Positions 1 to 64,000 of a stretch of DNA of 64,000 nucleotides are shown piece by piece (the first letter of the stretch is position 1; each line of letters starts with the position of its first letter). The notes below the pieces were generated by a model that worked only from the letters and a program-made list of their open reading frames with translations, made no database searches and was not told the DNA's origin. This DNA is from an uncultured delta proteobacterium (GTDB taxonomy: Bacteria; Desulfobacterota; Syntrophia; Syntrophales; Fen-1087), in assembly GCA_963743175.1 (NCBI GenBank), contig CAVUOQ010000015.1:8220-72219 (forward strand). Direction: 5' to 3'. Made by a program: the position numbers and the translations under genes.

Positions 1-2
1 CG

Positions 3-836
3 TATGAAAAGATGGCATTGGCGGCCGCGATGCGCAACGCGCCACAGCGTGGACTGGCCTTCTGTCCCGGCTGTCCCCACCGGGCGTCCTACTGGAGCAT
101 CCGGAATGCCCTGAAGCTCGATGATCGCCAGGGCTTTGTCTGCGGGGATATCGGCTGTTATACGCTGGATATTTTTCCGGGCGGCGCCAATACGCTCAAA
201 ACCCTTCATTCCATGGGTTCCGGAACGGGCGTTGCCAGCGGGTTCGGAAAGCTGGCGCCCTTCGGCTTTGATAAGCCCGTGCTGGCTGTCTGCGGCGATT
301 CGACGTTCTTTCACTCCGCCATGCCCGCCCTGGTCAATGCCATTCATCACCGCGCAAACATCACGATGGTGATTCTTGATAACAGCGGCACGGCGATGAC
401 GGGATTTCAATCCCATCCCGGCCTCCGGATCAACGCGATGGGGCAGGAGTCGCCCGATTTGGACATTGCAGCAATCTGCCGGGCGATGGGGGCCAGAGTA
501 GAGGTGTGCGATCCTTTCGACCTCGCGCAGACACAGAAAACGCTCAACGGGCTGATGGAGAATCAGGACGGGGTCAATGTCCTGATCCTGCGTCAGAAAT
601 GCGGTCTTTCGCCGGAAAAGAAGGCCGTTAAAAAATATGACGTCCGTGTGGATGAAACCCTCTGCATCGGCGAGGATTGCGGGTGCAACCGCCTCTGCAC
701 GCGCATCTTGCGTTGTCCCGCACTCGTGTGGGATAAGCAAAAGCGCAAGGCATTTGTGGACGATGTCCTGTGTGCCGGATGCGGCGTCTGCACCGATATC
801 TGCCCCCGTGGGGCCATCCTGAAGGAGGTGGCATGA
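3..836 (+). CDS. iorA: indolepyruvate:ferredoxin oxidoreductase alpha subunit, C-terminal part (5' end lies outside the window)
   Basis: The frame is open to the window edge. It has a TPP-binding region (GDIGCYTL ... GDSTFFHS ... LDNSGTAMTG) and C-terminal Cys clusters (CIGEDCGCNRLC, CAGCGVCTDICP). It is colinear with the full-length paralog at 46008-47813, and its stop overlaps the iorB start (ATGA). Confidence 0.85.
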   Translation, partial: YEKMALAAAMRNAPQRGLAFCPGCPHRASYWSIRNALKLDDRQGFVCGDIGCYTLDIFPGGANTLKTLHSMGSGTGVASGFGKLAPFGFDKPVLAVCGDSTFFHSAMPALVNAIHHRANITMVILDNSGTAMTGFQSHPGLRINAMGQESPDLDIAAICRAMGARVEVCDPFDLAQTQKTLNGLMENQDGVNVLILRQKCGLSPEKKAVKKYDVRVDETLCIGEDCGCNRLCTRILRCPALVWDKQKRKAFVDDVLCAGCGVCTDICPRGAILKEVA

Positions 837-1459
837 TGATGGAAACGTTGCGGCTCCCAAAGGACCCTTATAATATTGTTATTACCGGCGTCGGCGGCCA
901 GGGAAATGTCATGGCCTCCCGCGTGTTGTCCACGATGCTTGCAAACAGAGGGTTCATGACCACCATCGGCGAGACCTTCGGCGCCTCCCAGCGGGGCGGG
1001 GCCGTGATGAGCCACATCCGGGTTTCGTCAAGAGGGACCTGGAGCCCGCAGATCCCGAAGGGAAAGGCCGATGTCGTGATCGCCCTTGAGCCGGCGGAAG
1101 CCATCCGCGTCCTGGCGACCTATGGTCATCCCGGCGTCGTTGTTCTGGCCAATACCAGGCCTGTTTATCCCGTGGCCGTCATTACGGGGGAGTTGAATTA
1201 TCCCTCGGATGAAGAAATCAGAGCATCGCTCGGGGAACTTTCGGCGCAACTCTGGATGATCGACGCGACCGACCAGGCCATCCGGCTGGGGAATCCCATC
1301 TTGGCGAATATCGTGATGCTCGGAGCCCTCGCGTCCCGGGGTGAACTTGCCGTAACCCTCGACGATTTCAAGACGGTCATGCACCAGACCCTTTCAGGAG
1401 ACAAGTTGGATATGAATCTGAAGGCGTTTGCCAGCGGAATGGATACAATCCAAGCATGA
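833..1459 (+). CDS. iorB: indolepyruvate:ferredoxin oxidoreductase beta subunit
   Basis: GVGGQGNVMASRVL N-terminal motif of the 2-oxoacid:Fd oxidoreductase gamma-type domain. ATG 833 follows GAAGGAGG and overlaps the iorA stop. Paralog of 47806-48384. Confidence 0.85.
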   Translation: MMMETLRLPKDPYNIVITGVGGQGNVMASRVLSTMLANRGFMTTIGETFGASQRGGAVMSHIRVSSRGTWSPQIPKGKADVVIALEPAEAIRVLATYGHPGVVVLANTRPVYPVAVITGELNYPSDEEIRASLGELSAQLWMIDATDQAIRLGNPILANIVMLGALASRGELAVTLDDFKTVMHQTLSGDKLDMNLKAFASGMDTIQA

Positions 1460-1466
1460 TGCTCTT

Positions 1467-1610
1467 GTCATAAGTCAAAAATTCCCTCCCCCTCGACGGG
1501 GGAGGGTTCGGGTGGGGGTGGTAAACGTCTGGATTCAATCATGTCTTCCCCTCCCCTTCATCCCCTCCCACAAGGGGAGGGGAAAATTGACTTTTTATGA
1601 AGTCGTCAAC
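1467..1610. repeat. two inverted copies of a GC-rich hairpin (REP-like) intergenic repeat
   Basis: Hairpin CCCTCCCCC-tcgac-GGGGGAGGG at 1484-1506 and hairpin CCCCTCCC-acaag-GGGAGGGG at 1562-1582. The outer modules GTCATAAGTCAAAAATT and TTGACTTTTTATGAAGTCGTCAAC recur at 6631, 27388-27482 and 42091-42155. Confidence 0.8.
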
Positions 1611-1627
1611 CATCACGGAGGTTACCG

Positions 1628-2647
1628 ATGCAGGATGTCATCTATCAACCCGCTGCCGGCCTGGGGGATGCATCCCTTCAGGCCCTGCGGACGCTGCTGG
1701 CGCAATGGACGCATCCTTTCAAGAAGGGGGATCGGATCGGCGTCAAGCTCCACTGGGGTGAAAAGGGGAATCACAGCTTTCTGCCCCCGGTTTTTGCGAA
1801 AGAAATCGTCCGATGGCTTTCAGGGCTCGGCGCCCGCCCCTTTGTTTTTGACACAACGGTGCTTTATTCCGGGAGTCGCCGCACCGGTGAAGACAGCCTG
1901 AAAACCGCCGCCGGACATGGTTACAGCGCAAGCGCGCTCGGTTGCCCGGTCCTTATTGCCGACGGGCTGGACGGCCGCGACACCATCGATATTCCTGCCG
2001 GTTATCGGCATTTCAAAACCGTCCAGGTGGCGCCGGTGTTTGACCGGGCGGAGGGATTCGTCATTTTTTCGCACTTCAAGGGACACATGGCTTCGGGTTT
2101 CGGCGGGGCGATCAAGAATCTTTCCATGGGTTTTGCGTCACGGGCGCAGAAGCAGCGCATGCATGCCGACGCCCGCCCGAAACTCAAAAAGAAAAAATGC
2201 ACACAGTGCGGTCTGTGTGTCGAGGTCTGCCCCACCGGGGCGGCCCGTTTCGCGGATGACGATTATCCGGTTTATGACATGGAAATCTGCATCGGATGCG
2301 CCCAGTGTATCGGCCTGTGTCCGGAGCTGGCCCTGGAAATCTGCTGGAATTCGGACGACGGGGTTTTTCAGGAGAAGCTGGTGGAAACGGCGGCTGCGGT
2401 GTGGCGCAAGATCAAAGGCAGGACGATCCTGATCAATGCCCTGCTGAACATTGCCTCCGAGTGCGACTGCCTGCCCGGCCATCATCCCATGATTGCTGCG
2501 GATAGCGGTTTCATCGGCGGTTACAATCCCGTGACGGTTGACGAGGAGTCGGTCAGAAGGGTGGGCGAGGCGCGCTTCGACAGCACCCATCCCCAGGCGG
2601 GTTGGCGCCGGCAATTCAGTTACAGCCGGGAAATCGGATTTGTTTAG
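1628..2647 (+). CDS. DUF362-family Fe-S protein with an inserted 2x[4Fe-4S] ferredoxin domain
   Basis: DUF362-like blocks (GVKLHWGEKGN, FKGHMASGFGGAIKNLSMG) and two CxxCxxCxxxCP motifs (CTQCGLCVEVCP, CIGCAQCIGLCP). Confidence 0.7.
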   Translation: MQDVIYQPAAGLGDASLQALRTLLAQWTHPFKKGDRIGVKLHWGEKGNHSFLPPVFAKEIVRWLSGLGARPFVFDTTVLYSGSRRTGEDSLKTAAGHGYSASALGCPVLIADGLDGRDTIDIPAGYRHFKTVQVAPVFDRAEGFVIFSHFKGHMASGFGGAIKNLSMGFASRAQKQRMHADARPKLKKKKCTQCGLCVEVCPTGAARFADDDYPVYDMEICIGCAQCIGLCPELALEICWNSDDGVFQEKLVETAAAVWRKIKGRTILINALLNIASECDCLPGHHPMIAADSGFIGGYNPVTVDEESVRRVGEARFDSTHPQAGWRRQFSYSREIGFV

Positions 2648-3588
2648 AAATTATTTTTGCCGCCGCTGCACGAGTGCGCCAGCAGATAGTAAGAGAGATC
2701 GTCAAAAGGGTCCACACAGCAGCGATGCTCACGCAGGACCATGCCACGCTGCTCCAGGCGCTCGATATGCTTCGTAATGAGCGCTCGTTCGCAGAAGTCA
2801 TAGAAGGCGCGGGGTTCCCGCGGCCGCCCGTAGATCAGATACAGGTTGACAATCTCATCAAGGCTTTTCGGGCGATCCAGCGCTTGCTGGAGCCTGCTTT
2901 CCCGCTCATCAATCACCTGTGCATACTGCGCCCAGATTTCGGGCGAGGGCTCTTCAAAAACGCCCTTTTCATGACTGGTTAGCAGGACGTGGGCCGGAAT
3001 CTGCTTGAGACGCTCGATCGAGGTGATCGTTTCTTCGATGCTGGAATGGGCGTCGCCATACCAGGGGCCGAAGCGCGTCAGGTCATAGTCTCCCAGAAAA
3101 AGCACGGCGGGCTCCCGGAAAAAGAAGGCAAGATGGCCGGGGGTATGTCCGGGTGTGGCAATCACATCCACGGTCAGATCCCCCAGGCGGATCTGTTCGC
3201 CACCATTTAGAAAGCCATGAGGCCGGCGCGGCCGGAAGTTGAACTGTTCGAGCATGAACTGGCGCCAGTATTGACGGTGCTCGTCATCCGCAATGCCGTA
3301 CCAGTCCAGCAGGATCTCCAGATCGGACAGGGGAGGGGCGTCGGCCCGGGAAATCCAGAGCGGGACATCCCCGAAGAGATCCAGATACATGAAGTGATCT
3401 TCATGCCAGTGGCTGAGCCAGATCGCTTTGACGCCGTGCCGGTCGCGGATTTCCTCAAGCCGTTTCCGGTCGGAAGCCGGATCGATGAGAATGCCTGCGC
3501 CGTCGATATAAACGGAATGACAAAAGGGATATTTCCCGTTATTCTCGCCGGGGATGAACCAGGCGGCGCCAAAATGTCTTTCTTCCAT
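2644..3588 (-). CDS. MBL-fold metallo-hydrolase
   Basis: HWHEDHF (HxHxDH) motif and ATPGHTPGH. Full-length 314-aa ORF. Confidence 0.8.
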   Translation of the reverse strand: MEERHFGAAWFIPGENNGKYPFCHSVYIDGAGILIDPASDRKRLEEIRDRHGVKAIWLSHWHEDHFMYLDLFGDVPLWISRADAPPLSDLEILLDWYGIADDEHRQYWRQFMLEQFNFRPRRPHGFLNGGEQIRLGDLTVDVIATPGHTPGHLAFFFREPAVLFLGDYDLTRFGPWYGDAHSSIEETITSIERLKQIPAHVLLTSHEKGVFEEPSPEIWAQYAQVIDERESRLQQALDRPKSLDEIVNLYLIYGRPREPRAFYDFCERALITKHIERLEQRGMVLREHRCCVDPFDDLSYYLLAHSCSGGKNNF

Positions 3589-3674
3589 GGATCAATCTCC
3601 TGATCTGAAACGGCGCGGTCAATATAGGGAATCTAAAGCACCCATGTCAAGAGCTAAGAAGCCGTCGTATTTCC

Positions 3675-3703
3675 TTGACCGCCCGACCGAATTCACCTAT
3701 ATT
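3675..3703 (+). promoter_or_regulatory. sigma-70-type promoter upstream of adk
   Basis: TTGACC (3675-3680), 17-bp spacer, TATATT (3698-3703). Confidence 0.5.
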
Positions 3704-3742
3704 GCCGCACCCTGAAACAAGGTATCTTGAAATGTAAAATAA

Positions 3743-3816
3743 GAATATTGCATCACCGCTGAAAAATGGTTCGCATGCGGCGAATCAAGGGTTTTTTGCC
3801 ATTTTTCAAAGGTCTA
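3743..3816 (+). mobile_element. MITE-like element, short copy (both termini present, core deleted)
   Basis: GAATATTGCATCACCGCTGAAAAATGGTTCGCATGCGGCGAATCAAGG ... GCCATTTTTCAAAGGTCTA matches both ends of the 165-bp family. It lies in the adk 5' leader. Confidence 0.7.
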
Positions 3817-3841
3817 AAATATGAAATGGAGGCAATATCAG

Positions 3842-4489
3842 ATGAAAATCATTTTGTTGGGAGCACCCGGGGCAGGGAAGGGCACTGTTGCCAAACTGCT
3901 CACCGAGATGGATGGATCGGTCCAGATTTCCACGGGCGACATTCTGCGCGCCGCGGTCAAGGAAGGGTCTGCGCTGGGCAGGGAAGCGAAGGGTTATATG
4001 GATCGCGGCGATCTTGTTCCGGATGAACTGATCATGAAAATCATGGAAGTCCGCCTGCAGCAGCCGGATTGCCGGAAAGGATTCATTCTGGACGGGTTTC
4101 CACGCACCATTCCCCAGGCCCAAGCCCTGAACAAACTGCTGGAAACACTGAAGATAAAGCTTGATTTTGTCGTCAACCTCGAAGTGCCGACCGATGTCAT
4201 CCTGGATCGCCTGACCACGCGCCGGACCTGCGCCAATCCCGAATGCCAGGAGATTTACAATATCAAGAGCAACCCGCCCACCGCCGACGGAAAATGCAGG
4301 AAATGCGGAACGCCGGTTGTGCAGCGCGACGACGAAACGGAAAGCGCGATTATGAACCGCCTTGATACTTACAACAAAAAGACAGCACCGCTCATCGGCT
4401 TTTACGAGCCGCAGGGTCTTTTGAAAAATTTCCTCTCTCTGAGCAGCAAGGATACAGTTGCACAGATTGGCAAGGCTCTGTCCCGATAA
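3842..4489 (+). CDS. adk: adenylate kinase
   Basis: MKIILLGAPGAGKGT P-loop and a Cys4 lid (CANPEC ... CRKCG). GGAGG lies upstream of ATG 3842. Confidence 0.95.
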   Translation: MKIILLGAPGAGKGTVAKLLTEMDGSVQISTGDILRAAVKEGSALGREAKGYMDRGDLVPDELIMKIMEVRLQQPDCRKGFILDGFPRTIPQAQALNKLLETLKIKLDFVVNLEVPTDVILDRLTTRRTCANPECQEIYNIKSNPPTADGKCRKCGTPVVQRDDETESAIMNRLDTYNKKTAPLIGFYEPQGLLKNFLSLSSKDTVAQIGKALSR

Positions 4490-4493
4490 GTTC

Positions 4494-4661
4494 GAGCACT
4501 TTTGCACAACCGCCGAAAAATGGTTCGCAAGCGGCGAATCAAATGTTTTCCGCCTTTCCAGAGATGACGTTAACGGCATGTCCTGAATCATGACGACGAC
4601 TGGATGTTTTCTTAGCGGAAAAGATTTTTGAACTGCGGCGAAGCCATTTTTCAAAGGTCTC
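4494..4661 (+). mobile_element. MITE-like element, full copy
   Basis: 168 bp. Terminal inverted-repeat blocks are GAAAAATGG/CCATTTTTC, TTCGC/GCGAA and TTTTCCGC/GCGGAAAA. It fills the adk-helicase spacer and ends 5 nt before ATG 4667. Confidence 0.8.
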
Positions 4662-4666
4662 AGGTC

Positions 4667-6634
4667 ATGATTGATTACGACAAGGAACTCAACGAGCAAC
4701 AGCACCGGGTGGTCATGGAGGCGGGGGGACCGCTGCTCGTGATCGCCGGCGCCGGCAGCGGCAAGACCCGGACGCTGACCTTCCGGGTGGCCCGCCTGAT
4801 CGAATCCGGCGTCAGGCCGGAGAAAATCCTGCTTGCGACCTTTACCAACAAGGCTGCCCGGTCGATGCAAGTACGCGTCAACCATCTGATTGCGCAGGAC
4901 ATCGACCGCCTCTGGGGGGGGACGTTTCATCATATCGCCCATCGGATTCTCCGGGCAAATAGCCACCTTCTGGGTTACGAGCGCAATTTTACCATCATGG
5001 ACTCGGAAGACGCCCGGCAGCTCATGAATACCTGCATCTCCGAAGCATCGATCGATCCCGCGGGAGACAAATTCCCCAGAGGGGAGATATTGCGTGATAT
5101 TGCGAGCCTGACGGCGAATACCGAATCTTCCTTGGAACAGATCGTTTTCGGCCGCTATCCCTTTTTCTTTCATCAGATGGAGGGGATCCATTCCGTGATC
5201 TCGGCATATCACCGGCGAAAGAAGGCACTGAATGTCATGGATTTTGACGACCTCCTGCTCAACTGCCAGAGGCTGCTGGTGGAACACCCGGCGGTTTTAC
5301 AGGCTTACGCCGGGCGCTTTGAGCAGATCCTTGTCGATGAATATCAGGATACGAACCTCATCCAGGCGGACATGGTGGACATGCTGGCATCGGTGCATCG
5401 AAACCTGATGGTGGTGGGGGACGATTCGCAAAGCATCTATTCCTTCCGGGGCGCCCATTTTGCCAATATCATAAAATTTCCGGATAAATATCCCGACTGC
5501 AGGATTTTCAAGCTGGAGACCAATTATCGCAGCACACCGGAAATCCTGCACCTGGCCAATCTGAGCATCGTCAACAACGAACAGCAGTATCACAAAGAGC
5601 TGAAAGCGGTGCGAGGCCGGGGGGTGCGTCCTGTCCTGGCGCCGGCGCGCAATGTTCTGCAGCAAGCCGATTTTGTCTGCCAGCGAATTCTCGAACTGAT
5701 GCGGGACGGCGTTGACCTGCACGACATGGCGGTGCTTTACCGGGCGCACTATCATTCCATGGAACTCCAGATGGAAATGACGCGACGCGGGATTCCTTTC
5801 GAGATCCGCTCCGGCATCCGTTTCTTTGAACAGGCCCATATCAAGGATGTAACCTCCTTCATGCGCATCGTCCTGAACCCTTTTGATGAACTGGCCTGGA
5901 GGCGAATCCTCGGGCTTTATCCAAAAGTGGGAAAGGTCACGGCAGAAAAGGTGTGGATGTTCATCAGCAGGCAGGATGAGCCGCTCGCGGCGGTCCTGAC
6001 GGAGTCATTTCCCAAAGCGGCTCCTAAATCGGCACAGCCCGGCCTTCAGAGTTGTCAAGACACTTTTCGGCAAATTCTGGAGGATGCCTCTGCCAGAAAC
6101 AATCCTGCTGAAATGATTGACAAAATTCTGCAAAGCGGCTACCGGGAGTTGCTGCGACAGCGCTTTACAGACAGCGTTTCCCGGTTGGAGGACCTCGATC
6201 AATTCATCCTGTTTGCCGATAAGTTCGGTTCGCTGGAAGAATTTATCAATCAACTGGCCCTGCTGACCAACATGGCCGAGGAAGGCGATGCGGATACGGA
6301 TTCCGGGACGGACAATCGGGTGGTGCTCAGCACAATTCATCAGGCCAAGGGCTTGGAATGGTCCGCTGTCTTTATCATCTGGTGTGCCGAAGGGATGCTG
6401 CCGCTTCAGCGCGCCCTGAAGGAGTTCGATGGAGAAGCGGAGGAAAGGCGTCTGTTTTACGTAGCCGCCACGCGGGCGAAAGACCAGCTCTACCTGTGCT
6501 ATCCCGTCTCTGATTACAGCCGGGGCATGGGTAACCTGCCCCTGAGCCCGTCGCGCTTCATCCGGGAACTCAGCCCGGCTGCCCTCAGAGCGAAAGACCG
6601 CCCCTACGAGCAATGGATGATCGACGAGTATTGA
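4667..6634 (+). CDS. UvrD/PcrA/Rep-family ATP-dependent DNA helicase
   Basis: AGAGSGKT Walker A, VDEYQDTN, TNYRS, IHQAKGLEW and YVAATRAK motifs in the canonical SF1 order. Confidence 0.9.
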   Translation: MIDYDKELNEQQHRVVMEAGGPLLVIAGAGSGKTRTLTFRVARLIESGVRPEKILLATFTNKAARSMQVRVNHLIAQDIDRLWGGTFHHIAHRILRANSHLLGYERNFTIMDSEDARQLMNTCISEASIDPAGDKFPRGEILRDIASLTANTESSLEQIVFGRYPFFFHQMEGIHSVISAYHRRKKALNVMDFDDLLLNCQRLLVEHPAVLQAYAGRFEQILVDEYQDTNLIQADMVDMLASVHRNLMVVGDDSQSIYSFRGAHFANIIKFPDKYPDCRIFKLETNYRSTPEILHLANLSIVNNEQQYHKELKAVRGRGVRPVLAPARNVLQQADFVCQRILELMRDGVDLHDMAVLYRAHYHSMELQMEMTRRGIPFEIRSGIRFFEQAHIKDVTSFMRIVLNPFDELAWRRILGLYPKVGKVTAEKVWMFISRQDEPLAAVLTESFPKAAPKSAQPGLQSCQDTFRQILEDASARNNPAEMIDKILQSGYRELLRQRFTDSVSRLEDLDQFILFADKFGSLEEFINQLALLTNMAEEGDADTDSGTDNRVVLSTIHQAKGLEWSAVFIIWCAEGMLPLQRALKEFDGEAEERRLFYVAATRAKDQLYLCYPVSDYSRGMGNLPLSPSRFIRELSPAALRAKDRPYEQWMIDEY

Positions 6635-6720
6635 CGACTTCGTAAAAAGTCCGGATGCTGTGTTGCGCCGCATCTTTCGTCATTGCGGCGTACGTGCCAG
6701 TACGCCTCATTCCTCGTTCG
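6631..6720. repeat. REP-like hairpin repeat sharing its terminal module with the 1467-1610 repeat
   Basis: TTGACGACTTCGTAAAAAGTCC is the reverse complement of 1587-1610 with 1-2 mismatches. It is followed by hairpins GATGC..GCATC and GGCGTAC-gtgcca-GTACGCC. The helicase stop codon lies inside the module. Confidence 0.65.
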
Positions 6721-6844
6721 GTATATGAGAGCACATGGTGACACGCCATTCCAAAGCAGGGAACCTCCGGTCGCTTTTTACATACCAGTGGCAGCGCTGG
6801 TATGTGTCAGAAATCTTCAATCGCTGGATTGTCAGTGTCAGTCA

Positions 6845-6891
6845 GAAAATAGAAAAGGGGGCAATCGCTGTCAAAAGCGGTACGGCCCCCT
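6845..6891 (-). terminator. intrinsic terminator after the Cache-like gene
   Basis: Stem AGGGGGC (6856-6862) / GCCCCCT (6885-6891), followed on the minus strand by TTTTCTATTTT. Confidence 0.55.
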
Positions 6892-6915
6892 CTACCTATT
6901 TTAATCTTTGAGGAT

Positions 6916-7368
6916 TTATTTATAGAATCCGCAGCCCAGAACCACGCTGCCGACTTTTTCAAGGTATGAGGATTTCTGCTCAACCTTTTTGGTTTTTGGG
7001 CTCATCCATTTGTAGTCGACAGATCCCTTACCTTTTGTCTTACCGATATCTACCATTTCTTTCATAAACAGTTTCCCGTCAGCATCTTTCGTTCCCATCA
7101 TATCTTTCCCGATCAATGCGGCATTTGCACCGTGAGCAATAATTTTTCCGCTCATATCCAAGGCGAAAATGTAAAGATCCTTGCTAACAAAATTTCCTTT
7201 GGGATCATTGAAGGCGGCAAAGGCTTTCGCCTGGCCGTTTGCTTTGTAATAGGCAACGGCTTTACTAAGCAGGGATTTCGCCTCTGCTGCGGTACCCATA
7301 TCCTGAGCATATGCTGAACTTGCAACCAGAAAAAGAATGAATATCCCTACAAAAACTTTCCTCATCAT
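6916..7368 (-). CDS. secreted single-Cache-like domain protein
   Basis: N-terminal signal peptide (FILFLVASSAYA), then a 130-aa domain with the Cache/PDC-like pattern (DLYIFALDMSGKIIAHG ... YKW). Confidence 0.6.
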   Translation of the reverse strand: MMRKVFVGIFILFLVASSAYAQDMGTAAEAKSLLSKAVAYYKANGQAKAFAAFNDPKGNFVSKDLYIFALDMSGKIIAHGANAALIGKDMMGTKDADGKLFMKEMVDIGKTKGKGSVDYKWMSPKTKKVEQKSSYLEKVGSVVLGCGFYK

Positions 7369-7626
7369 ATTCCCCCCTTTTTATTGATCTTGATATGCTG
7401 CTTATTTTGGAATGGTTATTCTTGCATACCTCCCAACTAACTTCTCTATCCGCGACCTGCGACGATCACCTCCTTCCAGAGATTCTATAAGAATCTTACT
7501 ATTGGTTCATGATTATAGGCATAATTCAAATATAAATCAAGTTTTGCAGGGCCATCAGATGTTTCTTACTATAGGATTACCATTTGAGAGGATCTTATTT
7601 CTCGACTTTTTACGAGTGCGTCAGTA

Positions 7627-9015
7627 TCAGGCGCCATCGTCCTTACCGGCTACCCCATCACCTTCCGGCGCGTCAACAAGGGACAGCAAGACCGCAGCCT
7701 CACCGGAGGGAAGCTCCTGCACGTCCTTGAGTTTCCTTCCGACGGCCCTTGACCTCACCTTGGCCTTCTCGATGGTGTCTGACGCCTGATGCAGTTTCTT
7801 CTGGACGGCGTCCAGAAAATCACCATACTTCGTCCACTCGGCTTTTACTGCGGCAAGGAGGTTCCATACCTCGCTGGAACGCTGCTGGATGGCAAGGGTC
7901 CGAAAACCCATCTGGAGGCTGTTCAGAAGCGACCACAGCGTGGTCGGGCCGGCAATCACCACACGGCACTCCCGCTGGATGGCATCGGTCAAACCGGTCC
8001 TGCGGATCACTTCCGCAAAGAGACCCTCTATCGGCAGGAACAGAATGCCGAAGTCCGTCGTCTTCGGCGGGTTCAGGTATTTGCCGCAGATGTCCCCGGC
8101 ACAGGCCTTGACACGGTTCTCCAGCTGTTTTCCCGCCGCGTCAACGCCTTCGCTGTCGGCCCTTTCCTGGGCATCGATCAGGCGTTGATAGTCTTCGACG
8201 GGGAACTTGGCGTCGATCGGGAGCCAGACAGCCTCATCCTCGTCAGCGCCCTGTCCCGGCAATTTGATCGCAAACTCAACGCGCTCGCCGCCATCCTTCG
8301 TGGCCACATTGGCGGCGAACTGATCGGGATGGAGCACCTGTTCCAGCAGCGCCCCGAGCTGCACCTCACCCCACGTCCCGCGCGTCTTGACATTCGTGAG
8401 TACCTTTTTAAGATCGCCGACACCCGTGGCAAGCGTTTGCATCTCCCCAAGCCCCCTGTGCACAAGTTCCAGACGTTCGCTGACTTGCCTGAAGGATTCG
8501 CCCAGGCGCTTTTCCAGTGTTCCCTGAAGTTTCTCGTCCACGGTCTGACGCATCTGTTCAAGCTGCCTGGCGTTGTCGAGTTGCATGCTCTGGAGTTTAT
8601 CTTCCACCGTGGCCCTGAGAGCCTCCAGTTTCTTCTCGTTTGAGTCCGAAAGCTTCCCGATTGCGTTTGACAGGGCTTCAAGCTGGGTTTTCTGAAGGTT
8701 TGCCAACTCGCCCATTGTCCTGGCCATCGTTTCGGAGATGCTCTTGAGAGTCGTCACGACTTCTTCGCGCAGTTGTTTGGCGCCCGTGGCAAGTTCCTGC
8801 CGCTGTTCTCTTGCCGTCTTGCCCGTTTCGTCCCGGCTTAAGGCCAATTCTTCTCTGAGTGCATGCGCGATACGTTCCTGTGTTTTTTCAAAAGCATCCA
8901 GACGGGAAGCAGGCAGAGCGGCATCGGCTTGAAATGAATTCCGTAAGACGACGACAAGCAGAACCGCCACGGCTACAAGCAGGGCGAGGATCACAAACAG
9001 CAAAATATTCGTCAT
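7627..9015 (-). CDS. rmuC: DNA recombination protein RmuC
   Basis: N-terminal TM helix, long coiled-coil and C-terminal RmuC nuclease-like domain (WGEVQL ... LPIDAKFP ... FLPIEGLF). ATG 9015 is preceded by AGGGAGGGG. Confidence 0.85.
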   Translation of the reverse strand: MTNILLFVILALLVAVAVLLVVVLRNSFQADAALPASRLDAFEKTQERIAHALREELALSRDETGKTAREQRQELATGAKQLREEVVTTLKSISETMARTMGELANLQKTQLEALSNAIGKLSDSNEKKLEALRATVEDKLQSMQLDNARQLEQMRQTVDEKLQGTLEKRLGESFRQVSERLELVHRGLGEMQTLATGVGDLKKVLTNVKTRGTWGEVQLGALLEQVLHPDQFAANVATKDGGERVEFAIKLPGQGADEDEAVWLPIDAKFPVEDYQRLIDAQERADSEGVDAAGKQLENRVKACAGDICGKYLNPPKTTDFGILFLPIEGLFAEVIRRTGLTDAIQRECRVVIAGPTTLWSLLNSLQMGFRTLAIQQRSSEVWNLLAAVKAEWTKYGDFLDAVQKKLHQASDTIEKAKVRSRAVGRKLKDVQELPSGEAAVLLSLVDAPEGDGVAGKDDGA

Positions 9016-9244
9016 GAATAACCCCTCCCTTGTCTTCGAAAGAATGTTATTGCTCCTGCCATCAAGCAGATAAAATGTCATACCGGGCTTGATCCGGCAT
9101 CCAGCCCCGTACTGGAAACCCGCTTTCGCGGGAAAGACAACTTAGGCCTATTCTATTGCGGGACTAATAACGTATTTCAGGAAAATAAAAAAGAAAAAAG
9201 GCGTGATGCGGCTTAAGCATGATTGCTGATGAATCATGGTCTGG

Positions 9245-9408
9245 GAGCTTTGCATAACCGGTGAAAAATGGTTCGCAAGCGGTGAATTAAAGATTTTTCG
9301 ACTTTCCAGAAATTAGATTAATTTATTGATTTCAATCATATTTAAGCTTTATCATCTCTTTAGCGAAAAAGATTTTGAGCCGCGGCGAAGCCATTTTTCA
9401 AAGGTCTC
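9245..9408 (+). mobile_element. MITE-like element, full copy (AT-rich core variant)
   Basis: 164 bp with the same termini as 4494-4661. It is flanked by the direct repeat GGTCTGG (9238-9244 and 9409-9415). Confidence 0.8.
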
Positions 9409-9425
9409 GGTCTGGAAGTCGAGCA

Positions 9426-10127
9426 TTAAATGGTGCTGCTGATCTGGTCGTCATATTCCCTGACTTTCTTCACATAGTACCGGTGGTTCTTCTTGAGTCC
9501 TCCCTTGAGCGATTCACCGCCCGCATAATAGGCGGCCAGGATGTGATCCCAGAGGATCGTTTCCTCGTATCCCCGTTTCGTGTACTGATCCCTGAGGTCG
9601 CTCAGAAGGGCAGCGGAAACCATGATGTTCAAGGCAGGTTCAAAGGCGTGCATTCTGGTGACGTCAAGGTTGAGTATTTTTGTGTAGGCATCCCATGTCA
9701 AGGGGTGAATCTGCATGATTCCCATGGCGTTGACCGGTGAGCGCGCGTTGACATTGAAATTACTTTCCTTTTTCATGATCGCCAGAAACAGGGAAACCGG
9801 GATGTCGTGTCTTTTCGATTCCTTGATAACGGTCGTGGCGATCGTCATGGCATCCCCCCGTTTGAGATCCGTTTGACTGAGGACCTTCATGATACGCTTC
9901 TTCTGCCAATAGTTTCCATGTTCTTTCAGAAATTCCGATGCCGACACCAAATCCTGCAGTCGATGCTTGGCGGAAACGAGTATTGGAGAGCCGATAATCA
10001 GGAAAGCGATAAAGAAGGTTAACAGCAGGACGGCCGATTGTTTTCTCTTTGATGTGTCCTGTTCCCATTTCAAAATAAATGACATTCTTCTTGCCTCCCA
10101 TGGCCAAAGATTCATCGCAAAACTCAT
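9426..10127 (-). CDS. lytic transglycosylase (SLT-domain) protein with an N-terminal membrane anchor
   Basis: SLT motifs AIMKKESNF, AMGIMQI and AAYYAGG. The start is uncertain (10127 or 10085). Confidence 0.8.
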   Translation of the reverse strand: MSFAMNLWPWEARRMSFILKWEQDTSKRKQSAVLLLTFFIAFLIIGSPILVSAKHRLQDLVSASEFLKEHGNYWQKKRIMKVLSQTDLKRGDAMTIATTVIKESKRHDIPVSLFLAIMKKESNFNVNARSPVNAMGIMQIHPLTWDAYTKILNLDVTRMHAFEPALNIMVSAALLSDLRDQYTKRGYEETILWDHILAAYYAGGESLKGGLKKNHRYYVKKVREYDDQISSTI

Positions 10128-10678
10128 GTATCCTGGCCTGTAAAGTTAGATAAATATTTAATAATCCTTCCAATTCGTCATTATCTGCGTTGAATAGTCT
10201 GACCCGGAATTTTCTTGATGAGAATTCTTACCGGGAAAAAAGAAAAACGGGTCGGGCAAGAAAGAAGACGCGCGAAATGGAGAAAATCACAGGGTGAAAA
10301 GAAAAAGCCAGCTAATGCAACGCAACGATCAAATTTTTTGAAGCGGTGTTTCTTTATCCTCCAGAAAACGTCAGGGTAAATTCTCTACATAATGCCCCGG
10401 GCCGTATGATCACAACAAATCGCAACCAGCCGGGTTGAATGCGGCGCTGATCAAACAAGGGCAACGCTTGCCGGACCCCTCGTTCAGTCCTTCACCGATT
10501 TCATTAATTCGATACTTTAACCATCCTATGAAGCATTTAGCGTGTGTTATTTAACCCATAAAAACGGGTTCGTCAAGTAAAATATGGCATATAATCGTCC
10601 AAGGGGCTAAAATAATTGCGATTTAAGATGGGTTCCGGCGCGATTTTGGGCTTTCAGTGTGCGGTCATCTCACCCCTA

Positions 10679-12577
10679 CTACTGCCAGCGATCCCGCTTT
10701 TCCTTACTTCCATAATTTTCATATTCTTCCCGGAGGGCGATCTGGGTCGCTTCCGCAATATCCTCGACGCGTTTCACCCAGTCCTCAAACTTGATGTCCA
10801 CGCCGAAAATGCCCACCATCTCATCCTTGTCATCCATGATGGGGGCCGAGACGGTGATACACAGGGCGCCTGTCATTTTGGAAATATAGAAATTGGTGAC
10901 ATGGATCTTGCCGGTCTGCAGGGGTTTGATAAACCACTCGCGATCCGACTGATCGGTGCCGATGCCGTAATTTTCATACTTCACCCGGTCGGCGATATTG
11001 GTGATGTTCCTCGTTGTTTTTTTTCCATTCATATCAACAACATAGGAAAACTGGATCGAGGGATTTTCCTCGATGCACTGCAGCATGATGGGTTCCTGGA
11101 GATCGGGCTGCATGCTGCGCATGACGGGGTGCTCGATAACCTGTTTCACCACGGCCATGGCGGCCTGTGCGGCCATGTGCTTGATCTTTTCCAGATTGGA
11201 CATGAACAGTTCCGGTAGATATTTCCGGACGCGCTTTTCCATTTCTTCATTGGAGATACTCGTCACCCGGCCGGCATCATATTCTTCGGTAATCCATTTG
11301 TGGATCCTTGAGATGCCGGGATGCCGCTTGTCGACCGTATTATCGCCCGCAAGACCCAGGTGGCCGTTGATCCAGTAGGCAATTCCCGATTTTCCGGATT
11401 TGTCCGTGACCATCGGTACAATGGGTCTTTTCAGGATCTTGGTGGTGTCGAATATATTGTAGATCTCTTCACATTTGATCAGGCCGTCGGCATGGATGCC
11501 TGCACGCGTCACATTGAAATCCGCACCCACAAAAGGATAGTTTGCGGGAATCTTGTAACCGATCTCTTTTTCAAAATACCGGGCGATATCCGTGATGATG
11601 GTCGTATCCACGCCGTTCGTTGAACCCCTGAGTCCGATGTAATCTATGATGAGGGCTTCCACCGCCGGATTTCCGGTCCGTTCCCCGAGACCGAGCAGGG
11701 TGCCGTTGGCGGCGCTGCATCCGTAAAGCCAGGCGCTGGTGGCGTTGATCAGGGCCTTGTGAAAGTCGTTGTGACCATGCCATTCCAGCAGATCACCCGG
11801 GACGCCCGCCTCCTCAATGAACGCCCGGATCATTTTATCGACGCTGCGCGGCAGGGACGCCCCCGGGTAGGTCACGCCATATCCCATCGTATCGCAGAGC
11901 CTGATCTTGATATTGATGCCGCTTTGAGCACGCAGCTTCATGAGTTCAATGGCGAAGGGAATGCAGAAACCGTAAATATCGGCCCTGGTGATGTCTTCAA
12001 AATGACAGCGGGGAATGATCCCGGCGTCAAGGATGGACCGGACCGTGTCGAGATAGTCTTCCATGACTTGGCGTCTGGTTTGATTGAGCTTCAGGAAGAT
12101 GTGATAATCCGATACGGAAGTCAGAATGCCCGTTTCCTTCAGGCCGGCCTCCTTCACGAGTTTTACATCCTCCCCGTGAGCCCGGATCCAGCCGGTCACT
12201 TCCGGATACCTCAAGCCCAGGCTCAGACATTTGGCGACGGCCTCCTTGTCCTTCTGGCTGTAGAGAAAGAATTCCGTCTGGCGGATCACGCCGTTTTCGC
12301 CGCCTAACCGGCTCATGAACGTGTACAGATCAACGATCTGTTTCACCGTATACGGGGGCCGCGCCTGCTGACCATCTCGGAAGGTGGTATCCGTGATGAA
12401 GATGTCGTCGGGCGGATTGATGGGAATGAGTTTATGATCAAAGTCGATCCGGCTGACCTCATCAAAGGGGAAAACATCCTTCTGGAGATTCGGCTGATCG
12501 ATATCTTTCAGGTCATAGCGCCAGAAGCGGGAATGCTCATGATCCAGTACTTTTTTGTCCTTGTTCCACTTGGCCAT
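10679..12577 (-). CDS. HMGL-like acyl-CoA:2-oxoacid condensing enzyme (homocitrate / isopropylmalate / Re-citrate synthase family) fused to a C-terminal Cache/PAS-like sensor domain
   Basis: DTTFRDGQQ, LCDTMGYG and WHGHNDF motifs over aa 60-330. The C-terminal 150 aa carry the Cache-like pattern DQSDREWF ... FYISKMTGALCITVSAPI ... GIFGVDI. Confidence 0.7.
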   Translation of the reverse strand: MAKWNKDKKVLDHEHSRFWRYDLKDIDQPNLQKDVFPFDEVSRIDFDHKLIPINPPDDIFITDTTFRDGQQARPPYTVKQIVDLYTFMSRLGGENGVIRQTEFFLYSQKDKEAVAKCLSLGLRYPEVTGWIRAHGEDVKLVKEAGLKETGILTSVSDYHIFLKLNQTRRQVMEDYLDTVRSILDAGIIPRCHFEDITRADIYGFCIPFAIELMKLRAQSGINIKIRLCDTMGYGVTYPGASLPRSVDKMIRAFIEEAGVPGDLLEWHGHNDFHKALINATSAWLYGCSAANGTLLGLGERTGNPAVEALIIDYIGLRGSTNGVDTTIITDIARYFEKEIGYKIPANYPFVGADFNVTRAGIHADGLIKCEEIYNIFDTTKILKRPIVPMVTDKSGKSGIAYWINGHLGLAGDNTVDKRHPGISRIHKWITEEYDAGRVTSISNEEMEKRVRKYLPELFMSNLEKIKHMAAQAAMAVVKQVIEHPVMRSMQPDLQEPIMLQCIEENPSIQFSYVVDMNGKKTTRNITNIADRVKYENYGIGTDQSDREWFIKPLQTGKIHVTNFYISKMTGALCITVSAPIMDDKDEMVGIFGVDIKFEDWVKRVEDIAEATQIALREEYENYGSKEKRDRWQ

Positions 12578-12602
12578 TTTTTCTGCTCCATTTTTTAATA
12601 AT

Positions 12603-12641
12603 CATAAACAAAAGAGGGCACTTCAAACTTCTTGTGCCCTC
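12603..12641 (-). terminator. intrinsic terminator after the LysM gene
   Basis: Stem GAGGGCAC (12614-12621) / GTGCCCTC (12634-12641). The minus strand continues TTTTGTTT. Confidence 0.6.
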
Positions 12642-12666
12642 CTTCATGACGAATGTTCAGTCGCTT

Positions 12667-13200
12667 TCATTCCGCGGGGGGCACGGCCCGCGCCGGGGGG
12701 TTGTAAGGCTTGCACGCCCCGGCCGTTTTTCTGGCATTCCGGATATCGGCCGGCTTGTATCCCGCACGCGGGATCTGCAGTTTCATTCCCGGAGTGATCT
12801 TGTCCGGGTCCTTGATCACGTTCTTATTGGCGTCATAAAGAACGGGCCACAGGTACGGATCGTTATAAACGTCCTTGTATTGGGCGATCCACCACAGCGA
12901 ATCTCCGTGCCTGACCTCATAGGTGGCCGGGAGCGCACGCGTATCTGCGGTACGGGCCGCCGGTTTGATTTTGTTATCTGCTGCTTCCTGATCGCGCGGC
13001 GACGGTTTATCCAGGGCCGGCTTGACGTCCGCCTTTTCGGCCGCGGGCTGTTTCTGTTCAGGCATCCCCTGCTCGGTTGCCTGAACTTTGTCCGCACTGA
13101 TCGTCTGTGCCGGTTGCTTGGCGCATCCCGCAAAGATTAAAGAAAGACCGATGATCACAATGACACATACTGAAACCGGGGACCACTTTCTTTGCATCAT
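12667..13200 (-). CDS. LysM-domain lipoprotein
   Basis: Lipobox LIFAGC after MMQRKWSPV, a low-complexity linker, and a C-terminal LysM domain (YEVRHGDSLWWIAQ ... PGMKLQIP). Confidence 0.8.
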   Translation of the reverse strand: MMQRKWSPVSVCVIVIIGLSLIFAGCAKQPAQTISADKVQATEQGMPEQKQPAAEKADVKPALDKPSPRDQEAADNKIKPAARTADTRALPATYEVRHGDSLWWIAQYKDVYNDPYLWPVLYDANKNVIKDPDKITPGMKLQIPRAGYKPADIRNARKTAGACKPYNPPARAVPPAE

Positions 13201-13330
13201 GGTTCTTCTCCTTTGAGAGCGTCTCGTATTGTCAAATGTTGAAGCACGCGACAGCAAACAGGTTTTTATTGATATAGCCATCGCCGCCCCTTGTCAATAA
13301 AAAAGTGGATTTCGCGTTTTTAAAGGTTTC

Positions 13331-15109
13331 TCATTGAACAATTTTCAGGGAAAGCTCCAGCAATTGTTCGATGCTGACCTTTGAGGGGGCGTCTGTCAGC
13401 AGGCAGGCGGCCTTCTGTGTTTTCGGAAAGGCGATGACGTCCCGAATGGATTCCGCTCCGGTCATCAACATGATCAGCCGGTCGAAACCAAAGGCAATGC
13501 CGCCGTGGGGAGGCGTACCATATTCCAGGGCATCCAGCAGGAAGCCGAATTTCGCTCGCGCCTCATCCAGCCCCAGACCAAGGGCCTTGAAGATCGCGGC
13601 CTGTACGTTTTGTGAATGAATCCGGATACTGCCGCCGCCGATTTCCGAGCCGTTCAGAACAAGATCGTAGGCTCTCGCTCTGACCCGGCCGGGGTCTGTT
13701 TCGAGAAACCCAAGATCCGTCATCACGGGGGAAGTAAAAGGGTGGTGCGTGGAAACGAATCGTTTATCCGTGTCGCTGTATTCCATCAGGGGAAATTCCG
13801 TGACCCATGTGAAAGCGAAGGCCGCCGGATCAATGAGCTTGAGTTGTCTGGCCAGGTGAATCCTCAGATTGCCCAGAGAATCCCGGACAATCCCCTGCTT
13901 GTCCGCTACAAAGGCGATCAAATCCCCCTCCTGAACCTCCATCCGGGCATTGATCTGCTGGACTTCGAGCGGCTTGAGATATTTGAAAATCGGAGACGTC
14001 CATCCGTCCGGATTGACACGTGCCCAGGCCAGCCCCTTGGCGCCATAAGCGGCCACATAATCCTTCAGACCATCCAGATCCTTGCGGGACAGTTTTTTGC
14101 CGTCTTCGATCCTGATTGCCTTGATCACGCCGCCGCCGGCGGCAACTTCCTGAAACAGCGTAAAGTCACATTCCTTCACGATGTCCGTCAAGTCCTTCAA
14201 TTCCATGCCAAAGCGCGTATCCGGGTTGTCCTTCCCGTAGCGCTCCATGGCGTCTTTGTAGGCAATCCTGGGGAAGGGGGTTTCCAGGGTCACCCCAAGG
14301 CAGGTTCCGAAGAGGTGCGCCATGTATCCTTCCATGATGGCGATGATGTCGTTTTCATCGATAAAGGACATTTCCAGGTCGACCTGGGTAAATTCGGGCT
14401 GACGGTCCGCCCGCAGGTCTTCGTCACGGAAGCATTTCACGATCTGGTAATAGCGGTCAAATCCCGATACCATCAAAAGCTGTTTGAAAAGCTGGGGAGA
14501 TTGCGGCAGCGCATAAAACATGCCCTGATAGACCCGGCTCGGGACAAGATAATCCCGCGCCCCTTCAGGTGTACTTTTTGTCAGGAAGGGCGTTTCGATT
14601 TCGATGAATCCCCGGCCATGAAAATATTCCCGCGTGGCCGTCGCAGCCTGGCTGCGCAGTATGATCTTTTTCTGAATCTCCGGGCGTCTGAGATCCAGAT
14701 ACCGGTATTTCAAACGGACATTCTCGGAAATCTCTTCCCCGGCATCGAGGACAAATGGAGGCGTTTTTGACTCATTGAGAATTTCCAGCTCATCGATCAT
14801 CACCTCGACCTCTCCGGTTTTCAGGTCCGGATTCGCCATGCCTTCCGGGCGTTTCCGTACCTTCCCCTGAACGGCCAGGACATATTCACTTCTGATTCGA
14901 TGCGCTTCCTGATGAACGGCCGGGTTGAGCTCCGGGTTGAAGACGACCTGGACCAGACCTTCCCGGTCTCTGAAATCAACAAAGATGACGCCGCCATGGT
15001 CTCTGCGCCGCTGCACCCAGCCCATCAGGATGACGGTCTTTCCGGCATCGGTGGCCCGAAGTGCGCCACAGTAATGGGTTCTTTTCTTTACTGTAATAAA
15101 TTCTGACAC
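13331..15109 (-). CDS. aspS: aspartate--tRNA ligase
   Basis: RTHYCG N-terminus and class II motifs ([33 protein letters not shown]). The likely GTG start at 15109 lies just after the hisS stop; the upstream part of the long ORF overlaps hisS and is not AspRS-like. Confidence 0.92.
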
Positions 15110-15117
15110 TTTAAAGT

Positions 15118-16383
15118 TTACCTCGCTTTGATATGGGCTTCGATTATTTTTTCGATCCCCTCCAGGTTGATTGTTTCCTGTGCGCTCGTTTCCATATTTC
15201 TGAATTCCAGCCTGCCCGTTGACAACTCGCGGTCGCCCACGATCAACGCGTGCCGGCAGCGCAGCTTGTCGGCCCGTTTCATCTGACTTTTCAGGCTTTT
15301 GCCGAGATAGTCCATTTCCGTGTAAATCCCTTTCATGCGGAGCCGGTTGCACAGCTCGAATGCGTATTTCTGGGCATCCGGACCCAGGGCGGCAATAAAT
15401 AACTCGGGGTTCTGGTGGAACGATGCCGGATCCGCCGGGAGCAGGGCGACCAGACGCTCAAAGCCGACCGCGAATCCAATGCCGGGGATATCCGGTCCGC
15501 CGAGATCCCTGACCAGCCCGTCATAACGCCCGCCGCCTGCGATGGCATTCTGCGCCCCCAGGGATTCCGTCGTCACTTCAAAGGCCGTTCTCGTGTAGTA
15601 GTCAAGCCCGCGAACCATGAGCGGATTGATCCTGAATGACAGGCTGAACAAATTCAGATTGGACTGGACCTGCTCAAAATGATCACGGCAGTCATCGCAG
15701 ATGTACTGGATGAGGCGGGGCGCCTCGTGGATTACCCCTGCGCAACGCTCATTTTTACAGTCAAAAACGCGCAGCGGGTTGGTATGGATGCGCCGCCGGC
15801 AGTCATCGCAGAGCTGATCTTCCTTTCCTTTCAGAAAGCCCGTGATGGCTTCCCTGAAGGCGGGACGGCAGGAAAAGCAGCCCAGTGTGTTGATTTCAAG
15901 GGCCGGTTCCGGCAATCCGACGGTTTTCAGGAAATGAATCAGCATGAGCATGATTTCCGCATCTGTCCTTGGGTCGTCAAGTCCCAGCAGCTCCGCATTG
16001 ATCTGGTGAAACTGCCGAAATCGACCTTTCTGCGGCCGTTCCCGCCGGAACATGGGACCGATCGTATAAAGCCTGGCAACGGGATCAGCGACATGGAGGC
16101 TGTGTTCCAGATAGGCGCGGATCACCGAGGCCGTTGCTTCCGGCCGGAGTGTCAGGGTTTCTTCACCCCGGTCGAGAAACGTGTACATTTCTTTCTCAAC
16201 GATATCGGTGGTTTCACCGATTCCGCGCTTGAAGAGTTCCGTTTTTTCCAGAATCGGAACCCTGATTTCCCTGAAACCGAAGGCGGTAAAGACCTCATGG
16301 GCATGGCTTTCAATAAACTGCCACTTGCCCGTTTCTTCCGGTAGAATATCCTTGAAACCTCTTACTGCGGTGACGGATTGCAT
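15118..16383 (-). CDS. hisS: histidine--tRNA ligase
   Basis: [30 protein letters not shown] and GGGRYDGL motifs. Confidence 0.95.
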
Positions 16384-16402
16384 AAAAAAACCTGAATGCG
16401 CT

Positions 16403-19024
16403 TTAAAAGTGAGTCTTCGTAACGGCGAAGCGGCGTGCTGGATAGCACATCAGGCCCTGAAAGGCAACCAAATATTGGTCTATTATCCGCCATCCGGAGA
16501 AGCCGGTCCCATAACGGCGGGATCGCCGTTCCCTCGCAGACTGAATGCGCAGATCACGGCCGTCTGTCGTGACGGTTACCGCTCCGTCCCGATCTGTTCT
16601 CAGAACTCTGATCTTCCGGGTATGATATCGGTCCAGAACGTCGGGATGGGGTAAACGAAAGATATTGTCTTTCCCGCAACTGACAATTGCGATGCGGGGG
16701 CGAACGTTGTCGAGGAATGATTCCGTACTGGATGTCAGACCGCCGTGATGAGGAACGAACAGGACATCACTGTTGATTTTAACGCCCTGATGGATAAGGC
16801 GAGCTTCGGTCGGTTCGGAGATATCGGCCGGCAACAGGATGCCGACGGCGCCGTAGGTCAGTTTCGTGACAACAGACAGATTATTGGTCTCATCGAAATT
16901 TTCCGGGTCATCAGATTTGCTGACGGGAACAACGGGATTCAGGATCCGGACATGGACCCCGTCGATAGGATCCGGAAGCGATGCCGCTGAGACCAGGCGA
17001 CAGGGGATATTTCTTGTCGTTATTATTTTTTTAAAAGACTGAAATGATTCCGTATATGATTCCTGACCGCTTGACCAGACTTCCCCGACATTAAAATTCT
17101 CCACGATAAATTTCAATCCATTGAGATGATCCGGATGGACATGGGTTAGAATGACAATATCAATTCGGCGGATCTTTTCATGCCATAAAAAGGGCGCCAC
17201 CACATATTTGCCGATATCAAAATCATCATTGAAAAAACCACCGCCGTCAATGAGCATGTTCTTGCCGCCGGGAAACCGGACGAGGGTCGAGCTGCCCTGA
17301 CCCACATCGATTGCCGTAATCCGCAGATCCCGATTTTGTGTGTTGATGAGATGTCCGTAGAGAAGATAGCCGAAAAAGAAAATTATCACTCCGGCCAGCG
17401 CCCTCTTCAATATCCTGCCCCGCCGAAAGAATGTTTCGCTGCTGGAGGGGGGATCATGCCGCTTTATGGTCCAGTGATCCATCAGACCGAAGAGAATCAA
17501 CAGCAGCAGGCAATAGACGATGATTTCAAGCGCATTCGGGGTGGCAACGTAATACGAGGCCCAGGACAGGGAGGCAAAATACTCGACCACAAACAGGGAA
17601 ATGTCCACCAGGAACGCGGAAATTTTGATCAGCCAGGCCGTCAGGCACGCCGAAAAGGGCGCCGCCACAATGATAGTCATGGAGACCGGCAGGGCCATGA
17701 TCCCCAGGATCGGAACAACGACAAGGTTAGCCGGAAGCGTGATCAACGACATTCTGTTGAAATAAAAGACGACCAGCGGCAGCGTGCCGAGCGTGGCGCT
17801 GACGGATACAATCATGAACAGCGCGATGTCGTACAGACGCCGGTAGATGAATAGCTGTATCCGGGGCTTTCCCGCTACAGGCGGTTTGGGAATCAAGGCG
17901 GTCAGTTTTGGCGTCATGAAAAGGATGGCGGCCACGGCGGAAAAGGACAACTGAAAAGAAATATCGAAGAGGGAAGGGGGCCAGACCACGAGAATCACCA
18001 GGGCTGCCAATGCCAGGGTATGATAAAGATCCCGCTCCTTTCCCAGAAGAATGGCGATGAGAAACGCCAGTGCCATAATGGCGGCCCGAACGACCGAAAT
18101 CCCCATCCCTGCGATCAAGGTGAAGCTGGCAATGGGAATGAAGGAAAGGGCCAGGGAGACTTTCGTGATGTTGAATCTCAGCAGCAGATATTCCGATGTT
18201 TTCACGATCGTGCGGACGATCAGGATCGAGAAAAACGCGATGATTCCGACATTAAATCCGGAAATGGCGAGGATGTGAGAAACGCCGGTCCGGTTGAATT
18301 GGTCCTGGATCTCCTTCGGGATTTCTCTCTGATCCCCGAGAATCATGGCCTGAATAATCTCGCCGGCCGGCGATCCGGCATTGGCCCGAATGGCTGTTTT
18401 CAAGTGACGCCGGAACGCTTCGAGCTGCATTCGCAGCGGCTGACCCTGGTTTTCCCGAAGAATAATGAGATTGGCCGGATTACTAATGAACCCCTGGACC
18501 AGAATCCCCTTGAAACGAAGGGTTCTTTCGTAATCAAATCCGCCGGGATTGTGAAAACTGTGCGGAATCTTCAGTTTCGTCTTGAACCGGATGATCTGTC
18601 CATACCTGAATATATCGTCCGTCGCGCAATTCAGCAGGATTTTGCCGTTCACGGGGATAACGGTGTCATGGGTTCGCAGTCGCTGCGAGGAAACGATCAG
18701 CTGGATTTTATCCGGGAAGACCTGAGGGGGGGCCGATATCAGTCCTTCCACGGTTAATTGGTCCGGTCCCGCATGCTGCACGATATGCGCCGGGCCAGGT
18801 TTTTCGTAGAGATAGAGGTTGATATTCAGGACGGATAACACGAACGTGACGATCATGGCGGCCGGCATGATCAGACATTTAAGACCCCTCCATAGGCTGA
18901 CAAGGATCGCGATCAGACCCAGGATCAAGCCGGGCAACAACCACAAACCGGGCATTTCAAAGATATACCCGGAGGAAATCCCTGCAATGACGGCAATCAA
19001 GAGGGGCAGTAGTGGTCTTTGCAT
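16403..19024 (-). CDS. comEC: ComEC/Rec2 DNA-internalisation competence protein with a C-terminal MBL domain
   Basis: Polytopic competence domain (GVSHILAISGFNVG) and a C-terminal metallo-beta-lactamase domain (LTHVHPDH ... VPHHG). Start taken as MQRPLLPLL (19024). Confidence 0.85.
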   Translation of the reverse strand: MQRPLLPLLIAVIAGISSGYIFEMPGLWLLPGLILGLIAILVSLWRGLKCLIMPAAMIVTFVLSVLNINLYLYEKPGPAHIVQHAGPDQLTVEGLISAPPQVFPDKIQLIVSSQRLRTHDTVIPVNGKILLNCATDDIFRYGQIIRFKTKLKIPHSFHNPGGFDYERTLRFKGILVQGFISNPANLIILRENQGQPLRMQLEAFRRHLKTAIRANAGSPAGEIIQAMILGDQREIPKEIQDQFNRTGVSHILAISGFNVGIIAFFSILIVRTIVKTSEYLLLRFNITKVSLALSFIPIASFTLIAGMGISVVRAAIMALAFLIAILLGKERDLYHTLALAALVILVVWPPSLFDISFQLSFSAVAAILFMTPKLTALIPKPPVAGKPRIQLFIYRRLYDIALFMIVSVSATLGTLPLVVFYFNRMSLITLPANLVVVPILGIMALPVSMTIIVAAPFSACLTAWLIKISAFLVDISLFVVEYFASLSWASYYVATPNALEIIVYCLLLLILFGLMDHWTIKRHDPPSSSETFFRRGRILKRALAGVIIFFFGYLLYGHLINTQNRDLRITAIDVGQGSSTLVRFPGGKNMLIDGGGFFNDDFDIGKYVVAPFLWHEKIRRIDIVILTHVHPDHLNGLKFIVENFNVGEVWSSGQESYTESFQSFKKIITTRNIPCRLVSAASLPDPIDGVHVRILNPVVPVSKSDDPENFDETNNLSVVTKLTYGAVGILLPADISEPTEARLIHQGVKINSDVLFVPHHGGLTSSTESFLDNVRPRIAIVSCGKDNIFRLPHPDVLDRYHTRKIRVLRTDRDGAVTVTTDGRDLRIQSARERRSRRYGTGFSGWRIIDQYLVAFQGLMCYPARRFAVTKTHF

Positions 19025-19116
19025 CGTTGAAATCGTCTTAATTGATGAAATGTTTTTGCAAAGTATTATCAAAGTATTATATAGCACAGCGCAGGCGAAG
19101 ATGCCTGACAAAAAAT

Positions 19117-20793
19117 ATGATCTCGGGATTCCAGATGGTCCAGGCTGAAAATATAGATAGCCGGGTTCGCTATTTGATGCTGGCCAGAGTGGCGGTCATC
19201 ACCATTCTGCTGGGCATCGCCACGTTTGTGGAACTCAAGGGCGAAGAGTTTTTGCCGGAGATATCGCTCTATTCATTTTACGTCATCGTCATTGCCGCTT
19301 ACATTCTTTCAGCCTTTTATTACATCATTTTGCATCTCACGTTAAACCTGAAAATCAATCTCTATTTTCAGGCGCTCTGCGACGTGCTCATGATAACGGG
19401 ACTCGTATATGCCACGGGGGGAATCCAGAGCATTTACGCTGTGTTCTATACCATTGTCATCATCTACTCGGTTATATTCCTGGGCAGACGGGGGGGATTG
19501 ATCATCGCCTCGGCGTGCGGCATCTTTTACGGGGGGCTGCTTGACCTGGAGTATTATAAAATCCTGATTCCCTCTTATGCGCTGATAAAAGACATCTCTT
19601 TCAGCGCGGGCTATGTCTTTTCGAGAATCATTATCTACATCTTTTCATTCTACCTGGTGGCGATTCTTGCGAGTTTCGTCGTGGAAAAGGAAAGAAAAAC
19701 GAGAACCCTGCTGGAAGAAAAGGTCACCGCTTTCGACCAGCTCGATCTGCTGCATCGCAGTATTATTGAATCCATCGACACGGGAATTGTAACCGTCGAT
19801 CTCCTGGGCCGCATCAAATCGTTCAACCGTGCGGCCGAAGAAATCACGGGCTATGCGTCACCAGATATTGAAAATCTTAATATTATTGATGTTATTCCTG
19901 AATATGGAGAACTGCGTGAAAAATTGAACCGGGGCGCCGAATCGGACTCCCGGAAAAACCGGGTCGAGATAATGCTCCAAAGGAAATCCGGGGCGTCTCT
20001 TGTGCTGGGTTGTTCCATCTCCTTCCTGAAAGACAGCCAGGGAGCAAGGATTGGCGATATTCTGGTTTTTCAGGATTTGACCGAGATCAAAGAAATGGAA
20101 CGCCATCTCGAAACGAGCAGGCGACTTGCCTTCGTCGGCGAAATGGCCGCCGGCCTTGCCCATGAAATGAGAAATCCGCTGGCATCGATCGGCGGTTCCA
20201 TTCAGATGCTGCACAAGGGCCTTGATCTGAGTTTGTCGGATGAGCGCCTGATGCAGATCATTCTGAGAGGAAAGGATCAGCTGGAAAGCTTCATGAAGGA
20301 TTTCTTGCTCCTGTCCAGGCCGACACCCGGGATTCATGAAGCATTTAAAATTGATGAGATCATCGATGACGTTCTCGATACCATTAAGTATGTGCCGGAC
20401 TGGCGGGACCAGATCGAAATCATGAGATCCTCGACGAATCAGCTTGAAATCTTCGCCAGTAAAACTGAGATCAGGCAGCTGATCTGGAACCTGGTGATGA
20501 ATGCGGTCCAGGCTATGCCCGATGGCGGCAGGCTCAGTATCAACACGCGTGATGCGATGCTGACAGGATCCATCCCGGCCCTGGAATTTGAAATCATTGA
20601 CGACGGACTTGGGATTAATGAAAGCAATCTCGGTAAAATATTTGAACCATTTTTTACGACCAAGGAAAAGGGAACGGGGCTTGGTCTGGCGATTGTCAAC
20701 CGGATTGTCGATGGTTATCTCGGGACAATCATGGTCGACAGCGTACCGGGACGCGGCACCAAATTCTCTATCAGGCTGCCCCGCAACACTTAA
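19117..20793 (+). CDS. sensor histidine kinase (PilS/NtrB-like: polytopic N-terminus, PAS, HisKA, HATPase)
   Basis: Six predicted TM helices, a PAS region (IDTGIVTVDLLGRI), the H-box GLAHEMRNPL, N-box NLVMNAVQA, and G-boxes DDGLGI and GTGLGL. Confidence 0.88.
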   Translation: MISGFQMVQAENIDSRVRYLMLARVAVITILLGIATFVELKGEEFLPEISLYSFYVIVIAAYILSAFYYIILHLTLNLKINLYFQALCDVLMITGLVYATGGIQSIYAVFYTIVIIYSVIFLGRRGGLIIASACGIFYGGLLDLEYYKILIPSYALIKDISFSAGYVFSRIIIYIFSFYLVAILASFVVEKERKTRTLLEEKVTAFDQLDLLHRSIIESIDTGIVTVDLLGRIKSFNRAAEEITGYASPDIENLNIIDVIPEYGELREKLNRGAESDSRKNRVEIMLQRKSGASLVLGCSISFLKDSQGARIGDILVFQDLTEIKEMERHLETSRRLAFVGEMAAGLAHEMRNPLASIGGSIQMLHKGLDLSLSDERLMQIILRGKDQLESFMKDFLLLSRPTPGIHEAFKIDEIIDDVLDTIKYVPDWRDQIEIMRSSTNQLEIFASKTEIRQLIWNLVMNAVQAMPDGGRLSINTRDAMLTGSIPALEFEIIDDGLGINESNLGKIFEPFFTTKEKGTGLGLAIVNRIVDGYLGTIMVDSVPGRGTKFSIRLPRNT

Positions 20794-20805
20794 GGAGATG
20801 TGAAA

Positions 20806-22185
20806 ATGGCAAACATTCTTGTCCTCGACGACGACAAGGGAATGAGGGAGTTTCTTGAGATCATGCTCAATCGCGAGGGCTACAAGGTAAGCTGCGCGGC
20901 GGATGCGGAAAAGGCTCTGATCCTCTGTAAAAAACAGAAATTCGATTTGATTCTTACGGATCTGAAAATGCCCAAAATCGACGGCATCGAGTTTCTGAAA
21001 CGCAGTCGCGATATCTGTCCGGAATCACTGGTGATCCTTATGACCGCCTACGCATCCGGGGAAACCGCCGTGTCCGCCATGAAAGAGGGCGCCTATGATT
21101 ATATTGAAAAGGATTTTGATATCGACGATCTGAAGGTCCTGATTCAGCAGGCATTAACCAAAAAGGGCGTCATGAAGGAAGGCGCCCAGTTCATCAGGGA
21201 AGTCGAAGGCGCCGTTAGTTTTGGCCGCATGATCGGCAGCAGCAAGGAAATACTGAAGGTCTATGCGCTGATCAACAAGGTGGCCGCAACATCCACCAAC
21301 ATATTGATCCTGGGAGAAAGCGGCACAGGCAAGGAATTGGCGGCCAGGGCCATCCACGAAAACAGTCCCGGAGCAGATTCCCCATTCATTACGATCAACT
21401 GCGGCGGCATCCCGGAAACCCTGCTTGAGTCTGAATTATTCGGTTATATGAGAGGCTCTTTCACGGGCGCCCATGCGGATAAGCCGGGCCTCTTCGAAAT
21501 GGCCAGTGGCGGAACAATATTTCTTGATGAAATCGGTGAGTTACCGCCTGTTCTTCAAGTTAAACTTTTAAGAGTCGTTCAGGAAAAGTCATTCCGGCGG
21601 ATCGGGGGTTCGGAGGATATCAAGGTCGATGTCCGGATTATTTCAGCCACCAACCAGAACCTGGATGAAAAAGTCAAGGACGGGTCATTCCGTGAAGATC
21701 TTTACTATCGCCTGAATGTCATTCCGATCCATCTTCCGCCGCTGCGGGAACGGAAGGACGACATTCCCGTTCTGACCAAGCATTTCATCGAAAAATATTC
21801 CAGAGCATTCAATAAGGAAATTAGAACGATTTCCCTGTATGCACTGGAGCTGCTGATGGGGTATCAGTTTCCGGGCAATATCCGGGAGCTGGAAAACATC
21901 ATTGAACGCAGCGTTGCGCTGGAATCCTCCAACATCATTCTGCCCGAAAATCTCATCCTTTCAAAAGACTCCAAAGAACAGAAAACTTTTCAGGATTTTG
22001 ACATCCCCGAGCAGGGCGTTCACCTCAATGCTGTTTTGGCAAACTATGAAAGACAATGGATTGCAAAGGCTCTGGACAAATCCATGGGCTCAAAGACAAA
22101 AGCGGCAGAGCTCCTTCATGTTACAGCGGATTCGTTGCGTTACCGGATTGAAAAACTTGGGTTGGAAGACAAACCGGAAAAATAA
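20806..22185 (+). CDS. sigma-54-dependent response regulator (NtrC/PilR family)
   Basis: Receiver domain (ILVLDDD ... DLILTDLKMP), AAA+ sigma-54 activation domain (GESGTGKE, GAFTGA-like GSFTGA, ESELFGY) and a C-terminal Fis-type HTH. Confidence 0.92.
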   Translation: MANILVLDDDKGMREFLEIMLNREGYKVSCAADAEKALILCKKQKFDLILTDLKMPKIDGIEFLKRSRDICPESLVILMTAYASGETAVSAMKEGAYDYIEKDFDIDDLKVLIQQALTKKGVMKEGAQFIREVEGAVSFGRMIGSSKEILKVYALINKVAATSTNILILGESGTGKELAARAIHENSPGADSPFITINCGGIPETLLESELFGYMRGSFTGAHADKPGLFEMASGGTIFLDEIGELPPVLQVKLLRVVQEKSFRRIGGSEDIKVDVRIISATNQNLDEKVKDGSFREDLYYRLNVIPIHLPPLRERKDDIPVLTKHFIEKYSRAFNKEIRTISLYALELLMGYQFPGNIRELENIIERSVALESSNIILPENLILSKDSKEQKTFQDFDIPEQGVHLNAVLANYERQWIAKALDKSMGSKTKAAELLHVTADSLRYRIEKLGLEDKPEK

Positions 22186-22189
22186 TTTC

Positions 22190-22218
22190 TTGACATTATT
22201 GCTTTCCGCCTCTATAAG
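22190..22218 (+). promoter_or_regulatory. sigma-70-type promoter of the leader/ABC operon
   Basis: TTGACA (22190-22195), 17-bp spacer, TATAAG (22213-22218). Confidence 0.6.
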
Positions 22219-22244
22219 TGCCTCACAAAGGGCAGGTGCAACGT

Positions 22245-22334
22245 ATGGACAATTCAAGCAACATGGGTCGCAAGGCAGTTCAGTTTTTTGCTTTCTTTAG
22301 CTTTTTTAGCGGGGTCTGCCTGCCACGCTCATGA
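22245..22334 (+). CDS. Phe-rich leader peptide (29 codons) MDNSSNMGRKAVQFFAFFSFFSGVCLPRS
   Basis: Six Phe codons occur within 9 consecutive codons (22284-22307). The ORF ends inside the antiterminator arm, immediately upstream of a canonical terminator. Confidence 0.6.
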   Translation: MDNSSNMGRKAVQFFAFFSFFSGVCLPRS

Positions 22335-22389
22335 TTGTGCATGAGACATTGGCCGTGGGCAGACCTCTTTACTGCCCACGGTTTTTTTT
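22311..22389 (+). promoter_or_regulatory. transcription attenuator (antiterminator arm 22311-22327; terminator 22353-22389)
   Basis: 22311-22327 pairs with 22354-22367 (10 bp including one G-U, a bulge, then 4 bp). That pairing competes with the perfect 10-bp terminator stem 22353-22362/22372-22381, which is followed by T8. Confidence 0.6.
22353..22389 (+). terminator. intrinsic terminator of the leader transcript
   Basis: CCGTGGGCAG-acctcttta-CTGCCCACGG followed by TTTTTTTT. Confidence 0.8.
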
Positions 22390-22395
22390 ATCTTG

Positions 22396-22426
22396 AGGCC
22401 GTGGAAAAAATTCCATGGCCTTTTTT
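22396..22426 (+). terminator. second hairpin + T-tract in the leader
   Basis: AGGCCGTGG-aaaaaatt-CCATGGCCT (one G-U pair) followed by TTTTTT, 22 nt upstream of the binding-protein start. Confidence 0.5.
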
Positions 22427-22447
22427 ATTGATCAGGAGGAAGGGAAA

Positions 22448-23656
22448 ATGAAACGAATGCTCAAATGGCTGGTTATTATGGCGGTGGTCGCGGGTTTAGC
22501 CCTGCCGGGGCAGGCAACACGCGCGGATGCCGCAACGATCAAAGTCGGGGCGGCGATCAATCTGACCGGTCCGGCATCCACCTGGGGACAGTATCACGCC
22601 AAAGGACAGCAGGATTATTTCCGCTATGTCAATGACGTCAAGGGGGGTGTCGCCGGCCGGCGGATCGAGATGATCCTCGTGGACACGGGCTACAAGGTTA
22701 CCGATGCGGTTGCCGCAGTGCGGAAATTCGCCGTTTCCGACAATGTGGATATGATCGCCACCTGGAGCGCCGGAGAGGGCCTTGCGGCGAAGCCCATCAT
22801 CCAGGAGTACAAGATTCCGACCATCAATTATTCGACGAGTTGGGAAATCCTTGAGGCGCCCATTGGCTACATGTACCTGCCGTTCGGCAGCTACCGCATG
22901 GACTGCTATGCGGTTATTGACTATATCCTCACCATTCACAGGGGAAAAGAGCGGCCGAAAATCGGTCTTCTGACCTACAACAACGCCTATGGGCGCTCCA
23001 TCCATCAGCCGACGCGGGAGTACGCCGCCGGCAAGCAGGTGGATATCGTCGCCATCGAAGAATTTCCGCCCAAAACGGTGGACCTGTCGACGGAACTCCT
23101 GCGCCTCAAACAGAAGGGGGCCGAGTACATCTTCATGCAGATGCTGCCGTCAGCCATCATCACGGCTTTCAAGAGCGCCGACCGGATCAGCTACAATCCC
23201 CAGTTTCTCGGAACCTGGACCTCCACGGATCCGGACTTTTTCAAAATGGGAAAGGGGCTCATCCGCGACCGCCTGAAAATGCAGTTTCCCGGCGGGCTGC
23301 CCTCCGACAGGACAGCCGGCATGAAACTCATGGATGAACTCACCAGGCGCTACAGGAGTGTTGACCGGTTTGACGCGGCCTACTGGGAGGGCGTCGTGGT
23401 CGGCGTCATCATGGAACGGGCGTTCATCCGGGCCAATGAAGCCTCAAAGCAGATCAACCGGGACACCATTAACAAGGCGATGGAATCATTCCGCAACGAA
23501 AAGTTCGATGGTCTTGTTCCGGATATCACTTACACGAAAACAGATCATGGCGCCTCGTTCAAGGCCAGGATGGTGCGGGTCCGGGAGGACGGGACGTATG
23601 TTCCCCTGACGAACTTCTATACGCCCGGCAAGGAAAAAATCAAGCTCATCAAGTAA
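22448..23656 (+). CDS. ABC transporter periplasmic substrate-binding protein (LivJ/K-type, PBP1 fold)
   Basis: Signal peptide MKRMLKWLVIMAVVAGLALPGQATRADA, then IKVGAAINLTGPAS, typical of Leu/Ile/Val-binding-protein-family receptors. AGGAGGAAGG lies upstream of ATG 22448. Confidence 0.85.
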   Translation: MKRMLKWLVIMAVVAGLALPGQATRADAATIKVGAAINLTGPASTWGQYHAKGQQDYFRYVNDVKGGVAGRRIEMILVDTGYKVTDAVAAVRKFAVSDNVDMIATWSAGEGLAAKPIIQEYKIPTINYSTSWEILEAPIGYMYLPFGSYRMDCYAVIDYILTIHRGKERPKIGLLTYNNAYGRSIHQPTREYAAGKQVDIVAIEEFPPKTVDLSTELLRLKQKGAEYIFMQMLPSAIITAFKSADRISYNPQFLGTWTSTDPDFFKMGKGLIRDRLKMQFPGGLPSDRTAGMKLMDELTRRYRSVDRFDAAYWEGVVVGVIMERAFIRANEASKQINRDTINKAMESFRNEKFDGLVPDITYTKTDHGASFKARMVRVREDGTYVPLTNFYTPGKEKIKLIK

Positions 23657-23667
23657 CCTTAAAGTTA

Positions 23668-23717
23668 CCCCCACCCCTCCCTTCCCCTCGACGGGGGAGG
23701 GATACAGGGAGGGGGCA
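23668..23717. repeat. GC-rich hairpin (REP-like) repeat
   Basis: CCCTTCCCC-tcgac-GGGGGAGGG (23679-23701) has the same tcgac loop as 1484-1506. Confidence 0.7.
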
Positions 23718-23737
23718 TTTTCATAGAAAATAGGAAG

Positions 23738-24565
23738 ATGAAATCATTACGAGGCCAGCCAGGGATTTTTCATAACCGCAGTCGGGAGGATAGCGTCGCC
23801 GATCTGGAGGTGATGAATTTATCTTTGCATTTCGGCGGCGTCAAGGCCCTCAATCAGGTCGATCTGACGGTCAATACCGGCGAACTGGTGGCGGTCATCG
23901 GACCGAACGGTGCCGGCAAGACCAGCCTGCTGAACTGCCTGACCGGGTTTTACCGGCCGCAGACGGGCCATATCCGCTTTAACGGCAGGGATATCACCCA
24001 TCTGCCCCCGCATGCGCTGGTCGGGCTTGGCATCGGACGGACCTTTCAGAATATTGAGCTGTTCCCCGGCATGACCGTTTTGTCCAACATGCTGCTGGCG
24101 CGCCATATCCATTGCCGTTATGATCTGGGACCGGCGGCGCTCTTCTCGTCTTCGGTTCGCAAAGAGGAAATCCGCCATCGCGAGATTCTCGAGGAGGTGA
24201 TTGATTTTCTGGAAATGCAGGCCATCCGGAAAAAGAATGTGGGATCTCTTCCCTATGGTCTCATGAAGCGCGTGGAACTCGGCCGCGCCCTGGCGCTGGA
24301 ACCGAAACTGCTGGTGCTGGACGAGCCTTTTGCCGGGATGAACCTTGAAGAGAAGGAAGACATGGTTCGTTTCCTTGTCGAATTGAACGAATCCTGGGGG
24401 CAGACCATGATCCTCGTGGAACACGACATGTCCATTGTCATGAGCATTTCAAAGCGCATCATGGTCCTGAATTTCGGTGAAAAACTCGCAGAGGGTTTAC
24501 CGGAATATGTCAGTAACCACCCGGAGGTCATCAAGGCCTATCTGGGCGATCCAGGAAACCTTTAG
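23738..24565 (+). CDS. ABC transporter ATP-binding protein (LivG-like)
   Basis: GPNGAGKTS Walker A, LPYGLMKRVELGRAL signature region and LLVLDEPFAGM Walker B. The exact start is uncertain. Confidence 0.88.
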   Translation: MKSLRGQPGIFHNRSREDSVADLEVMNLSLHFGGVKALNQVDLTVNTGELVAVIGPNGAGKTSLLNCLTGFYRPQTGHIRFNGRDITHLPPHALVGLGIGRTFQNIELFPGMTVLSNMLLARHIHCRYDLGPAALFSSSVRKEEIRHREILEEVIDFLEMQAIRKKNVGSLPYGLMKRVELGRALALEPKLLVLDEPFAGMNLEEKEDMVRFLVELNESWGQTMILVEHDMSIVMSISKRIMVLNFGEKLAEGLPEYVSNHPEVIKAYLGDPGNL

Positions 24566-26484
24566 TGAAAACGGATATGACAGCATCTGTAACCGAAAAA
24601 ACACTGCCCCAGGTCCTGGCCCTTCAGGCCGAGCGTCTCGGTTCCGGCACGATCGCCGTCCGCGAAAAGGCCCTGGGCATCTGGCAAACCTACTCTTGGA
24701 CGGACTATTTTCGATACGTGAGGCATGTCGGCGCCGGATTGCTTGCGCTGGGTCTCAAGCGCGGTGAATGTGTCGGAATCATTGCCAACAATCACCCCGA
24801 ATGGCTGTTTGGCGAACTCGGTGTCCAGTCAGTGGGTGGAGTGAGCCTGAATCTGTTTACCTCTTCGGTCAGTGAAGAGCTCTGCCTGGCCCTGAACCGC
24901 GTTCAGGCCGCCTGCGTGGTGGTGCAGGATCAGGAGCAGGTCGATAAATTGCTGGAGTCCAGGCATAAACTGCCCCATGTCCGCCGCGTCGTTTATATCG
25001 ACCCCACCTGCATGAGAACCTATGCAAACGATCCCTGGCTCCTGAGTTTCCAGGACCTGATCCGCATGGGAGAAGCCTTTGACCGGGAATATCCGGATCG
25101 CTTTGCCGCCGAATTGCACCGGGGCGGCCGGGATGACTGCGCGCTCATGATCCTGACCTCCGGGACGACCGGCATGCCGAAACTCGCCATGCTCTCTCAC
25201 CGCAACCTGACGGCCATAGCAGCCAGCTGGGTCGAGGCCATGAAGATCATGCCGGGTGAAAACTGGATTTCCATGTCCCCGCCGGCCTGGATTGTCGACC
25301 AGATGTGGGGTGTGGGCGTCGCACTCGTCGGGGGGATGACCATGAATTTTCCGGAAACCCAGGAAACCGTCCTGGAGGATTTCCGCGAAATCGGCCCGTC
25401 GCTTTTGATCAGCGCCTCGCGGTTCTGGGAAGACCTGGCTTCCAGGATTTTGGTAAAAATGTCCGATGCCGGCCTGCTCAAGCGAATATGCTTTGAATGG
25501 GCGAAAAAGATCGGGAAAATGGTTACTGGGCACGCATCCCGAAACAACGGGATTCCGTGGTTTCTGAACATCCTGCACCGTCTCGCCGCCTGGACGGTTT
25601 ATCGCCCCCTCCTGGATCGTACCGGCTGTGCAAACCTGCGCAGCGCCTTTACGGGCGGGCATCCCATCAGTCCGGATGTCATCGGCTTCTTTCGCACGAT
25701 CGGCCTGAACCTCAAGCAATGCTACGGCCTGACGGAGGCGGGCGGTATTTTTCAGATCCAGCCGGATGATCAGGTCAAGCTGGAGACGGTCGGAAAACCC
25801 GTTCCGGGCGTTCAGGTTCGTATTTCTGAAGATCAGGAGGTCCTTGTTCGCAGCGGCTCGGTGTTCAGCGGTTATTATCAGGACTTCCAGGCAACGGAAG
25901 CCGCCTTTCAGGAGGGATGGCTGAGAACCGGCGACGCCGGCTACATCGACAAGGACGGCCACCTGCTCATCATCGGCCGCAAAGAGGAGATCATCCGCAA
26001 CAAGGGCGGGGACGCCTTTTCACCGGATTTTATTGAAACCCGTTTGAAATTCAGTCCGTATATCAAGGAGGCCGTTGTCTTCGGGGAAGGGCGGCCCTAT
26101 ATCACGCTCATGGTGAACATTGATTTCGGCAACGTGGGGGTCTGGGCGGAGGAGCGCATGATTCCCTATACGACCTACATGGATCTTTCCCAGCAGCAGG
26201 CCGTGGCGGAGCTGATTACAGGTGAAATCAGAAAGGTCAACGAGCAGTTGCCGGAGGTCATGAAGGTCAGGAAATTCTTCCTGCTCTACAAGCTCCTGGA
26301 CGCCGACGATGAGGAACTGACCCGGACCGGCAAGGTGCGCCGGCGTTTTGTCTATGGACTTTATCTCAAGCTGATTGAGTCCATGTACCGGGATCAGCCG
26401 GAAGTGGATGTGAAAGCAAAGGTTCAGTACCGGGACGGTCAGATCGGCAAGGTGGAAACCCGGGTAAAAATCATATCGCTGTAA
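24565..26484 (+). CDS. AMP-forming acyl-CoA ligase (long-chain-fatty-acid/aryl-acid CoA ligase family) embedded in the ABC operon
   Basis: AMP-binding motifs ILTSGTTGMPK, GYGLTE-like CYGLTEAG, TGDAGYIDKDGHL and GRKEEIIRNKGGD. GTG 24565 overlaps the previous stop. Confidence 0.88.
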   Translation: MKTDMTASVTEKTLPQVLALQAERLGSGTIAVREKALGIWQTYSWTDYFRYVRHVGAGLLALGLKRGECVGIIANNHPEWLFGELGVQSVGGVSLNLFTSSVSEELCLALNRVQAACVVVQDQEQVDKLLESRHKLPHVRRVVYIDPTCMRTYANDPWLLSFQDLIRMGEAFDREYPDRFAAELHRGGRDDCALMILTSGTTGMPKLAMLSHRNLTAIAASWVEAMKIMPGENWISMSPPAWIVDQMWGVGVALVGGMTMNFPETQETVLEDFREIGPSLLISASRFWEDLASRILVKMSDAGLLKRICFEWAKKIGKMVTGHASRNNGIPWFLNILHRLAAWTVYRPLLDRTGCANLRSAFTGGHPISPDVIGFFRTIGLNLKQCYGLTEAGGIFQIQPDDQVKLETVGKPVPGVQVRISEDQEVLVRSGSVFSGYYQDFQATEAAFQEGWLRTGDAGYIDKDGHLLIIGRKEEIIRNKGGDAFSPDFIETRLKFSPYIKEAVVFGEGRPYITLMVNIDFGNVGVWAEERMIPYTTYMDLSQQQAVAELITGEIRKVNEQLPEVMKVRKFFLLYKLLDADDEELTRTGKVRRRFVYGLYLKLIESMYRDQPEVDVKAKVQYRDGQIGKVETRVKIISL

Positions 26485-26497
26485 GGAGAAAACGGTC

Positions 26498-27376
26498 ATG
26501 GATTTTTTTGTTCAGCTGCTCGTCAACGGGATCAGTATCGGCTTATTGTACGGACTCTCGGCGATGGGTTTTGTCATGATTTTCAAATCCTCCAGCGTCC
26601 TGAATTTTGCTCACGGGGAACTGCTGGCCTTTGGGGCGTTTCTCTTCCTGGCGCTCATCACGTGGGCACAACTGCCGCTGCCGGTAGCTTTCCTGGCGAC
26701 TCTGGCCGGCTGTTTCGCCCTGGGGTTCCTTATCGAGCGCGTTTTCCTGCGACCCCTGATCGGGGAACCGCTGATCTTCGTGATCATGCTCACCGTGGGG
26801 CTGGCGGCCATGTTCAAAGGTCTGCTGCTTTTTGTGTGGGGGGGGAATCTCCATACCTTTCCCGAGTTTCTGCCGGAAGCGATGGGCATCGACTGGGGAA
26901 TCGTCCATGTTGCACCCGTTTATGTGGCCACCCTGTTGATCGGTATGATATTTCTGTTGCTCTTTGGTCTGTTTTTCAAATATTCCTCGCAGGGGATCTA
27001 TATGCGGTCCGTGGCCGACAACCAGCGGGCGGCCCTGTCCCTCGGGGTGCATGTGAAACGCGTTTTTGCACTGTCCTGGGCGATTGCCGCTCTGGTCGCC
27101 GGCATGAGCGGCATCGTGCTGGGCATTATCAACGGGATCAATGTCCATGACCTGAGCGCAATCGGCCTGAAGGTTTTTCCCGTGATCATCCTGGGCGGCC
27201 TGGACAGCATTGGCGGCGCCATCATCGGCGGTCTGATTATCGGCCTGCTCGAAACCTTCACGGGGGGCTATCTGTCGCCCGGGCTGCGCGATGTGGTGCC
27301 TTATATCGTACTGGTCGTGATCCTGCTGGTCAAGCCTTATGGTCTCTTCGGCCTGAAGGAAATTGAACGGGTCTGA
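26498..27376 (+). CDS. branched-chain-type ABC transporter permease (LivH-like)
   Basis: Polytopic 292-aa protein with the LivH-family N-terminus (QLLVNGISIGLLYGLSAMGFVMIF ... NFAHGE). Confidence 0.88.
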   Translation: MDFFVQLLVNGISIGLLYGLSAMGFVMIFKSSSVLNFAHGELLAFGAFLFLALITWAQLPLPVAFLATLAGCFALGFLIERVFLRPLIGEPLIFVIMLTVGLAAMFKGLLLFVWGGNLHTFPEFLPEAMGIDWGIVHVAPVYVATLLIGMIFLLLFGLFFKYSSQGIYMRSVADNQRAALSLGVHVKRVFALSWAIAALVAGMSGIVLGIINGINVHDLSAIGLKVFPVIILGGLDSIGGAIIGGLIIGLLETFTGGYLSPGLRDVVPYIVLVVILLVKPYGLFGLKEIERV

Positions 27377-27387
27377 TCAACAAACTG

Positions 27388-27482
27388 ACGGAATTCGACG
27401 GCTTCGTTAAAAGTCCTTTTTCCCCTCTCCTGGCGGGAGGGGACGAAGGGGAGGGGGAGGGAATTCTTGACTTTTTACAGGG
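27388..27482. repeat. GC-rich hairpin (REP-like) repeat with both terminal modules
   Basis: GACGGCTTCGTTAAAAGTCC ... TCCCCTCTCC-tggc-GGGAGGGGA ... GGAATTCTTGACTTTTTACAGG, located in the livH-livM spacer. Confidence 0.7.
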
Positions 27483-27500
27483 GCGACAAAGGGTGAATAA

Positions 27501-28577
27501 ATGAAGATCAAAAAGTGGCAATTCCACCCGTGCGGCAATTACCGCGAACACTACGCACAGGAATTGAGTATCTTTGAGACGGATTTTGGCCGGCTCTGGC
27601 TGGGTATCGGGATTATGGCGCTCTTTGGGATCGTTCCCTGGGTCTTCAGCCCCTACATGATCTATGTGTTCAATACGATCGGGATTGCTGCGATTGCCGT
27701 GATCGGGCTGAACATCCTGATCGGCTTTACCGGGCAGATTTCCCTCGGGCACGGCGCCTTTTTCGGTGTGGGCGCCTACGCAGCGGCTATTCTCGCAACA
27801 ACCCTGGATTTCCCGTTTTATCTATCCATTCCGGCCGCCGCCGTCATCACGGCCATGGTCGGCATGGTTTTCGGCACGCCCTCGGTGCGGCTCAAGGGAC
27901 TCTATCTGACCATTGCCACACTGGCGGGTCAGTTCATCATTGAATACATCCTGCTGCGTTGGGAAAGTCTGACCAAGGGGACCATGGGAATGATCCTGCC
28001 GAAGCCCTCTATTTTAGGGTGGGAATTGAGCGGCGACCGGGTTTTCTTTTTTATGATCTTTGCCTGCCTTATCCTGATGGCCTGGATCGCGGTGAACCTG
28101 ATCCGTACGAAATACGGCAGGGCCTTCATCGCCATCCGTGACAATGACCGGGCGGCCGAAGGCATGGGCATTCCGATCTTTCGATACAAGCTTCTGGCCT
28201 TTGGCATCAGTTCATTCTATGCCGGCTTTGCAGGCGCCCTCTATGCCTATTACAGCGTCAGCATCACCACGGAACCCTTCACCCTGAGCCTTTCCGTGGA
28301 GTATATCGCCATGGTGATCATCGGCGGCATGGGCAACATCACCGGATCTATCTTCGGCGCCATTTTCATCACCGGACTCAATGAGATACTGCGCTGGCTC
28401 ACGGAACTGCTCATGAACATGGGGGTCGTCAGCGGTTCCGGCCTGAATATGGCGCCACTGCGCGAATTTACTTTCGGCCTGGCGATTGTGCTGTTCATTA
28501 TTTTCGAACCAAGGGGTTTGGCGGAGGTCTGGCGGATTGTGCGTTCGAGTTTCCGGCTATGGCCGTTTTCATATTGA
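27501..28577 (+). CDS. branched-chain-type ABC transporter permease (LivM-like)
   Basis: Polytopic 358-aa protein with the LivM-family core (GQISLGHGAFFGVGAY). Confidence 0.88.
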   Translation: MKIKKWQFHPCGNYREHYAQELSIFETDFGRLWLGIGIMALFGIVPWVFSPYMIYVFNTIGIAAIAVIGLNILIGFTGQISLGHGAFFGVGAYAAAILATTLDFPFYLSIPAAAVITAMVGMVFGTPSVRLKGLYLTIATLAGQFIIEYILLRWESLTKGTMGMILPKPSILGWELSGDRVFFFMIFACLILMAWIAVNLIRTKYGRAFIAIRDNDRAAEGMGIPIFRYKLLAFGISSFYAGFAGALYAYYSVSITTEPFTLSLSVEYIAMVIIGGMGNITGSIFGAIFITGLNEILRWLTELLMNMGVVSGSGLNMAPLREFTFGLAIVLFIIFEPRGLAEVWRIVRSSFRLWPFSY

Positions 28578-28744
28578 GAGACTTTTGAAAAATGGTTCGC
28601 AAGCGGCGAATCAAATGTTTTCCGCCTTTCCAGTAATGACGTTAACGGTTTGTAATATATCATGATAACGCCTGGTTATCTTCTTAGCGGAAAAGATTTT
28701 TGAGCCGCGGCGAAGCCATTTTTCAGAGGTTATGCAAAGCTCTC
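28578..28744. mobile_element. MITE-like element, full copy with its core inverted relative to its outer termini
   Basis: 167 bp flanked by the direct repeat ATTGA (28573-28577 and 28745-28749). The first repeat contains the livM-like stop codon. The outer ends are in reverse orientation and the core is in forward orientation compared with the other copies. Confidence 0.8.
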
Positions 28745-28761
28745 ATTGAAGGTAAGCGTCC

Positions 28762-29562
28762 ATGAATGAAACAATGATTAAAATCAATAATATATCCGTT
28801 GTTTACTCCGACGTGATTCAGGTGCTCAAAGGCGTGTCGCTGCACGTGGAAAAAGGGCATATCGTGTCCCTGTTAGGCAGTAACGGCGCCGGCAAAACAA
28901 CAACCCTGAAGGCCATCTCCGGCCTCCTGAAGCCGGAGAACGGAAAGGTCACCGACGGCACGATCCTGTTTAATGACCAGCCCATTCACAATCACTCGCC
29001 CGAAACCATCACGCGCATGGGCATCATCCAGGTTCTGGAAGGCCGCCAGCCCTTCAAATACCTGACCATCGAGGAAAATCTGAGGGTCGGAACGGCAACC
29101 CGCTGGGGGAAGCCCTACCGGCAGGACATGGAGCTGGTTTATCACTACTTCCCGGCTCTTCTGGCGCGCCGGAAAGCTCTGGCGGGGTATTGCAGCGGCG
29201 GGGAACTGCAGATGCTCGTTATGGGAAGGGCGCTCATGGCGCATCCGCAGCTTCTCCTGCTGGATGAACCGTCGTTGGGCCTTGCACCCCTGGTGGTCCG
29301 TGAAATCTTTCAGATCATCAAAAAAATCAATGAAGAGCAGGCGACCACCATCATTTTAGTCGAGCAGAACGCACGGATGGCCCTGCAGATCGCCCATTAC
29401 GCCTATGTCATGGAAAACGGCAAGATCGTCATGGAAGGAAGAGCTGAAGAGCTGGTCGAGAACCCCGACGTCAAGGAATTTTATTTAGGGATGGCGGCCA
29501 CAGGCATCGCCAAATCTTACCGGGATGTTAAATCCTACCGTCGGCGGAAACGATGGCTGTAG
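28762..29562 (+). CDS. ABC transporter ATP-binding protein (LivF-like)
   Basis: GSNGAGKTT Walker A, CSGGELQML signature and LLLLDEPSLGL Walker B. Confidence 0.9.
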   Translation: MNETMIKINNISVVYSDVIQVLKGVSLHVEKGHIVSLLGSNGAGKTTTLKAISGLLKPENGKVTDGTILFNDQPIHNHSPETITRMGIIQVLEGRQPFKYLTIEENLRVGTATRWGKPYRQDMELVYHYFPALLARRKALAGYCSGGELQMLVMGRALMAHPQLLLLDEPSLGLAPLVVREIFQIIKKINEEQATTIILVEQNARMALQIAHYAYVMENGKIVMEGRAEELVENPDVKEFYLGMAATGIAKSYRDVKSYRRRKRWL

Positions 29563-29604
29563 CGGGTAAACGATGGGAGGTAAGACCCCTTGGCCGGCGC
29601 TATT

Positions 29605-31350
29605 TTATATCGCCATGAGCTTCTGGACGGTGACATCCTTCATCTTGAGCTGAATATCGGAAGATCCGTTGTAGCTGTTGATCTGGGGGGTAAAGGCAAT
29701 ATCCAGATGGGGGCCGGAGAGGGTGTTAAGAAAATGTCCCTTGCTGAACCAGATGGAATTGCAGGAAACCCCATCCCCGTTGACCCGCATGCGAAGATGA
29801 TTGTTGCCGACGATGGAGGACGCGCTGACATTGACGTTGCGGGCGCAAAGCACCGGTTCGGGATTCTGACTGCCGAAGGGCGCCAGCATATCCAGCTCCA
29901 CCAACAGGGCATGATTCACGTCGCTGAGCTGACAGTAAGCGTCGATTGTGGTATGGGAAACAAAATCGACCAGCATCGCCTCCTCCTTGATGACGGCATC
30001 GAGCTGATCGGTGAAGGCTTGTATTTCTTCTTCTTTGATGGAGATTCCCGCGGCAAAGCGGTGCCCTCCGTACGTCAGCAGGCGTGAATCACATTGTTTC
30101 AGTCCTTCGTAAATATTAAATGCGGATACACTCCTGCCGGAGCCTTTTCCAATCCCATCCTTCAGGCTGATCAGAATGGCCGGGCGGCAATATCGGTCAA
30201 CCAGACGGGAGGCTACAATCCCGATGACACCGGGATGCCACTTCGGTGAAGCGAAGACAAGCACGCTCTTTTTTGCCATATCCGTATTTTCTCCAATGCT
30301 CGCCTCGATTTCAGAAAAAATCACCTTTTCCATGGCCTGCCGCTTGCGGTTACAGATATCCAGTTTTCTGGCCAGGTCCCGGGCTTCCTCGATGTTGTCC
30401 GTCAGCAGCAGCCGGACGGCATCGAGCGGCGAACCGATGCGCCCCGCCGCGTTGATCCGGGGAACCAGGCAGAAGGATGCCTTGCCGGAGTCGATGACCT
30501 GATTTTCAATCCCGCAGACTTCCTTCAGGGCCGCCAGGCCGGTGCGCTTGTTTTCCGTGATCAGCTCCAGGCCGACTTTCGTAAAAATGCGGTTTTCGTC
30601 CAGCATGGGCGATATATCGCCGATGGTGCCGATTGCGACCAGATCCAGATATTCCCGGAGATTCGGATAGCGCCTCTGTGTCCAGAATCCCTCCTTGCGG
30701 AGCAGCCCCCTGAGCGCAATCAGGAAATTAAAGGCAATCCCCACGGCGGCCAGGTACTTGAAGGGAAAAGAACAGTCGGACTGGTTGGGATTGACAACGG
30801 CCACGGCATCGGGAATCGTGCCGGGAACTTCGTGGTGATCCAGGATAATGGTGTCCAGTCCGATGGACCGGGCATAGCTTACGGCATCATAATCGGAAAT
30901 ACCGCAGTCAATGGTGATAATCAGGCTGCTTCCCCCTTTTTTGATCTTGTCCACGGCGTTCTTGTTGAGCCCGTATCCTTCGAGGATCCGGTCGGGGATG
31001 TAATAATCGACCAAAGGATGGACCTGTTGAATGAATTTTGTCATGACGGCGACAGAGGTAATCCCGTCGGCATCGTAATCGCCATAGACGGTGATTTTTT
31101 CGCGGTTATGGATGGCCTTGATGACCCTTTCGGCGGCCTTGTGCATATCCTTCAACAGGAACGGATTATGGAGATCCTGTAGGGAGGGGGCCAGGTAGCG
31201 CCTTGCGTCACCGGGGTCCAGGATATCCCGGCCGGCCAGAATCCGGGACACGATGGGATGGATGCCGAGCTCTTTGATCAGGTTATCTTGAACAGCCTGA
31301 CTCGGTAACGCCGTTCTCCACTGAGTCAAGGGCAGGGTTGTCGCACTCAT
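29605..31350 (-). CDS. recJ: single-stranded-DNA-specific exonuclease RecJ
   Basis: DHH motifs (YGDYDADGITS, IITIDCG, ILDHH) plus a DHHA1 domain (GGHRFAAG). Confidence 0.93.
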   Translation of the reverse strand: MSATTLPLTQWRTALPSQAVQDNLIKELGIHPIVSRILAGRDILDPGDARRYLAPSLQDLHNPFLLKDMHKAAERVIKAIHNREKITVYGDYDADGITSVAVMTKFIQQVHPLVDYYIPDRILEGYGLNKNAVDKIKKGGSSLIITIDCGISDYDAVSYARSIGLDTIILDHHEVPGTIPDAVAVVNPNQSDCSFPFKYLAAVGIAFNFLIALRGLLRKEGFWTQRRYPNLREYLDLVAIGTIGDISPMLDENRIFTKVGLELITENKRTGLAALKEVCGIENQVIDSGKASFCLVPRINAAGRIGSPLDAVRLLLTDNIEEARDLARKLDICNRKRQAMEKVIFSEIEASIGENTDMAKKSVLVFASPKWHPGVIGIVASRLVDRYCRPAILISLKDGIGKGSGRSVSAFNIYEGLKQCDSRLLTYGGHRFAAGISIKEEEIQAFTDQLDAVIKEEAMLVDFVSHTTIDAYCQLSDVNHALLVELDMLAPFGSQNPEPVLCARNVNVSASSIVGNNHLRMRVNGDGVSCNSIWFSKGHFLNTLSGPHLDIAFTPQINSYNGSSDIQLKMKDVTVQKLMAI

Positions 31351-31462
31351 GAATATCTTCTGCTTTCCAGTTAATGGATTGTTATGTCGTTATCTTACAA
31401 ATATGGGAATCCCTGTCAAGCAGAGAATTGAAATCGCCCTAATTAATACTTGATCCGCTCAT

Positions 31463-31735
31463 TTGCACGGATGTCAGCATCGGAGGCAGCACCTCTCGGC
31501 AGGGCAATATGGGGGAACTTACACCGTGTCCTTTGAAAACATTCGCGAAGTCGTTTTTCGCCAGCATGCGGAAAGATTATATGGACAGATAAAGATGACG
31601 GATGGAAACAGCATCGAGCCGGTCATCGGTAAGGATAAAAAGGCCTATGGATGGGCGAAGTTCGGTACCTTCCAGATCCGGCTCAATGACCTGAAAAAAA
31701 TGATCATCGAGCCCGCCTTGCAGAAAAAGAGCTGA
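31463..31735 (+). CDS. hypothetical small protein (start unclear)
   Basis: Only ORF evidence, with no recognisable motif. The possible internal start would give a 46-70 aa product. Confidence 0.25.
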   Translation: MHGCQHRRQHLSAGQYGGTYTVSFENIREVVFRQHAERLYGQIKMTDGNSIEPVIGKDKKAYGWAKFGTFQIRLNDLKKMIIEPALQKKS

Positions 31736-31747
31736 AAAAAAGTTACC

Positions 31748-31945
31748 CTACAGGGCCTTCTTGACAAAACCGGAGCGGATGCAGCGGGTGCAGACCTTCA
31801 CGCGTTTCACAGCCTTCGATTTTTCATCCACACAGCGCACTTTCTGCAGATTGGGAAACCATACTTTTTTGGTTTTATTATTGGCGTGGCTGACTTTATT
31901 GCCCACGACGGGCTTCTTACCGCATACTTCACAGATTCTGGACAT
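31748..31945 (-). CDS. rpmB: 50S ribosomal protein L28
   Basis: [27 protein letters not shown] is the canonical L28 N-terminus. Confidence 0.95.
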
Positions 31946-32032
31946 GAGACAACTCCTTGATAATGAATCGTGGGCTTCTAAACCATAAGGACCAAATATG
32001 CAAGTCTTTTTTACGACCTTGTCATAAATTTC

Positions 32033-33343
32033 TTAATTTTTCATGGAGGGCGGCTGTCCGGTGGACTCCAGCACGCGCATCCAGACATTCCCATCGGGGT
32101 TGACTTTTGCGCCGGAGCCGACCATTTTCAAAGGCAAATGTACGTATTCATCCTTCATGAGCCCCACCAGCATGCCCGTTTTTCCGGTCATGCCCGCGTG
32201 TACGGCGTACTGCCCCAAGGCGCCGCAGTAGATGCTGTCGCTGGCATTGGCAGGGACGCTGCGGATGATATAGCTTGGGTCGATGTATTTCAGATTGACT
32301 TCCATGTCTTTCTGCTTGAAGTAATCCTCGATCCGGGTTTTCAGAAAGGGTCCGATATCCTGCAGCCGGAGATTGCCCGATGCGTCCGTTACGACGGGTC
32401 CGTCTTCCCGGTGCATCAATTCCTGGCCGGCGCCCTCGGCAATGAGGATCAAGCAATGATTGCGCAGCAGGAGCCGGCGTTCCAGGAATTTAAGAAGACC
32501 ATTTTTCCCTTCCAGGTCAAAGGGAACTTCCGGAATCAGGACATAGTTTACATCACTCATGGCCAGGGCCGCGCCTGTGGCGATATGGCCGGACTGGCGA
32601 CCCATGATTTTCACGAGTCCTATGCCCATCGGCGCGCCTTTGGCCTCAACATGCGCGCACTCGATGGCTTTGACCGCCTCGGAAATGGCCGTATCATAAC
32701 CGAAGGTTTTCTGGATCAGGTTCAAATCATTGTCGATGGTCTTCGGGATGCCGATGACGCTGACGTTGAGGTTTCTTTTTGTGATTTCGTCGGTGATATA
32801 TTCAGCCGCCCGCATGGTCCCGTCACCGCCGATGCAGAACAGGATGTCGATATTCATGCGCTTCAGGGCGTTCACGATTTCCCCGATCTCCTGCCTGCCC
32901 CGCGATGAGGAAAGAATGCTCCCGCCGATGGCATGGATGTCTTTTACCACTTCCGGCAAGAGTTCGACGACCTCGTGTCTGTATTTCGGGATGAACCCCT
33001 GAAAGCCGTATCGGATGCCGATAATGTTTTGCACGCCGTAGCGGTAGTAAAGCTCCATCACCACGGCGCGGATCACGTCGTTGATTCCCGGACAGAGCCC
33101 GCCGCACGTGACAATCGCCGCTTTCGTCTTGGCCGGATCAAAAAAGATCTTAGCGCGCGGTCCGGCAACTTCGATTGATAGCGGCAAGCCGTCCGGCGCC
33201 TTTAAGTCGGCGTAATGATGAAGATCGACATTAAAAAGGACCCTCCGATGGTCGGTTGTATAATAACTGACATTCAGCGGTGAATCGATGGTGCATTCAC
33301 CCAGACTCTGAATCGTGAAGTCATAGGGGGTATCCTGATCCAT
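32033..33343 (-). CDS. 6-phosphofructokinase, PfkA family (phosphoryl donor ATP vs PPi not resolved)
   Basis: GGLCPGINDVIR, CIGGDGTMR, IPKTIDNDL and MGRQSGHIA motifs. Gly in GGDG favours ATP and Lys in PKTIDND favours PPi, so the signature is mixed. Confidence 0.88.
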   Translation of the reverse strand: MDQDTPYDFTIQSLGECTIDSPLNVSYYTTDHRRVLFNVDLHHYADLKAPDGLPLSIEVAGPRAKIFFDPAKTKAAIVTCGGLCPGINDVIRAVVMELYYRYGVQNIIGIRYGFQGFIPKYRHEVVELLPEVVKDIHAIGGSILSSSRGRQEIGEIVNALKRMNIDILFCIGGDGTMRAAEYITDEITKRNLNVSVIGIPKTIDNDLNLIQKTFGYDTAISEAVKAIECAHVEAKGAPMGIGLVKIMGRQSGHIATGAALAMSDVNYVLIPEVPFDLEGKNGLLKFLERRLLLRNHCLILIAEGAGQELMHREDGPVVTDASGNLRLQDIGPFLKTRIEDYFKQKDMEVNLKYIDPSYIIRSVPANASDSIYCGALGQYAVHAGMTGKTGMLVGLMKDEYVHLPLKMVGSGAKVNPDGNVWMRVLESTGQPPSMKN

Positions 33344-33357
33344 CTGATCTGCTCCTT

Positions 33358-34029
33358 TTAAAAGCCGGCTAAGGGTGGATTGTGCGCTGCAAACTCCGGC
33401 ATGACCGGGCCGTCCTGAACGATGACCTTCCGGCCCGAAATGAGAAGCCTTCCTTCGGCATAAAGCTGGATGGCCTGCGGATAAATCCGGTGTTCCTCAC
33501 GGAGGATTCTCGCCGCCAGCGTGTCGGCCGTGTCGTGCGGGAGCACGGGCACAACGGCCTGAATGATGACGGGTCCCGTATCGACCCCCTGATCGGCAAA
33601 ATGAACCGTACATCCAGAGAATTTCACGCCATAGTCAATCGCCTGTTGCTGCACATGGGTACCCGGGAAGGCGGGAAGCAGGGCCGGGTGGATATTCATG
33701 ATTCGCATGGGAAAGACGTTCAGAAACAAGGGGGTCAATACCCTCATGAAACCGGCCATGACCACCAGTTCCACCCCATGGGACTGCAGGATGTCGATCA
33801 TGCGCCGATCGAAATCCTCGCGTGTTCGGAAGTCCTGATGCCGGATCACAACCGCCGGTATTCCGTGTTTCGCGCACCGCTCCAGGGCGAAGGCGTCGGA
33901 CTTGTTGCTGATCGTCACGCTGATTTCGGCACGGAGGGCGCCTGCCTGAATCCGGTCAATGATGGATTGCAGGTTGGAACCGCTGCCCGATACCAGGACG
34001 CCAAGCCTGAGCTTATTAACCGACGTCAT
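33358..34029 (-). CDS. purN: phosphoribosylglycinamide formyltransferase
   Basis: LVSGSGSNLQ, MNIHPALLP and GCTVHF motifs. Overlaps the purM stop by 4 nt. Confidence 0.93.
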   Translation of the reverse strand: MTSVNKLRLGVLVSGSGSNLQSIIDRIQAGALRAEISVTISNKSDAFALERCAKHGIPAVVIRHQDFRTREDFDRRMIDILQSHGVELVVMAGFMRVLTPLFLNVFPMRIMNIHPALLPAFPGTHVQQQAIDYGVKFSGCTVHFADQGVDTGPVIIQAVVPVLPHDTADTLAARILREEHRIYPQAIQLYAEGRLLISGRKVIVQDGPVMPEFAAHNPPLAGF

Positions 34030-35069
34030 ATCAATACCACCTGGGGCTTATCGGCCCCTCTCTTTTCCACCGTACCCAAGATATATGCCTTTTCACCCAG
34101 CATTACAAGGCGCTCCATGATGTCCCCGGACTCTTTTTCAGAAACGATCACAATCATGCCGATGCCCATGTTGAAGACGCGGAACATTTCCTGATCCTCG
34201 ATCCGGCCCATCTCACGGATAACATGGAAAATGGCCGGGATCTCCCAGGCACCTTTCCGGATGACCGCGCAGCAGGGTGCGGGAAGGATGCGCGGGATAT
34301 TATCGAGAAAACCACCGCCCGTAATATGCACCAGCCCCTTGATGTTAAAACCTTTCAGAAGCTTCAGTAGAGATTTTACGTAAATTTTCGTCGGGCGCAG
34401 CAGCTCCATCCCGATGGATTCGTCCAGACCGGGAACCGAATCATGAACATTGAGCCCCCCGTCGTCGAAAAGAACCTTTCTGGCCAGCGAAAAGCCGTTG
34501 CTGTGCAGGCCGCTAGAGGCAAGGCCGATGATCCGGTCGCCCACGCTGATAGCGGCGCCGTCAATGAGTTTATCCGCCTCCACGACGCCGACACAGAAGC
34601 CGGCCAGATCGTATTCGTTTTCAGCATAGAATCCGGGCATTTCCGCTGTTTCGCCGCCGATCAGGGCGCAGCCGGCCTCCTGGCATCCGCGCACGATGCC
34701 TTCTATGATCTGCACGCTCTGCTCGAGGCCGATTTTCCCGGTGGCGATATAGTCCAGAAAAAACAGCGGCTCCGCGCCCTGCACGATCACATCATTGACG
34801 GACATGGCCACGAGGTCGATGCCGACGGTATCGTGCTTATTCATGCTCTGGGCCACTTTGAGCTTTGTTCCGACGCCGTCGGTGGAGGATACCAGAATCG
34901 GGTTTTTGAATTTTTCCACATCGAGCCGGAACAGCGCGCCAAAACCGCCGATGCCGCTCATGACCTCCTTGCGCGCCGTCGTTTTAATCATGGGTTTGAT
35001 TTTTTCGACAAACAGGTTCGCCTTGTCGATATCGACCCCCGCGCCTTTATAGGTAGCATGTTCATTCAT
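34026..35069 (-). CDS. purM: phosphoribosylformylglycinamidine cyclo-ligase
   Basis: AGVDID, DGVGTKL and GGETAEMPG motifs of AIR synthase. Confidence 0.95.
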   Translation of the reverse strand: MNEHATYKGAGVDIDKANLFVEKIKPMIKTTARKEVMSGIGGFGALFRLDVEKFKNPILVSSTDGVGTKLKVAQSMNKHDTVGIDLVAMSVNDVIVQGAEPLFFLDYIATGKIGLEQSVQIIEGIVRGCQEAGCALIGGETAEMPGFYAENEYDLAGFCVGVVEADKLIDGAAISVGDRIIGLASSGLHSNGFSLARKVLFDDGGLNVHDSVPGLDESIGMELLRPTKIYVKSLLKLLKGFNIKGLVHITGGGFLDNIPRILPAPCCAVIRKGAWEIPAIFHVIREMGRIEDQEMFRVFNMGIGMIVIVSEKESGDIMERLVMLGEKAYILGTVEKRGADKPQVVLI

Positions 35070-35290
35070 AATTACTCCAGTGAATATAAATAGATAGACG
35101 TGTCATGGGAACGATTCGGCGCCTGTTTGAGAGCGCCATGAACAGGCACTGCTTTTAACGCAACCGCCTTCAAATGTCAAATCCTGATTTATGACACCTG
35201 TCACTTTTTGCTTGCGTAACGGATCCCGATTTGTTAGTGTAAGACGTGGATTTTATTTGAAATCAGTATACTCAGGGGTACCGGAACGCC

Positions 35291-37760
35291 TTGGACCGTT
35301 TAATCGACATCCTGACGAAAATTGAACAGCCGCTGCTTTTCTCCTCCCGCGAGGACTATAAACACCTGCCCCTCGTCAAAGATCTGGAGATAACCATCTC
35401 GAATCTTCTGACGAAGCTGCTTCAGGCTCTCCCGTCAGCCGCAATCGATGCGCAAACGGGTATGGATGTCGGGCGACTCGCGCAGAAATTCCAGGAGCTC
35501 TTCAGGGGATATGATGCGCTGCCCCTTGAAGAAAAAAAAGAGATTCTTCAAAAATCGCGGCTGCTGGGCGCTGAACTCCGGCAATGGCTTGCCGCCGCCA
35601 TTCGCTCTCCGGACAGCCATGAACAGGCCGTGGCGGATCGCATGCAGGACCTCAGACAGGCCATCGTCAAACTGTCCGGGGAGGTGCAGTTCATCAAGGG
35701 CGTGGGACCCAGGATTGCACAATTGCTTGCCAGAAAAGGCGTCAAGACCATCGAGGATATCTTTTATTTTCTCCCGCGACGCTATGAAGACCGGCGGATC
35801 GTGCAGAAAATTGCCCAGGCGCGAGTCGGGGTCAAGGAAACTGTGGTCGGCACGGTCGTTCAGGCCCAGGTCCGGCCCTATCAGAGGCGCAGGGCCTTTG
35901 AGGTCGCCATCGATGACGGCAGCGGGTCCCTCACGGCCAAATGGTTCATGGGGAACCTGACCTACTTGAAAAACACCTTCCAGCCGGGACTGCGGGTGAT
36001 CCTGACGGGTGAGATCCGCCTCTTCAAGGCCGGCAAGGATATGATCCATCCGGACTATGAAATCCTCGATGAAGACGATACGGATCTGCTCCATTTCAAG
36101 CGCATCGTCCCCATTTATTCGGAAACGGAAGGCCTGCATCAGAAAACGCTGCGGCGAATTGCGATGCGGGTGCTCAACGATTACACGCGCTATGTCACGA
36201 GTCCCATTCCCGAGGCATTTTGCGAAAAACGCCGCCTGATCCACATCCACGACGCCCTGCGCAACGTCCATTTTCCCGAGGCAGACGCCGACGTGGCCCT
36301 TTACAATGACCTCCGCTCAACGGCCCATCGCCGGCTCATCTATGATGAATTTTTCTTCTTCCAGTTGGGCCTCGCGCTGAAGCGCAAAGGCCATCTGCTG
36401 GATCAGGGGATTCCTTTCAAAACGGGCGGCCCGCTTCTGAAAGAGTTCTATGCAGCGCTTCCGTTTTCACTGACCGGCGCCCAGTCCCGTGTGATCGATG
36501 AAATTGAAGGCGGATATGGCAAAGCAGACCGTCATGCATCGCCTGCTGCAGGGCGACGTGGGCTCCGGAAAGACCGTCGTGGCGATGGCCGCGATGGTAA
36601 CGGCCTGTGAAAACGGCTATCAGGCTGCGCTGATGGCCCCCACGGAACTGCTGGCCCAGCAGCACTACGCCACCATCACGGGCTGGGCGGAACGTCTGAA
36701 CCTCAAGGCCATCCTGCTGACAGGAAGCAGCAAAACGGTTGAACGCAACGAGATTCGCGAGGACATGGCCAGCGGCCGCGCGGACATCATCATCGGGACG
36801 CACGCGCTGATCCAGGATCGCGTCAGCTACGGAAATCTCGGCCTGGTGGTCATCGACGAACAGCACCGTTTCGGCGTTCTGCAGCGCGCAACCCTGCGGA
36901 CAAAAGGAGTTATGCCGGATGTCCTGGTCATGACGGCCACCCCGATTCCGAGGACGCTGGCCATGACGGTTTACGGGGATCTCGACGTTTCCGTCATCGA
37001 CGAACTTCCGCCGCAGAAAAAACCCATCAAGACGAAGGTCTTCTATGAATCCCAGCGCACGCAGGTCTATGAGGCCATCCGCAGGGAACTGGCCAAGAAA
37101 CACCAGATATTCATCGTCTATCCGCTCGTGACCGAATCGGAAGCCCTCGATCTCAAGGACGCCACGCGCATGGCGCAGCACCTGCAGCAGGACATCTTTC
37201 CGGACTACCGGGTCGGCCTTATTCACGGCCGTTTAAAGGCTCAGGAAAAGGATGAGATCATGGCCGCATTCCTCGACAAACAGACGGATATTCTCGTATC
37301 GACCACCGTCATCGAGGTGGGCATCGACATTCCGCAGGCCTCCGTCATGGTCATCGAACATGCCGAACGCTTCGGCCTTTCGCAGTTGCACCAGCTCCGG
37401 GGGCGCGTCGGCCGGGGCGACATTCCGGCCTATTGCATCCTTCTGGCCCAGCACAAGGGATCTCAGGAGGCCAGAAGACGGCTGCGCATCATGGAGGAAA
37501 CCAACGACGGCTTCCGGATTGCCGAAGAAGACCTTGCGATCCGGGGGCCGGGCGAGTTCATGGGGGTCCGACAATCAGGCCTGCCCGATTTCCGCGTCGC
37601 CAACATCGCCCGGGACGGCCAGATCCTCAACGAGGCCAAAACAGACGCCTTCGCCCTGATCGAACAGGACCCGTTTCTCAACAAACCCGATCACACCCTG
37701 CTCCGGGAAGTCCTGCTGCACCGCTGGCAGGAACGCCTGAACCTGGCCAAGACGGGATAG
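35291..37760 (+). pseudogene. recG: ATP-dependent DNA helicase RecG, reading frame broken once near 36505-36515 (true frameshift or sequencing indel)
   Basis: ORF 35291-36610 carries the wedge domain and ...LPFSLTGAQSRVIDEIE. ORF 36498-37760, in another frame, continues ...DMAKQTVMHRLLQGDVGSGKT, DEQHRFG and the C-terminal helicase motifs. Removing one G in GAAGGCGG restores ...IDEIEADMAKQ... Confidence 0.85.
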
Positions 37761-37796
37761 GTCGATAGAGAAGCGGGAAGGGAGCGGGCGGATGAG

Positions 37797-38018
37797 GTGG
37801 CACATCTCATCTCAGCTTTGCCGGTCCGGTTGTTTGATATTGACCTCGATCTGATCAGGCAGGCAGCGGTTTACAATGCGACAAGAAAAATGTCCTGCGC
37901 CGACTGTATCGCAGCCGTCTTTGCCAGGCTCCGTAAAGCCGAACTGGTGACAGGGGATGATGATTTCAAGCAACTGAAGGGCGAGATAAATATTCTGTCG
38001 GATTTCATATCTCGTTGA
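37797..38018 (+). pseudogene. C-terminal fragment of a PIN-domain (VapC-like) toxin
   Basis: ...MSCADCIAAVFARLRKAELVTGDDDFKQL is the C-terminal acidic-residue block of PIN toxins. The N-terminal half is absent and no antitoxin gene is present. Confidence 0.6.
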
Positions 38019-38261
38019 GTTTTGGTCATAATCCGATTCTCCCGATTATAGAATATTTAGCAGGAATATTGATGTGATACTTGCTGTTTGGTCAGGATTG
38101 ATGTAATAAACGCCATCGATCCCTAAAGGACGCCTATATTGCTGCAATCCGATGTTGTCGCGATATATGGTATATTTTCAGGAGAACAAACACAAAAAAG
38201 CAAATGACCATCGACACATAAGCCCAAATTCAAAGCTGTTGTATCGGAAGGAAAGGTTAGC

Positions 38262-38626
38262 ATGGATAATCGATTCTTTGAGAGACCTGTCATCAATGAA
38301 CTCCGCCGTCATGTAGATCAGTGGCGAAGCCTACCGAACCCGAAGGACTGGCAGGTGACGCCCGAAACCGCTCGACTGCTCCAGCACTGGCGGCATCACC
38401 GGTTCAACTGCATCTGATCGTCGAAATCAAGGGCTACCGACGCGAAGACGCCAAGGAGAAGAAATCAACAATGGAGACCTACTGGGTGCCCGGCGTCAAC
38501 AACCACGGGAAGTATGGCCGCTGGGCCTTCGCCGAGTTCACCGATATTTACCGGATCGAATCCGACTTCGAGGCAAAAGTCGAAGCCGAGTTCAACAAGA
38601 TGGTTGAAAGAATCGTGAATGATTAA
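38262..38626 (+). pseudogene. internally deleted type III restriction Res subunit remnant (N-terminal 50 aa joined out of frame to C-terminal 80 aa)
   Basis: MDNRFFERPVINELRRHVDQWRSLPNPKDWQVTPETARLLQHWRHH stops at 38414. The +2 frame continues LHLIVEIKGYRREDAKEKKSTMETYWVPGVNNHGKYGRWAFAEF, the typical Res C-terminus. The helicase core is missing. Confidence 0.65.
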
Positions 38627-38692
38627 GAGAAACAAAAAATAACCTTTACATATGGTAACTTTTATGTTACTTGTTGTCTGTAAGCAGGGCGT

Positions 38693-39016
38693 ATGAATAT
38701 AGTCGAGTATCTTACCGTGACCGGCGCAAGCCCTTTCAGAAACTGGTTCGACAAGCTTGACGGCCGTGCGGCCGCCAAGGTCACAACCGCCTTGACCCGA
38801 ATGGGAATTGGCAATACATCGAACGTGGAGAGTGTCGGGGGCGGGGTTTACGAGAGGAAAATCGATTACGGTCCCGGATATCGCATCTATTTCGGAATGG
38901 ACGGAGAGACGTTGGTCGTGCTGGTTGGAGGCGGGACAAAAAAGCACCAGGCGCAGGACATTGCAATGGCTGGGGAGCGCTGGGCGGATTATAAGAAGAG
39001 AAAGAAGCAGCCGTAA
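38693..39016 (+). CDS. RelE/HigB-like addiction-module killer protein
   Basis: GNTSNVESVGGGVYERKIDYGPGYRIYF ... LVGGGTKKHQAQDI pattern of the putative addiction-module killer family, immediately followed by the cognate antidote-type gene. Confidence 0.8.
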   Translation: MNIVEYLTVTGASPFRNWFDKLDGRAAAKVTTALTRMGIGNTSNVESVGGGVYERKIDYGPGYRIYFGMDGETLVVLVGGGTKKHQAQDIAMAGERWADYKKRKKQP

Positions 39017-39031
39017 AGGGGGACCGGATAA

Positions 39032-39346
39032 ATGCCGCTGACAAGGGATTTCAGGGAAACAGTCATGGCGCGGGTCAAAGCGGACCCGGCTTTCAGGAGT
39101 GAATTGATCATCGAGGCGACCAATGCCTTCTTGATGGATGAAATGGAAACAGGCAAGGCGCTACTGCGCGATTATTTGAACGCCACCGAATCCATCGCCG
39201 AAATTGCCCGGGAATTGGAGATCAACGAGAAGAGCCTGCGCCGCATGCTCGGCCCGAAGGGAAATCCGACCCTCAAGAATTTCCTCAGCCTGCTGAAGGT
39301 GTGCAGTGAAGCGGAGCGCCTGACTCTTCAGGTTTGTCACCATTGA
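39032..39346 (+). CDS. HigA-type addiction-module antidote protein (HTH)
   Basis: IAEIARELEINEKSLRRMLGPKGNPTLKNFLSLLKV is the HTH + GNP(T/R)L motif of the antidote family. It starts 15 nt after the toxin stop. Confidence 0.8.
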   Translation: MPLTRDFRETVMARVKADPAFRSELIIEATNAFLMDEMETGKALLRDYLNATESIAEIARELEINEKSLRRMLGPKGNPTLKNFLSLLKVCSEAERLTLQVCHH

Positions 39347-39413
39347 TCCATCTTTCGTAAAAGATCAAGGCCCGCTTTCCCGAACCATACCTTGAATGAA
39401 TAAAGGATGAAGC

Positions 39414-39686
39414 ATGGCCAACAAGAACAGCAAAAAAACCGTTGAAACCATTACCCACGAGGAGGCCCGGCGCAAGAATATCCCCACTGCCGAGTTTCAG
39501 TCCGTCATGGGCAAGGAGGAGCAGCATCCGATCCGGGTGGCCATGCCGCGCGGCGTCGCCGGGCTGGAAAAAGAAAAAGTCAGCCGCAACCGCGATCTGG
39601 ACCCGCAACTTATCTGGCGCGGCAAGGACGAGCAGGACTGGTCGGACCTGGTGGTGCACGTAGTACCAGACCAATGGGCAAATTGA
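39414..39686 (+). pseudogene. N-terminal 90-aa fragment of a type III-like DNA methyltransferase (Mod)
   Basis: ITHEEARRKNIPTAEFQSVM ... DPQLIWRGKDEQDWSDLVV resembles the conserved N-terminus of large adenine methyltransferases. No catalytic domain follows. Confidence 0.5.
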
Positions 39687-39764
39687 GATAGTCAAAGTCT
39701 ACTTTACACCTAATCTAATTCTTTTCAATGGTTCCAAGGCTGTTTCCCCTGTGGAGGTAATAAA

Positions 39765-40697
39765 ATGAGGTTTTGGGTTGGAGTCACTGATAACAAATGG
39801 TATCAATTCCTCTCACAGCTCCGTCCAGATGAAGTTAATTTTTGGCAGCCGGGCGGAATGCCGCCATTCAAGGGAGCGCCCATTGGACTTCCTTTCCTGT
39901 TTAAACTCAGGCGCCCGTACAATCACATTGCCGGCGGTGGTTTTTTTGTAACATACAGTTCGCTGCCGCTGAGCTTGGCCTGGGAGGTGTTTGGGCAAAA
40001 GAATGGTTGCGCCTCACTTGATGAACTTCGCGCACTCATCATGCCATTGACAGCCAATAGACGCAGTGATGGTCCAATCGGATGTAATGTTCTAGCCAAT
40101 CCCTTTTTCTTTGATAAAGGTGCATGGATCGCTGATCTCCCCGATTGGTCGACGAACATCGTGCGTGGGAAGATGTACGACTCGACCATAGGCGCAGGCC
40201 AGGCAATATGGCGCAGCGTCCGGCAGCGCTTGACATTAAAGACACGGGAAGCGGCCAATACGGATATGGTTCCTCTAGTCGCAGAGGTGGGTGAAAAATA
40301 TGGCTCGCCGGTTGAAGTCCGGCCGAGACTTGGACAATCATCATTTCGGGTTTTGGTCACTGAGGCCTATCAACGACGTTGCGCCATTACGGGGGAAAGC
40401 ACATTAATGGCACTGGAGGCGGCGCACATTGTTCCGTATTCGGGAGAGGGGGGACACGAAGTGCGAAACGGACTCCTGCTTCGAGCGGACTTCCATCGAC
40501 TTTTCGATGCCGGCCTGGTTAGTGTTACACCGGAACTTCGAGTAAAGGTCAGTCGGCGGATCAAAGAAGAATGGTTCAATGGCAAAGTTTACTACCGGCT
40601 TGATAACGAACCTTTATCGGTCGTGCCGATACATCCGTCAATGCGTCCTGATCCGGATCGATTAGATTGGCATTATCACAACAAATTTCAAGCATGA
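39765..40697 (+). CDS. HNH endonuclease (HNH_2-type) with a 190-aa uncharacterised N-terminal domain
   Basis: C-terminal ALEAAHIVPYS ... RNGLLLRADFHRLFDAG (H-N-H). GGAGG lies upstream. The N-terminal domain (MRFWVGVTDNKWYQFL ... NFWQP ... FLFKL) is possibly PUA/EVE-like, by inference. Confidence 0.8.
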   Translation: MRFWVGVTDNKWYQFLSQLRPDEVNFWQPGGMPPFKGAPIGLPFLFKLRRPYNHIAGGGFFVTYSSLPLSLAWEVFGQKNGCASLDELRALIMPLTANRRSDGPIGCNVLANPFFFDKGAWIADLPDWSTNIVRGKMYDSTIGAGQAIWRSVRQRLTLKTREAANTDMVPLVAEVGEKYGSPVEVRPRLGQSSFRVLVTEAYQRRCAITGESTLMALEAAHIVPYSGEGGHEVRNGLLLRADFHRLFDAGLVSVTPELRVKVSRRIKEEWFNGKVYYRLDNEPLSVVPIHPSMRPDPDRLDWHYHNKFQA

Positions 40698-40710
40698 GCA
40701 AGGAAATACC

Positions 40711-41058
40711 ATGATTTCAAACACTCTTCTAAAGGCATTGCTCACATTTCGACGAGAGAGGGATTGGGAACAGTTTCACACTGTTCGCAATCTTAGCTCG
40801 GCTTTGTGTGTTGAATCTGCGGAGTTGCTTGACCTTTTTCGATGGGCTCGTGATTTTGAAATTTCAAACATTGTTGAGCAGCAACAAACTGAAATTGAGA
40901 GCGAAATAGCCGATGTGGCAATACTGCTAATTTATATGTGCCACGACCTCAACATTTCCATTGAGGATGCCGTCAGAAAGAAACTTGAATTAAATCGGGA
41001 AAAATACCCTATAGAACAATCAAAGGGGATTTCGACGAAACATAGCAGGCCTAGATAA
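40711..41058 (+). CDS. MazG-like nucleotide pyrophosphohydrolase (all-alpha NTP-PPase, DCTPP1/RS21-C6-like)
   Basis: FRRERDWEQFHTVRNLSSALCVESAELLDLFRW ... EIADVAILLIYMC ... KLELNREKYP pattern of the MazG-like family. It starts 13 nt after the HNH gene. Confidence 0.8.
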   Translation: MISNTLLKALLTFRRERDWEQFHTVRNLSSALCVESAELLDLFRWARDFEISNIVEQQQTEIESEIADVAILLIYMCHDLNISIEDAVRKKLELNREKYPIEQSKGISTKHSRPR

Positions 41059-41076
41059 GAAGATCCTCTGTGCTAA

Positions 41077-41640
41077 AAGAATCAGGGTTTTACAAATCTT
41101 AACGACTCCGATGTGGACGGCAATACAGAAGATCGACGGGGCATCGTTTCGGTATTCAACGGACCGAAACCCGCCATCATGACTTTCGAGACGAGGGAAG
41201 ATGAAGTTGTCGCAGTGGGCAAATGGCTTGCGGAGCGAATCGGCGAGGGCTTCATGCCCCACGAAATCGGCGTCTTCGTGCGCTCTCGGGATGAGATTGA
41301 AAGGGGCCTTGCGGCTGTCGAGAAGGCCGGGCTGCCCGTGAAGGTTCTCGACGAAAAGGTTGAGACGACGGGCGGGCATGTTTCTCTCAGCACGATGCAC
41401 CTCGCCAAAGGCCTTGAGTTCCGATCCGTAGCCGTCATGGCCTGCGACGACGAGGTCATCCCCTTGCAGAGCAGGATCGAAACGGCGGCCGACGACTCCG
41501 ACCTGGAAGAGGTTTATAACACAGAACGCCACCTCCTTTACGTCGCCTGCACCCGCGCCCGCGATCACCTGCTGGTAACCAGCGTCGATCCGGCATCGGA
41601 ATTCCTGGATGATCTGCGGATAAAAATACGAGGAACTTGA
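41077..41640 (+). pseudogene. C-terminal fragment of a UvrD-like SF1 helicase
   Basis: STMHLAKGLEFRSVAVMA and LLYVACTRARDHLLVT (motifs V/VI, UvrD_C) are present. No N-terminal ATPase half is present, and the frame opens only at 41077. Confidence 0.7.
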
Positions 41641-41928
41641 TTATCTTCTTATTGATTTCACTCACACATTTCCAAAAGAAAGGCGCTGAGTGAGCAAGTC
41701 ACCCGCAAGACTCGACTATAATAAACACTTCAAAGTGTGAAGGGCTTTGATTACACTTGCGTTTTTGTTTTGAAGATGGATATGTTGGAGTGGGGGCGAT
41801 GGCCGGATGAAAGGGAGGGCAATATCGTATGAGTGACGACAGGGAATACCGGAAATGACTGAAGACGTTCTATGCTGAGCTGAAGAAGATCAAAAAAGAA
41901 GTGACAAAAACCCTGAAGGCATGATCTG

Positions 41929-42141
41929 ATGAAGCGTTGTAAACTCTGCACCACCGGCAGTCTTTTCGCCTTCTGCCAGGGGTGTGGCATCCCCGTGTGT
42001 AAAAACTGCTGTCGCATGGAAATCGAAGGTTTTGGCTGTGTCTCTGCCTGGCCCGTTTATTATTGCCTGAATTGTGCCGCAAAGCGATCATCTCCTCCCC
42101 TTCATCCCCTCCCGCCAGGGGAGAGGAAAAGGGACTTTTAA
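41929..42141 (+). CDS. hypothetical Cys-rich small protein (zinc-ribbon-like); its C-terminal tail is encoded by a REP-like repeat
   Basis: Five CxxC pairs (CKLC, CQGC, CKNCC, CLNC). No homolog recognised. Confidence 0.3.
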   Translation: MKRCKLCTTGSLFAFCQGCGIPVCKNCCRMEIEGFGCVSAWPVYYCLNCAAKRSSPPLHPLPPGERKRDF

Positions 42142-42155
42142 CGAGTTCATGAAAT
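42091..42155. repeat. GC-rich hairpin (REP-like) repeat
   Basis: TCCCCTCCC-gcca-GGGGAGAGGA followed by the module GGGACTTTTAACGAGTTCATG. Confidence 0.7.
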
Positions 42156-42218
42156 TCGAATGACTTTTTCTCTGTTCCGATTCTTACCGCCGGTATGCTA
42201 TTTTCCCATCCAATTTAT

Positions 42219-42246
42219 TTGACAAACCCCCGAAACCTGTTATAGA
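42219..42246 (+). promoter_or_regulatory. sigma-70-type promoter upstream of hom
   Basis: TTGACA (42219-42224), 16-bp spacer, TATAGA (42241-42246). Confidence 0.5.
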
Positions 42247-42324
42247 AGCGGGCATTCTTTTGTCCGGCGCAAGATGTCCGGCCCGGGTAAAAGCAAACAA
42301 GCATTCATCGAGGAGAATCAGACC

Positions 42325-43638
42325 ATGAAAACGATCTCCCTGGGTCTAATCGGTTTCGGCACCATCGGCAGCGGCGTGGTGAAACTTTTACAGGACAGCG
42401 GGGCGCTGATTGAAAAACGCCTCGGGGCCAGGCTGGTTCTGAAAAAGATCGCCGATCTGGACATCAAGACCCCGCGCGTCGTGTCCGTGAAAAAAAACCT
42501 GCTGACCACGGACGCCCAGGCCGTCCTGAACGACCCGGATATCGGGATCGTGATCGAGTTGATGGGCGGCTACGAACCGGCGCGGTCGTTTATCCTCAAG
42601 GCCATGAAGAACGGGAAGCATGTCGTGACGGCCAACAAGGCGCTGCTGGCGACGTACGGGGATGAGATCTTCCGGGCCGCGGAGAAGGCAAGGGTGAATA
42701 TCGGGTTTGAGGCCAGCGTCGGCGGGACCATTCCGGTCATCAAGACCCTGAAGGAATCGCTGGTGGCCAACCGCATCAAATCCATCTTCGGGATCCTGAA
42801 CGGCACCTCCAATTATATCCTGTCCAAGATGACCGACGAAGGCAAGCCCTTCGACGAGGTACTGAAGGAGGCGCAGGCCCTCGGATTTGCGGAAGCCGAT
42901 CCCACCTTTGACATCGAAGGGGTGGATGCGGCCCATAAGCTGGCCATCACGCTGTCGCTGGCATACGGAAAGCGCGTGAAGTTCGACGATCTCTACCGCG
43001 AAGGCATTTCCCGGATCAGCCAGCAGGATATTGAATTTGCACGGGAACTGGGATACCGCATCAAGCTGCTGGCCATCGCCATCCGCCATGAGAACAACGT
43101 GGAGGCCCGGCTGCATCCCACGATGATCCCCTTCGACCATCTGCTGGCCAGCGTCGGCAGCAATTTCAATGCCTTTCACATTACGGGCGATGCCTCGGAT
43201 TCCGTGTTTCTTTACGGCCAGGGGGCGGGGATGATGCCCACGGCCAGCGCGGTGATGAGCGATATCGTGGATATATCGAGAGAAATGCTCAAGGGCGTTT
43301 CCGGCCTTGTTCCTGCCCGGTCGCTGCGGGAGGCTATTATTGAAGACATCAAACTCATGCCCTTCGATGAGATTGAAACCAATTATTATTTCCGCTTCTC
43401 TGCCGTAGATCAGCCGGGGGTCCTGTCGAAGATCTCGGGCATCCTGGGCAAGAACAACATCAGCATCGCCACGGTGATCCAGAAGGGCCGGAAGCAGGGC
43501 GGCGGCGCGGTCCCCGTGGTCATGACCACGCACCGGGCCAGGGAGCGGGACGTCCGCTGCGCTTTGGGCGAAATTGATCAGCTGGACATCGTGCAGGCAA
43601 AGACGGTGCTCATCCGGATCGAAGACCATACATTTTGA
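42325..43638 (+). CDS. hom: homoserine dehydrogenase
   Basis: GLIGFGTIGSG NAD-binding N-terminus, catalytic domain and C-terminal ACT domain (FSAVDQPGVLSKISGILG). GAGGAG lies upstream of ATG 42325. Confidence 0.93.
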   Translation: MKTISLGLIGFGTIGSGVVKLLQDSGALIEKRLGARLVLKKIADLDIKTPRVVSVKKNLLTTDAQAVLNDPDIGIVIELMGGYEPARSFILKAMKNGKHVVTANKALLATYGDEIFRAAEKARVNIGFEASVGGTIPVIKTLKESLVANRIKSIFGILNGTSNYILSKMTDEGKPFDEVLKEAQALGFAEADPTFDIEGVDAAHKLAITLSLAYGKRVKFDDLYREGISRISQQDIEFARELGYRIKLLAIAIRHENNVEARLHPTMIPFDHLLASVGSNFNAFHITGDASDSVFLYGQGAGMMPTASAVMSDIVDISREMLKGVSGLVPARSLREAIIEDIKLMPFDEIETNYYFRFSAVDQPGVLSKISGILGKNNISIATVIQKGRKQGGGAVPVVMTTHRARERDVRCALGEIDQLDIVQAKTVLIRIEDHTF

Positions 43639-43692
43639 CAAAGCCGTTCCATAATTTTATGGTTTATAAACTTATTGTTGTGCATTAACTTT

Positions 43693-44922
43693 ATGAAATA
43701 TATTATTTTACTCGGCGACGGCATGGCGGATTATCCCATTGAAAAACTGGGAGGCAAGACACCGCTTGCAGTCGCCCGCATCCCGAATATGGACCGCATC
43801 GCCGGAGAAGGAACCATCGGGCTTGTGGACACCATTCCGGCGGGCTTCAAACCCGGCAGCGACGTGGCCAACCTTTCCGTACTGGGCTATGATCCCGGGA
43901 TCTGCTATTCCGGCCGAGGCCCGCTCGAAGCGGCCAATATGGGCGTGCAGATCGGCCCCGATGATGTGGCATTCCGCTGCAATCTCGTGACGCTGGGACC
44001 GGAAGCCGACCCGGTCATGGTGGACTATTCCGCCGGCCACATCTCCTCCGGGGAGGCGGCCCGGATCGTCCTGGATATGGACAAAGCCATCGGCACGCCG
44101 GAATTCCGGTTTTATCCGGGCATCAGCTATCGTCATCTGCTGGTCTGGCGCAACGGCAAGGACGCCGTGGAGACGACGCCGCCCCATGACATCACGGGAA
44201 AGCCGACGGCCGCCTATCGGATCAAGGGGGATGGCGCCGACCGCCTCTCCGAGCTGATGCGGCTCTCGCAGGTCTTTTTGAAGGACCACCCGGTCAACCA
44301 GGCGCGGCAGGCCGAAGGCAAGAGGCCGGCCACATCCATCTGGCTCTGGGGGCAGGGAAGGGCGCCGAAGATGGTCCGGCTTACGGATCAGTACAAGCTT
44401 CGGGGCGGGGTGATCTCAGCCGTGGATCTTCTCAACGGCATCGGGGTTTATGCCGGCCTGGAAGTGATCCGCGTTCCCGGCGCCACGGGCTATATCGATA
44501 CCAACTATGTCGGGAAGGCGCAAGCCGCCCTGGAAGCCCTTAAGGATATGGATTTCATGTTTGTCCACGTGGAAGCGCCCGATGAGATGGGACATGCGGG
44601 AAACCTGGAGGGTAAAATCCAGGCCATTGAGGATTTTGATGAAAAAGTGGTGGGGACCGTTCTTAAGGGCTTGCCGGATTTTGATGATTACCGCGTTCTG
44701 GTGCTGAGCGATCATCCGACGCCGATCGCGATCAGGACCCATGCCTCCGATCCCAGCGCCTTCGCCGTTCTCTCCAGTGTCAAAGAGGAAAACCTGGGTC
44801 GCGGCGCGGCTTTCAGTGAAACAGACGCACGTGCCGGCGGGATCCTGGTCTCCCCCGGGTATCGCCTCATGAATCTGTTCATCCGGGACTGGAGAAGGTT
44901 TGTTGAAGAAAAACGTCAGTAA
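43693..44922 (+). CDS. cofactor-independent phosphoglycerate mutase-like protein (ApgM family; the subfamily next to hom has been proposed as a non-canonical homoserine kinase)
   Basis: MKYIILLGDGMADYP N-terminus and HVEAPDEMGH metal-binding motif. Located directly downstream of hom. Confidence 0.8.
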   Translation: MKYIILLGDGMADYPIEKLGGKTPLAVARIPNMDRIAGEGTIGLVDTIPAGFKPGSDVANLSVLGYDPGICYSGRGPLEAANMGVQIGPDDVAFRCNLVTLGPEADPVMVDYSAGHISSGEAARIVLDMDKAIGTPEFRFYPGISYRHLLVWRNGKDAVETTPPHDITGKPTAAYRIKGDGADRLSELMRLSQVFLKDHPVNQARQAEGKRPATSIWLWGQGRAPKMVRLTDQYKLRGGVISAVDLLNGIGVYAGLEVIRVPGATGYIDTNYVGKAQAALEALKDMDFMFVHVEAPDEMGHAGNLEGKIQAIEDFDEKVVGTVLKGLPDFDDYRVLVLSDHPTPIAIRTHASDPSAFAVLSSVKEENLGRGAAFSETDARAGGILVSPGYRLMNLFIRDWRRFVEEKRQ

Positions 44923-45310
44923 AATAAGGGTAATATACGCGGATACCGACGCCATGGGCATCGTCTATCATACGAATTACATCAAGTGGTTTGAAATCGG
45001 CAGGACCGAGCTGCTGAGGGACATGGGGATTTACTACGCGGTGTTCGAGTCGCGGGGATTTAACCTTCCACTGACAAAGGCATACTGCCACTATCTTCTG
45101 CCCGCGCGTTATGATCAAGTGCTGGTCATTGAAACCGAAATAGAATATGTCAAGCGGGCCAGCATGAAATTCAACTGTGTGATCTGGGATGAAAAGCAGG
45201 AAAACAGGCTTGTGGAGGGGTATACCGTCCATGCCTGTACAAACAGCGAGGGGAAAATCGTCCGGATCCCGGAGGATGTCGTGGATTTGATTCGTCGGTC
45301 TAATAAATAA
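44900..45310 (+). CDS. acyl-CoA thioesterase, YbgC/4HBT family
   Basis: VIYADTDAMGIVYHTNYIKWFE hot-dog-fold N-terminal motif. The start is uncertain (TTG 44900 or 44903). Confidence 0.8.
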   Translation: MLKKNVSKIRVIYADTDAMGIVYHTNYIKWFEIGRTELLRDMGIYYAVFESRGFNLPLTKAYCHYLLPARYDQVLVIETEIEYVKRASMKFNCVIWDEKQENRLVEGYTVHACTNSEGKIVRIPEDVVDLIRRSNK

Positions 45311-45327
45311 TTCTATCAGGAGTTCTA

Positions 45328-45984
45328 ATGGCGGAAAAATTAAGCAAACAGGAGTTGAAGGAACCGGATAAATTTCAGGTCATGCTTTCCGAGATGGTGC
45401 TTTACCTGACGGAAAACAGAAAGAAGTTCTATATTGCCGGTGCGGTTTTTATTGCGATCCTGGTATCCGCGGGCGCCTGGTATCTTTATGATCTGGACCT
45501 GGAGAAGAGCGCGCAGCAGCTCTATACCCGCGCGTACTATGCCGCTACAGACGAGGGCGCTACCGGAATTTACAAGAACGTCCTCGAAAAATATCCGCGC
45601 AGCCGGGTGGCAGTCCTTACCAACTACCGCTTGGCCGGCCTGTATTATCATCAGAAGGATTTCGACGCCGCCATCAGGCATTATGAGGCTTTTTTACAGA
45701 AAACATCGGATAAAAGCGATCTCAAAACAATAGCCTACATGGGGCTGGGCCACTGTTATGAAGCGAAGAAAGACTTCAAAAACGCCCTTGCCGCCTTTGA
45801 AAAAGCAGCGTCTTCGAAAACAGGCGACGTTTTTGCGGGCTTGAATGATCAGAATATCGCCCGGGTTTATGAAGCGATGAATGATCGGGCCAAAGCCCTG
45901 GAATATTATCAGAAAGCGCTCACGAAAATTGCGGACCCGCTTTCGGAGTTGCTGATTAAAAGAAAGATTGCAACCCTGAGTTGA
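45328..45984 (+). CDS. membrane-anchored TPR protein (YfgM-like)
   Basis: One TM helix (YIAGAVFIAILVSAGAWYLY) followed by TPR repeats. Confidence 0.65.
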   Translation: MAEKLSKQELKEPDKFQVMLSEMVLYLTENRKKFYIAGAVFIAILVSAGAWYLYDLDLEKSAQQLYTRAYYAATDEGATGIYKNVLEKYPRSRVAVLTNYRLAGLYYHQKDFDAAIRHYEAFLQKTSDKSDLKTIAYMGLGHCYEAKKDFKNALAAFEKAASSKTGDVFAGLNDQNIARVYEAMNDRAKALEYYQKALTKIADPLSELLIKRKIATLS

Positions 45985-46007
45985 AGGGGATGATGTAAGG
46001 AGAGGGT

Positions 46008-47813
46008 ATGTCGGTTCTAATGTCTGGAAATGAAGCAATTGCCCGGGGGGCTTATGAATGCGGCGTGCGTTTCGGGGCAGGCTATCCGGGAACGCCCAGT
46101 ACGGAAATTCTCGAGGAATTCGCTCAATACCCTGGCGTCTACGCCGAGTGGGCGCCTAATGAAAAGGTGGCCCTGGAGGTCGGCATCGGCGCGGCCGTCG
46201 CCGGCGCGAAGGTTCTGGTGACTATGAAGCATGTGGGCGTAAACGTCGCCGCGGATCCGCTCTTTACAGTCAGTTATACGGGAACCAGCGGGGCACTCGT
46301 GATCATTTCGGCGGACGATCCTTCCCTGCACAGCTCCCAGAATGAGCAGGACAACCGCAACTACGCAAAATTCGCAAAAATTCCGATGCTGGAGCCGGCC
46401 GACTCCCAGGAGGCAAAGGATTTCATCAAGCTGGCTTTCGAAATTAGTGAAAAATTCGATACCCCCGTCTTCGTCCGGCCGAACACACGCGTGGCCCACT
46501 CAAAATCGGTGGTGACCCTCAGCGAACCGGAAGCGCCGGAAGATAAAACGGACATTCGCATCAACGCGGCAAAATACGTCATGGTGCCGATCAATGCCCG
46601 GGCCCGGCGCGTGGAAGTGGAAAAACGAATGCAGCAATTGCGCGAATTTGCTGAAACATTTCCTGAAAACCACATGGAGATCAACAGTCCGGATGTCGGA
46701 ATCATCACGGCGGGCATTCCCTATCATTACGCAAAAGATGTTTTCCCGGATTATTCCTATCTGAAGCTTGGCATGGTGCATCCGCTGCCGACAAAGATGA
46801 TCCGGGCGTTCGCCGCACGCGTGAAGAAAATCTATTGCGTCGAAGAGCTGGACCCCTTTATTGAGGAACAGGTGCGGGCCATGGGGATCGACGTCACGGG
46901 CAAGGAGATTTTCCCATATACTCAGGAATTTGATCCCGGCGTTGTTGAAAGGGCCATAAAAGGCAGTATCGAGAGGCCGGTTGATCTCCCGGTCCTTGCG
47001 ATTCCCCCGCGGCCGCCCAATCTCTGCCCGGGATGCCCGCACCGTGGTCTCTTTTACGTGCTTGGCAAGCTGAAGGCCTTTGTCACAGGGGATATCGGCT
47101 GTTACACCCTGTCCTACATGAAACCGCTCGAAGGCCTTCATTCCTGCATCTGCATGGGGGCCAGCATCGGCATGGCCCACGGGATGAGCAAGGCCCTGAA
47201 GGAAAAAGGAAAAGGGAAGGTCGTCGGCGTCATCGGGGACTCCACTTTCATCCATTCGGGGATCACCCCGCTGTTGAACCTGGTCTACAATAAGGGCGAG
47301 GCGGTGATTGTGATTGCCGATAACCGCACGACGGCCATGACCGGGATGCAGGAGCACCCGGCCACGGGATTCACACTGCAGGGCGAACAGACCAAAGCAC
47401 TTGATTTTACGGTCCTGGCGGCCGCACTGGGGGTGGAAAACGTCCGCGTTATCGATCCGTACGATCTGAAAATGACGAGAAGCGTCATGAAGGAGGAGCT
47501 GGCAAGGCCCGGACCATCGGTTGTGATCTCCAACCGGCCCTGTGTTCTTTTCAAGCGCTTTCAGACCGAACCGGTGAAGCCGCTCAGGATCGATCCGAAA
47601 AAGTGCATCGGCTGCAAAATGTGCCTCGGGTTGGGTTGCCCGCCCATTTCCTGGAAGAAGTTCGCCGATATGCCGGAAGCTCAGATCATCAGGAATGCCA
47701 AGAAACAGGATGGCCATTCCTTTATTGATCAGAATCTCTGCAACGGCTGTACGGTCTGCCGGCAGCTCTGCAAAGTGGGCGCCATCGGGGAGGAGGGTCC
47801 AGTTGATGAATAA
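46008..47813 (+). CDS. iorA: indolepyruvate:ferredoxin oxidoreductase alpha subunit (second, full-length copy)
   Basis: MSGNEAIARGAYECGV N-terminus, TPP-binding GDIGCYTL / GDSTFIHS, and C-terminal Cys clusters CIGCKMCLGLGCP and CNGCTVCRQLC. Confidence 0.9.
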   Translation: MSVLMSGNEAIARGAYECGVRFGAGYPGTPSTEILEEFAQYPGVYAEWAPNEKVALEVGIGAAVAGAKVLVTMKHVGVNVAADPLFTVSYTGTSGALVIISADDPSLHSSQNEQDNRNYAKFAKIPMLEPADSQEAKDFIKLAFEISEKFDTPVFVRPNTRVAHSKSVVTLSEPEAPEDKTDIRINAAKYVMVPINARARRVEVEKRMQQLREFAETFPENHMEINSPDVGIITAGIPYHYAKDVFPDYSYLKLGMVHPLPTKMIRAFAARVKKIYCVEELDPFIEEQVRAMGIDVTGKEIFPYTQEFDPGVVERAIKGSIERPVDLPVLAIPPRPPNLCPGCPHRGLFYVLGKLKAFVTGDIGCYTLSYMKPLEGLHSCICMGASIGMAHGMSKALKEKGKGKVVGVIGDSTFIHSGITPLLNLVYNKGEAVIVIADNRTTAMTGMQEHPATGFTLQGEQTKALDFTVLAAALGVENVRVIDPYDLKMTRSVMKEELARPGPSVVISNRPCVLFKRFQTEPVKPLRIDPKKCIGCKMCLGLGCPPISWKKFADMPEAQIIRNAKKQDGHSFIDQNLCNGCTVCRQLCKVGAIGEEGPVDE

Positions 47814-48384
47814 TCCCGTGAAAAGTATCTTACTGGCCGGCGTCGGCGGCCAGGGCATTCTGCGGGCGAGCGACATTCTCTGCCTGGCATTCATGGCCAC
47901 GGGTCTGGATGTGAAGAAAAGCGAGGTGCATGGAATGGCTCAGCGGGGCGGCTGCGTGACGAGCCACGTCCGCTACGGGTCGAGGGTTTACTCCCCCATC
48001 GCCAAAAAAGGGGACGTGGATATCCTCCTTTCTTTTGAAAAGCTGGAAACCTTGCGTTATCTTGATTACCTGAAGGCGGATGCTGTCGTGATCATCAATG
48101 AAGAAGAAATCTACCCGCCGTCGGTGAATCTCGGCGAATCCATGTATCCGAATAATATTGTTGAGCATATATCTAAATATTTCAGAAGCGTCAACTGCGT
48201 CGACGCCCTCAGGATCGCGCGCAGGGCAGGGAACGTCAGGACGGTCAATACCGCGCTTCTGGGCGCCCTGTCCAACAATCTGAAGATTACGGACGACGTC
48301 TGGAACCGGGTCTTGCAGGAATCTTTCCCGGAAAAGGCGCTGAAGGCCAATCTGCAGGCCTTCAACCTCGGTAAATCGTCTTGA
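47806..48384 (+). CDS. iorB: indolepyruvate:ferredoxin oxidoreductase beta subunit (second copy)
   Basis: GVGGQGILRASDIL motif. ATG 47806 overlaps the iorA end. Confidence 0.88.
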   Translation: MNNPVKSILLAGVGGQGILRASDILCLAFMATGLDVKKSEVHGMAQRGGCVTSHVRYGSRVYSPIAKKGDVDILLSFEKLETLRYLDYLKADAVVIINEEEIYPPSVNLGESMYPNNIVEHISKYFRSVNCVDALRIARRAGNVRTVNTALLGALSNNLKITDDVWNRVLQESFPEKALKANLQAFNLGKSS

Positions 48385-48419
48385 AACCTGTTTTTAATGG
48401 TGAATAGGGAAGGGGGGTT

Positions 48420-49349
48420 ATGGCTGACGATTATTACAAAACCCTGGGGATTGATAAAAACGCCTCGGAAGACGATATCAAAAAGGCCTACCGAAAGCTG
48501 GCCATGAAATTTCATCCGGACCGGAATCCGGGGAACAAGCAGGCCGAAGAGAAATTCAAAAAACTCAGCGAGGCCTACGCCGTTTTGAGCGATCAGGAAA
48601 AGCGTAAGCAATACGACAGTTTCGGCTCCGACGCCTTCCGGCAGCGCTACAGCCAGGAAGACATCTTCAAAGACTTCGATTTAAATGATATTCTTAAGGA
48701 ATTTGGTTTTGGCGGCGGTGGTCGGACCCGGACCTTTACCTTCGGCCGTGGCAGCGGCGGTAGCGGCGGTGATCCCTTTGCCGATCTCTTCGGCGGCGGT
48801 CAGGGTTACTCCCGTCAGATGCCGCAAAAAGGGCAGGATTATGAATATAACATCTCAATAACACTGGAAGAATCTGTTTTCGGCGCTGAAAAGAAACTGT
48901 CGCTGCAAAAGGAAGACCGTATTGAAGAAATCAACATCAAAGTTCCCCCCGGGATCAGCAACGGAAAAAAACTGCGCCTGGCCGGGAAGGGATCACCCGG
49001 CTATAACCGGGGGTTGTCGGGCGATCTTTATCTGAACATCACCATCCTGCCACATCCGATCTTTGCCCGTGACGGCATCGATATTTACGTGGAAAAATCC
49101 GTGAATTATTCCCAGGCCGCACTGGGAACGACGATCGAAGTTCCCACCATCGAAGGTACAACCAAAAGAATAAAAATTCCCGCCGGTACGCAGAATTACA
49201 CCAAGATCAGAATGAAAGGTTATGGCGTGCCGAACTTGAAAGACGGCGGCAAGGGCGATCAGTACGTGAAAATTTCCGTCAACGTTCCGAAGAAGCTCAC
49301 GGATCGTCAGGCCCAGCTTATCAAAAAGCTGGCTGAGGAGGGTCTGTAA
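48420..49349 (+). CDS. DnaJ-family co-chaperone without a zinc finger (CbpA-like)
   Basis: J domain (DYYKTLGI ... HPDRNP), G/F-rich linker and C-terminal substrate-binding domains. No CxxCxGxG repeats. Confidence 0.85.
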
Positions 49350-49444
49350 CGGGCCATGCCGTCAAACATAATTGTCGCATAAGATATGTTATGTAAACTT
49401 ATTTGTATTTTTAAAGGCAAAACTCCACATTTAATATAATCATA

Positions 49445-49533
49445 GAGATATTTGCATAACCGCCAAAATCTAGTTGTCCTCTTAGCGGAAAAGATTTTTG
49501 AGACGCGGGCGTTTTCCATTTTACAAAGGTCTC
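49445..49533 (+). mobile_element. MITE-like element, truncated copy (left arm deleted)
   Basis: GAGATATTTGCATAACCGCC is joined directly to ...CTCTTAGCGGAAAAGATTTTTGAGACGCGGGCG..CCATTTTACAAAGGTCTC. Confidence 0.7.
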
Positions 49534-49546
49534 GCTTCTGATTGTT

Positions 49547-50266
49547 TCAGATGAGTTCAAGATTTCCCCATGCGCCCAATTCTTTTCCGATAATAATCAC
49601 TATGCCGAGCACATCCCTGATTTGAGAACCGAAGGCCAGCGCTTTCTTGATATCCTTTAGCGTTTTCACCCGGTTTCCAATGGCCGTCGCCGCGGCGTCG
49701 GCGAGAGCCACGGACCGTGACTTTACGCAGACGGCGTCTGCCCTGCCAAAACTCAGCGATGGTCCAACCGTGGCCGATGAGGTACAGACACCACTGGGAG
49801 TCTCCTCCGGGCGGATCCTGATGGCCAGTTTATGACTAAAGGGAGACTCTCCGGCAAAGATGCCGATTTTTACTTCCTCATTACATTTCAGGAAGATATC
49901 TCCTCCATTTTCAACAATAACATTAGGGGTAAGCCTCAGGAGATCCTGGCCGACATGCTGGGCCATGGCGCCGGCCACGGCAGCCATCGGCCCGACACCG
50001 GCCAACTGGGCAGCGTTGAGCATGTCCCGGACAATATCCGGCGCCAGATCGTTATTCTTAAGAGGATTCAGTGCGCCTAAAAAATCCGGATGGCTGGCAA
50101 TATAGGCTTCCAGATGGGCCCGATGGCGATGCACGGACTGAAGTGCGGCCTGTTTTAATTCGATGTCGGAGCTGATGAATAGATCTGTTTCACGGACAGT
50201 TACCTGGTATGATTGCAGGTTGTTCTTTAAGATATGGTGACGATAGGTTCTTTCCAGATATTGCAT
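49547..50266 (-). CDS. UPF0280 (ApbE-like superfamily) protein
   Basis: ETDLFISSD ... VGPMAAVAGAMAQ ... VENGGDIFL pattern. Start taken at MQYLERTYR (50266), because the longer ORF start lies inside the MITE terminus. Confidence 0.7.
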   Translation of the reverse strand: MQYLERTYRHHILKNNLQSYQVTVRETDLFISSDIELKQAALQSVHRHRAHLEAYIASHPDFLGALNPLKNNDLAPDIVRDMLNAAQLAGVGPMAAVAGAMAQHVGQDLLRLTPNVIVENGGDIFLKCNEEVKIGIFAGESPFSHKLAIRIRPEETPSGVCTSSATVGPSLSFGRADAVCVKSRSVALADAAATAIGNRVKTLKDIKKALAFGSQIRDVLGIVIIIGKELGAWGNLELI

Positions 50267-50288
50267 AAAGAAAAGATTCCCCTGGTGA

Positions 50289-50453
50289 GAGCTTTGCATA
50301 ACCGCTGAAAAATGGTTCGCAAGCGGCGAATCAAATGTTTTCCGCCTTTCCAGAGATTAGATTAACGGCTCCTCATGAATCATGATTACGTCTGGTTGTT
50401 CTCTTAGCGGAAAAAATTTTTGAGTCGCGGCGAAGCCATTTTTCAAAGGTCTC
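50289..50453 (+). mobile_element. MITE-like element, full copy
   Basis: 165 bp. TGGTG occurs on both sides (50283-50287 and 50455-59). The element abuts the dnaE stop region. Confidence 0.8.
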
Positions 50454-50459
50454 GTGGTG

Positions 50460-53400
50460 TCATCTGAATTGGGTCGCGCCGGCGCCAAGAATTCTGTCAG
50501 CTTCCTCTTTGAGCTGGTCGGAGGGTGCAAACAAGACATTTTTTCCCAGATGAATCACCGTTTCAGACTGATCATCGAGCAGGTGAATATACCCCTCCGC
50601 CTTGCCTGGATACTTTTTCAATACATTCCGGAGCGACTCGAGGTCATGATCCGCCAGTCGCGTCGTATTAAAACGGAAGCTGGCTGTTTGAAAAGGATGA
50701 TCCATGGCCTCGGAAAGCGGCAGGGCCTCTGTCGCAATCACCTTGATGCTGTCTTCGCCCACATCAACAACGCCTTTGATCAGGACCGGTTCCTCGCCGT
50801 GCAGCAGAACATAGGCCTTTCGATAAACGTCCGCAAAGAAAATCACCGTGATCGACCCTTTCAGATCTTCAAAGGTCACATAGGCCATCAGATCTTTTTT
50901 CTTGGTTGTCACCTCACGGATATTGCTGACCACACCGACAAACCGGACCTCCTCCTTGTCTTTTTTCTCAAGGATTGCCTCGGTATCGGTATTGGCGACC
51001 ATCGCCAGCCGCTCTGTAAACCTGGAAAGCGGATGGCCTGTAATATAGAAACCAAGCATTTCTTTTTCATGGGCAAGCAGCTCCCCGGATTCCCACTCCG
51101 GAATATTGTGCAGGATGGCATTTTCCAAGTGATCCGGATCAGCGCTCTCTTTCTTTTCAAGCTGATCAAAAATGCTGGACTGGCCGCTGCTCTTTTCCCG
51201 ATGACGGCGTTGCGCCAGTTCCATGATTTCTTCATAGGAGGACATCAATGGCCGCCTCTTATAACCCATGGCATCAAAAGCGCCGCACTTGATGAGGCTT
51301 TCGATGACCCTTTTGTTCACCTTCCGGAGGTCCACCTGCTCGCAGAAATGATTAAAAGAACGAAATTTCCCAAGACGGTCCCGGGCCTCGATAATGGTGT
51401 CTATGGCCCCGACCCCCACATTTTTGACCGCGGAAAGACCAAAGCGGATCTGGTCTCCGGAAACGCTGAAATCTCTGTGAGATTCGTTAATATCGGGTGG
51501 CAGGACAAATATTCCCATGTCCTTGCAGGCCGCAATATGCTTGATGATTTTATCTCGATTGTCTTTTTCGCTGGTCAGCAGGGCGGCCATGAATTCCGCC
51601 GGATAGTGCGCCTTCAGGTAGGCTGTCTGGTAGGAGATCATGGCATAGGCCGTACTGTGCGACTTGTTAAAGCCGTACTGTGCGAACGTCTCCATCCTGT
51701 CCCAGATTTTTCTGGCTTTTTGCTCGGCTATTTTTCTTATTTTTGCCCCTGAGAGAAACTTCGGTTTCTCTTTTTCCATCTCCTCGGCTTTTTTCTTGCT
51801 CATGACCTTCCGGAGCGTATCGGCCTCGGCCATCGTATAATTGCCGATGGCGCCGGCAATCTGCATGACCTGCTCCTGATAAACGATAACCCCGTAGGTT
51901 TCCTTCAAAATGGCTTCCAGTTCGGGCAGTTCGTAGACGATTTTGGTCTTGCCCTGCTTGCGCGAAATAAACTCCGGAACCATATTCATCGGTCCCGGAC
52001 GGTAAAGGGCGATCAGAGCGATCACATCCTCAATGCAATCGGGTCTCATGCTGACCAGAATATCCTTCATGCCCGGGCTTTCCAGCTGAAAAACACCGTC
52101 CGTATCGCCGCGCATGAGCAGTTGATAGGTTTTTTCGTCGTCCAGGGGCAGCGATTCCATATCAATCTCTTCCCCCCTGCCTTCATTGATAAATCGAAGG
52201 GCATTCTTGATCACCGTCAGCGTTTTCAGGCCCAGAAAATCAAATTTGGTCAGGCCGATGGTCTCAATATCTTTCATGGCGAATTGCGTGACAATGTCGT
52301 CCTTCGGTGCGCACAGGGGAACCCTTTCGACCAGGGGCATATCGGAAATAACGACGCCGGCGGCATGCGTGGAGGCGTGACGGTTCAAGCCTTCCAGCGC
52401 CCGGGATAGGGAAAGCAGCTTCCTGACCTTTGGATTGTTTTTCCCCTCTTCCTGCAGGCGGGGTTCCATTTTCAGGGCGTCATCCAGCGTAATATTCAGG
52501 ACATTCGGCACCATCTTGGCAATGGCGTCCACCTCTCCATAGGGCATGTTGAGCGCCCGGCCTACGTCCCGGATGACCGCCCTGGCCTGCATCTTGCCAA
52601 AGGTGATGATCTGGGAAACCCTGTCTTTTCCGTATTTTTCCGTTACATAGCGGATGATTTCATCGCGCCCTTCCTGGCAGAAATCGATATCGATGTCCGG
52701 CATGCTGATCCGGTCCGGATTCAGGAAACGCTCAAAAAACAGTCCGTAACGGATCGGGTCGATGCTGGTAATGCCGAGGGCGTAGGCCACGAGACTTCCG
52801 GCCGCGGAGCCCCGTCCGGGGCCGACAGGAATATGACTTTGTTTTGCGTAATGAACAAAGTCGGAAACAATGAGAAAGTATCCGGCAAACCCCATGGATT
52901 TGATCATATCCAGCTCTTCCCGCAGACGTTTTTCGTATTTTTCCCAAGGCGATCCGTTCTGCTTACCTTTGAGAATCTGGGGCATCAGCCCGCGGAGGCC
53001 TGTTTCGGCCTTGTCTTTCAGAACATCATCGAGGTTTTCATCGGGAGATATTTCGAAATGCGGGAGGAAAAAATGACCGAATTCCAGTGTCAGGTTACAT
53101 CTTTCCGCAATCCTGACCGTATTTTCGATGGCTTCCGGACATTTCTGAAACAGACGTCTCATGTCTTCCGGTGAGCGAAGATAGAACTGATCCGTGCCGA
53201 ACCGCATCCGGTCCTTATCTTCGATGGTCTTGCCGGTTTGGATGCAAAGCAGCACCTCGTGCGCCTCTGAATCCTCCCGGTTGATATAATGGCAGTCATT
53301 TGTGGCCACCAGGGGGATGGAAAGTTCGCGGCTTAATTCAATCAGTCCCTCATTGACAACGGTTTGTTCCGGCAGACCATTTTCCATTATTTCCAGAAAA

Positions 53401-53921
53401 AAATTCTCCGGCCCAAAGATTGCCTGATATTCTCTGGCCGCCTGCCGGGCCCCATCCCTGTTGCCCCGGAGCAAAAAGTCGGCAATTTCTCCATGGAGGC
53501 AGGCGCTCAGGCCGATCAGGCCTTCATGGTGGTCTTTGAGGATCTCCTTATCGATCCGGGGTTTATAATAAAATCCCTCGAGGTAGCCTGCCGTGGTCAG
53601 CTTCATGAGGTTTTTATACCCCTGCATGTTTTTCACAAGCACCAGCAGATGCCTGGCCGATTCACCGGCATGATGGCTGTTTTTCTCGAAACGGCTCTTC
53701 GGCGCGACGTAAAGCTCACAGCCGATAATGGGCTTGATTCCGTGCTTATATGCCCGCTGATAAAAACCGATCGCCCCGAACATATTGCCATGATCGGTCA
53801 TCGCAATGGCCGGCATCTGGTATTCCTTGGCCTTGTTCAGCAGATCATCAATACGGATGGTGCCGTCCAGAAGGCTGTACTGGGTATGGACGTGCAGGTG
53901 AACAAAATCGGCATGTTTCAT
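50460..53921 (-). CDS. dnaE: DNA polymerase III alpha subunit
   Basis: PHP domain (FVHLHVHTQYSLLDG) and polymerase core (GPGRGSAAGS, FLNPDRISMPDIDIDF), 1153 aa. Confidence 0.97.
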   Translation of the reverse strand: MKHADFVHLHVHTQYSLLDGTIRIDDLLNKAKEYQMPAIAMTDHGNMFGAIGFYQRAYKHGIKPIIGCELYVAPKSRFEKNSHHAGESARHLLVLVKNMQGYKNLMKLTTAGYLEGFYYKPRIDKEILKDHHEGLIGLSACLHGEIADFLLRGNRDGARQAAREYQAIFGPENFFLEIMENGLPEQTVVNEGLIELSRELSIPLVATNDCHYINREDSEAHEVLLCIQTGKTIEDKDRMRFGTDQFYLRSPEDMRRLFQKCPEAIENTVRIAERCNLTLEFGHFFLPHFEISPDENLDDVLKDKAETGLRGLMPQILKGKQNGSPWEKYEKRLREELDMIKSMGFAGYFLIVSDFVHYAKQSHIPVGPGRGSAAGSLVAYALGITSIDPIRYGLFFERFLNPDRISMPDIDIDFCQEGRDEIIRYVTEKYGKDRVSQIITFGKMQARAVIRDVGRALNMPYGEVDAIAKMVPNVLNITLDDALKMEPRLQEEGKNNPKVRKLLSLSRALEGLNRHASTHAAGVVISDMPLVERVPLCAPKDDIVTQFAMKDIETIGLTKFDFLGLKTLTVIKNALRFINEGRGEEIDMESLPLDDEKTYQLLMRGDTDGVFQLESPGMKDILVSMRPDCIEDVIALIALYRPGPMNMVPEFISRKQGKTKIVYELPELEAILKETYGVIVYQEQVMQIAGAIGNYTMAEADTLRKVMSKKKAEEMEKEKPKFLSGAKIRKIAEQKARKIWDRMETFAQYGFNKSHSTAYAMISYQTAYLKAHYPAEFMAALLTSEKDNRDKIIKHIAACKDMGIFVLPPDINESHRDFSVSGDQIRFGLSAVKNVGVGAIDTIIEARDRLGKFRSFNHFCEQVDLRKVNKRVIESLIKCGAFDAMGYKRRPLMSSYEEIMELAQRRHREKSSGQSSIFDQLEKKESADPDHLENAILHNIPEWESGELLAHEKEMLGFYITGHPLSRFTERLAMVANTDTEAILEKKDKEEVRFVGVVSNIREVTTKKKDLMAYVTFEDLKGSITVIFFADVYRKAYVLLHGEEPVLIKGVVDVGEDSIKVIATEALPLSEAMDHPFQTASFRFNTTRLADHDLESLRNVLKKYPGKAEGYIHLLDDQSETVIHLGKNVLFAPSDQLKEEADRILGAGATQFR

Positions 53922-53948
53922 GGGGCTGCTCTAAATTTTCGTCAAACC

Positions 53949-54114
53949 GAGATCTTTGAAAAATGGCTTCGCCGCGGCTCAAAATCTTTTTCGCTGAAAA
54001 TATGAGAATGCTTAAATATGTTTGAAATTAATAAATTAGTCTAATTGCTGGAAAGTCGAAAAATCTTTGATTCACCGCTTGCGAACCATTTTTCACCGGT
54101 TATGCAGAGTTCTC
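53949..54114 (-). mobile_element. MITE-like element, full copy in reverse orientation (same AT-rich core variant as 9245-9408)
   Basis: Reverse complement of the 9245-9408 copy with few differences. Lies between the dnaE start and the guaB stop. Confidence 0.8.
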
Positions 54115-54121
54115 AAAGCGT

Positions 54122-56087
<1,966 letters not shown>

Positions 56088-56099
56088 TGGGAAAAACTC

Positions 56100-56549
56100 C
56101 TAAAATATTTTTTTACTGTCAAGCAACATCGTTACCGGACCATCATTGACGATTTCCACCTTCATCATCGCCTGAAACTCGCCGCCGGCCACGCAGGCAA
56201 CTCTTTCAGCAGCCTTTTTGATAAAATATTGATAAAGGTCCTTTGCCGGTCCGGGGTCTTCCGCGCCGGTAAAGGAGGGTCTTCTCCCTTTTCGGCAATC
56301 GCCGAGCAGGGTAAACTGGGAAACCACCAGCATCCCACCGGCGACATCCAGCAGGGAGAGATTCATTTTTCCCTCTCTGTCTGCGAAGATGCGGAGGTGG
56401 ATTGTTTTTTCGAGCAGGATGTCGGCATCCCCGGTCGTATCGCCTTTTTCTATTCCAAGGAATACCAGCAGACCCGCTCCGATATGCGAAATGATGTGAT
56501 TACTCACAGAAACAGAAGCCCTATCAACTCTCTGGATCACCAACCGCAT
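56100..56549 (-). CDS. dtd: D-aminoacyl-tRNA deacylase
   Basis: MRLVIQRV N-terminus, SQFTL and GRRPSF motifs, VNDGPVT C-terminus. Confidence 0.93.
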   Translation of the reverse strand: MRLVIQRVDRASVSVSNHIISHIGAGLLVFLGIEKGDTTGDADILLEKTIHLRIFADREGKMNLSLLDVAGGMLVVSQFTLLGDCRKGRRPSFTGAEDPGPAKDLYQYFIKKAAERVACVAGGEFQAMMKVEIVNDGPVTMLLDSKKIF

Positions 56550-56651
56550 AAGCCGTTTTCCTTCAAACGCGGCGCATGTTAGCAATAAAGAGAGCCCGCT
56601 TCAAGTCTTTTCTCTTGAATGGATGCGATTGATTGATTGAGGGGTCGGGAT

Positions 56652-58238
56652 TTACCGCCTGCCCATGATTTCCGTTACGGCAAGCGTTGCGATATCCATG
56701 AATTTACTGGTTTTTACATTATCCGGAGTGATCATGTCGATAATGCGGCTGTAAGAATTCTCAACAAGAATTTCACGGTCCTGATCAGTACGTCTGATTC
56801 CGTAGCGGATACCGGCTTTCTCCTCCACGGTCAGTTTGTTCATTAAATTTTTTGTTGTCCAGATGGCGCCATAGCGCGCAAAGTCGGACAAACGACCGGC
56901 ATAATTGACGGAGTCGCCCAGGGCCGTAAATTCAACACTGGGGGCTGAGGGGATCGTGCCAAAATATTCCTGCCCCTCGTTGATGCCGACATTGAGATAG
57001 AGTTCATTCAACCAGCCCCTTCGTATTTTCCATTCCATATTCAATTTCTTAATGTTTTCACGTATTTCAAGCGCACAGGACACGGCGTTCATCAAATATT
57101 GATTATCCCGCTCCTTGAGAAAATAATAGAGCATCCCGTCTCCCGTATGCTTTCCGTAGGTACCATAGTACTGCTTGAAGGAACCTTCCACGCAGGCCCA
57201 CATCTGATTGATCAGTTCAAAATATTCCTCGGGGGGAAGTTCGGCGCAGATCCGGACCGAATTCTGCAGGTCGGCGACGAGCACACAAAAGGAAACCAGG
57301 GTCGGCATCCGCTGCCTGAGCAAATCATTGATGACCCTGGAGCGGCAGGAAAACAGATCCATAATACCCTGAGCGGAACTTTCCATCGGGGCATGAATGA
57401 AGAGTGTGCCTTCCCGGAAGGCCATGTAATAGGCATCATTGGAGATCAGGGTCCCCTCATGATCGCATAGTTTCAGGAAAGCCTTGTTGACGGTCTGCCT
57501 GGGACGCATTTCAATTTTATCGTATCTCTGTTTGAGGTTTTCCGCCTCGTTCAGAGAAATACCTTCATATAGTTTGTCCAGATCGGACTTTGCTACCTTT
57601 TCCTTCACAAAACCCAGATGAAAATCGAAGAAATCGTGCTGTTTCTGTCGGTGCTCAGATGCGTTACGCATCAGCAGGCGCAGGATATTCCTTGCCGACG
57701 GTTCCTTGATTGCACGTATTTTCTGTTGAAAAATCGCGTTCTCCGCAGCCGCATTAATCCAGTCGATCTCAAAACTGTTATTCAACAAATAAGCAGGACA
57801 AGCGATATCGTTTATTGTCAAATTTAATGGTTCTATGGTTTCCTTCGGCATCATCCGGGAAACGGTCTGTTCAGATTGAATGAATTTTTCTCCGGCGGGT
57901 ACATTATCCGTCCTTGATTCGTCCTGCGCTTTCGTCTCTCCTCGTGTTGCGGTTTGGTCGGCCTTCTTAAGCTTGTCGATGATGGCATCCATGGAATAAC
58001 CCTGTTTTTTTAAATTCTTGATCTGTTCAATTATATCAATTACAGTCTCTGGAAAATAACCGAGCATGCGGGCTCGAACCGAGGCTTCCCCGGGTTTTTT
58101 GACATCCGGCCTGGGCAGAATATTCATTTTAATGTAGTTATTGAGTGTTGCCCGGGATATCTTTGTTTTATCTATGATATCGAGGCTGCTTATCCATCTG
58201 ACTTGTACCTGCTGATTACCCTCATCCATCGCGATCAC
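56652..58238 (-). CDS. class III adenylate/guanylate cyclase with an N-terminal MerR-like HTH and a central sensor-like region
   Basis: N-terminus ISRATLNNYIKMNILPRP ... IKNLKKQGYSMDAIIDKL (MerR-type). C-terminus VADLQNS, HTGDGMLYYF and LGDSVNYAGRL (metal Asp pair, Asn/Arg). Confidence 0.8.
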   Translation of the reverse strand: MIAMDEGNQQVQVRWISSLDIIDKTKISRATLNNYIKMNILPRPDVKKPGEASVRARMLGYFPETVIDIIEQIKNLKKQGYSMDAIIDKLKKADQTATRGETKAQDESRTDNVPAGEKFIQSEQTVSRMMPKETIEPLNLTINDIACPAYLLNNSFEIDWINAAAENAIFQQKIRAIKEPSARNILRLLMRNASEHRQKQHDFFDFHLGFVKEKVAKSDLDKLYEGISLNEAENLKQRYDKIEMRPRQTVNKAFLKLCDHEGTLISNDAYYMAFREGTLFIHAPMESSAQGIMDLFSCRSRVINDLLRQRMPTLVSFCVLVADLQNSVRICAELPPEEYFELINQMWACVEGSFKQYYGTYGKHTGDGMLYYFLKERDNQYLMNAVSCALEIRENIKKLNMEWKIRRGWLNELYLNVGINEGQEYFGTIPSAPSVEFTALGDSVNYAGRLSDFARYGAIWTTKNLMNKLTVEEKAGIRYGIRRTDQDREILVENSYSRIIDMITPDNVKTSKFMDIATLAVTEIMGRR

Positions 58239-58499
58239 CTGTACAGTCCATTTATAAATTTAAGAAAAAGCGCCTTTTACGCCTTATTGCGGCACCCTTA
58301 TACAGTATAAAAAATGACTTGTCAAGTAAAAAATATACAGTACAGAAAATATGTTTGCACTGTCTAACGTATTTTGTTTCTTATGTCAAATATATCATTT
58401 GAACTGCATAAGTAAATAAATCAATTAAGAATTTATTTCCACAATGTTTGAAAGAGATTCACTTGTGGCAAACATCAAAGTGTGTTATCCCCTGTCGCG

Positions 58500-59846
58500 A
58501 TGAAAAAAAATATTCTACTGATCAATCCCTGGATATATGATTTTGCCGCCTACGACTTCTGGCTGGCGCCGCTCGGCCTGTTGTCACTGGCAGCCTTTCT
58601 CAGAGAAAGCGGTTATGGCGTTCAGGTGATTGATTGTCTAAGACGTTCCGTGCAGGCTTCTCCCCTTCCCCGGATAGAGAAACCGCCCCGGCGCTTTCCT
58701 GCCGGTCATGGCCATTTTTTCAAAGAACCCTTTCCGAAGCCCGCTCCGCTTCATGCGGTTCCAAAGCGATACAACCGGTACGGCATCACGGAGACGGAAC
58801 TCCGCAAGGGTTTGCAGGCAATCAGGAAGCCTGAACTGATTCTGGTCACATCGATGATGACCTACTGGTACCCTGCCGTCTTCGATACAATCAGGATACT
58901 GAAGGAGGAAATCCCGGGCGTTCCGGTCATCCTGGGCGGAAATTATGTTACCCTGTGCGCGGAACACGCGCAAGGGTCAGGGGCGGATCGCCTTGTCATC
59001 GGGGAGGGTGAAATTCAACTGCCTGAAATATTGAAAGATTATCTTGGGAACGATAACGCCTTTAAGGTTGATCCCGATGATCTGGATTCCTACCCCTACC
59101 CTGCTTATGATCTGTATGAACATCAGGAACAGATTTCCATTATGACTTCGAGGGGCTGTCCTTTCCGTTGCAGCTACTGTGCCTCGCACCGGATCAATCC
59201 CCGCTACAGGCGTCGAAACCCTATCAAAGTGGCGGATGAGATTGCATACTGGCACAGGATATACGGGGTATGCCATTTCTCCTTTTATGATGATGCCTTG
59301 CTGATTGATCCGGAAGGGATGGCCATCCCCCTGTTGAAAGAAATCATAAAGCGGGGGTTGACCTGTCAATTCCACTGCCCCAATGGCCTGCATTTGCGGG
59401 AGGTGACCCCGGAGCTGGCCAGGCTGATGTTCCGGGCAGGTTTCCGCACGATTCGATTCGGTTTCGAAACCGCAGATGTGCAACGTCAGCTGGACACGGG
59501 GGGAAAAGTCACCAACGAACACCTTGAACGCGCCGTGGCGTACCTGCGGGAAGCAGGGTATGAACCCCGGGATATCGGGATCTATCTGCTCTGCGGCCTG
59601 CCCGGACAATCTGCGGTTGAAGTCCATGAAGCAATAAAGCATGTGCAGCGTTGCGGCGCGAGACCCGTCATCGCGGAATATTCGCCCATTCCCGGCACGG
59701 CCCTCTGGGATGCTTCCGTTGAAGCATCACCTTATCCGATCGCCGAGGAACCCCTGTTTCACAACAACTCCCTCCTTCCATGCCAGAGTAGTCTTCTGAC
59801 CTTTGAAATGTACCAGGATCTGAAACGGCTGACGAGAATGTCTTGA
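58500..59846 (+). CDS. B12-binding-domain radical SAM protein
   Basis: N-terminal cobalamin-binding-like domain and SRGCPFRCSYCAS (CxxxCxxC). Confidence 0.85.
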   Translation: MKKNILLINPWIYDFAAYDFWLAPLGLLSLAAFLRESGYGVQVIDCLRRSVQASPLPRIEKPPRRFPAGHGHFFKEPFPKPAPLHAVPKRYNRYGITETELRKGLQAIRKPELILVTSMMTYWYPAVFDTIRILKEEIPGVPVILGGNYVTLCAEHAQGSGADRLVIGEGEIQLPEILKDYLGNDNAFKVDPDDLDSYPYPAYDLYEHQEQISIMTSRGCPFRCSYCASHRINPRYRRRNPIKVADEIAYWHRIYGVCHFSFYDDALLIDPEGMAIPLLKEIIKRGLTCQFHCPNGLHLREVTPELARLMFRAGFRTIRFGFETADVQRQLDTGGKVTNEHLERAVAYLREAGYEPRDIGIYLLCGLPGQSAVEVHEAIKHVQRCGARPVIAEYSPIPGTALWDASVEASPYPIAEEPLFHNNSLLPCQSSLLTFEMYQDLKRLTRMS

Positions 59847-59908
59847 CAGGAGATTACAAATTTTGTGATAATGTCTCTACGAGGCTCGCTTTCCCTCAGC
59901 AACATTTT

Positions 59909-60139
59909 ATGTTTATGATGAAAACTTATTCCTGGTGGTTCAAACAGGCGGTCATAGCGATTCTGTCCATCTTCTTTCTCATCCTGGGCGTGGAGACGCT
60001 CGTTGCCTCCTATCGCCTGGCAAATCCGTTGAACTTCATCATGGCCTTTTTCTCGGCCAGTCTGATCATCCTCATGAGTATCGTCGGTATCCTTTACCCT
60101 CTTGTCCAGGTGTATATCCTGCTGAAGCCAAAGCAATGA
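59909..60139 (+). CDS. small membrane protein (two TM helices), hypothetical
   Basis: Hydrophobic 76-aa product. A possible TTGACA...TGATAA promoter lies at 59843-59871. No family recognised. Confidence 0.4.
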   Translation: MFMMKTYSWWFKQAVIAILSIFFLILGVETLVASYRLANPLNFIMAFFSASLIILMSIVGILYPLVQVYILLKPKQ

Positions 60140-60145
60140 TCCGAT

Positions 60146-61650
60146 ATGATTAGAAAACTCCGCATCTTCATTCCGGCCATCCTCCTGACTCTCCTGTTGC
60201 AGCCCCTATCGGCGGCAGAGACTGATCTTGAAAGCCGGGTTCTGAAATTCACACTGAAAAACGGGATAAGGGTCCTGCTCCTTGAGCGGCGCCTGAGCCC
60301 GACGGTTTCCCTTTACATTCGACAGCGGACGGGCGCTGTCGATGAAATCAGCGGTAAGACCGGTTCAGCGCACCTGCTGGAACACATGATGTTCAAGGGG
60401 ACCACCACCATCGGTACCCGCAATTATGAAAGTGAGCGTGACGTCCTGCAGAAAATCAGAGAAACGGGACGGCAGCTTGATTTTGAACGCAGGAAAGCGG
60501 ACGGGGTTGATGCCAAAGCCATCGCGGCGCTCCAGAACAAACTCAAAGCGCTCCAGAAAGAGCATAAACCGTGGATGATTCCGAATGAACTGGACCGGAT
60601 CTATACCGAAAACGGCGCGGAAGAAATGAACGCCAGCACCGGCCAGGACCTGACGACCTATCATGTCAGCCTGCCGTCAAACAAAATTGAACTGTGGGCG
60701 CGAATCGAATCGGACCGGCTGCAAAATCCCGTTTTTCGTGAGTTCTACACGGAGCGGGATGTCATCATGGAGGAACGGCGTCAGCGGATCGAGACCAATC
60801 CCGGGGGAAAACTGGCCGAACAGTTTTTTGCCGCAGCGTTTCAGGCTCACCCTTATGGCCGCCCGATCCTGGGCTGGCCGTCGGATATGCGCTTTCTGAG
60901 CATGGACGATGTATCGACCTTCTTCCATCAAGCCCGCGCGCCCCACCACACGGTCATTGCCGTTGTCGGCGACATCAATCCGCGAAGAGAACGCTTTCCG
61001 TCATCCGGAAATACTTCGGAGAACATCTCGGCCCGGAAGACGGACCTCCCATTCATCAACGGGGAGCCCCACCCATCCGCTGAAAGACGCGTGGAAGTGG
61101 GCTTTGACGCCAAACCGCAGCTCATGATCGGGTATCACAAGCCGCCCCCGCCCACTCAGGATGATTATATTTTCGATGTGATTGAAGCCATTCTGTCCAA
61201 GGGAAGGACCTCAAGGTTTTACCGCAAAATGGTCGAAGAGCTGAAGGTCGCCGAGAGCGTGGCAACGGCAAACGGCACACCGGGGGCGCGTTACCCCAAC
61301 CTCTTTGCAATCTTTGCGACCCCCCGTCGCCCCCATGAATGCCGTGAACTGGAGCAGGCCATCGATGCGGGAACTGGAAAGACTCAAGCGGGAGCCGGTT
61401 CCGGAGCAGGAACTGCAAAAAATCAAAAACCAGATGAAAGCCGATTTTATCCGGAGCCTCAATTCCAACAACGGCTTGGCGAGCATGCTCTCTTATTACG
61501 AGACCCTATTAGAAGATTATCACTATCTAAACAACTATATCAAAAAGATATTATCCATAAAATATCGCCCGACGAGATCCTGCAGGCCGCGCAAAAATAT
61601 CTCAGGAAAGAGAACAGGACGGTGGCAACGCTTATATCCAGCCTGACCAA
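60146..61650 (+). pseudogene. M16 (pitrilysin/insulinase-family) zinc peptidase with about four internal frame changes and a 3' end lost at the assembly junction
   Basis: HLLEHMMFKGT (HxxEH) active site. Family-typical segments (VIRKYFGEHLGPEDGPP; RELERLKREPVPEQELQKIKNQMKADFIRSLNSNNGLASML) are encoded in other frames between about 60980-61055 and 61368-61555. Confidence 0.75.
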
Positions 61651-61908
61651 CGATTCAAAAGCATTGTCAAATGATGTCTTCGAAAGATTTGGAAGAACAA
61701 TTTACGAAAAAATGTTGCTTCGGAATATGCACCCTGATTTCTGCGACTTTGTCTTTGATGGTATGACTTACGTTGCTCCAGCTTCAAATACACATCTACT
61801 TTAATAATCCGGTCAATGAAACGTGTTTAATTTGGATAGTTTTTTCTGTACGTACTCGGTTAGCCTGCTGTCTGCACTAAAGTGAACCGTCTGAATGTTA
61901 ACGTTCAT
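61640..61908 (-). pseudogene. hpf: ribosome hibernation-promoting factor (HPF/RaiA), Bacteroidota-like, frameshifted and 3'-truncated
   Basis: MNVNIQTVHFSADSRLTEYVQKKLSKLNTFH, then a stop. The protein continues as DRIIKVDVYLKLEQ, HTIKDKVAEIRVHIPKQHFFV and FDNAFESLV in other frames. Confidence 0.7.
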
Positions 61909-62067
61909 AGAATCGTATTTTTTTAACAGTGAACAATAAATGAAAGAACTATTTCTCGCCTTCCAGGAGCGGGAATGGTAGTACAATGAAATTAAGCTCC
62001 GGGGGGTATTTTTCCAAATAAATTTTGTCAAAAAAAGTGACTAAAATTGAGAAGGTCATTTCAGGGC

Positions 62068-62986
62068 TCAGGCTTTAGGATGCGCCCTTTTGTAGACATC
62101 TTTTAACTTCTCAATGGAATTATGCGTATAAACCTGCGTTGCCGCCAGGCTTGAATGCCCCAATAGTTCTTTTACCGAATTGAGGTCTGCACCACTGTTT
62201 GTCAGGAGAGTGGCAAAGCTGTGTCTGAGCACATGCGGACTTTTTTTGTCTATTGTCGTGATCAGGGCCAAATATTTTTTGACCGCCAGGTACGCATATT
62301 TGGGATATAACTTTTTCCCCTTTTCATTCACCAGGAGAAATACCGGATCGGCATTGTGTCGCTTGATCTTTTTTGCTTCTTTCGAGGTACTCTTTAATTG
62401 CATTCAATGAGCTGCCGGGCTTACTGGAATAATTCTTTCTTTATTTCCTTTTCCAACACTTTGCACGTGCACGATTTCCGAAATCCAGCTTGTCTTCTCG
62501 CAATTGGATCAAGCTCATTAAGACGCATTCCTGTTTGGTAAAAAATGGAAATCATTAGGTGATCTGTAGTGCCATGCCAGTTATCGGGAAACTCAATGTG
62601 CGAAAGATACATGAACTTAGATCTTTTTGCTCTACGAATACCGGCAGGCGCTTCGTGGTTTTCGGGGTGGTTATGTTCGTCATCGGCGATTTTGTCAGTC
62701 CGCCTGTCTTCAGCAGGAATTTAAAGTAAGATTGCAAGGTGGAGATCTTCCGGATGATTGAACGGGAAGATACCTTCCTGTCTTTGAGTGAAGCCAGCCA
62801 GCTCCTGACATAGGAAGATGAAATTTCCTGAACGCTGATTTCGCCGAATGTCTTTTCCAGGTAGGCAATGAATTGCTCCAGGTCATCATTATAGGACCGC
62901 ACGGTGTGCTCCGAATATCGCTTTTCGAATTTCAGATAATCAATGAAGGGCTGTATTTGCTGGTTCAAGTTTTGAACTTTGCCCAA
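62068..62986 (-). pseudogene. tyrosine recombinase XerC/XerD-like, split over three frames
   Basis: N-terminal SAM-like domain (YLKFEKRYSEHTVRSYNDDL), middle part (LMISIFYQTGMRLNEL) and C-terminus (HVLRHSFATLL ... LGHSSLAATQVYTH) lie in ORFs 62555-62986, 62421-62612 and 62068-62403. Confidence 0.75.
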
Positions 62987-63080
62987 AGTTATTGAATCAT
63001 AGGCACTTGAGTAAGAATGCCAGAAAATAAAAAAGCCATCCCGAATATCGGGATGGCTTCAAATATTATTACGTGGGTCT

Positions 63081-63278
63081 TTAAACGTCAAACTTGCCGG
63101 CTGCCAGCTGCTGACGGTAAACAGCCTTCAATACTTCCCCTCTCCTCTTGATAGAAGGTTTGGTATATGACTGACGGGCCCTTAGCTGGACCAATACCTT
63201 AGCCTTCTCAAATTTCTTTTTATACTTTTTGAGCGCCTTGTCTATGTTTTCGCAATCTTTTGAATCAATGATCAACAT
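63081..63278 (-). CDS. rpsU: 30S ribosomal protein S21
   Basis: IDKALKKYKKKFEKAKVLVQLRARQSYTKPS is typical of S21. Confidence 0.9.
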   Translation of the reverse strand: MLIIDSKDCENIDKALKKYKKKFEKAKVLVQLRARQSYTKPSIKRRGEVLKAVYRQQLAAGKFDV

Positions 63279-63371
63279 ATTGAAATACCTCCTTTAATGG
63301 TTCGGGCTGCAAAGATAAAATGAAAAAATGAAATTCGGAAATGGAACCCATAAAATTCCGATTTTTACCGC

Positions 63372-63980
63372 ATGTTTACCGGAATCATTGAAACCCTGGG
63401 CACCATTCAAAAGATTGAAGCCAATGGTTCTAATCGAAGTTTCTGGCTTTCATCGCCCATTGCACAGGATCTGCGAATTGATCAAAGCCTGGCCCATGAT
63501 GGCGTTTGCCTCACAGTGGAAGAGATCCGGGAATCTTTGCACAGGGTGACTGCGATCAAAGAAACGCTGGATAAAACGAATATCAAAGCATGGAAACTTA
63601 AAGACCAGATTAATCTCGAAAGATGTCTCTCATTCAATGGACGGCTTGACGGCCATATCGTTCAGGGTCACGTGGATTGCACGCTGACTTGCAAAGCCAG
63701 AAAAGAATTGAACGGATCCTGGGAGTTTACTTTCGAATTGCCCAAAAAATTCACCCAATACATTATAGAAAAAGGGTCAATCACCATCAATGGCATTAGC
63801 CTCACCGTTTTTGACCTTCGAAAAAAGACATTCAAGGTTGCGATTATCCCATATACTTTTGGTCATACGAATATTAAAAACCTCAACTCCGGCATGGAGG
63901 TAAATGCAGAATTTGACCTGATCGGCAAATATATCCTGCGTAGTCTGCAAGTTTCAGGGAAACCGTCTCTTAAGTCTTAA
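63372..63980 (+). CDS. ribE: riboflavin synthase (alpha chain)
   Basis: MFTGIIETLGTI N-terminus and duplicated lumazine-binding repeats (SLAHDGVCLTV / GSITINGISLTV). Confidence 0.93.
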   Translation: MFTGIIETLGTIQKIEANGSNRSFWLSSPIAQDLRIDQSLAHDGVCLTVEEIRESLHRVTAIKETLDKTNIKAWKLKDQINLERCLSFNGRLDGHIVQGHVDCTLTCKARKELNGSWEFTFELPKKFTQYIIEKGSITINGISLTVFDLRKKTFKVAIIPYTFGHTNIKNLNSGMEVNAEFDLIGKYILRSLQVSGKPSLKS

Positions 63981-64000
63981 GAAGCGCGATTCAAATATTT

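Follow-up and report, generated by a model that had tools for sequence, protein, structure and literature searches.

A dense family of Syntrophales MITEs with the terminal repeats of an IS5-family clade

Correia elements in Neisseria and ERIC/IRU elements in enterobacteria are abundant intergenic MITEs of 100–170 bp which are co-transcribed and form long hairpins that can affect mRNA processing or stability; the Correia elements duplicate TA. REPINs have no target-site duplication, the 38-bp repeats of the Tn3 type begin with GGGG and end with TAAG, and IS5-group elements are usually credited with 4-bp duplications (ISfinder). The Neisseria ATR is a proposed derivative of ISNme1, which has the terminal repeat GAGACCTTTGCAAAA, and ISPg1 of Porphyromonas gingivalis has a near-identical repeat, GAGACCATTGCA, with similar repeats also present in the MITEs BrickBuilt and MITEPgRS (PMC4596501, Table 2). 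A further group, the TIMEs, comprises hairpin-forming MITEs with Tn3-type 38-bp repeats, 5-bp duplications and AT-rich targets, which are low-copy (typically single-copy) and mostly carried on plasmids (PMC4133298).

The window analysed here, a 64-kb stretch of DNA from an uncultured Syntrophales bacterium, harbours one repeat family in seven copies, of which five are full (about 166 nt; full-copy size 161–169 nt) and two have internal deletions (Table 1). For the arm motif GAAAAATGG(C)TTCGC, the window has 11 occurrences, against 0.00 expected from shuffles. The seven copies lie essentially where the initial annotation had placed them, with boundaries now set by the family-wide register of the duplication, and the two centre variants that it distinguished (4494, 28578 and 50289 versus 9245 and 53949) are borne out. 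The copy at 3743, which it had described as termini only, instead comprises the left arm (about 60 nt) together with the last ~17 nt of the right arm.

Table 1. Copies of the MITE in the 64-kb window, and insertion sequences from other loci with related ends.
Position	Strand	Form and ends	Flanking duplication	nhmmer match	Setting	Element-free allele; orthologous copies
3741..3816	+	internally deleted, 76 nt: left arm to ~position 60 joined to last ~17 nt of right arm	AAAAT at 3736-3740 and 3816-3820 (assumes element end = 3815)	3743-3803, E = 1.6e-12	25 nt upstream of adk start codon	absent from a related strain; joint 3732->3826
4494..4661	+	full, centre variant A	AGTTC/AGGTC	E = 1.8e-52	fills adk-uvrD intergenic space	related strain with single AGGTC, joint 4471->4665; orthologous copies in L059 and L073
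9243..9408	+	full, centre variant B	GGTCT at 9238-9242 and 9409-9413	E = 3.3e-49	intergenic, downstream of both rmuC and an SLT-domain transglycosylase gene	imprecise, joint 9210->9423; orthologous copy in L073
28578..28744	+	full, centre variant A, long-type end on right	ATTGA/ATTGA; permease TGA stop codon inside left copy	match	between the genes for a branched-chain amino-acid permease and its ABC ATPase	precise empty site in related strain, joint 28572->28745, 172 nt skipped, 5 shared letters
49445..49533	+	deleted, 89 nt: outer 20 nt of left end and right arm	none (TCATA/GCTTC)	E = 1.8e-9		
50287..50453	+	full, centre variant A	CTGGT/GTGGT	best match, E = 4e-54	downstream of dnaE	precise empty site, joint 50282->50455, 172 nt skipped, 5 shared letters
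53949..54114	-	full, centre variant B; 91% complementary to 9242-9414	AAACC/AAAGC	match	between guaB stop and dnaE start	empty site in two metagenomes, joint 53947->54119, 171 nt skipped
L105 1189-2508		1,320-bp insertion sequence; ends GAGAGCTTTGCATAAC... and GAGAGCTTTGCACATGCTATGAAAAAAGG	AAAAT/AAAAT			
L106 1393-2688		homologous element; ends GAGACCTTTGCA	GTCTC/GTCTC			
L114 547-1833		homologous element; end GAGACCTTTGCATAAC, 15/16 versus MITE	none			
L115		homologous element	none			

The outer 12–16 nt of the ends read 5'-GAGA(G/C)CTTTGCATAAC. When the two consensus ends are compared directly and ungapped, the terminal repeats GAGAGCTTTGCATAACCG and GAGACCTTTGAAAAATGG are identical at 13 of 18 positions, and these ends are conserved at 70–99% across 55 copies; the longer complementarity between the arms is offset by 11 nt. 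The 'extra 10 nt' previously assigned to the left end is better read as ordinary divergence of two imperfect terminal repeats that align without gaps, and in the copy at 28578 the corresponding block (GCATAACC...) lies on the right, not on the left. Consistent with the initial proposal of one long hairpin for the whole unit, the fold z-scores are -4.3, -2.9 and -5.5. The left arm also contains a small G+C-rich hairpin between an A-run and a T-run, which a scan flagged as terminator-like on both strands. The element has no conserved ORF; any given reading frame is open in at most 8 of 45 copies.

The family is not restricted to this locus. More than 91 matching stretches were found in about nine Syntrophales, Syntrophaceae or 'Syntrophus' MAGs, and the window together with these roughly nine MAG species yielded 125 non-overlapping nhmmer matches and 93 paired elements. 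Individual groundwater or unlabelled metagenome runs contributed 414–600 matching contigs each. In several uncultured Syntrophales of groundwater and sediment, the density reaches roughly one copy per 9–20 kb, a much higher copy number than the approximately 19 per genome of BrickBuilt and ATR. The intergenic placement reported for the window copies holds family-wide (91/93), with no orientation bias (29 versus 24) and no type of intergenic region enriched for copies. Conservation of more than 90% between subfamilies and between species extends over about 60 nt of the arms, and genome-specific subfamilies are set apart by the AT-rich centre. Other small elements are present in the same MAGs, and these have only the outer 16 nt in common with the family.

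The flanking sequences show a footprint of transposition. A perfect 5-bp target-site duplication surrounds 30 of the 93 elements (0.67 expected by chance), and 43 have a duplication with at least four of five positions matching (3.3 expected), while duplications of other lengths or registers stay at background level across the same 93 copies. The flanking repeats that had been taken for target-site duplications are thus genuine and recur throughout the family, although their length is uniformly 5 bp rather than 5–7 bp. The duplicated sequences are AT-rich and without consensus. Comparison of MAG species reveals orthologous sites that lack the element and have the duplicated pentamer only once, and related strains provide element-free alleles for all six window copies examined, two of them precise (28578 and 50287) with 5 shared bases. 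Small size without a transposase gene, terminal inverted repeats, a duplication of fixed length and dispersed filled and empty sites support the identification of the window repeats as a true MITE family, in agreement with the initial annotation.

The ends, which the first reading did not recognise, belong to a described family: the outer 12–16 nt are the terminal repeat of an IS5-family clade whose transposase contains DUF772 and DDE_Tnp_1 domains (NCBIfam NF033581), and the short end matches the ISNme1 repeat at 14 of 15 positions (PMC4596501). Autonomous elements with matching ends, which had been suggested as a search target, do exist and appear to belong to other lineages: one homologue carries a Bacteroidales label, and biogas-fermenter metagenomes are the source of one element. 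These NF033581-type elements (L105, L106 and L114, and ISPg1/IS1126 in the literature) are about 1.3 kb long and encode a transposase of ~350 aa, in contrast to the MITE, which has no ORF; their ends are identical to those of the MITE over 12–16 nt, with one end 77% identical over 30 nt. In L105, the ends match the MITE long end at 16/16 and 23/30 positions. The L105 transposase contains both DUF772 and DDE_Tnp_1, and NF033581 is its best match but falls below the model cut-off because the transposase is split. This insertion sequence has its own 161-bp MITE (L104), flanked by AAATC/AAATC. The 5-bp duplication in the clade rests on three elements (L105, L106 and the L104 MITE); the other two of the five that were compared, autonomous or derived, have none (L114 and L115). 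Both ends and the duplication length of the Syntrophales MITE match those of autonomous IS5-family elements.

Among described MITEs, ATR and BrickBuilt/MITEPgRS (ISPg1, ISPg4, ISPg9) are the nearest, having the terminal-repeat motif GAGACCTTTGCA(AAA) in common with the Syntrophales MITE (PMC4596501). They are likewise small, non-coding and intergenic, with an AT-rich centre, and a DDE transposase of the IS5 family is presumed to move them in trans. However, their interior is dissimilar and their host belongs to another phylum, the BrickBuilt duplication is irregular where that of the Syntrophales MITE is a clean 5 bp, and the Syntrophales arms are conserved for ~60 nt, far past the 12-nt terminal repeat. 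The family is new, but the kind of system is already well known.

We put the probability at about 85% that this is a high-density Syntrophales MITE with IS5-family ends that is mobilised in trans by a transposase of the IS5 clade. Such a transposase is predicted to bind both ends of the MITE, and would make staggered cuts in the target, 5 nt apart, and insert the element, preferentially where the DNA is intergenic and AT-rich; repair of the staggered cut would then generate the 5-bp duplication. The family has amplified and has split into genome-specific subfamilies with differing AT-rich centres, and its copies decay in place to forms of about 60 nt when internal deletions join the GCGGCGAA direct repeats, one in each arm. 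That an enzyme of this clade moves the element, and that movement continues today, are inferences. As the initial annotation noted, the window contains no cognate transposase, and across the window plus 610 kb of related loci from Syntrophales, no transposase of the IS5-type clade, no NF033581-type element and no multi-copy protein was seen. No transposase adjoins the partnerless arms, and a metagenome scan built to leave out MITE interiors yielded nothing beyond extra-short forms of the MITE. Also counting against this reading are the apparent origin of the autonomous relatives in other lineages, their similarity to the MITE over no more than the outer 12–30 nt, the 4-bp duplications usually credited to IS5-group elements and the lack of a duplication at L114 and L115.

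We also considered mobilisation by a Tn3-family transposase recognising a ~38-bp terminal repeat. The Tn3 family and the TIMEs typically duplicate 5 bp and have AT-rich targets (PMC4133298). In register, the long end and the Tn501/Tn21-type repeat agree at 20 of 38 positions, a figure within the 15–21/38 seen among bona fide Tn3-family repeats (shuffle p = 5e-4, or 1.4e-3 as the best of three), but this comparison was picked only after the resemblance was seen, and the short end reaches only 8–12/38. The hallmark GGGG terminus and inner TAAG are absent from the MITE ends, and the family has hundreds of chromosomal copies, unlike the TIMEs. With 16/16 terminal nucleotides and an equal duplication length, an IS5-family origin is a far better match, and we regard a Tn3-family origin as very improbable. 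Intergenic, palindromic, high-copy sequences that fold well could also be REP/REPIN elements moved by a RAYT (an IS200/IS605-like tyrosine transposase) or genes for structured non-coding RNAs. Because exact 5-bp duplications and precise empty sites are observed, this reading is refuted to the point of being barely credible; the termini, moreover, match DDE-type IS5 ends, and no multi-copy protein was found in the loci. The RNA-gene version also meets copies in both orientations relative to genes, no Rfam match at gathering thresholds, and no base-pair covariation (RNAalifold covariation term -0.19; double changes of any kind in 3 of 22 pairs), so that a known RNA family, raised as an alternative at the outset, is not indicated.

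A further reading is that of a former MITE domesticated by its host, with copies kept by selection as bidirectional terminators, mRNA-stabilising hairpins or protein-binding sites. Between two genomes, the orthologous copy in the adk-uvrD space is 96.4% identical, compared with 75.7% at third codon positions of the flanking genes (p = 2e-11); it evolves as slowly as non-synonymous sites. The arm conservation across subfamilies and species, the terminator-like left-arm hairpin and the presence of copies in metatranscriptome contigs point the same way. However, only a single clean pair of orthologous copies is usefully diverged, and gene conversion acting on the hundreds of similar copies would have the same outcome. 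The lack of orientation bias, of enrichment in any intergenic type and of covariation, together with frequent presence/absence polymorphism and internal decay, also weigh against a host role, and the insertion at 28578 within a probable operon argues against strong terminator activity. Domestication as such is improbable. Somewhat less unlikely, though still doubtful, is the broader proposition that the family has ceased to be purely selfish, with arms that have acquired a host function, or else that unusually efficient gene conversion homogenises its hundreds of copies, the transposase possibly having been lost. It rests on the slow evolution of orthologous copies and on the arms, whose >90% conservation over about 60 nt far exceeds the outer 12–30 nt that the MITE has in common with its autonomous IS5 relatives.

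Contigs from four metatranscriptomes contain family members and read on into flanking sequence. The MITE is transcribed along with adjoining genes, and its RNA can fold into the long hairpin; an effect of this hairpin on the expression of neighbours is conjectural. Correia and ERIC/IRU elements are functional analogues in this respect, with unrelated terminal repeats, a comparison that draws partly on the discussion in PMC4133298.

The seven intergenic repeats assigned to one family in the initial annotation do belong together. Reading of the window placed five full copies of 164–168 nt and two internally deleted ones at all seven places, and a repeat finder recovered them independently as direct repeat families D1–D4 and inverted pair I1 (9242-9414 with 53943-54115, 91% complementarity). 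The AT-rich centre exists in two variants, as had been described. The window contains 11 occurrences of the arm motif GAAAAATGG(C)TTCGC versus 0.00 in shuffles, and full copies fold into the single long hairpin that had been thought possible (-56.5 kcal/mol, z = -4.3; -44.2 kcal/mol, z = -2.9); the complementarity of the arms is offset by 11 nt, which is a property of this MITE. The surrounding genes are housekeeping genes: adk, a UvrD-type helicase gene, rmuC, and genes for an SLT-domain transglycosylase, a branched-chain amino-acid permease with its ABC ATPase, and a DnaJ-domain protein, together with dnaE and guaB. The TGA stop of the permease gene (27501-28577) belongs to the left ATTGA (28573-28577) of the duplication that flanks copy 28578 (window copies are named by their start coordinate), so that this insertion lies exactly at the gene end, inside a probable transporter operon. 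The essential dnaE gene (50460-53921, minus strand) is enclosed by two inverted MITE copies (50287-54114) in a composite-transposon-like arrangement. These copies are two independent insertions, since other strains have a separate empty allele for each, and the 1,153-aa ORF between them, considered as a transposase, is DnaE.

An nhmmer profile returned 125 non-overlapping hits in the window and the retrieved database loci, and pairing of the ends resolved these into 93 elements: 70 full-length, 12 short (about 60–90 nt) and 11 long, nine of the last containing a nested GGGGACA...TGTCCCC hairpin repeat and two being pairing artefacts or unrelated elements. With boundaries set at the first base of GAGAGC and the last base of GGTCTC (or GCTCTC), the 5-nt flanks are identical in 30 of the 93 elements, versus 0.67 when flanks are permuted, and alike at four or more of five positions in 43, versus 3.3 expected. 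Duplication lengths of 3, 4, 6, 7 or 8 nt yield 0–5 perfect cases, and shifting the register by 1–3 nt lowers the number of near-matches from 43 to 1–6. No consensus emerges among the duplicated pentamers, which are AT-rich. The flanking repeats had initially been read as target-site duplications, a reading under which they should recur at further copies; the 5-bp footprint shows that they do. Clean empty sites with a single pentamer are present at orthologous loci of other MAG species (for example GATTT in locus L032, against the filled site at L075 6357-6443), and contigs of related strains skip six of the window copies (see table). Almost all copies (91/93) are intergenic, at a median of 27 nt past the upstream stop and 40 nt ahead of the downstream start, and the two orientations are equally common in co-directional gene pairs (29 versus 24). 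The MITE has no conserved reading frame. A structured RNA, the alternative raised at the outset, found no match in a gathering-threshold Rfam scan of the whole window, and an RNAalifold consensus fold of 45 copies has essentially no covariation; a known RNA family was rejected on these grounds. Footprint, empty sites, intergenic dispersal and the coding and RNA tests thus establish the element as a MITE, as had been proposed from the window sequence.

Features of the MITE family, of elements with similar ends and of other repeats. Joints (a->b) are contigs of related strains that skip from window position a to b; L-numbers are DNA loci retrieved from the database.
Feature	Location	Details
MITE arms		sequence GAAAAATGGTTCGCAAGCGG...
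Copy 28578	joint 28572->28745	172 nt skipped, 5 letters common to both sides
Copy 50287	joint 50282->50455	172 nt skipped, 5 letters common to both sides
Copy 53949	joint 53947->54119	171 nt skipped, in two runs
Copy 4494	joint 4471->4665	less exact; single AGGTC present
Copy 3741	joint 3732->3826	less exact
Copy 9243	joint 9210->9423	less exact
Small element, shared outer 16 nt	L033 2789-2921	motif at both ends
Small element, shared outer 16 nt	L008 4843-5189	
Small element, shared outer 16 nt	L008 6515-7529	
Small element, shared outer 16 nt	L079 1944-1959	
Insertion sequence	L105 1189-2508	1,320 bp; ends GAGAGCTTTGCATAACTCGG... and GAGAGCTTTGCACATGCTATGAAAAAAGG...; duplication AAAAT/AAAAT
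MITE	L104 8045-8205	161 bp; ends as L105; duplication AAATC/AAATC
Transposase-encoding element	L106	ends GAGACCTTTGCA; duplication GTCTC/GTCTC
Transposase-encoding element	L114	ends GAGACCTTTGCATAAC and GAGACCTTTGCACATGGAAATGAAAAAAAGG
Transposase-encoding element	L115	ends GAAACCTTTGCA and GAGACCTTTGCA
Second repeat family	window 1461-1494, 1544-1609, 27391-27484, 42088-42157	
Nested hairpin repeat	L091 1568-1759, L023 4365-4553, L043 1812-2000, L020 2514-2701, L038 7190-7375, L071 3094-3276, L079 1756-1938, L059 about 5380-5420	

The family is of a known kind, with IS5-family-type ends and a 5-bp duplication. Other small elements of the same MAGs have only the outer 16 nt, GAGA(G/C)CTTTGCATAAC, in common with the MITE and are unrelated in their interiors; more than one MITE family thus appears to depend on a common transposase, several families having these ends. 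One of these non-autonomous elements is ~1 kb long, non-coding, AT-rich and full of CCCNGTTAAAT hairpins. A scan of viral and proviral contigs with the 16-mer located two loci on the same contig, one with a MITE (L104) and one with an insertion sequence (L105). The L105 transposase contains DUF772 and DDE_Tnp_1 domains and is split by a frameshift; its best NCBIfam match is NF033581 'IS5 family transposase', under the model cut-off because the protein is split. It is encoded at 1353-2307 (minus strand) by two overlapping ORFs, with the break just past the VDA motif of the catalytic domain, and the split could represent a frameshift pseudogene, a sequencing error or programmed frameshifting. 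Homologous transposases of ~350 aa are named 'IS5 family' by their sources, and three elements encoding them were examined (L106, L114 and L115). The protein P0043 (347 aa) is an example of a transposase of this clade that is intact.

The two imperfect terminal inverted repeats of the MITE, its long and short ends, both match IS5-family ends. The long end agrees with the L105 end at 16/16 positions and with the L114 end at 15/16, and over a longer stretch including TGAAAAA.GG at 23/30. The short end matches the repeat of the IS5-family element ISNme1 (GAGACCTTTGCAAAA; PMC4596501, Table 2) at 14/15 positions. The initial annotation had noted an 'extra 10 nt' at the left end: the two ends do differ, but given these matches the difference is better seen as ordinary divergence of two imperfect IS5-type terminal repeats, which align without gaps. 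The same table gives GAGACCATTGCA for ISPg1 and ISPg9, with similar repeats carried by the MITEs BrickBuilt and MITEPgRS, and the Neisseria ATR is a proposed ISNme1 derivative (PMC4596501). ATR and the Porphyromonas MITEs have IS5-type ends like those described here. With the present family, the pairing of IS5 elements and MITEs with GAGACCTTTGCA-type ends, known from Neisseria and Porphyromonas, reaches a third phylum, at a far higher copy number.

No autonomous partner from Syntrophales was found within the loci and the window. Arms without a partner in L054 and L082 were considered as the ends of such an element and rejected, as their neighbours are housekeeping genes, and an all-against-all comparison of the 509 ORFs of the loci yielded no multi-copy protein and hence no multi-copy transposase. 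Metagenomes were also scanned for long ends that lead into sequence other than a MITE interior, and the three matches were all extra-short MITE forms. In metagenome contigs aligned on the element, where a parent would show as an internal 'loose end', the clusters listed contained subfamily variants and short forms only; no reads of the Nanopore run X21 aligned. The taxonomy of transposase homologues, taken from cluster names, consisted only of 'Bacteroidales' and 'bacterium' labels. A Tn3-family origin was also weighed, using Tn3-family repeat sequences checked as existing in plasmids. The long end agrees with a Tn501-type repeat at 20/38 positions in register (p about 1e-3), a similarity that is real but post hoc; GGGG and TAAG, the hallmarks of Tn3-family repeats, are missing from it, there is no match for the short end, and this origin is superseded by the agreement with IS5 ends. 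A sigma-54 or sigma-70 promoter in the left end was rejected too, TTGCAT having by eye no consistently spaced GG element and scans returning only weak consensus hits.

Searching one-genome-per-species GTDB representatives with a 20-nt left-arm pattern recovered more than 91 stretches, and about nine MAGs, carrying the labels Syntrophales, Syntrophaceae, 'Syntrophus' or Deltaproteobacteria, account for nearly all of them. Complete long-read MAGs such as CAVPSX01, CAVWGC01 and CAZNDG01 are among the carriers of the family. The window's organism is present in groundwater and sediment metagenomes, two runs of which contain 414 and 600 element-matching contigs. The family is therefore not a local duplication: the segmental duplication confined to this locus that had been put forward as an alternative gives way to dispersal over about nine MAGs. 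Copies occur once per 9 kb in the window and, besides the seeded copy, once more per ~21 kb in the loci. A plasmid database search with the left arm returned only a chance 19-nt match. A literature search for MITEs in Syntrophus returned nothing, and as far as that literature shows the family is previously undescribed. Syntrophales is a syntrophic lineage common in sediment and groundwater, and the analysis supplies a name and boundaries for intergenic repeats there that lack annotation and may number hundreds per genome. The repeats break short-read assemblies, 400–600 contigs per metagenome run ending in or containing the MITE.

The AT-rich centre sets the subfamilies apart, and these are in part genome-specific. 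In one 'Syntrophus sp.' MAG there are many almost identical copies, suggestive of recent bursts. Short forms of about 60 nt were considered as an independently mobile subfamily. This was rejected because comparison of orthologous sites traces at least three of them to full copies at the same position, shortened by deletion between the direct repeats GCGGCGAA that the two arms contain (locus pairs L020/L004, L057/L028 and L011/L037). The same short intergenic regions have been struck independently within 10 nt, in either orientation, and head-to-tail dimers are evident as joints that go back 165–166 positions when metagenome runs X1 and X3 are aligned on 50287-50453. Word depth over that copy in the two runs is ~2 times higher in the left arm than in the right, and about 20–30 times higher than in the centre. 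The family is usable as a strain-level marker on account of its clean 5-bp footprint, its many filled and empty alleles and a series of forms decayed in place (166 to about 87 to about 60 nt), and these features could also help to define the end sequences needed by an IS5-family transposase.

Contigs from four metatranscriptomes contain family members running on into flanking sequence, which fits co-transcription of the MITE with its flanks, although DNA carry-over may also account for such contigs. In the left arm, an A-run and a T-run enclose a small G+C-rich hairpin, which a consensus scan flags as terminator-like on both strands; this is a match to a pattern only, and the position of copy 28578 within a probable transporter operon argues against strong termination.

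The copy between adk and uvrD is orthologous in the window (4494-4661) and in L059 (6117-6283), with derived variants such as TTTTGCACAAC in both. The two are 96.4% identical (161/167), whereas the adk and uvrD genes on either side agree at 75.7% of third codon positions (595/786; Fisher p = 2e-11). This unexpectedly slow divergence means either that purifying selection acts on the element or that the many copies are kept homogeneous by gene conversion. With one clean orthologous pair at such divergence, domestication of the family is a minority reading, and the choice between domestication and gene conversion is testable.

A second intergenic repeat family in the window consists of a CCCCTCCC...GGGGAGGGG palindrome followed by TTGACTTTTTA (direct families D5 and D10 and inverted pairs I3, I4 and I13 of the repeat finder). 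In place of one copy, at ~27378-27487, related strains have about 30 nt of unrelated sequence (joints 27377->27488 and 27381->27492), so that this copy is an insertion/deletion polymorphism too. The hairpin repeat GGGGACAYGAC...GTCRTGTCCCC, which at least nine MITE copies of related MAGs carry within their centre or left arm, looks to be a third family of small mobile or REP-like elements, with no clear copy in the window. In L059 it lies upstream of adk, at the place that the MITE copy 3741-3816 has in the window.

Follow-up and report, generated by a model that had tools for sequence, protein, structure and literature searches.

The his operon attenuator of Salmonella and E. coli is built from six segments, A to F, in which the pairings B:C and D:E exclude A:B, C:D and E:F. 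The enterobacterial pheA leader (pheL) is presumably the one catalogued in Rfam as Phe_leader (RF01859). To our knowledge, the leaders of different enterobacterial operons show no sequence likeness to one another. Among the Geobacteraceae, conserved 5′ elements precede aroG-2 (Gmet_R0069 = GSUR082) and iorAB-paaK (Aklujkar et al. 2009, PMC2700814). The latter operon, encoding an indolepyruvate oxidoreductase and an aryl-acetate CoA-ligase, was listed under tryptophan supply, and the elements were given no mechanism, being described only as 'possible promoters and riboswitches' (PMC2700814). The tandem THI elements of Desulfovibrio are tandem cis-regulators, each with its own terminator (PMC545781).

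Here, we describe a leader at positions 22190-22447 of a 64-kb stretch of Syntrophales DNA, which we refer to as the window. With a probability of about 0.88, and judging from sequence, we consider it to be a ribosome-mediated attenuator that senses the supply of phenylalanyl-tRNA and controls an operon for an ABC importer and an acyl-CoA synthetase. It resembles pheL/pheM in its short open reading frame (ORF), in which a Phe run is broken by single other residues, and in its terminator with an overlapping antiterminator, the 5′ arm of which would be masked by a terminating ribosome (PMC3082878 and general knowledge). As in pheL/pheM, derepression would be expected when Phe-tRNA is scarce. A preliminary description had proposed just this attenuation logic, and its components (ORF, Phe codons, stop position, covarying terminator and antiterminator, promoter) can all be recognised at the locus. 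Nevertheless, the element lacks sequence or structural homology to pheL/pheM: no Rfam model matches it, which argues that it is analogous, and not homologous, to enterobacterial pheL. Unlike in pheL/pheM, window-type leaders are longer (21-39 codons) with a free N-terminus, their stop codon falls within segment 2, two serial terminators come after it, and the target is an importer with an acyl-CoA synthetase in the Syntrophales, rather than a biosynthetic enzyme or tRNA synthetase.

Other described systems share further traits. Like the his attenuator, the leader has a six-segment chain that would carry a single ribosome position along its length; however, only the last his helix is a terminator, whereas here both 3:4 and 5:6 are followed by U-tracts. 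The four-segment logic is that of trpL, and a related leader with the residues WWW precedes trpE, yet one covariance model detects this trpE variant together with Phe, Tyr and mixed versions before unrelated genes. Two terminators in series within one leader also recall the tandem THI elements (PMC545781), but those comprise two complete, independent sensors, while here there would be one sensor, with the second terminator apparently slaved to it via 4:5 pairing. The Geobacteraceae elements compare with it as conserved leaders before aromatic-pathway DAHP synthase and aryl-acetate CoA-ligase genes in related anaerobes.

Layout of the leader and its operon

The binding-protein gene is preceded by a 262-nt spacer (22186 to 22447), as the preliminary description had held, in which promoter, leader ORF, antiterminator, first terminator (T1) and second terminator (T2) follow one another (Table 1). 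The promoter and the 29-codon ORF were recovered exactly where that description had placed them. The promoter starts 4 nt past the stop codon of a pilR-like gene, and the leader ATG lies approximately 27 nt 3′ of the −10 box. This arrangement is conserved: the top-scoring pair in 55/64 orthologous loci is TTGACA or TTGACT, 17-18 nt from a TATAAG/TATATG-like box, the end of which lies 82-103 nt 5′ of segment 2 in most of the 64.

Table 1. Coordinates of the leader elements and associated genes in the window
Feature	Position	Strand	Details
Sigma-70-type promoter	22190..22218	+	−35 TTGACA 22190-22195; 17-nt spacer; −10 TATAAG 22213-22218
Shine-Dalgarno-like motif	22234..22238	+	AGGTG, 6 nt 5′ of leader ATG
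Leader ORF	22245..22334	+	29 codons + TGA; MDNSSNMGRKAVQFFAFFSFFSGVCLPRS; ATG 22245, TGA 22332-22334
Candidate segment 1	22274..22278	+	GGCAG; potential partner of CUGCC in segment 2 when the leader is untranslated
Regulatory codon block	22284..22307	+	TTT TTT GCT TTC TTT AGC TTT TTT; six Phe in eight codons
Segment 2 (antiterminator 5′ arm)	22311..22325	+	Core GGTCTGCC at 22313-22320; inside leader ORF
Leader stop	22332..22334	+	TGA, 19 nt after first base of segment 2 core
Segment 3	22350..22367	+	Core GCCGTGGGCAGACC at 22352-22365; common to antiterminator (with segment 2) and T1 (with segment 4)
Segment 4 and U8	22372..22389	+	CTGCCCACGG 22372-22381, U8 22382-22389; T1 3′ arm and U-tract; alternative partner segment 5
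T2	22395..22426	+	Segment 5 core GGCCGTGG 22397-22404; segment 6 core CCATGGCC 22413-22420; U6 22421-22426
Ribosome-binding site and start of binding-protein gene	22434..22450	+	AGGAGG 22434-22439; ATG 22448
Periplasmic binding protein	22448-23656	+	Pfam/NCBIfam: Peripla_BP_6
LivG-like ATPase	23738-24565	+	Pfam/NCBIfam
AMP-forming acyl-CoA synthetase	24565-26484	+	639 aa; Pfam/NCBIfam
LivH-like permease	26498-27376	+	Pfam/NCBIfam
LivM-like permease	27501-28577	+	Pfam/NCBIfam
LivF-like ATPase	28762-29562	+	Pfam/NCBIfam
Predicted regulated operon	22448..29562	+	
iorAB (indolepyruvate:ferredoxin oxidoreductase genes)	46008-48384		

The binding-protein gene most likely begins at ATG 22448; an alternative in-frame ATG at 22415 falls within T2. 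Only 21 nt separate the T2 U-tract from ATG 22448, so that a separate operon promoter does not fit. A promoter between T2 and the gene was accordingly rejected, the scan having given no site.

Downstream, gene order up to livH is conserved wherever the orthologous loci extend that far. The importer has the set of components of the HAAT family (LivJ/LivK-type), namely Peripla_BP_6, two BPD_transp_2 permeases and LivG/LivF-type ATPases. For the binding protein, the top match among PDB sequences, 3lkb (E = 3.6e-28), is a generic relative, and NCBIfam names for the CoA ligases are only of the 'fatty-acid CoA ligase' type. From the sequences, Phe itself and an aryl-acid precursor are both candidate substrates of the operon.

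Element presence was counted over 65 Syntrophales loci with upstream DNA, leader and helix features over 64, and upstream neighbours over 68. In 65/65 loci the covariance model found a single copy, immediately 5′ of the binding-protein gene; there were no further copies within approximately 4 kb around the orthologous operons or elsewhere in the 64-kb window. The genes upstream of the leader in the window encode a PilS-like kinase and a PilR-like regulator; pilS/pilR homologues are upstream in only about 37/68 loci, whereas the element precedes the operon in every locus. Sigma-54 control by the PilR-like regulator was considered and rejected, since pilS/pilR are missing in nearly half of the loci while the leader is always present; by eye, no −24/−12 promoter was seen before the operon. 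The earlier assignment of the element to the uptake and activation genes, and not to the sigma-54 regulator, is thus borne out by its exclusive association with the operon.

The leader reading frame and its phenylalanine codons

An in-frame leader ATG is present in about 60/64 orthologous loci, preceded in most by a Shine-Dalgarno-like motif. In the window, at least six Phe codons in eight occur in one stretch only, with both strands searched, and any such stretch arose in 2/200 first-order Markov simulations. The preliminary description had this block in the right place with the right number of Phe codons, although it counted nine codons where there are eight. Its suggestion that the Phe-rich ORF should be retained in orthologous leaders is matched by the alignment of their upstream regions, in which the ORF and its block are kept. 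Phe prevails (in 42-61 of 64 loci) at codons −10, −9, −7, −6, −4 and −3 relative to a GTC codon, and the codons between these positions vary. Third bases of TTN codons in the orthologous leaders are T in 287 cases, C in 57, G in 6 and A in 5. In these alignments the Phe codons are conserved as codons, with synonymous TTT/TTC variation and third-base purines nearly absent.

The N-terminus of the leaders is free in length and sequence, and peptide conservation is limited to the FFxFFxFF block and the overlap between ORF and RNA helix. The stop codon keeps an identical 19-nt distance from the start of the segment 2 core in 59/64 loci, even though TGA (46), TAA (13) and TAG (5) are all used, and in 48/64 a gap of 5 nt separates the last Phe codon from segment 2. 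Relating stop position to coverage of segment 2 draws on ribosome footprint sizes, which are general knowledge. Loci of the Smithellaceae-like type carry a second F-rich ORF (MIIYFFLDFF...), which overlaps the T-rich promoter and is probably spurious.

Might the short ORF instead be an independent gene, with a promoter of its own, for a small hydrophobic peptide? T1 and T2 would then be ordinary terminators, serving also the upstream pilS/pilR-like genes, and the operon would be expressed by unregulated leak-through or from an unrecognised promoter. The peptide is indeed hydrophobic; ORF, promoter and terminators make a complete small transcription unit, and since no terminator lies between the pilR-like gene and the promoter, T1 and T2 end the transcript of that gene too. 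Against this stand the narrow conservation of the peptide and its freely varying N-terminus, the use of three reading frames and the match between leader composition and downstream pathway among related leaders (see below), the persistence of the element with the operon whether or not pilS/pilR are upstream, and the short gap between T2 and the start codon. We regard an independent peptide gene as highly improbable.

Alternative helices and two terminators

Segments 2 and 3 pair in the minimum-energy fold of the window leader (11 bp, a 3-nt bulge, then 4 bp), the pairing having an energy of −33.6 kcal/mol and the leader fold a z of −4.9. An antiterminator of this kind, with its arm in the leader ORF pairing to the 5′ arm of T1, had been proposed before; the pairing holds, but the partner is 22350-22367 (11 bp) and not 22354-22367 (10 bp). 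In the orthologous loci, 97.9% of alignment cells pair in the 2:3 helix and 11 are compensatory, a result that 0/500 shuffles reach; the alignment was not fitted to this helix, and slide controls gave 29-48%. Folding and orthologous alignment, both suggested at the outset as checks, agree on the 2:3 helix. The overlap of the antiterminator with the T1 5′ arm is exact, and the two helices are mutually exclusive.

T1 is a perfect 10-bp stem (22353-22362 / 22372-22381) followed by T8, with an energy of −21.9 kcal/mol. Its stem pairs in 94% of cells, with 12 sequences having CG in place of UA and 5 having GC in place of AU. The T2 hairpin (22395-22422, −19.6 kcal/mol) runs into T6 at 22421-22426. 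Both hairpins had been recognised in the preliminary description, to which the covariation of the two stems among orthologous loci now adds. T2 is present in 52/64 orthologous loci, where 11/12 of its pairs have changed on both sides; it is missing from about 12 loci, including those labelled Smithella/Smithellaceae, and in these T1 is stronger than the antiterminator.

The 3′ arm of T1 can also pair with the 5′ arm of T2, and consequently one ribosome decision could suppress both terminators. This 4:5 pairing (−14.2 kcal/mol in the window) has 97.4% pairing cells and 8 compensatory cells across the loci, again reached by 0/500 shuffles. From segment 2 to segment 5 the minimum-energy fold is 2:3 plus 4:5 in 51/64 loci, and a window transcript ending just past segment 5 folds in this way. 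Compensatory changes are thus found, in the aligned sequences, in all four helices (2:3, T1, 4:5 and T2), and we think that T2 is probably coupled to the same ribosome decision via 4:5. T2 is slightly more stable than 4:5 in the window, so that the relay would depend on folding kinetics; across loci the median energies are −14.6 kcal/mol for 4:5 and −15.8 for T2. Segments 3 and 5 are near-repeats, as are segments 4 and 6, and GCCGUGG occurs twice. The correlated changes between T1 and T2 could instead reflect repeated duplication of T1, and not a functional 4:5 pairing. As to a candidate first segment, 33/64 loci have GGCAG 5′ of the Phe block, in most cases at positions −39 to −35 relative to segment 2; the 1:2 fold in the window is weak (−16.9 kcal/mol, z = −1.7).

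These structures suggest the following sequence of events, in which we infer that the ribosome stalls, in what kinetic order the helices fold and what the physiological signal is. Transcription would begin at the conserved promoter and the leader ORF would be translated at once. With plentiful Phe-tRNA, the ribosome would run on to the stop that lies 19 nt into segment 2 and mask that segment; 3:4 would then form T1, and RNA polymerase would halt at the U8 tract. Any polymerase escaping T1 would meet T2, formed by segments 5 and 6, and its U6 tract. With scarce Phe-tRNA, the ribosome would stall at the first four Phe codons, leaving segment 2 free. These four alone fit cleanly, because stalling on the last two would mask part of segment 2. 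Free segment 2 would pair with segment 3 and leave segment 4 unpaired; segment 4 would capture segment 5 as it emerges, and segment 6 would be without a partner. The polymerase would then pass both U-tracts into the binding-protein gene. The features involved exceed chance, as is decisively supported by the comparative evidence.

A leader ORF could also act at another level: on mRNA stability, on termination by Rho, or on translation from the binding-protein start by coupling or reinitiation. Rho-acting leader ORFs exist (tnaC is an example), and the ribosome-binding site of the binding-protein gene lies a short way 3′ of T2. Yet both hairpins are GC-rich with U6-U8 tracts directly 3′, the stems of T1 and T2 covary, and antiterminator and T1 5′ arm coincide exactly in their overlap. 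Translational coupling is an unlikely fit, because over 110 nt lie between the leader stop and the next start codon, which is too far. Such other modes of action seem to us scarcely credible.

Related leaders and their biological meaning

The same RNA scaffold was detected with a covariance model in metagenome contigs and in the cultured Desulfosarcina ovata; the pheA-linked metagenome copy (L189 2200-2375) was placed in Desulfosarcina by protein search. Its segments form the series GGUCUGCC / GCCGUGGGCAGACC / CCCACGGC-U run / GGCCGUGG / CCACGGCC-U run. Elsewhere the scaffold stands before genes for DAHP synthases and ADH synthase, before pheA and trpE, and before those for two other ABC importers and a 514-aa stand-alone CoA ligase. 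The PDB matches of this ligase are only generic relatives, ANL-family enzymes that include feruloyl-, coumarate- and fatty-acyl-CoA ligases. The model (R1, segments 2-6) was built only from leaders of the window-type operon, and it scores other gene contexts at 28-104 bits; the window, which is in the seed alignment, scores 106.5 bits. Six chance matches with a 21-nt search pattern had either fewer than 10 bits or no R1 score.

We define the family by this series together with an aromatic-rich leader ORF ending in or just past segment 2, and such ORFs were identified among its members. Phe, Tyr or Trp, or several of these together, dominate the leaders, which use all three frames, giving tails of ...GLP..., ...VCL... 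or ...RSA.... Since all three frames are read on the same scaffold, the leader tail is conserved as RNA and not as protein. Upstream of the window-type operon and the stand-alone CoA ligase the leaders are Phe-rich, with no Trp and at most 1-2 Tyr; a DAHP-synthase/pheA operon also has a Phe-rich leader, in this case with two Tyr. A paralogous importer and a type I-alpha DAHP synthase follow Tyr-rich leaders. The WWW leader before trpE (L120 4869-4999) scores 32.5 bits; a second Trp-rich leader is found before an importer permease. For the common-pathway enzymes, the leaders mix Phe, Tyr and Trp. By these comparisons, the composition of a leader follows the pathway to which the gene behind it belongs. 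Apparent Ile/Leu/Val-rich leaders among the metagenome matches were rejected, as the correct frames, which are not the Phe-type frame, are Tyr-rich or aromatic-rich.

The conservation of one scaffold over different operons in at least two named lineages (Syntrophales and Desulfosarcina) is unusual. It could mean a shared binding partner, and GCCGUGG is present twice; an RNA-binding protein acting in trans, or a small-molecule ligand, would then switch the hairpins, and the Phe-rich ORF would be incidental U-rich sequence. However, Rfam families match none of the members scanned, and the conserved part consists of the mutually exclusive helices only, without an aptamer-like multi-helix junction. 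Nor does an incidental U-rich block account for strict triplet periodicity with third positions nearly all T or C, for the retention of an in-frame start and a fixed-distance stop, or for Tyr-rich and Trp-rich versions that occupy the same position and are not U-rich. A protein- or ligand-operated switch is accordingly very unlikely.

Attenuation by leader translation thus remains our preferred reading, and we think it very probable, on comparative grounds, that the leaders form an uncatalogued attenuator family sharing one scaffold among the Syntrophales, Desulfosarcina and unassigned metagenome contigs. Searches against Rfam gave no match for the whole window at gathering thresholds, only noise for 21900-22700 at permissive settings (at most 18 bits, E ≥ 0.26), and no family for 12 other scaffold-bearing loci. 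The leader was not described in the freely accessible literature covered by our full-text searches.

More tentatively, we speculate that this re-coded, two-terminator family represents an aromatic amino-acid regulon combined with a starvation-induced salvage of aryl acids to Phe; as a joint proposal this is rather unlikely to be correct in full. An imported aryl acid, for example phenylacetate, would be activated to its CoA ester, which indolepyruvate:ferredoxin oxidoreductase (iorAB, Table 1) would reductively carboxylate to phenylpyruvate, leading to Phe. The Phe-specific targets of such a route would be the ABC importer with its embedded acyl-CoA synthetase and the stand-alone CoA ligase.

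The window element represents classical attenuation in a new form, and its family is absent from Rfam. It extends this mode of regulation to strict anaerobes (Syntrophales, Desulfosarcina) in which little gene regulation has been studied experimentally, and to genes for uptake and CoA activation. One scaffold has apparently been reused over many operons with only the leader codons changed, in any frame, and would be a natural example of modular, reprogrammable amino-acid sensing. If 4:5 pairing acts as proposed, a single ribosome decision governs two serial terminators; we know of no earlier description of such a relay in leader-peptide attenuators. The family member before pheA in the cultured and fully sequenced Desulfosarcina ovata makes the model directly testable there. 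For uncultured syntrophs, leader composition assigns a likely role in Phe, Tyr or Trp metabolism to transporters annotated as 'branched-chain' ABC systems and to ligases annotated as 'fatty-acid' CoA ligases, and it flags a possible aryl-acid salvage route to Phe.

Leader and operon in the window

The spacer between the pilR-like gene and the binding-protein gene (22186-22447; 262 nt) contains a promoter, a 29-codon leader ORF and two terminators, T1 and T2, all where the preliminary description had placed them. That description had also counted six Phe among nine codons; the Phe block is present, with its six Phe falling within eight. No other Phe run of this kind occurs in the 64-kb window, and among 200 simulated sequences only 2 produced one. 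The most likely start of the binding-protein gene is 22448, preceded by AGGAGG. Since only 21 nt separate the T2 U-tract from this start, the operon must be transcribed through both terminators.

The six-gene operon downstream encodes, in order, a Peripla_BP_6 binding protein, a LivG-like ATPase, a 639-aa AMP-forming acyl-CoA synthetase, two permeases and a LivF-like ATPase, and is followed by recJ on the opposite strand. Close relatives of the binding protein occur in metagenome-assembled genomes of Syntrophales and Smithella. Upstream, only 4 nt separate the PilR-like stop codon from the leader promoter's -35 box, so that T1 and T2 are the first terminators a pilSR transcript would meet. No pilin gene follows the pilSR-like pair.

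Features of the window
Feature	Position	Strand	Basis or remark
632-aa ORF	10679-12577	-	HMGL-like domain (residues 60-333), C-terminal Cache/PDC-type sensor domain (501-599)
PilS-like histidine kinase	19042-20793	+	upstream of leader
PilR-like sigma-54 response regulator	20800-22185	+	upstream of leader
Promoter, TTGACA, 17 nt, TATAAG	22190-22218	+	sequence
Leader ORF, 29 codons, AGGTG in front	22245-22334	+	sequence
Phe block	22284-22307	+	sequence
T1, perfect 10-bp stem, then T8	22353-22362 / 22372-22381	+	sequence
T2, second hairpin, then T6	22395-22422	+	sequence
recG, wedge-domain ORF	35291-36610	+	
recG, helicase-domain ORF	36498-37760	+	
Region with few long ORFs	37760-42274		
HNH endonuclease gene	39765-40697		within preceding region
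iorA, 601 aa	46008-47813	+	TIGR03336, 689 bits (cutoff 651)
iorB	within 47695-48384	+	NF005322, 250 bits (cutoff 237)

Elsewhere in the window, recG (35291-37760) seems to be broken into two overlapping ORFs in different frames, which suggests a frameshift or sequencing error near 36500-36610. The region that follows, with a single HNH endonuclease gene, may be a mobile or foreign insert. The domain combination of the 632-aa ORF is unusual.

Conservation of the leader and its proposed alternating helices

A protein-anchored scan recovered 68 loci; their binding proteins share 65-97% identity with that of the window. Gene order from the binding protein to livH is unchanged wherever these loci extend that far, and of the 68 only about 37 have pilS/pilR homologues upstream. 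In each of the 65 loci that include upstream DNA, a covariance model places a single copy of the element immediately ahead of the binding-protein gene. The promoter is similarly stable: in 55 of 64 loci the pair with the highest score is TTGAC(A/T) with a TATAAG-like box 17-18 nt later, at a similar upstream distance in most.

A leader ORF, mostly of 21-39 codons, occurs in all of these loci and carries an FFxFFxFF block behind an N-terminus that is free in length and sequence. The Phe run from which pheL/pheM-type attenuation had been proposed is kept: counted from the GTC codon in segment 2 (the 5' arm of the antiterminator), codons -10, -9, -7, -6, -4 and -3 are predominantly Phe, each in 42-61 of 64 loci. 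The intervening codons vary among Ser, Ala, Gly, Val and Thr, and in TTN codons the third base is T 287 times, C 57 times, G 6 times and A 5 times. The stop codon is TGA in 46 loci, TAA in 13 and TAG in 5; in 59 of the 64 it comes exactly 19 nt after the base with which GGTCTGCC begins. Five loci (L016, L040, L041, L046 and L064), some of them Smithellaceae-labelled, share a second short F-rich ORF, MIIYFFLDFFRIFALYAPYK..., situated at about -265 to -185 relative to the binding-protein gene; this ORF lies across the T-rich promoter region and probably does not represent a gene.

Folding of 22225-22430 yields the antiterminated form as the minimum-energy structure (22311-22325 paired with 22350-22367; z = -4.9), in agreement with the pairing proposed earlier between segments 2 and 3 (2:3). 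The compensatory changes expected of such helices are found in terminators and antiterminator alike. In the first alignment, which was protein-anchored and so not selected on RNA, 94% of T1 (3:4) cells pair, 12 sequences having CG in place of UA and 5 having GC in place of AU, and 11 of the 12 T2 (5:6) pairs have changed on both sides. In the same alignment most cells of the 9-bp antiterminator core pair (each of its pairs in about 83-100%), and two loci, L061 and L012, supply compensatory cases; the metagenome set was chosen on exact segment 2 and 3 cores, and core covariation refers to the protein-anchored set and model-detected variants only. In a second alignment of 79 members from different gene contexts, fitted to T1 and T2 only, pairing in the 2:3 helix reaches 97.9%, and 11 cells are compensatory (equalled by 0 of 500 shuffles; slide controls 29-48%).

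The T2 5' arm, GCCGTGG, is far more conserved than its 3' arm and repeats the T1 5' arm, so that the T1 3' arm (CCACGGC) can pair with it. Pairing in this 4:5 helix reaches 97.4%, and 8 cells are compensatory (0 of 500 shuffles equal; slide controls 20-53%), and for a transcript ending just past segment 5 the minimum-energy fold is 2:3 plus 4:5 in 51 of 64 loci. Energies of 2:3, T1, 4:5 and T2 are -33.6, -21.9, -14.2 and -19.6 kcal/mol in the window (medians in orthologous loci -27.8, -23.0, -14.6 and -15.8). The correlated T1 and T2 changes could instead have arisen by repeated duplication, with no functional 4:5 helix behind them. Two groups of variants bear on their coupling: T1 and T2 have jointly become CCCCGGG-type stems in L085, L096 and L078, and segments 4, 5 and 6 have jointly become CCATGG in L140 and L178, where segment 3 retained its G. 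These variants display the proposed coupling of the terminators directly. T2 is absent from about 12 orthologous loci, including Smithella- or Smithellaceae-labelled ones.

This evidence, all of it computational, fits classical attenuation. A ribosome at the leader stop codon would cover segment 2, allowing T1 to form with T2 as backup. A ribosome stalled at the early Phe codons would leave segment 2 free to form 2:3, and the released segment 4 would capture segment 5, so that neither terminator forms. The stalling, the folding kinetics and the response to Phe are what we infer for the leader.

One scaffold before different aromatic amino-acid genes

A metagenome scan for the segment 2 and 3 cores only (GGTCTGCC, 25-50 nt, CCGTGGGCAGACC) found at least 120 loci, which fall into the following gene contexts.

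Gene contexts of the scaffold
Downstream gene	Loci	Leader
Orthologues of the window's operon	at least 62	Phe-rich (F4-9, Y0-2, W0)
Monocistronic 514-aa acyl-CoA ligase	at least 4 (L072, L076, L095, L186)	Phe
Chorismate mutase/prephenate dehydratase	at least 5	Phe, some Tyr
Paralogous importer SBP-livH-livM-livG-livF without synthetase (binding protein 25-29% identical)	at least 8	Tyr
2-amino-3,7-dideoxy-D-threo-hept-6-ulosonate (ADH) synthase	at least 13	mixed Phe/Tyr/Trp
Type I-alpha DAHP synthase	at least 3	Tyr
Type I-beta DAHP synthase	at least 3	Phe/Trp/Tyr
LivH-like permease	at least 1	Trp
No confirmed adjacent target (L148, L150, L140)	at least 3	Phe/Tyr
Contig end before gene, or target not resolved	at least 12	includes further Phe-type leaders
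Chance matches within long ORFs	about 6 among the matches listed	

R1, a covariance model built from 52 Syntrophales leaders of the window's operon only, scores 28-104 bits on the other gene contexts; six chance matches, serving as an internal negative control, score below 10 bits or not at all. It also detects further copies on the L085, L120 and L140 contigs; L140 bears two copies. Relative to the scaffold, leaders are read in any of three frames, with tails ...GLP..., ...VCL... or ...RSA..., so the conserved tail is RNA, not peptide. The strongest argument for sensing through translation of specific codons is that leader composition matches the pathway of the downstream gene.

Some arrangements are compound. 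Two back-to-back divergent attenuators (L085 7557-8165; L096 303-764; L078 1-460) pair a Tyr-rich leader before type I-alpha DAHP synthase with a Phe-rich leader, ...GRFFFSFRSVHP..., on a variant scaffold before type I-beta DAHP synthase and pheA. On L120, two tandem copies (4202-4506, minus strand) before one ADH synthase gene may be two sensors in series, and a third on the other strand (4869-4999, plus) has a WWW leader before trpE. F/Y-rich leaders on L140 (1227-1343 and downstream) and L178 precede a 555-aa protein that matches no NCBIfam family; of the two terminators in these copies, only T2 is followed by a U-tract. On L148, an AroFGH-type DAHP synthase starts about 650 nt downstream of the scaffold. 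The pheA-linked copies belong to Desulfosarcina, and in cultured D. ovata (AP021876.1) the element precedes pheA-aroE-aroA-aroC with the leader MFHFFTGSYFCFYYFSKGLPGAR.

Possible roles of the operon and relation to known attenuators

Phe uptake and aryl-acid salvage are about equally likely roles for the operon, and sequence searches could not tell one from the other. The Tyr- and Trp-linked paralogues are plain HAAT-type importers, a point in favour of uptake of the amino acid as such. Activation of aryl acids with CoA, followed by reductive carboxylation to phenylpyruvate, is a pathway of rumen bacteria and methanogens. Import of an aryl acid into such a route is a live alternative, given that Phe-coded leaders precede two different acyl-CoA ligases (operon-embedded and stand-alone), that the window encodes an indolepyruvate:ferredoxin oxidoreductase, and that a conserved 5' element, listed under tryptophan supply, precedes iorAB-paaK in Geobacter (Aklujkar et al., PMC2700814). 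The nearest solved relatives of the 514-aa ligase include FadD5, feruloyl-CoA synthetase, oxalate-CoA ligase, malonyl-CoA synthetase and 4-coumarate-CoA ligase. The window's iorAB genes (46008-48384), which bear on the salvage idea, lie about 16 kb downstream of the regulated operon, after ybgC-like and ybgF-like genes, with no leader of their own.

In its logic the element matches pheL, pheM and trpL, and its series of alternating helices is reminiscent of the his leader. The element has no homology to any curated RNA family, and full-text literature searches found no description of it. What is new is the lineage, the uptake and CoA-ligase targets and the second terminator with its proposed relay coupling, together with the re-coding of one scaffold for different aromatic amino acids across a regulon.
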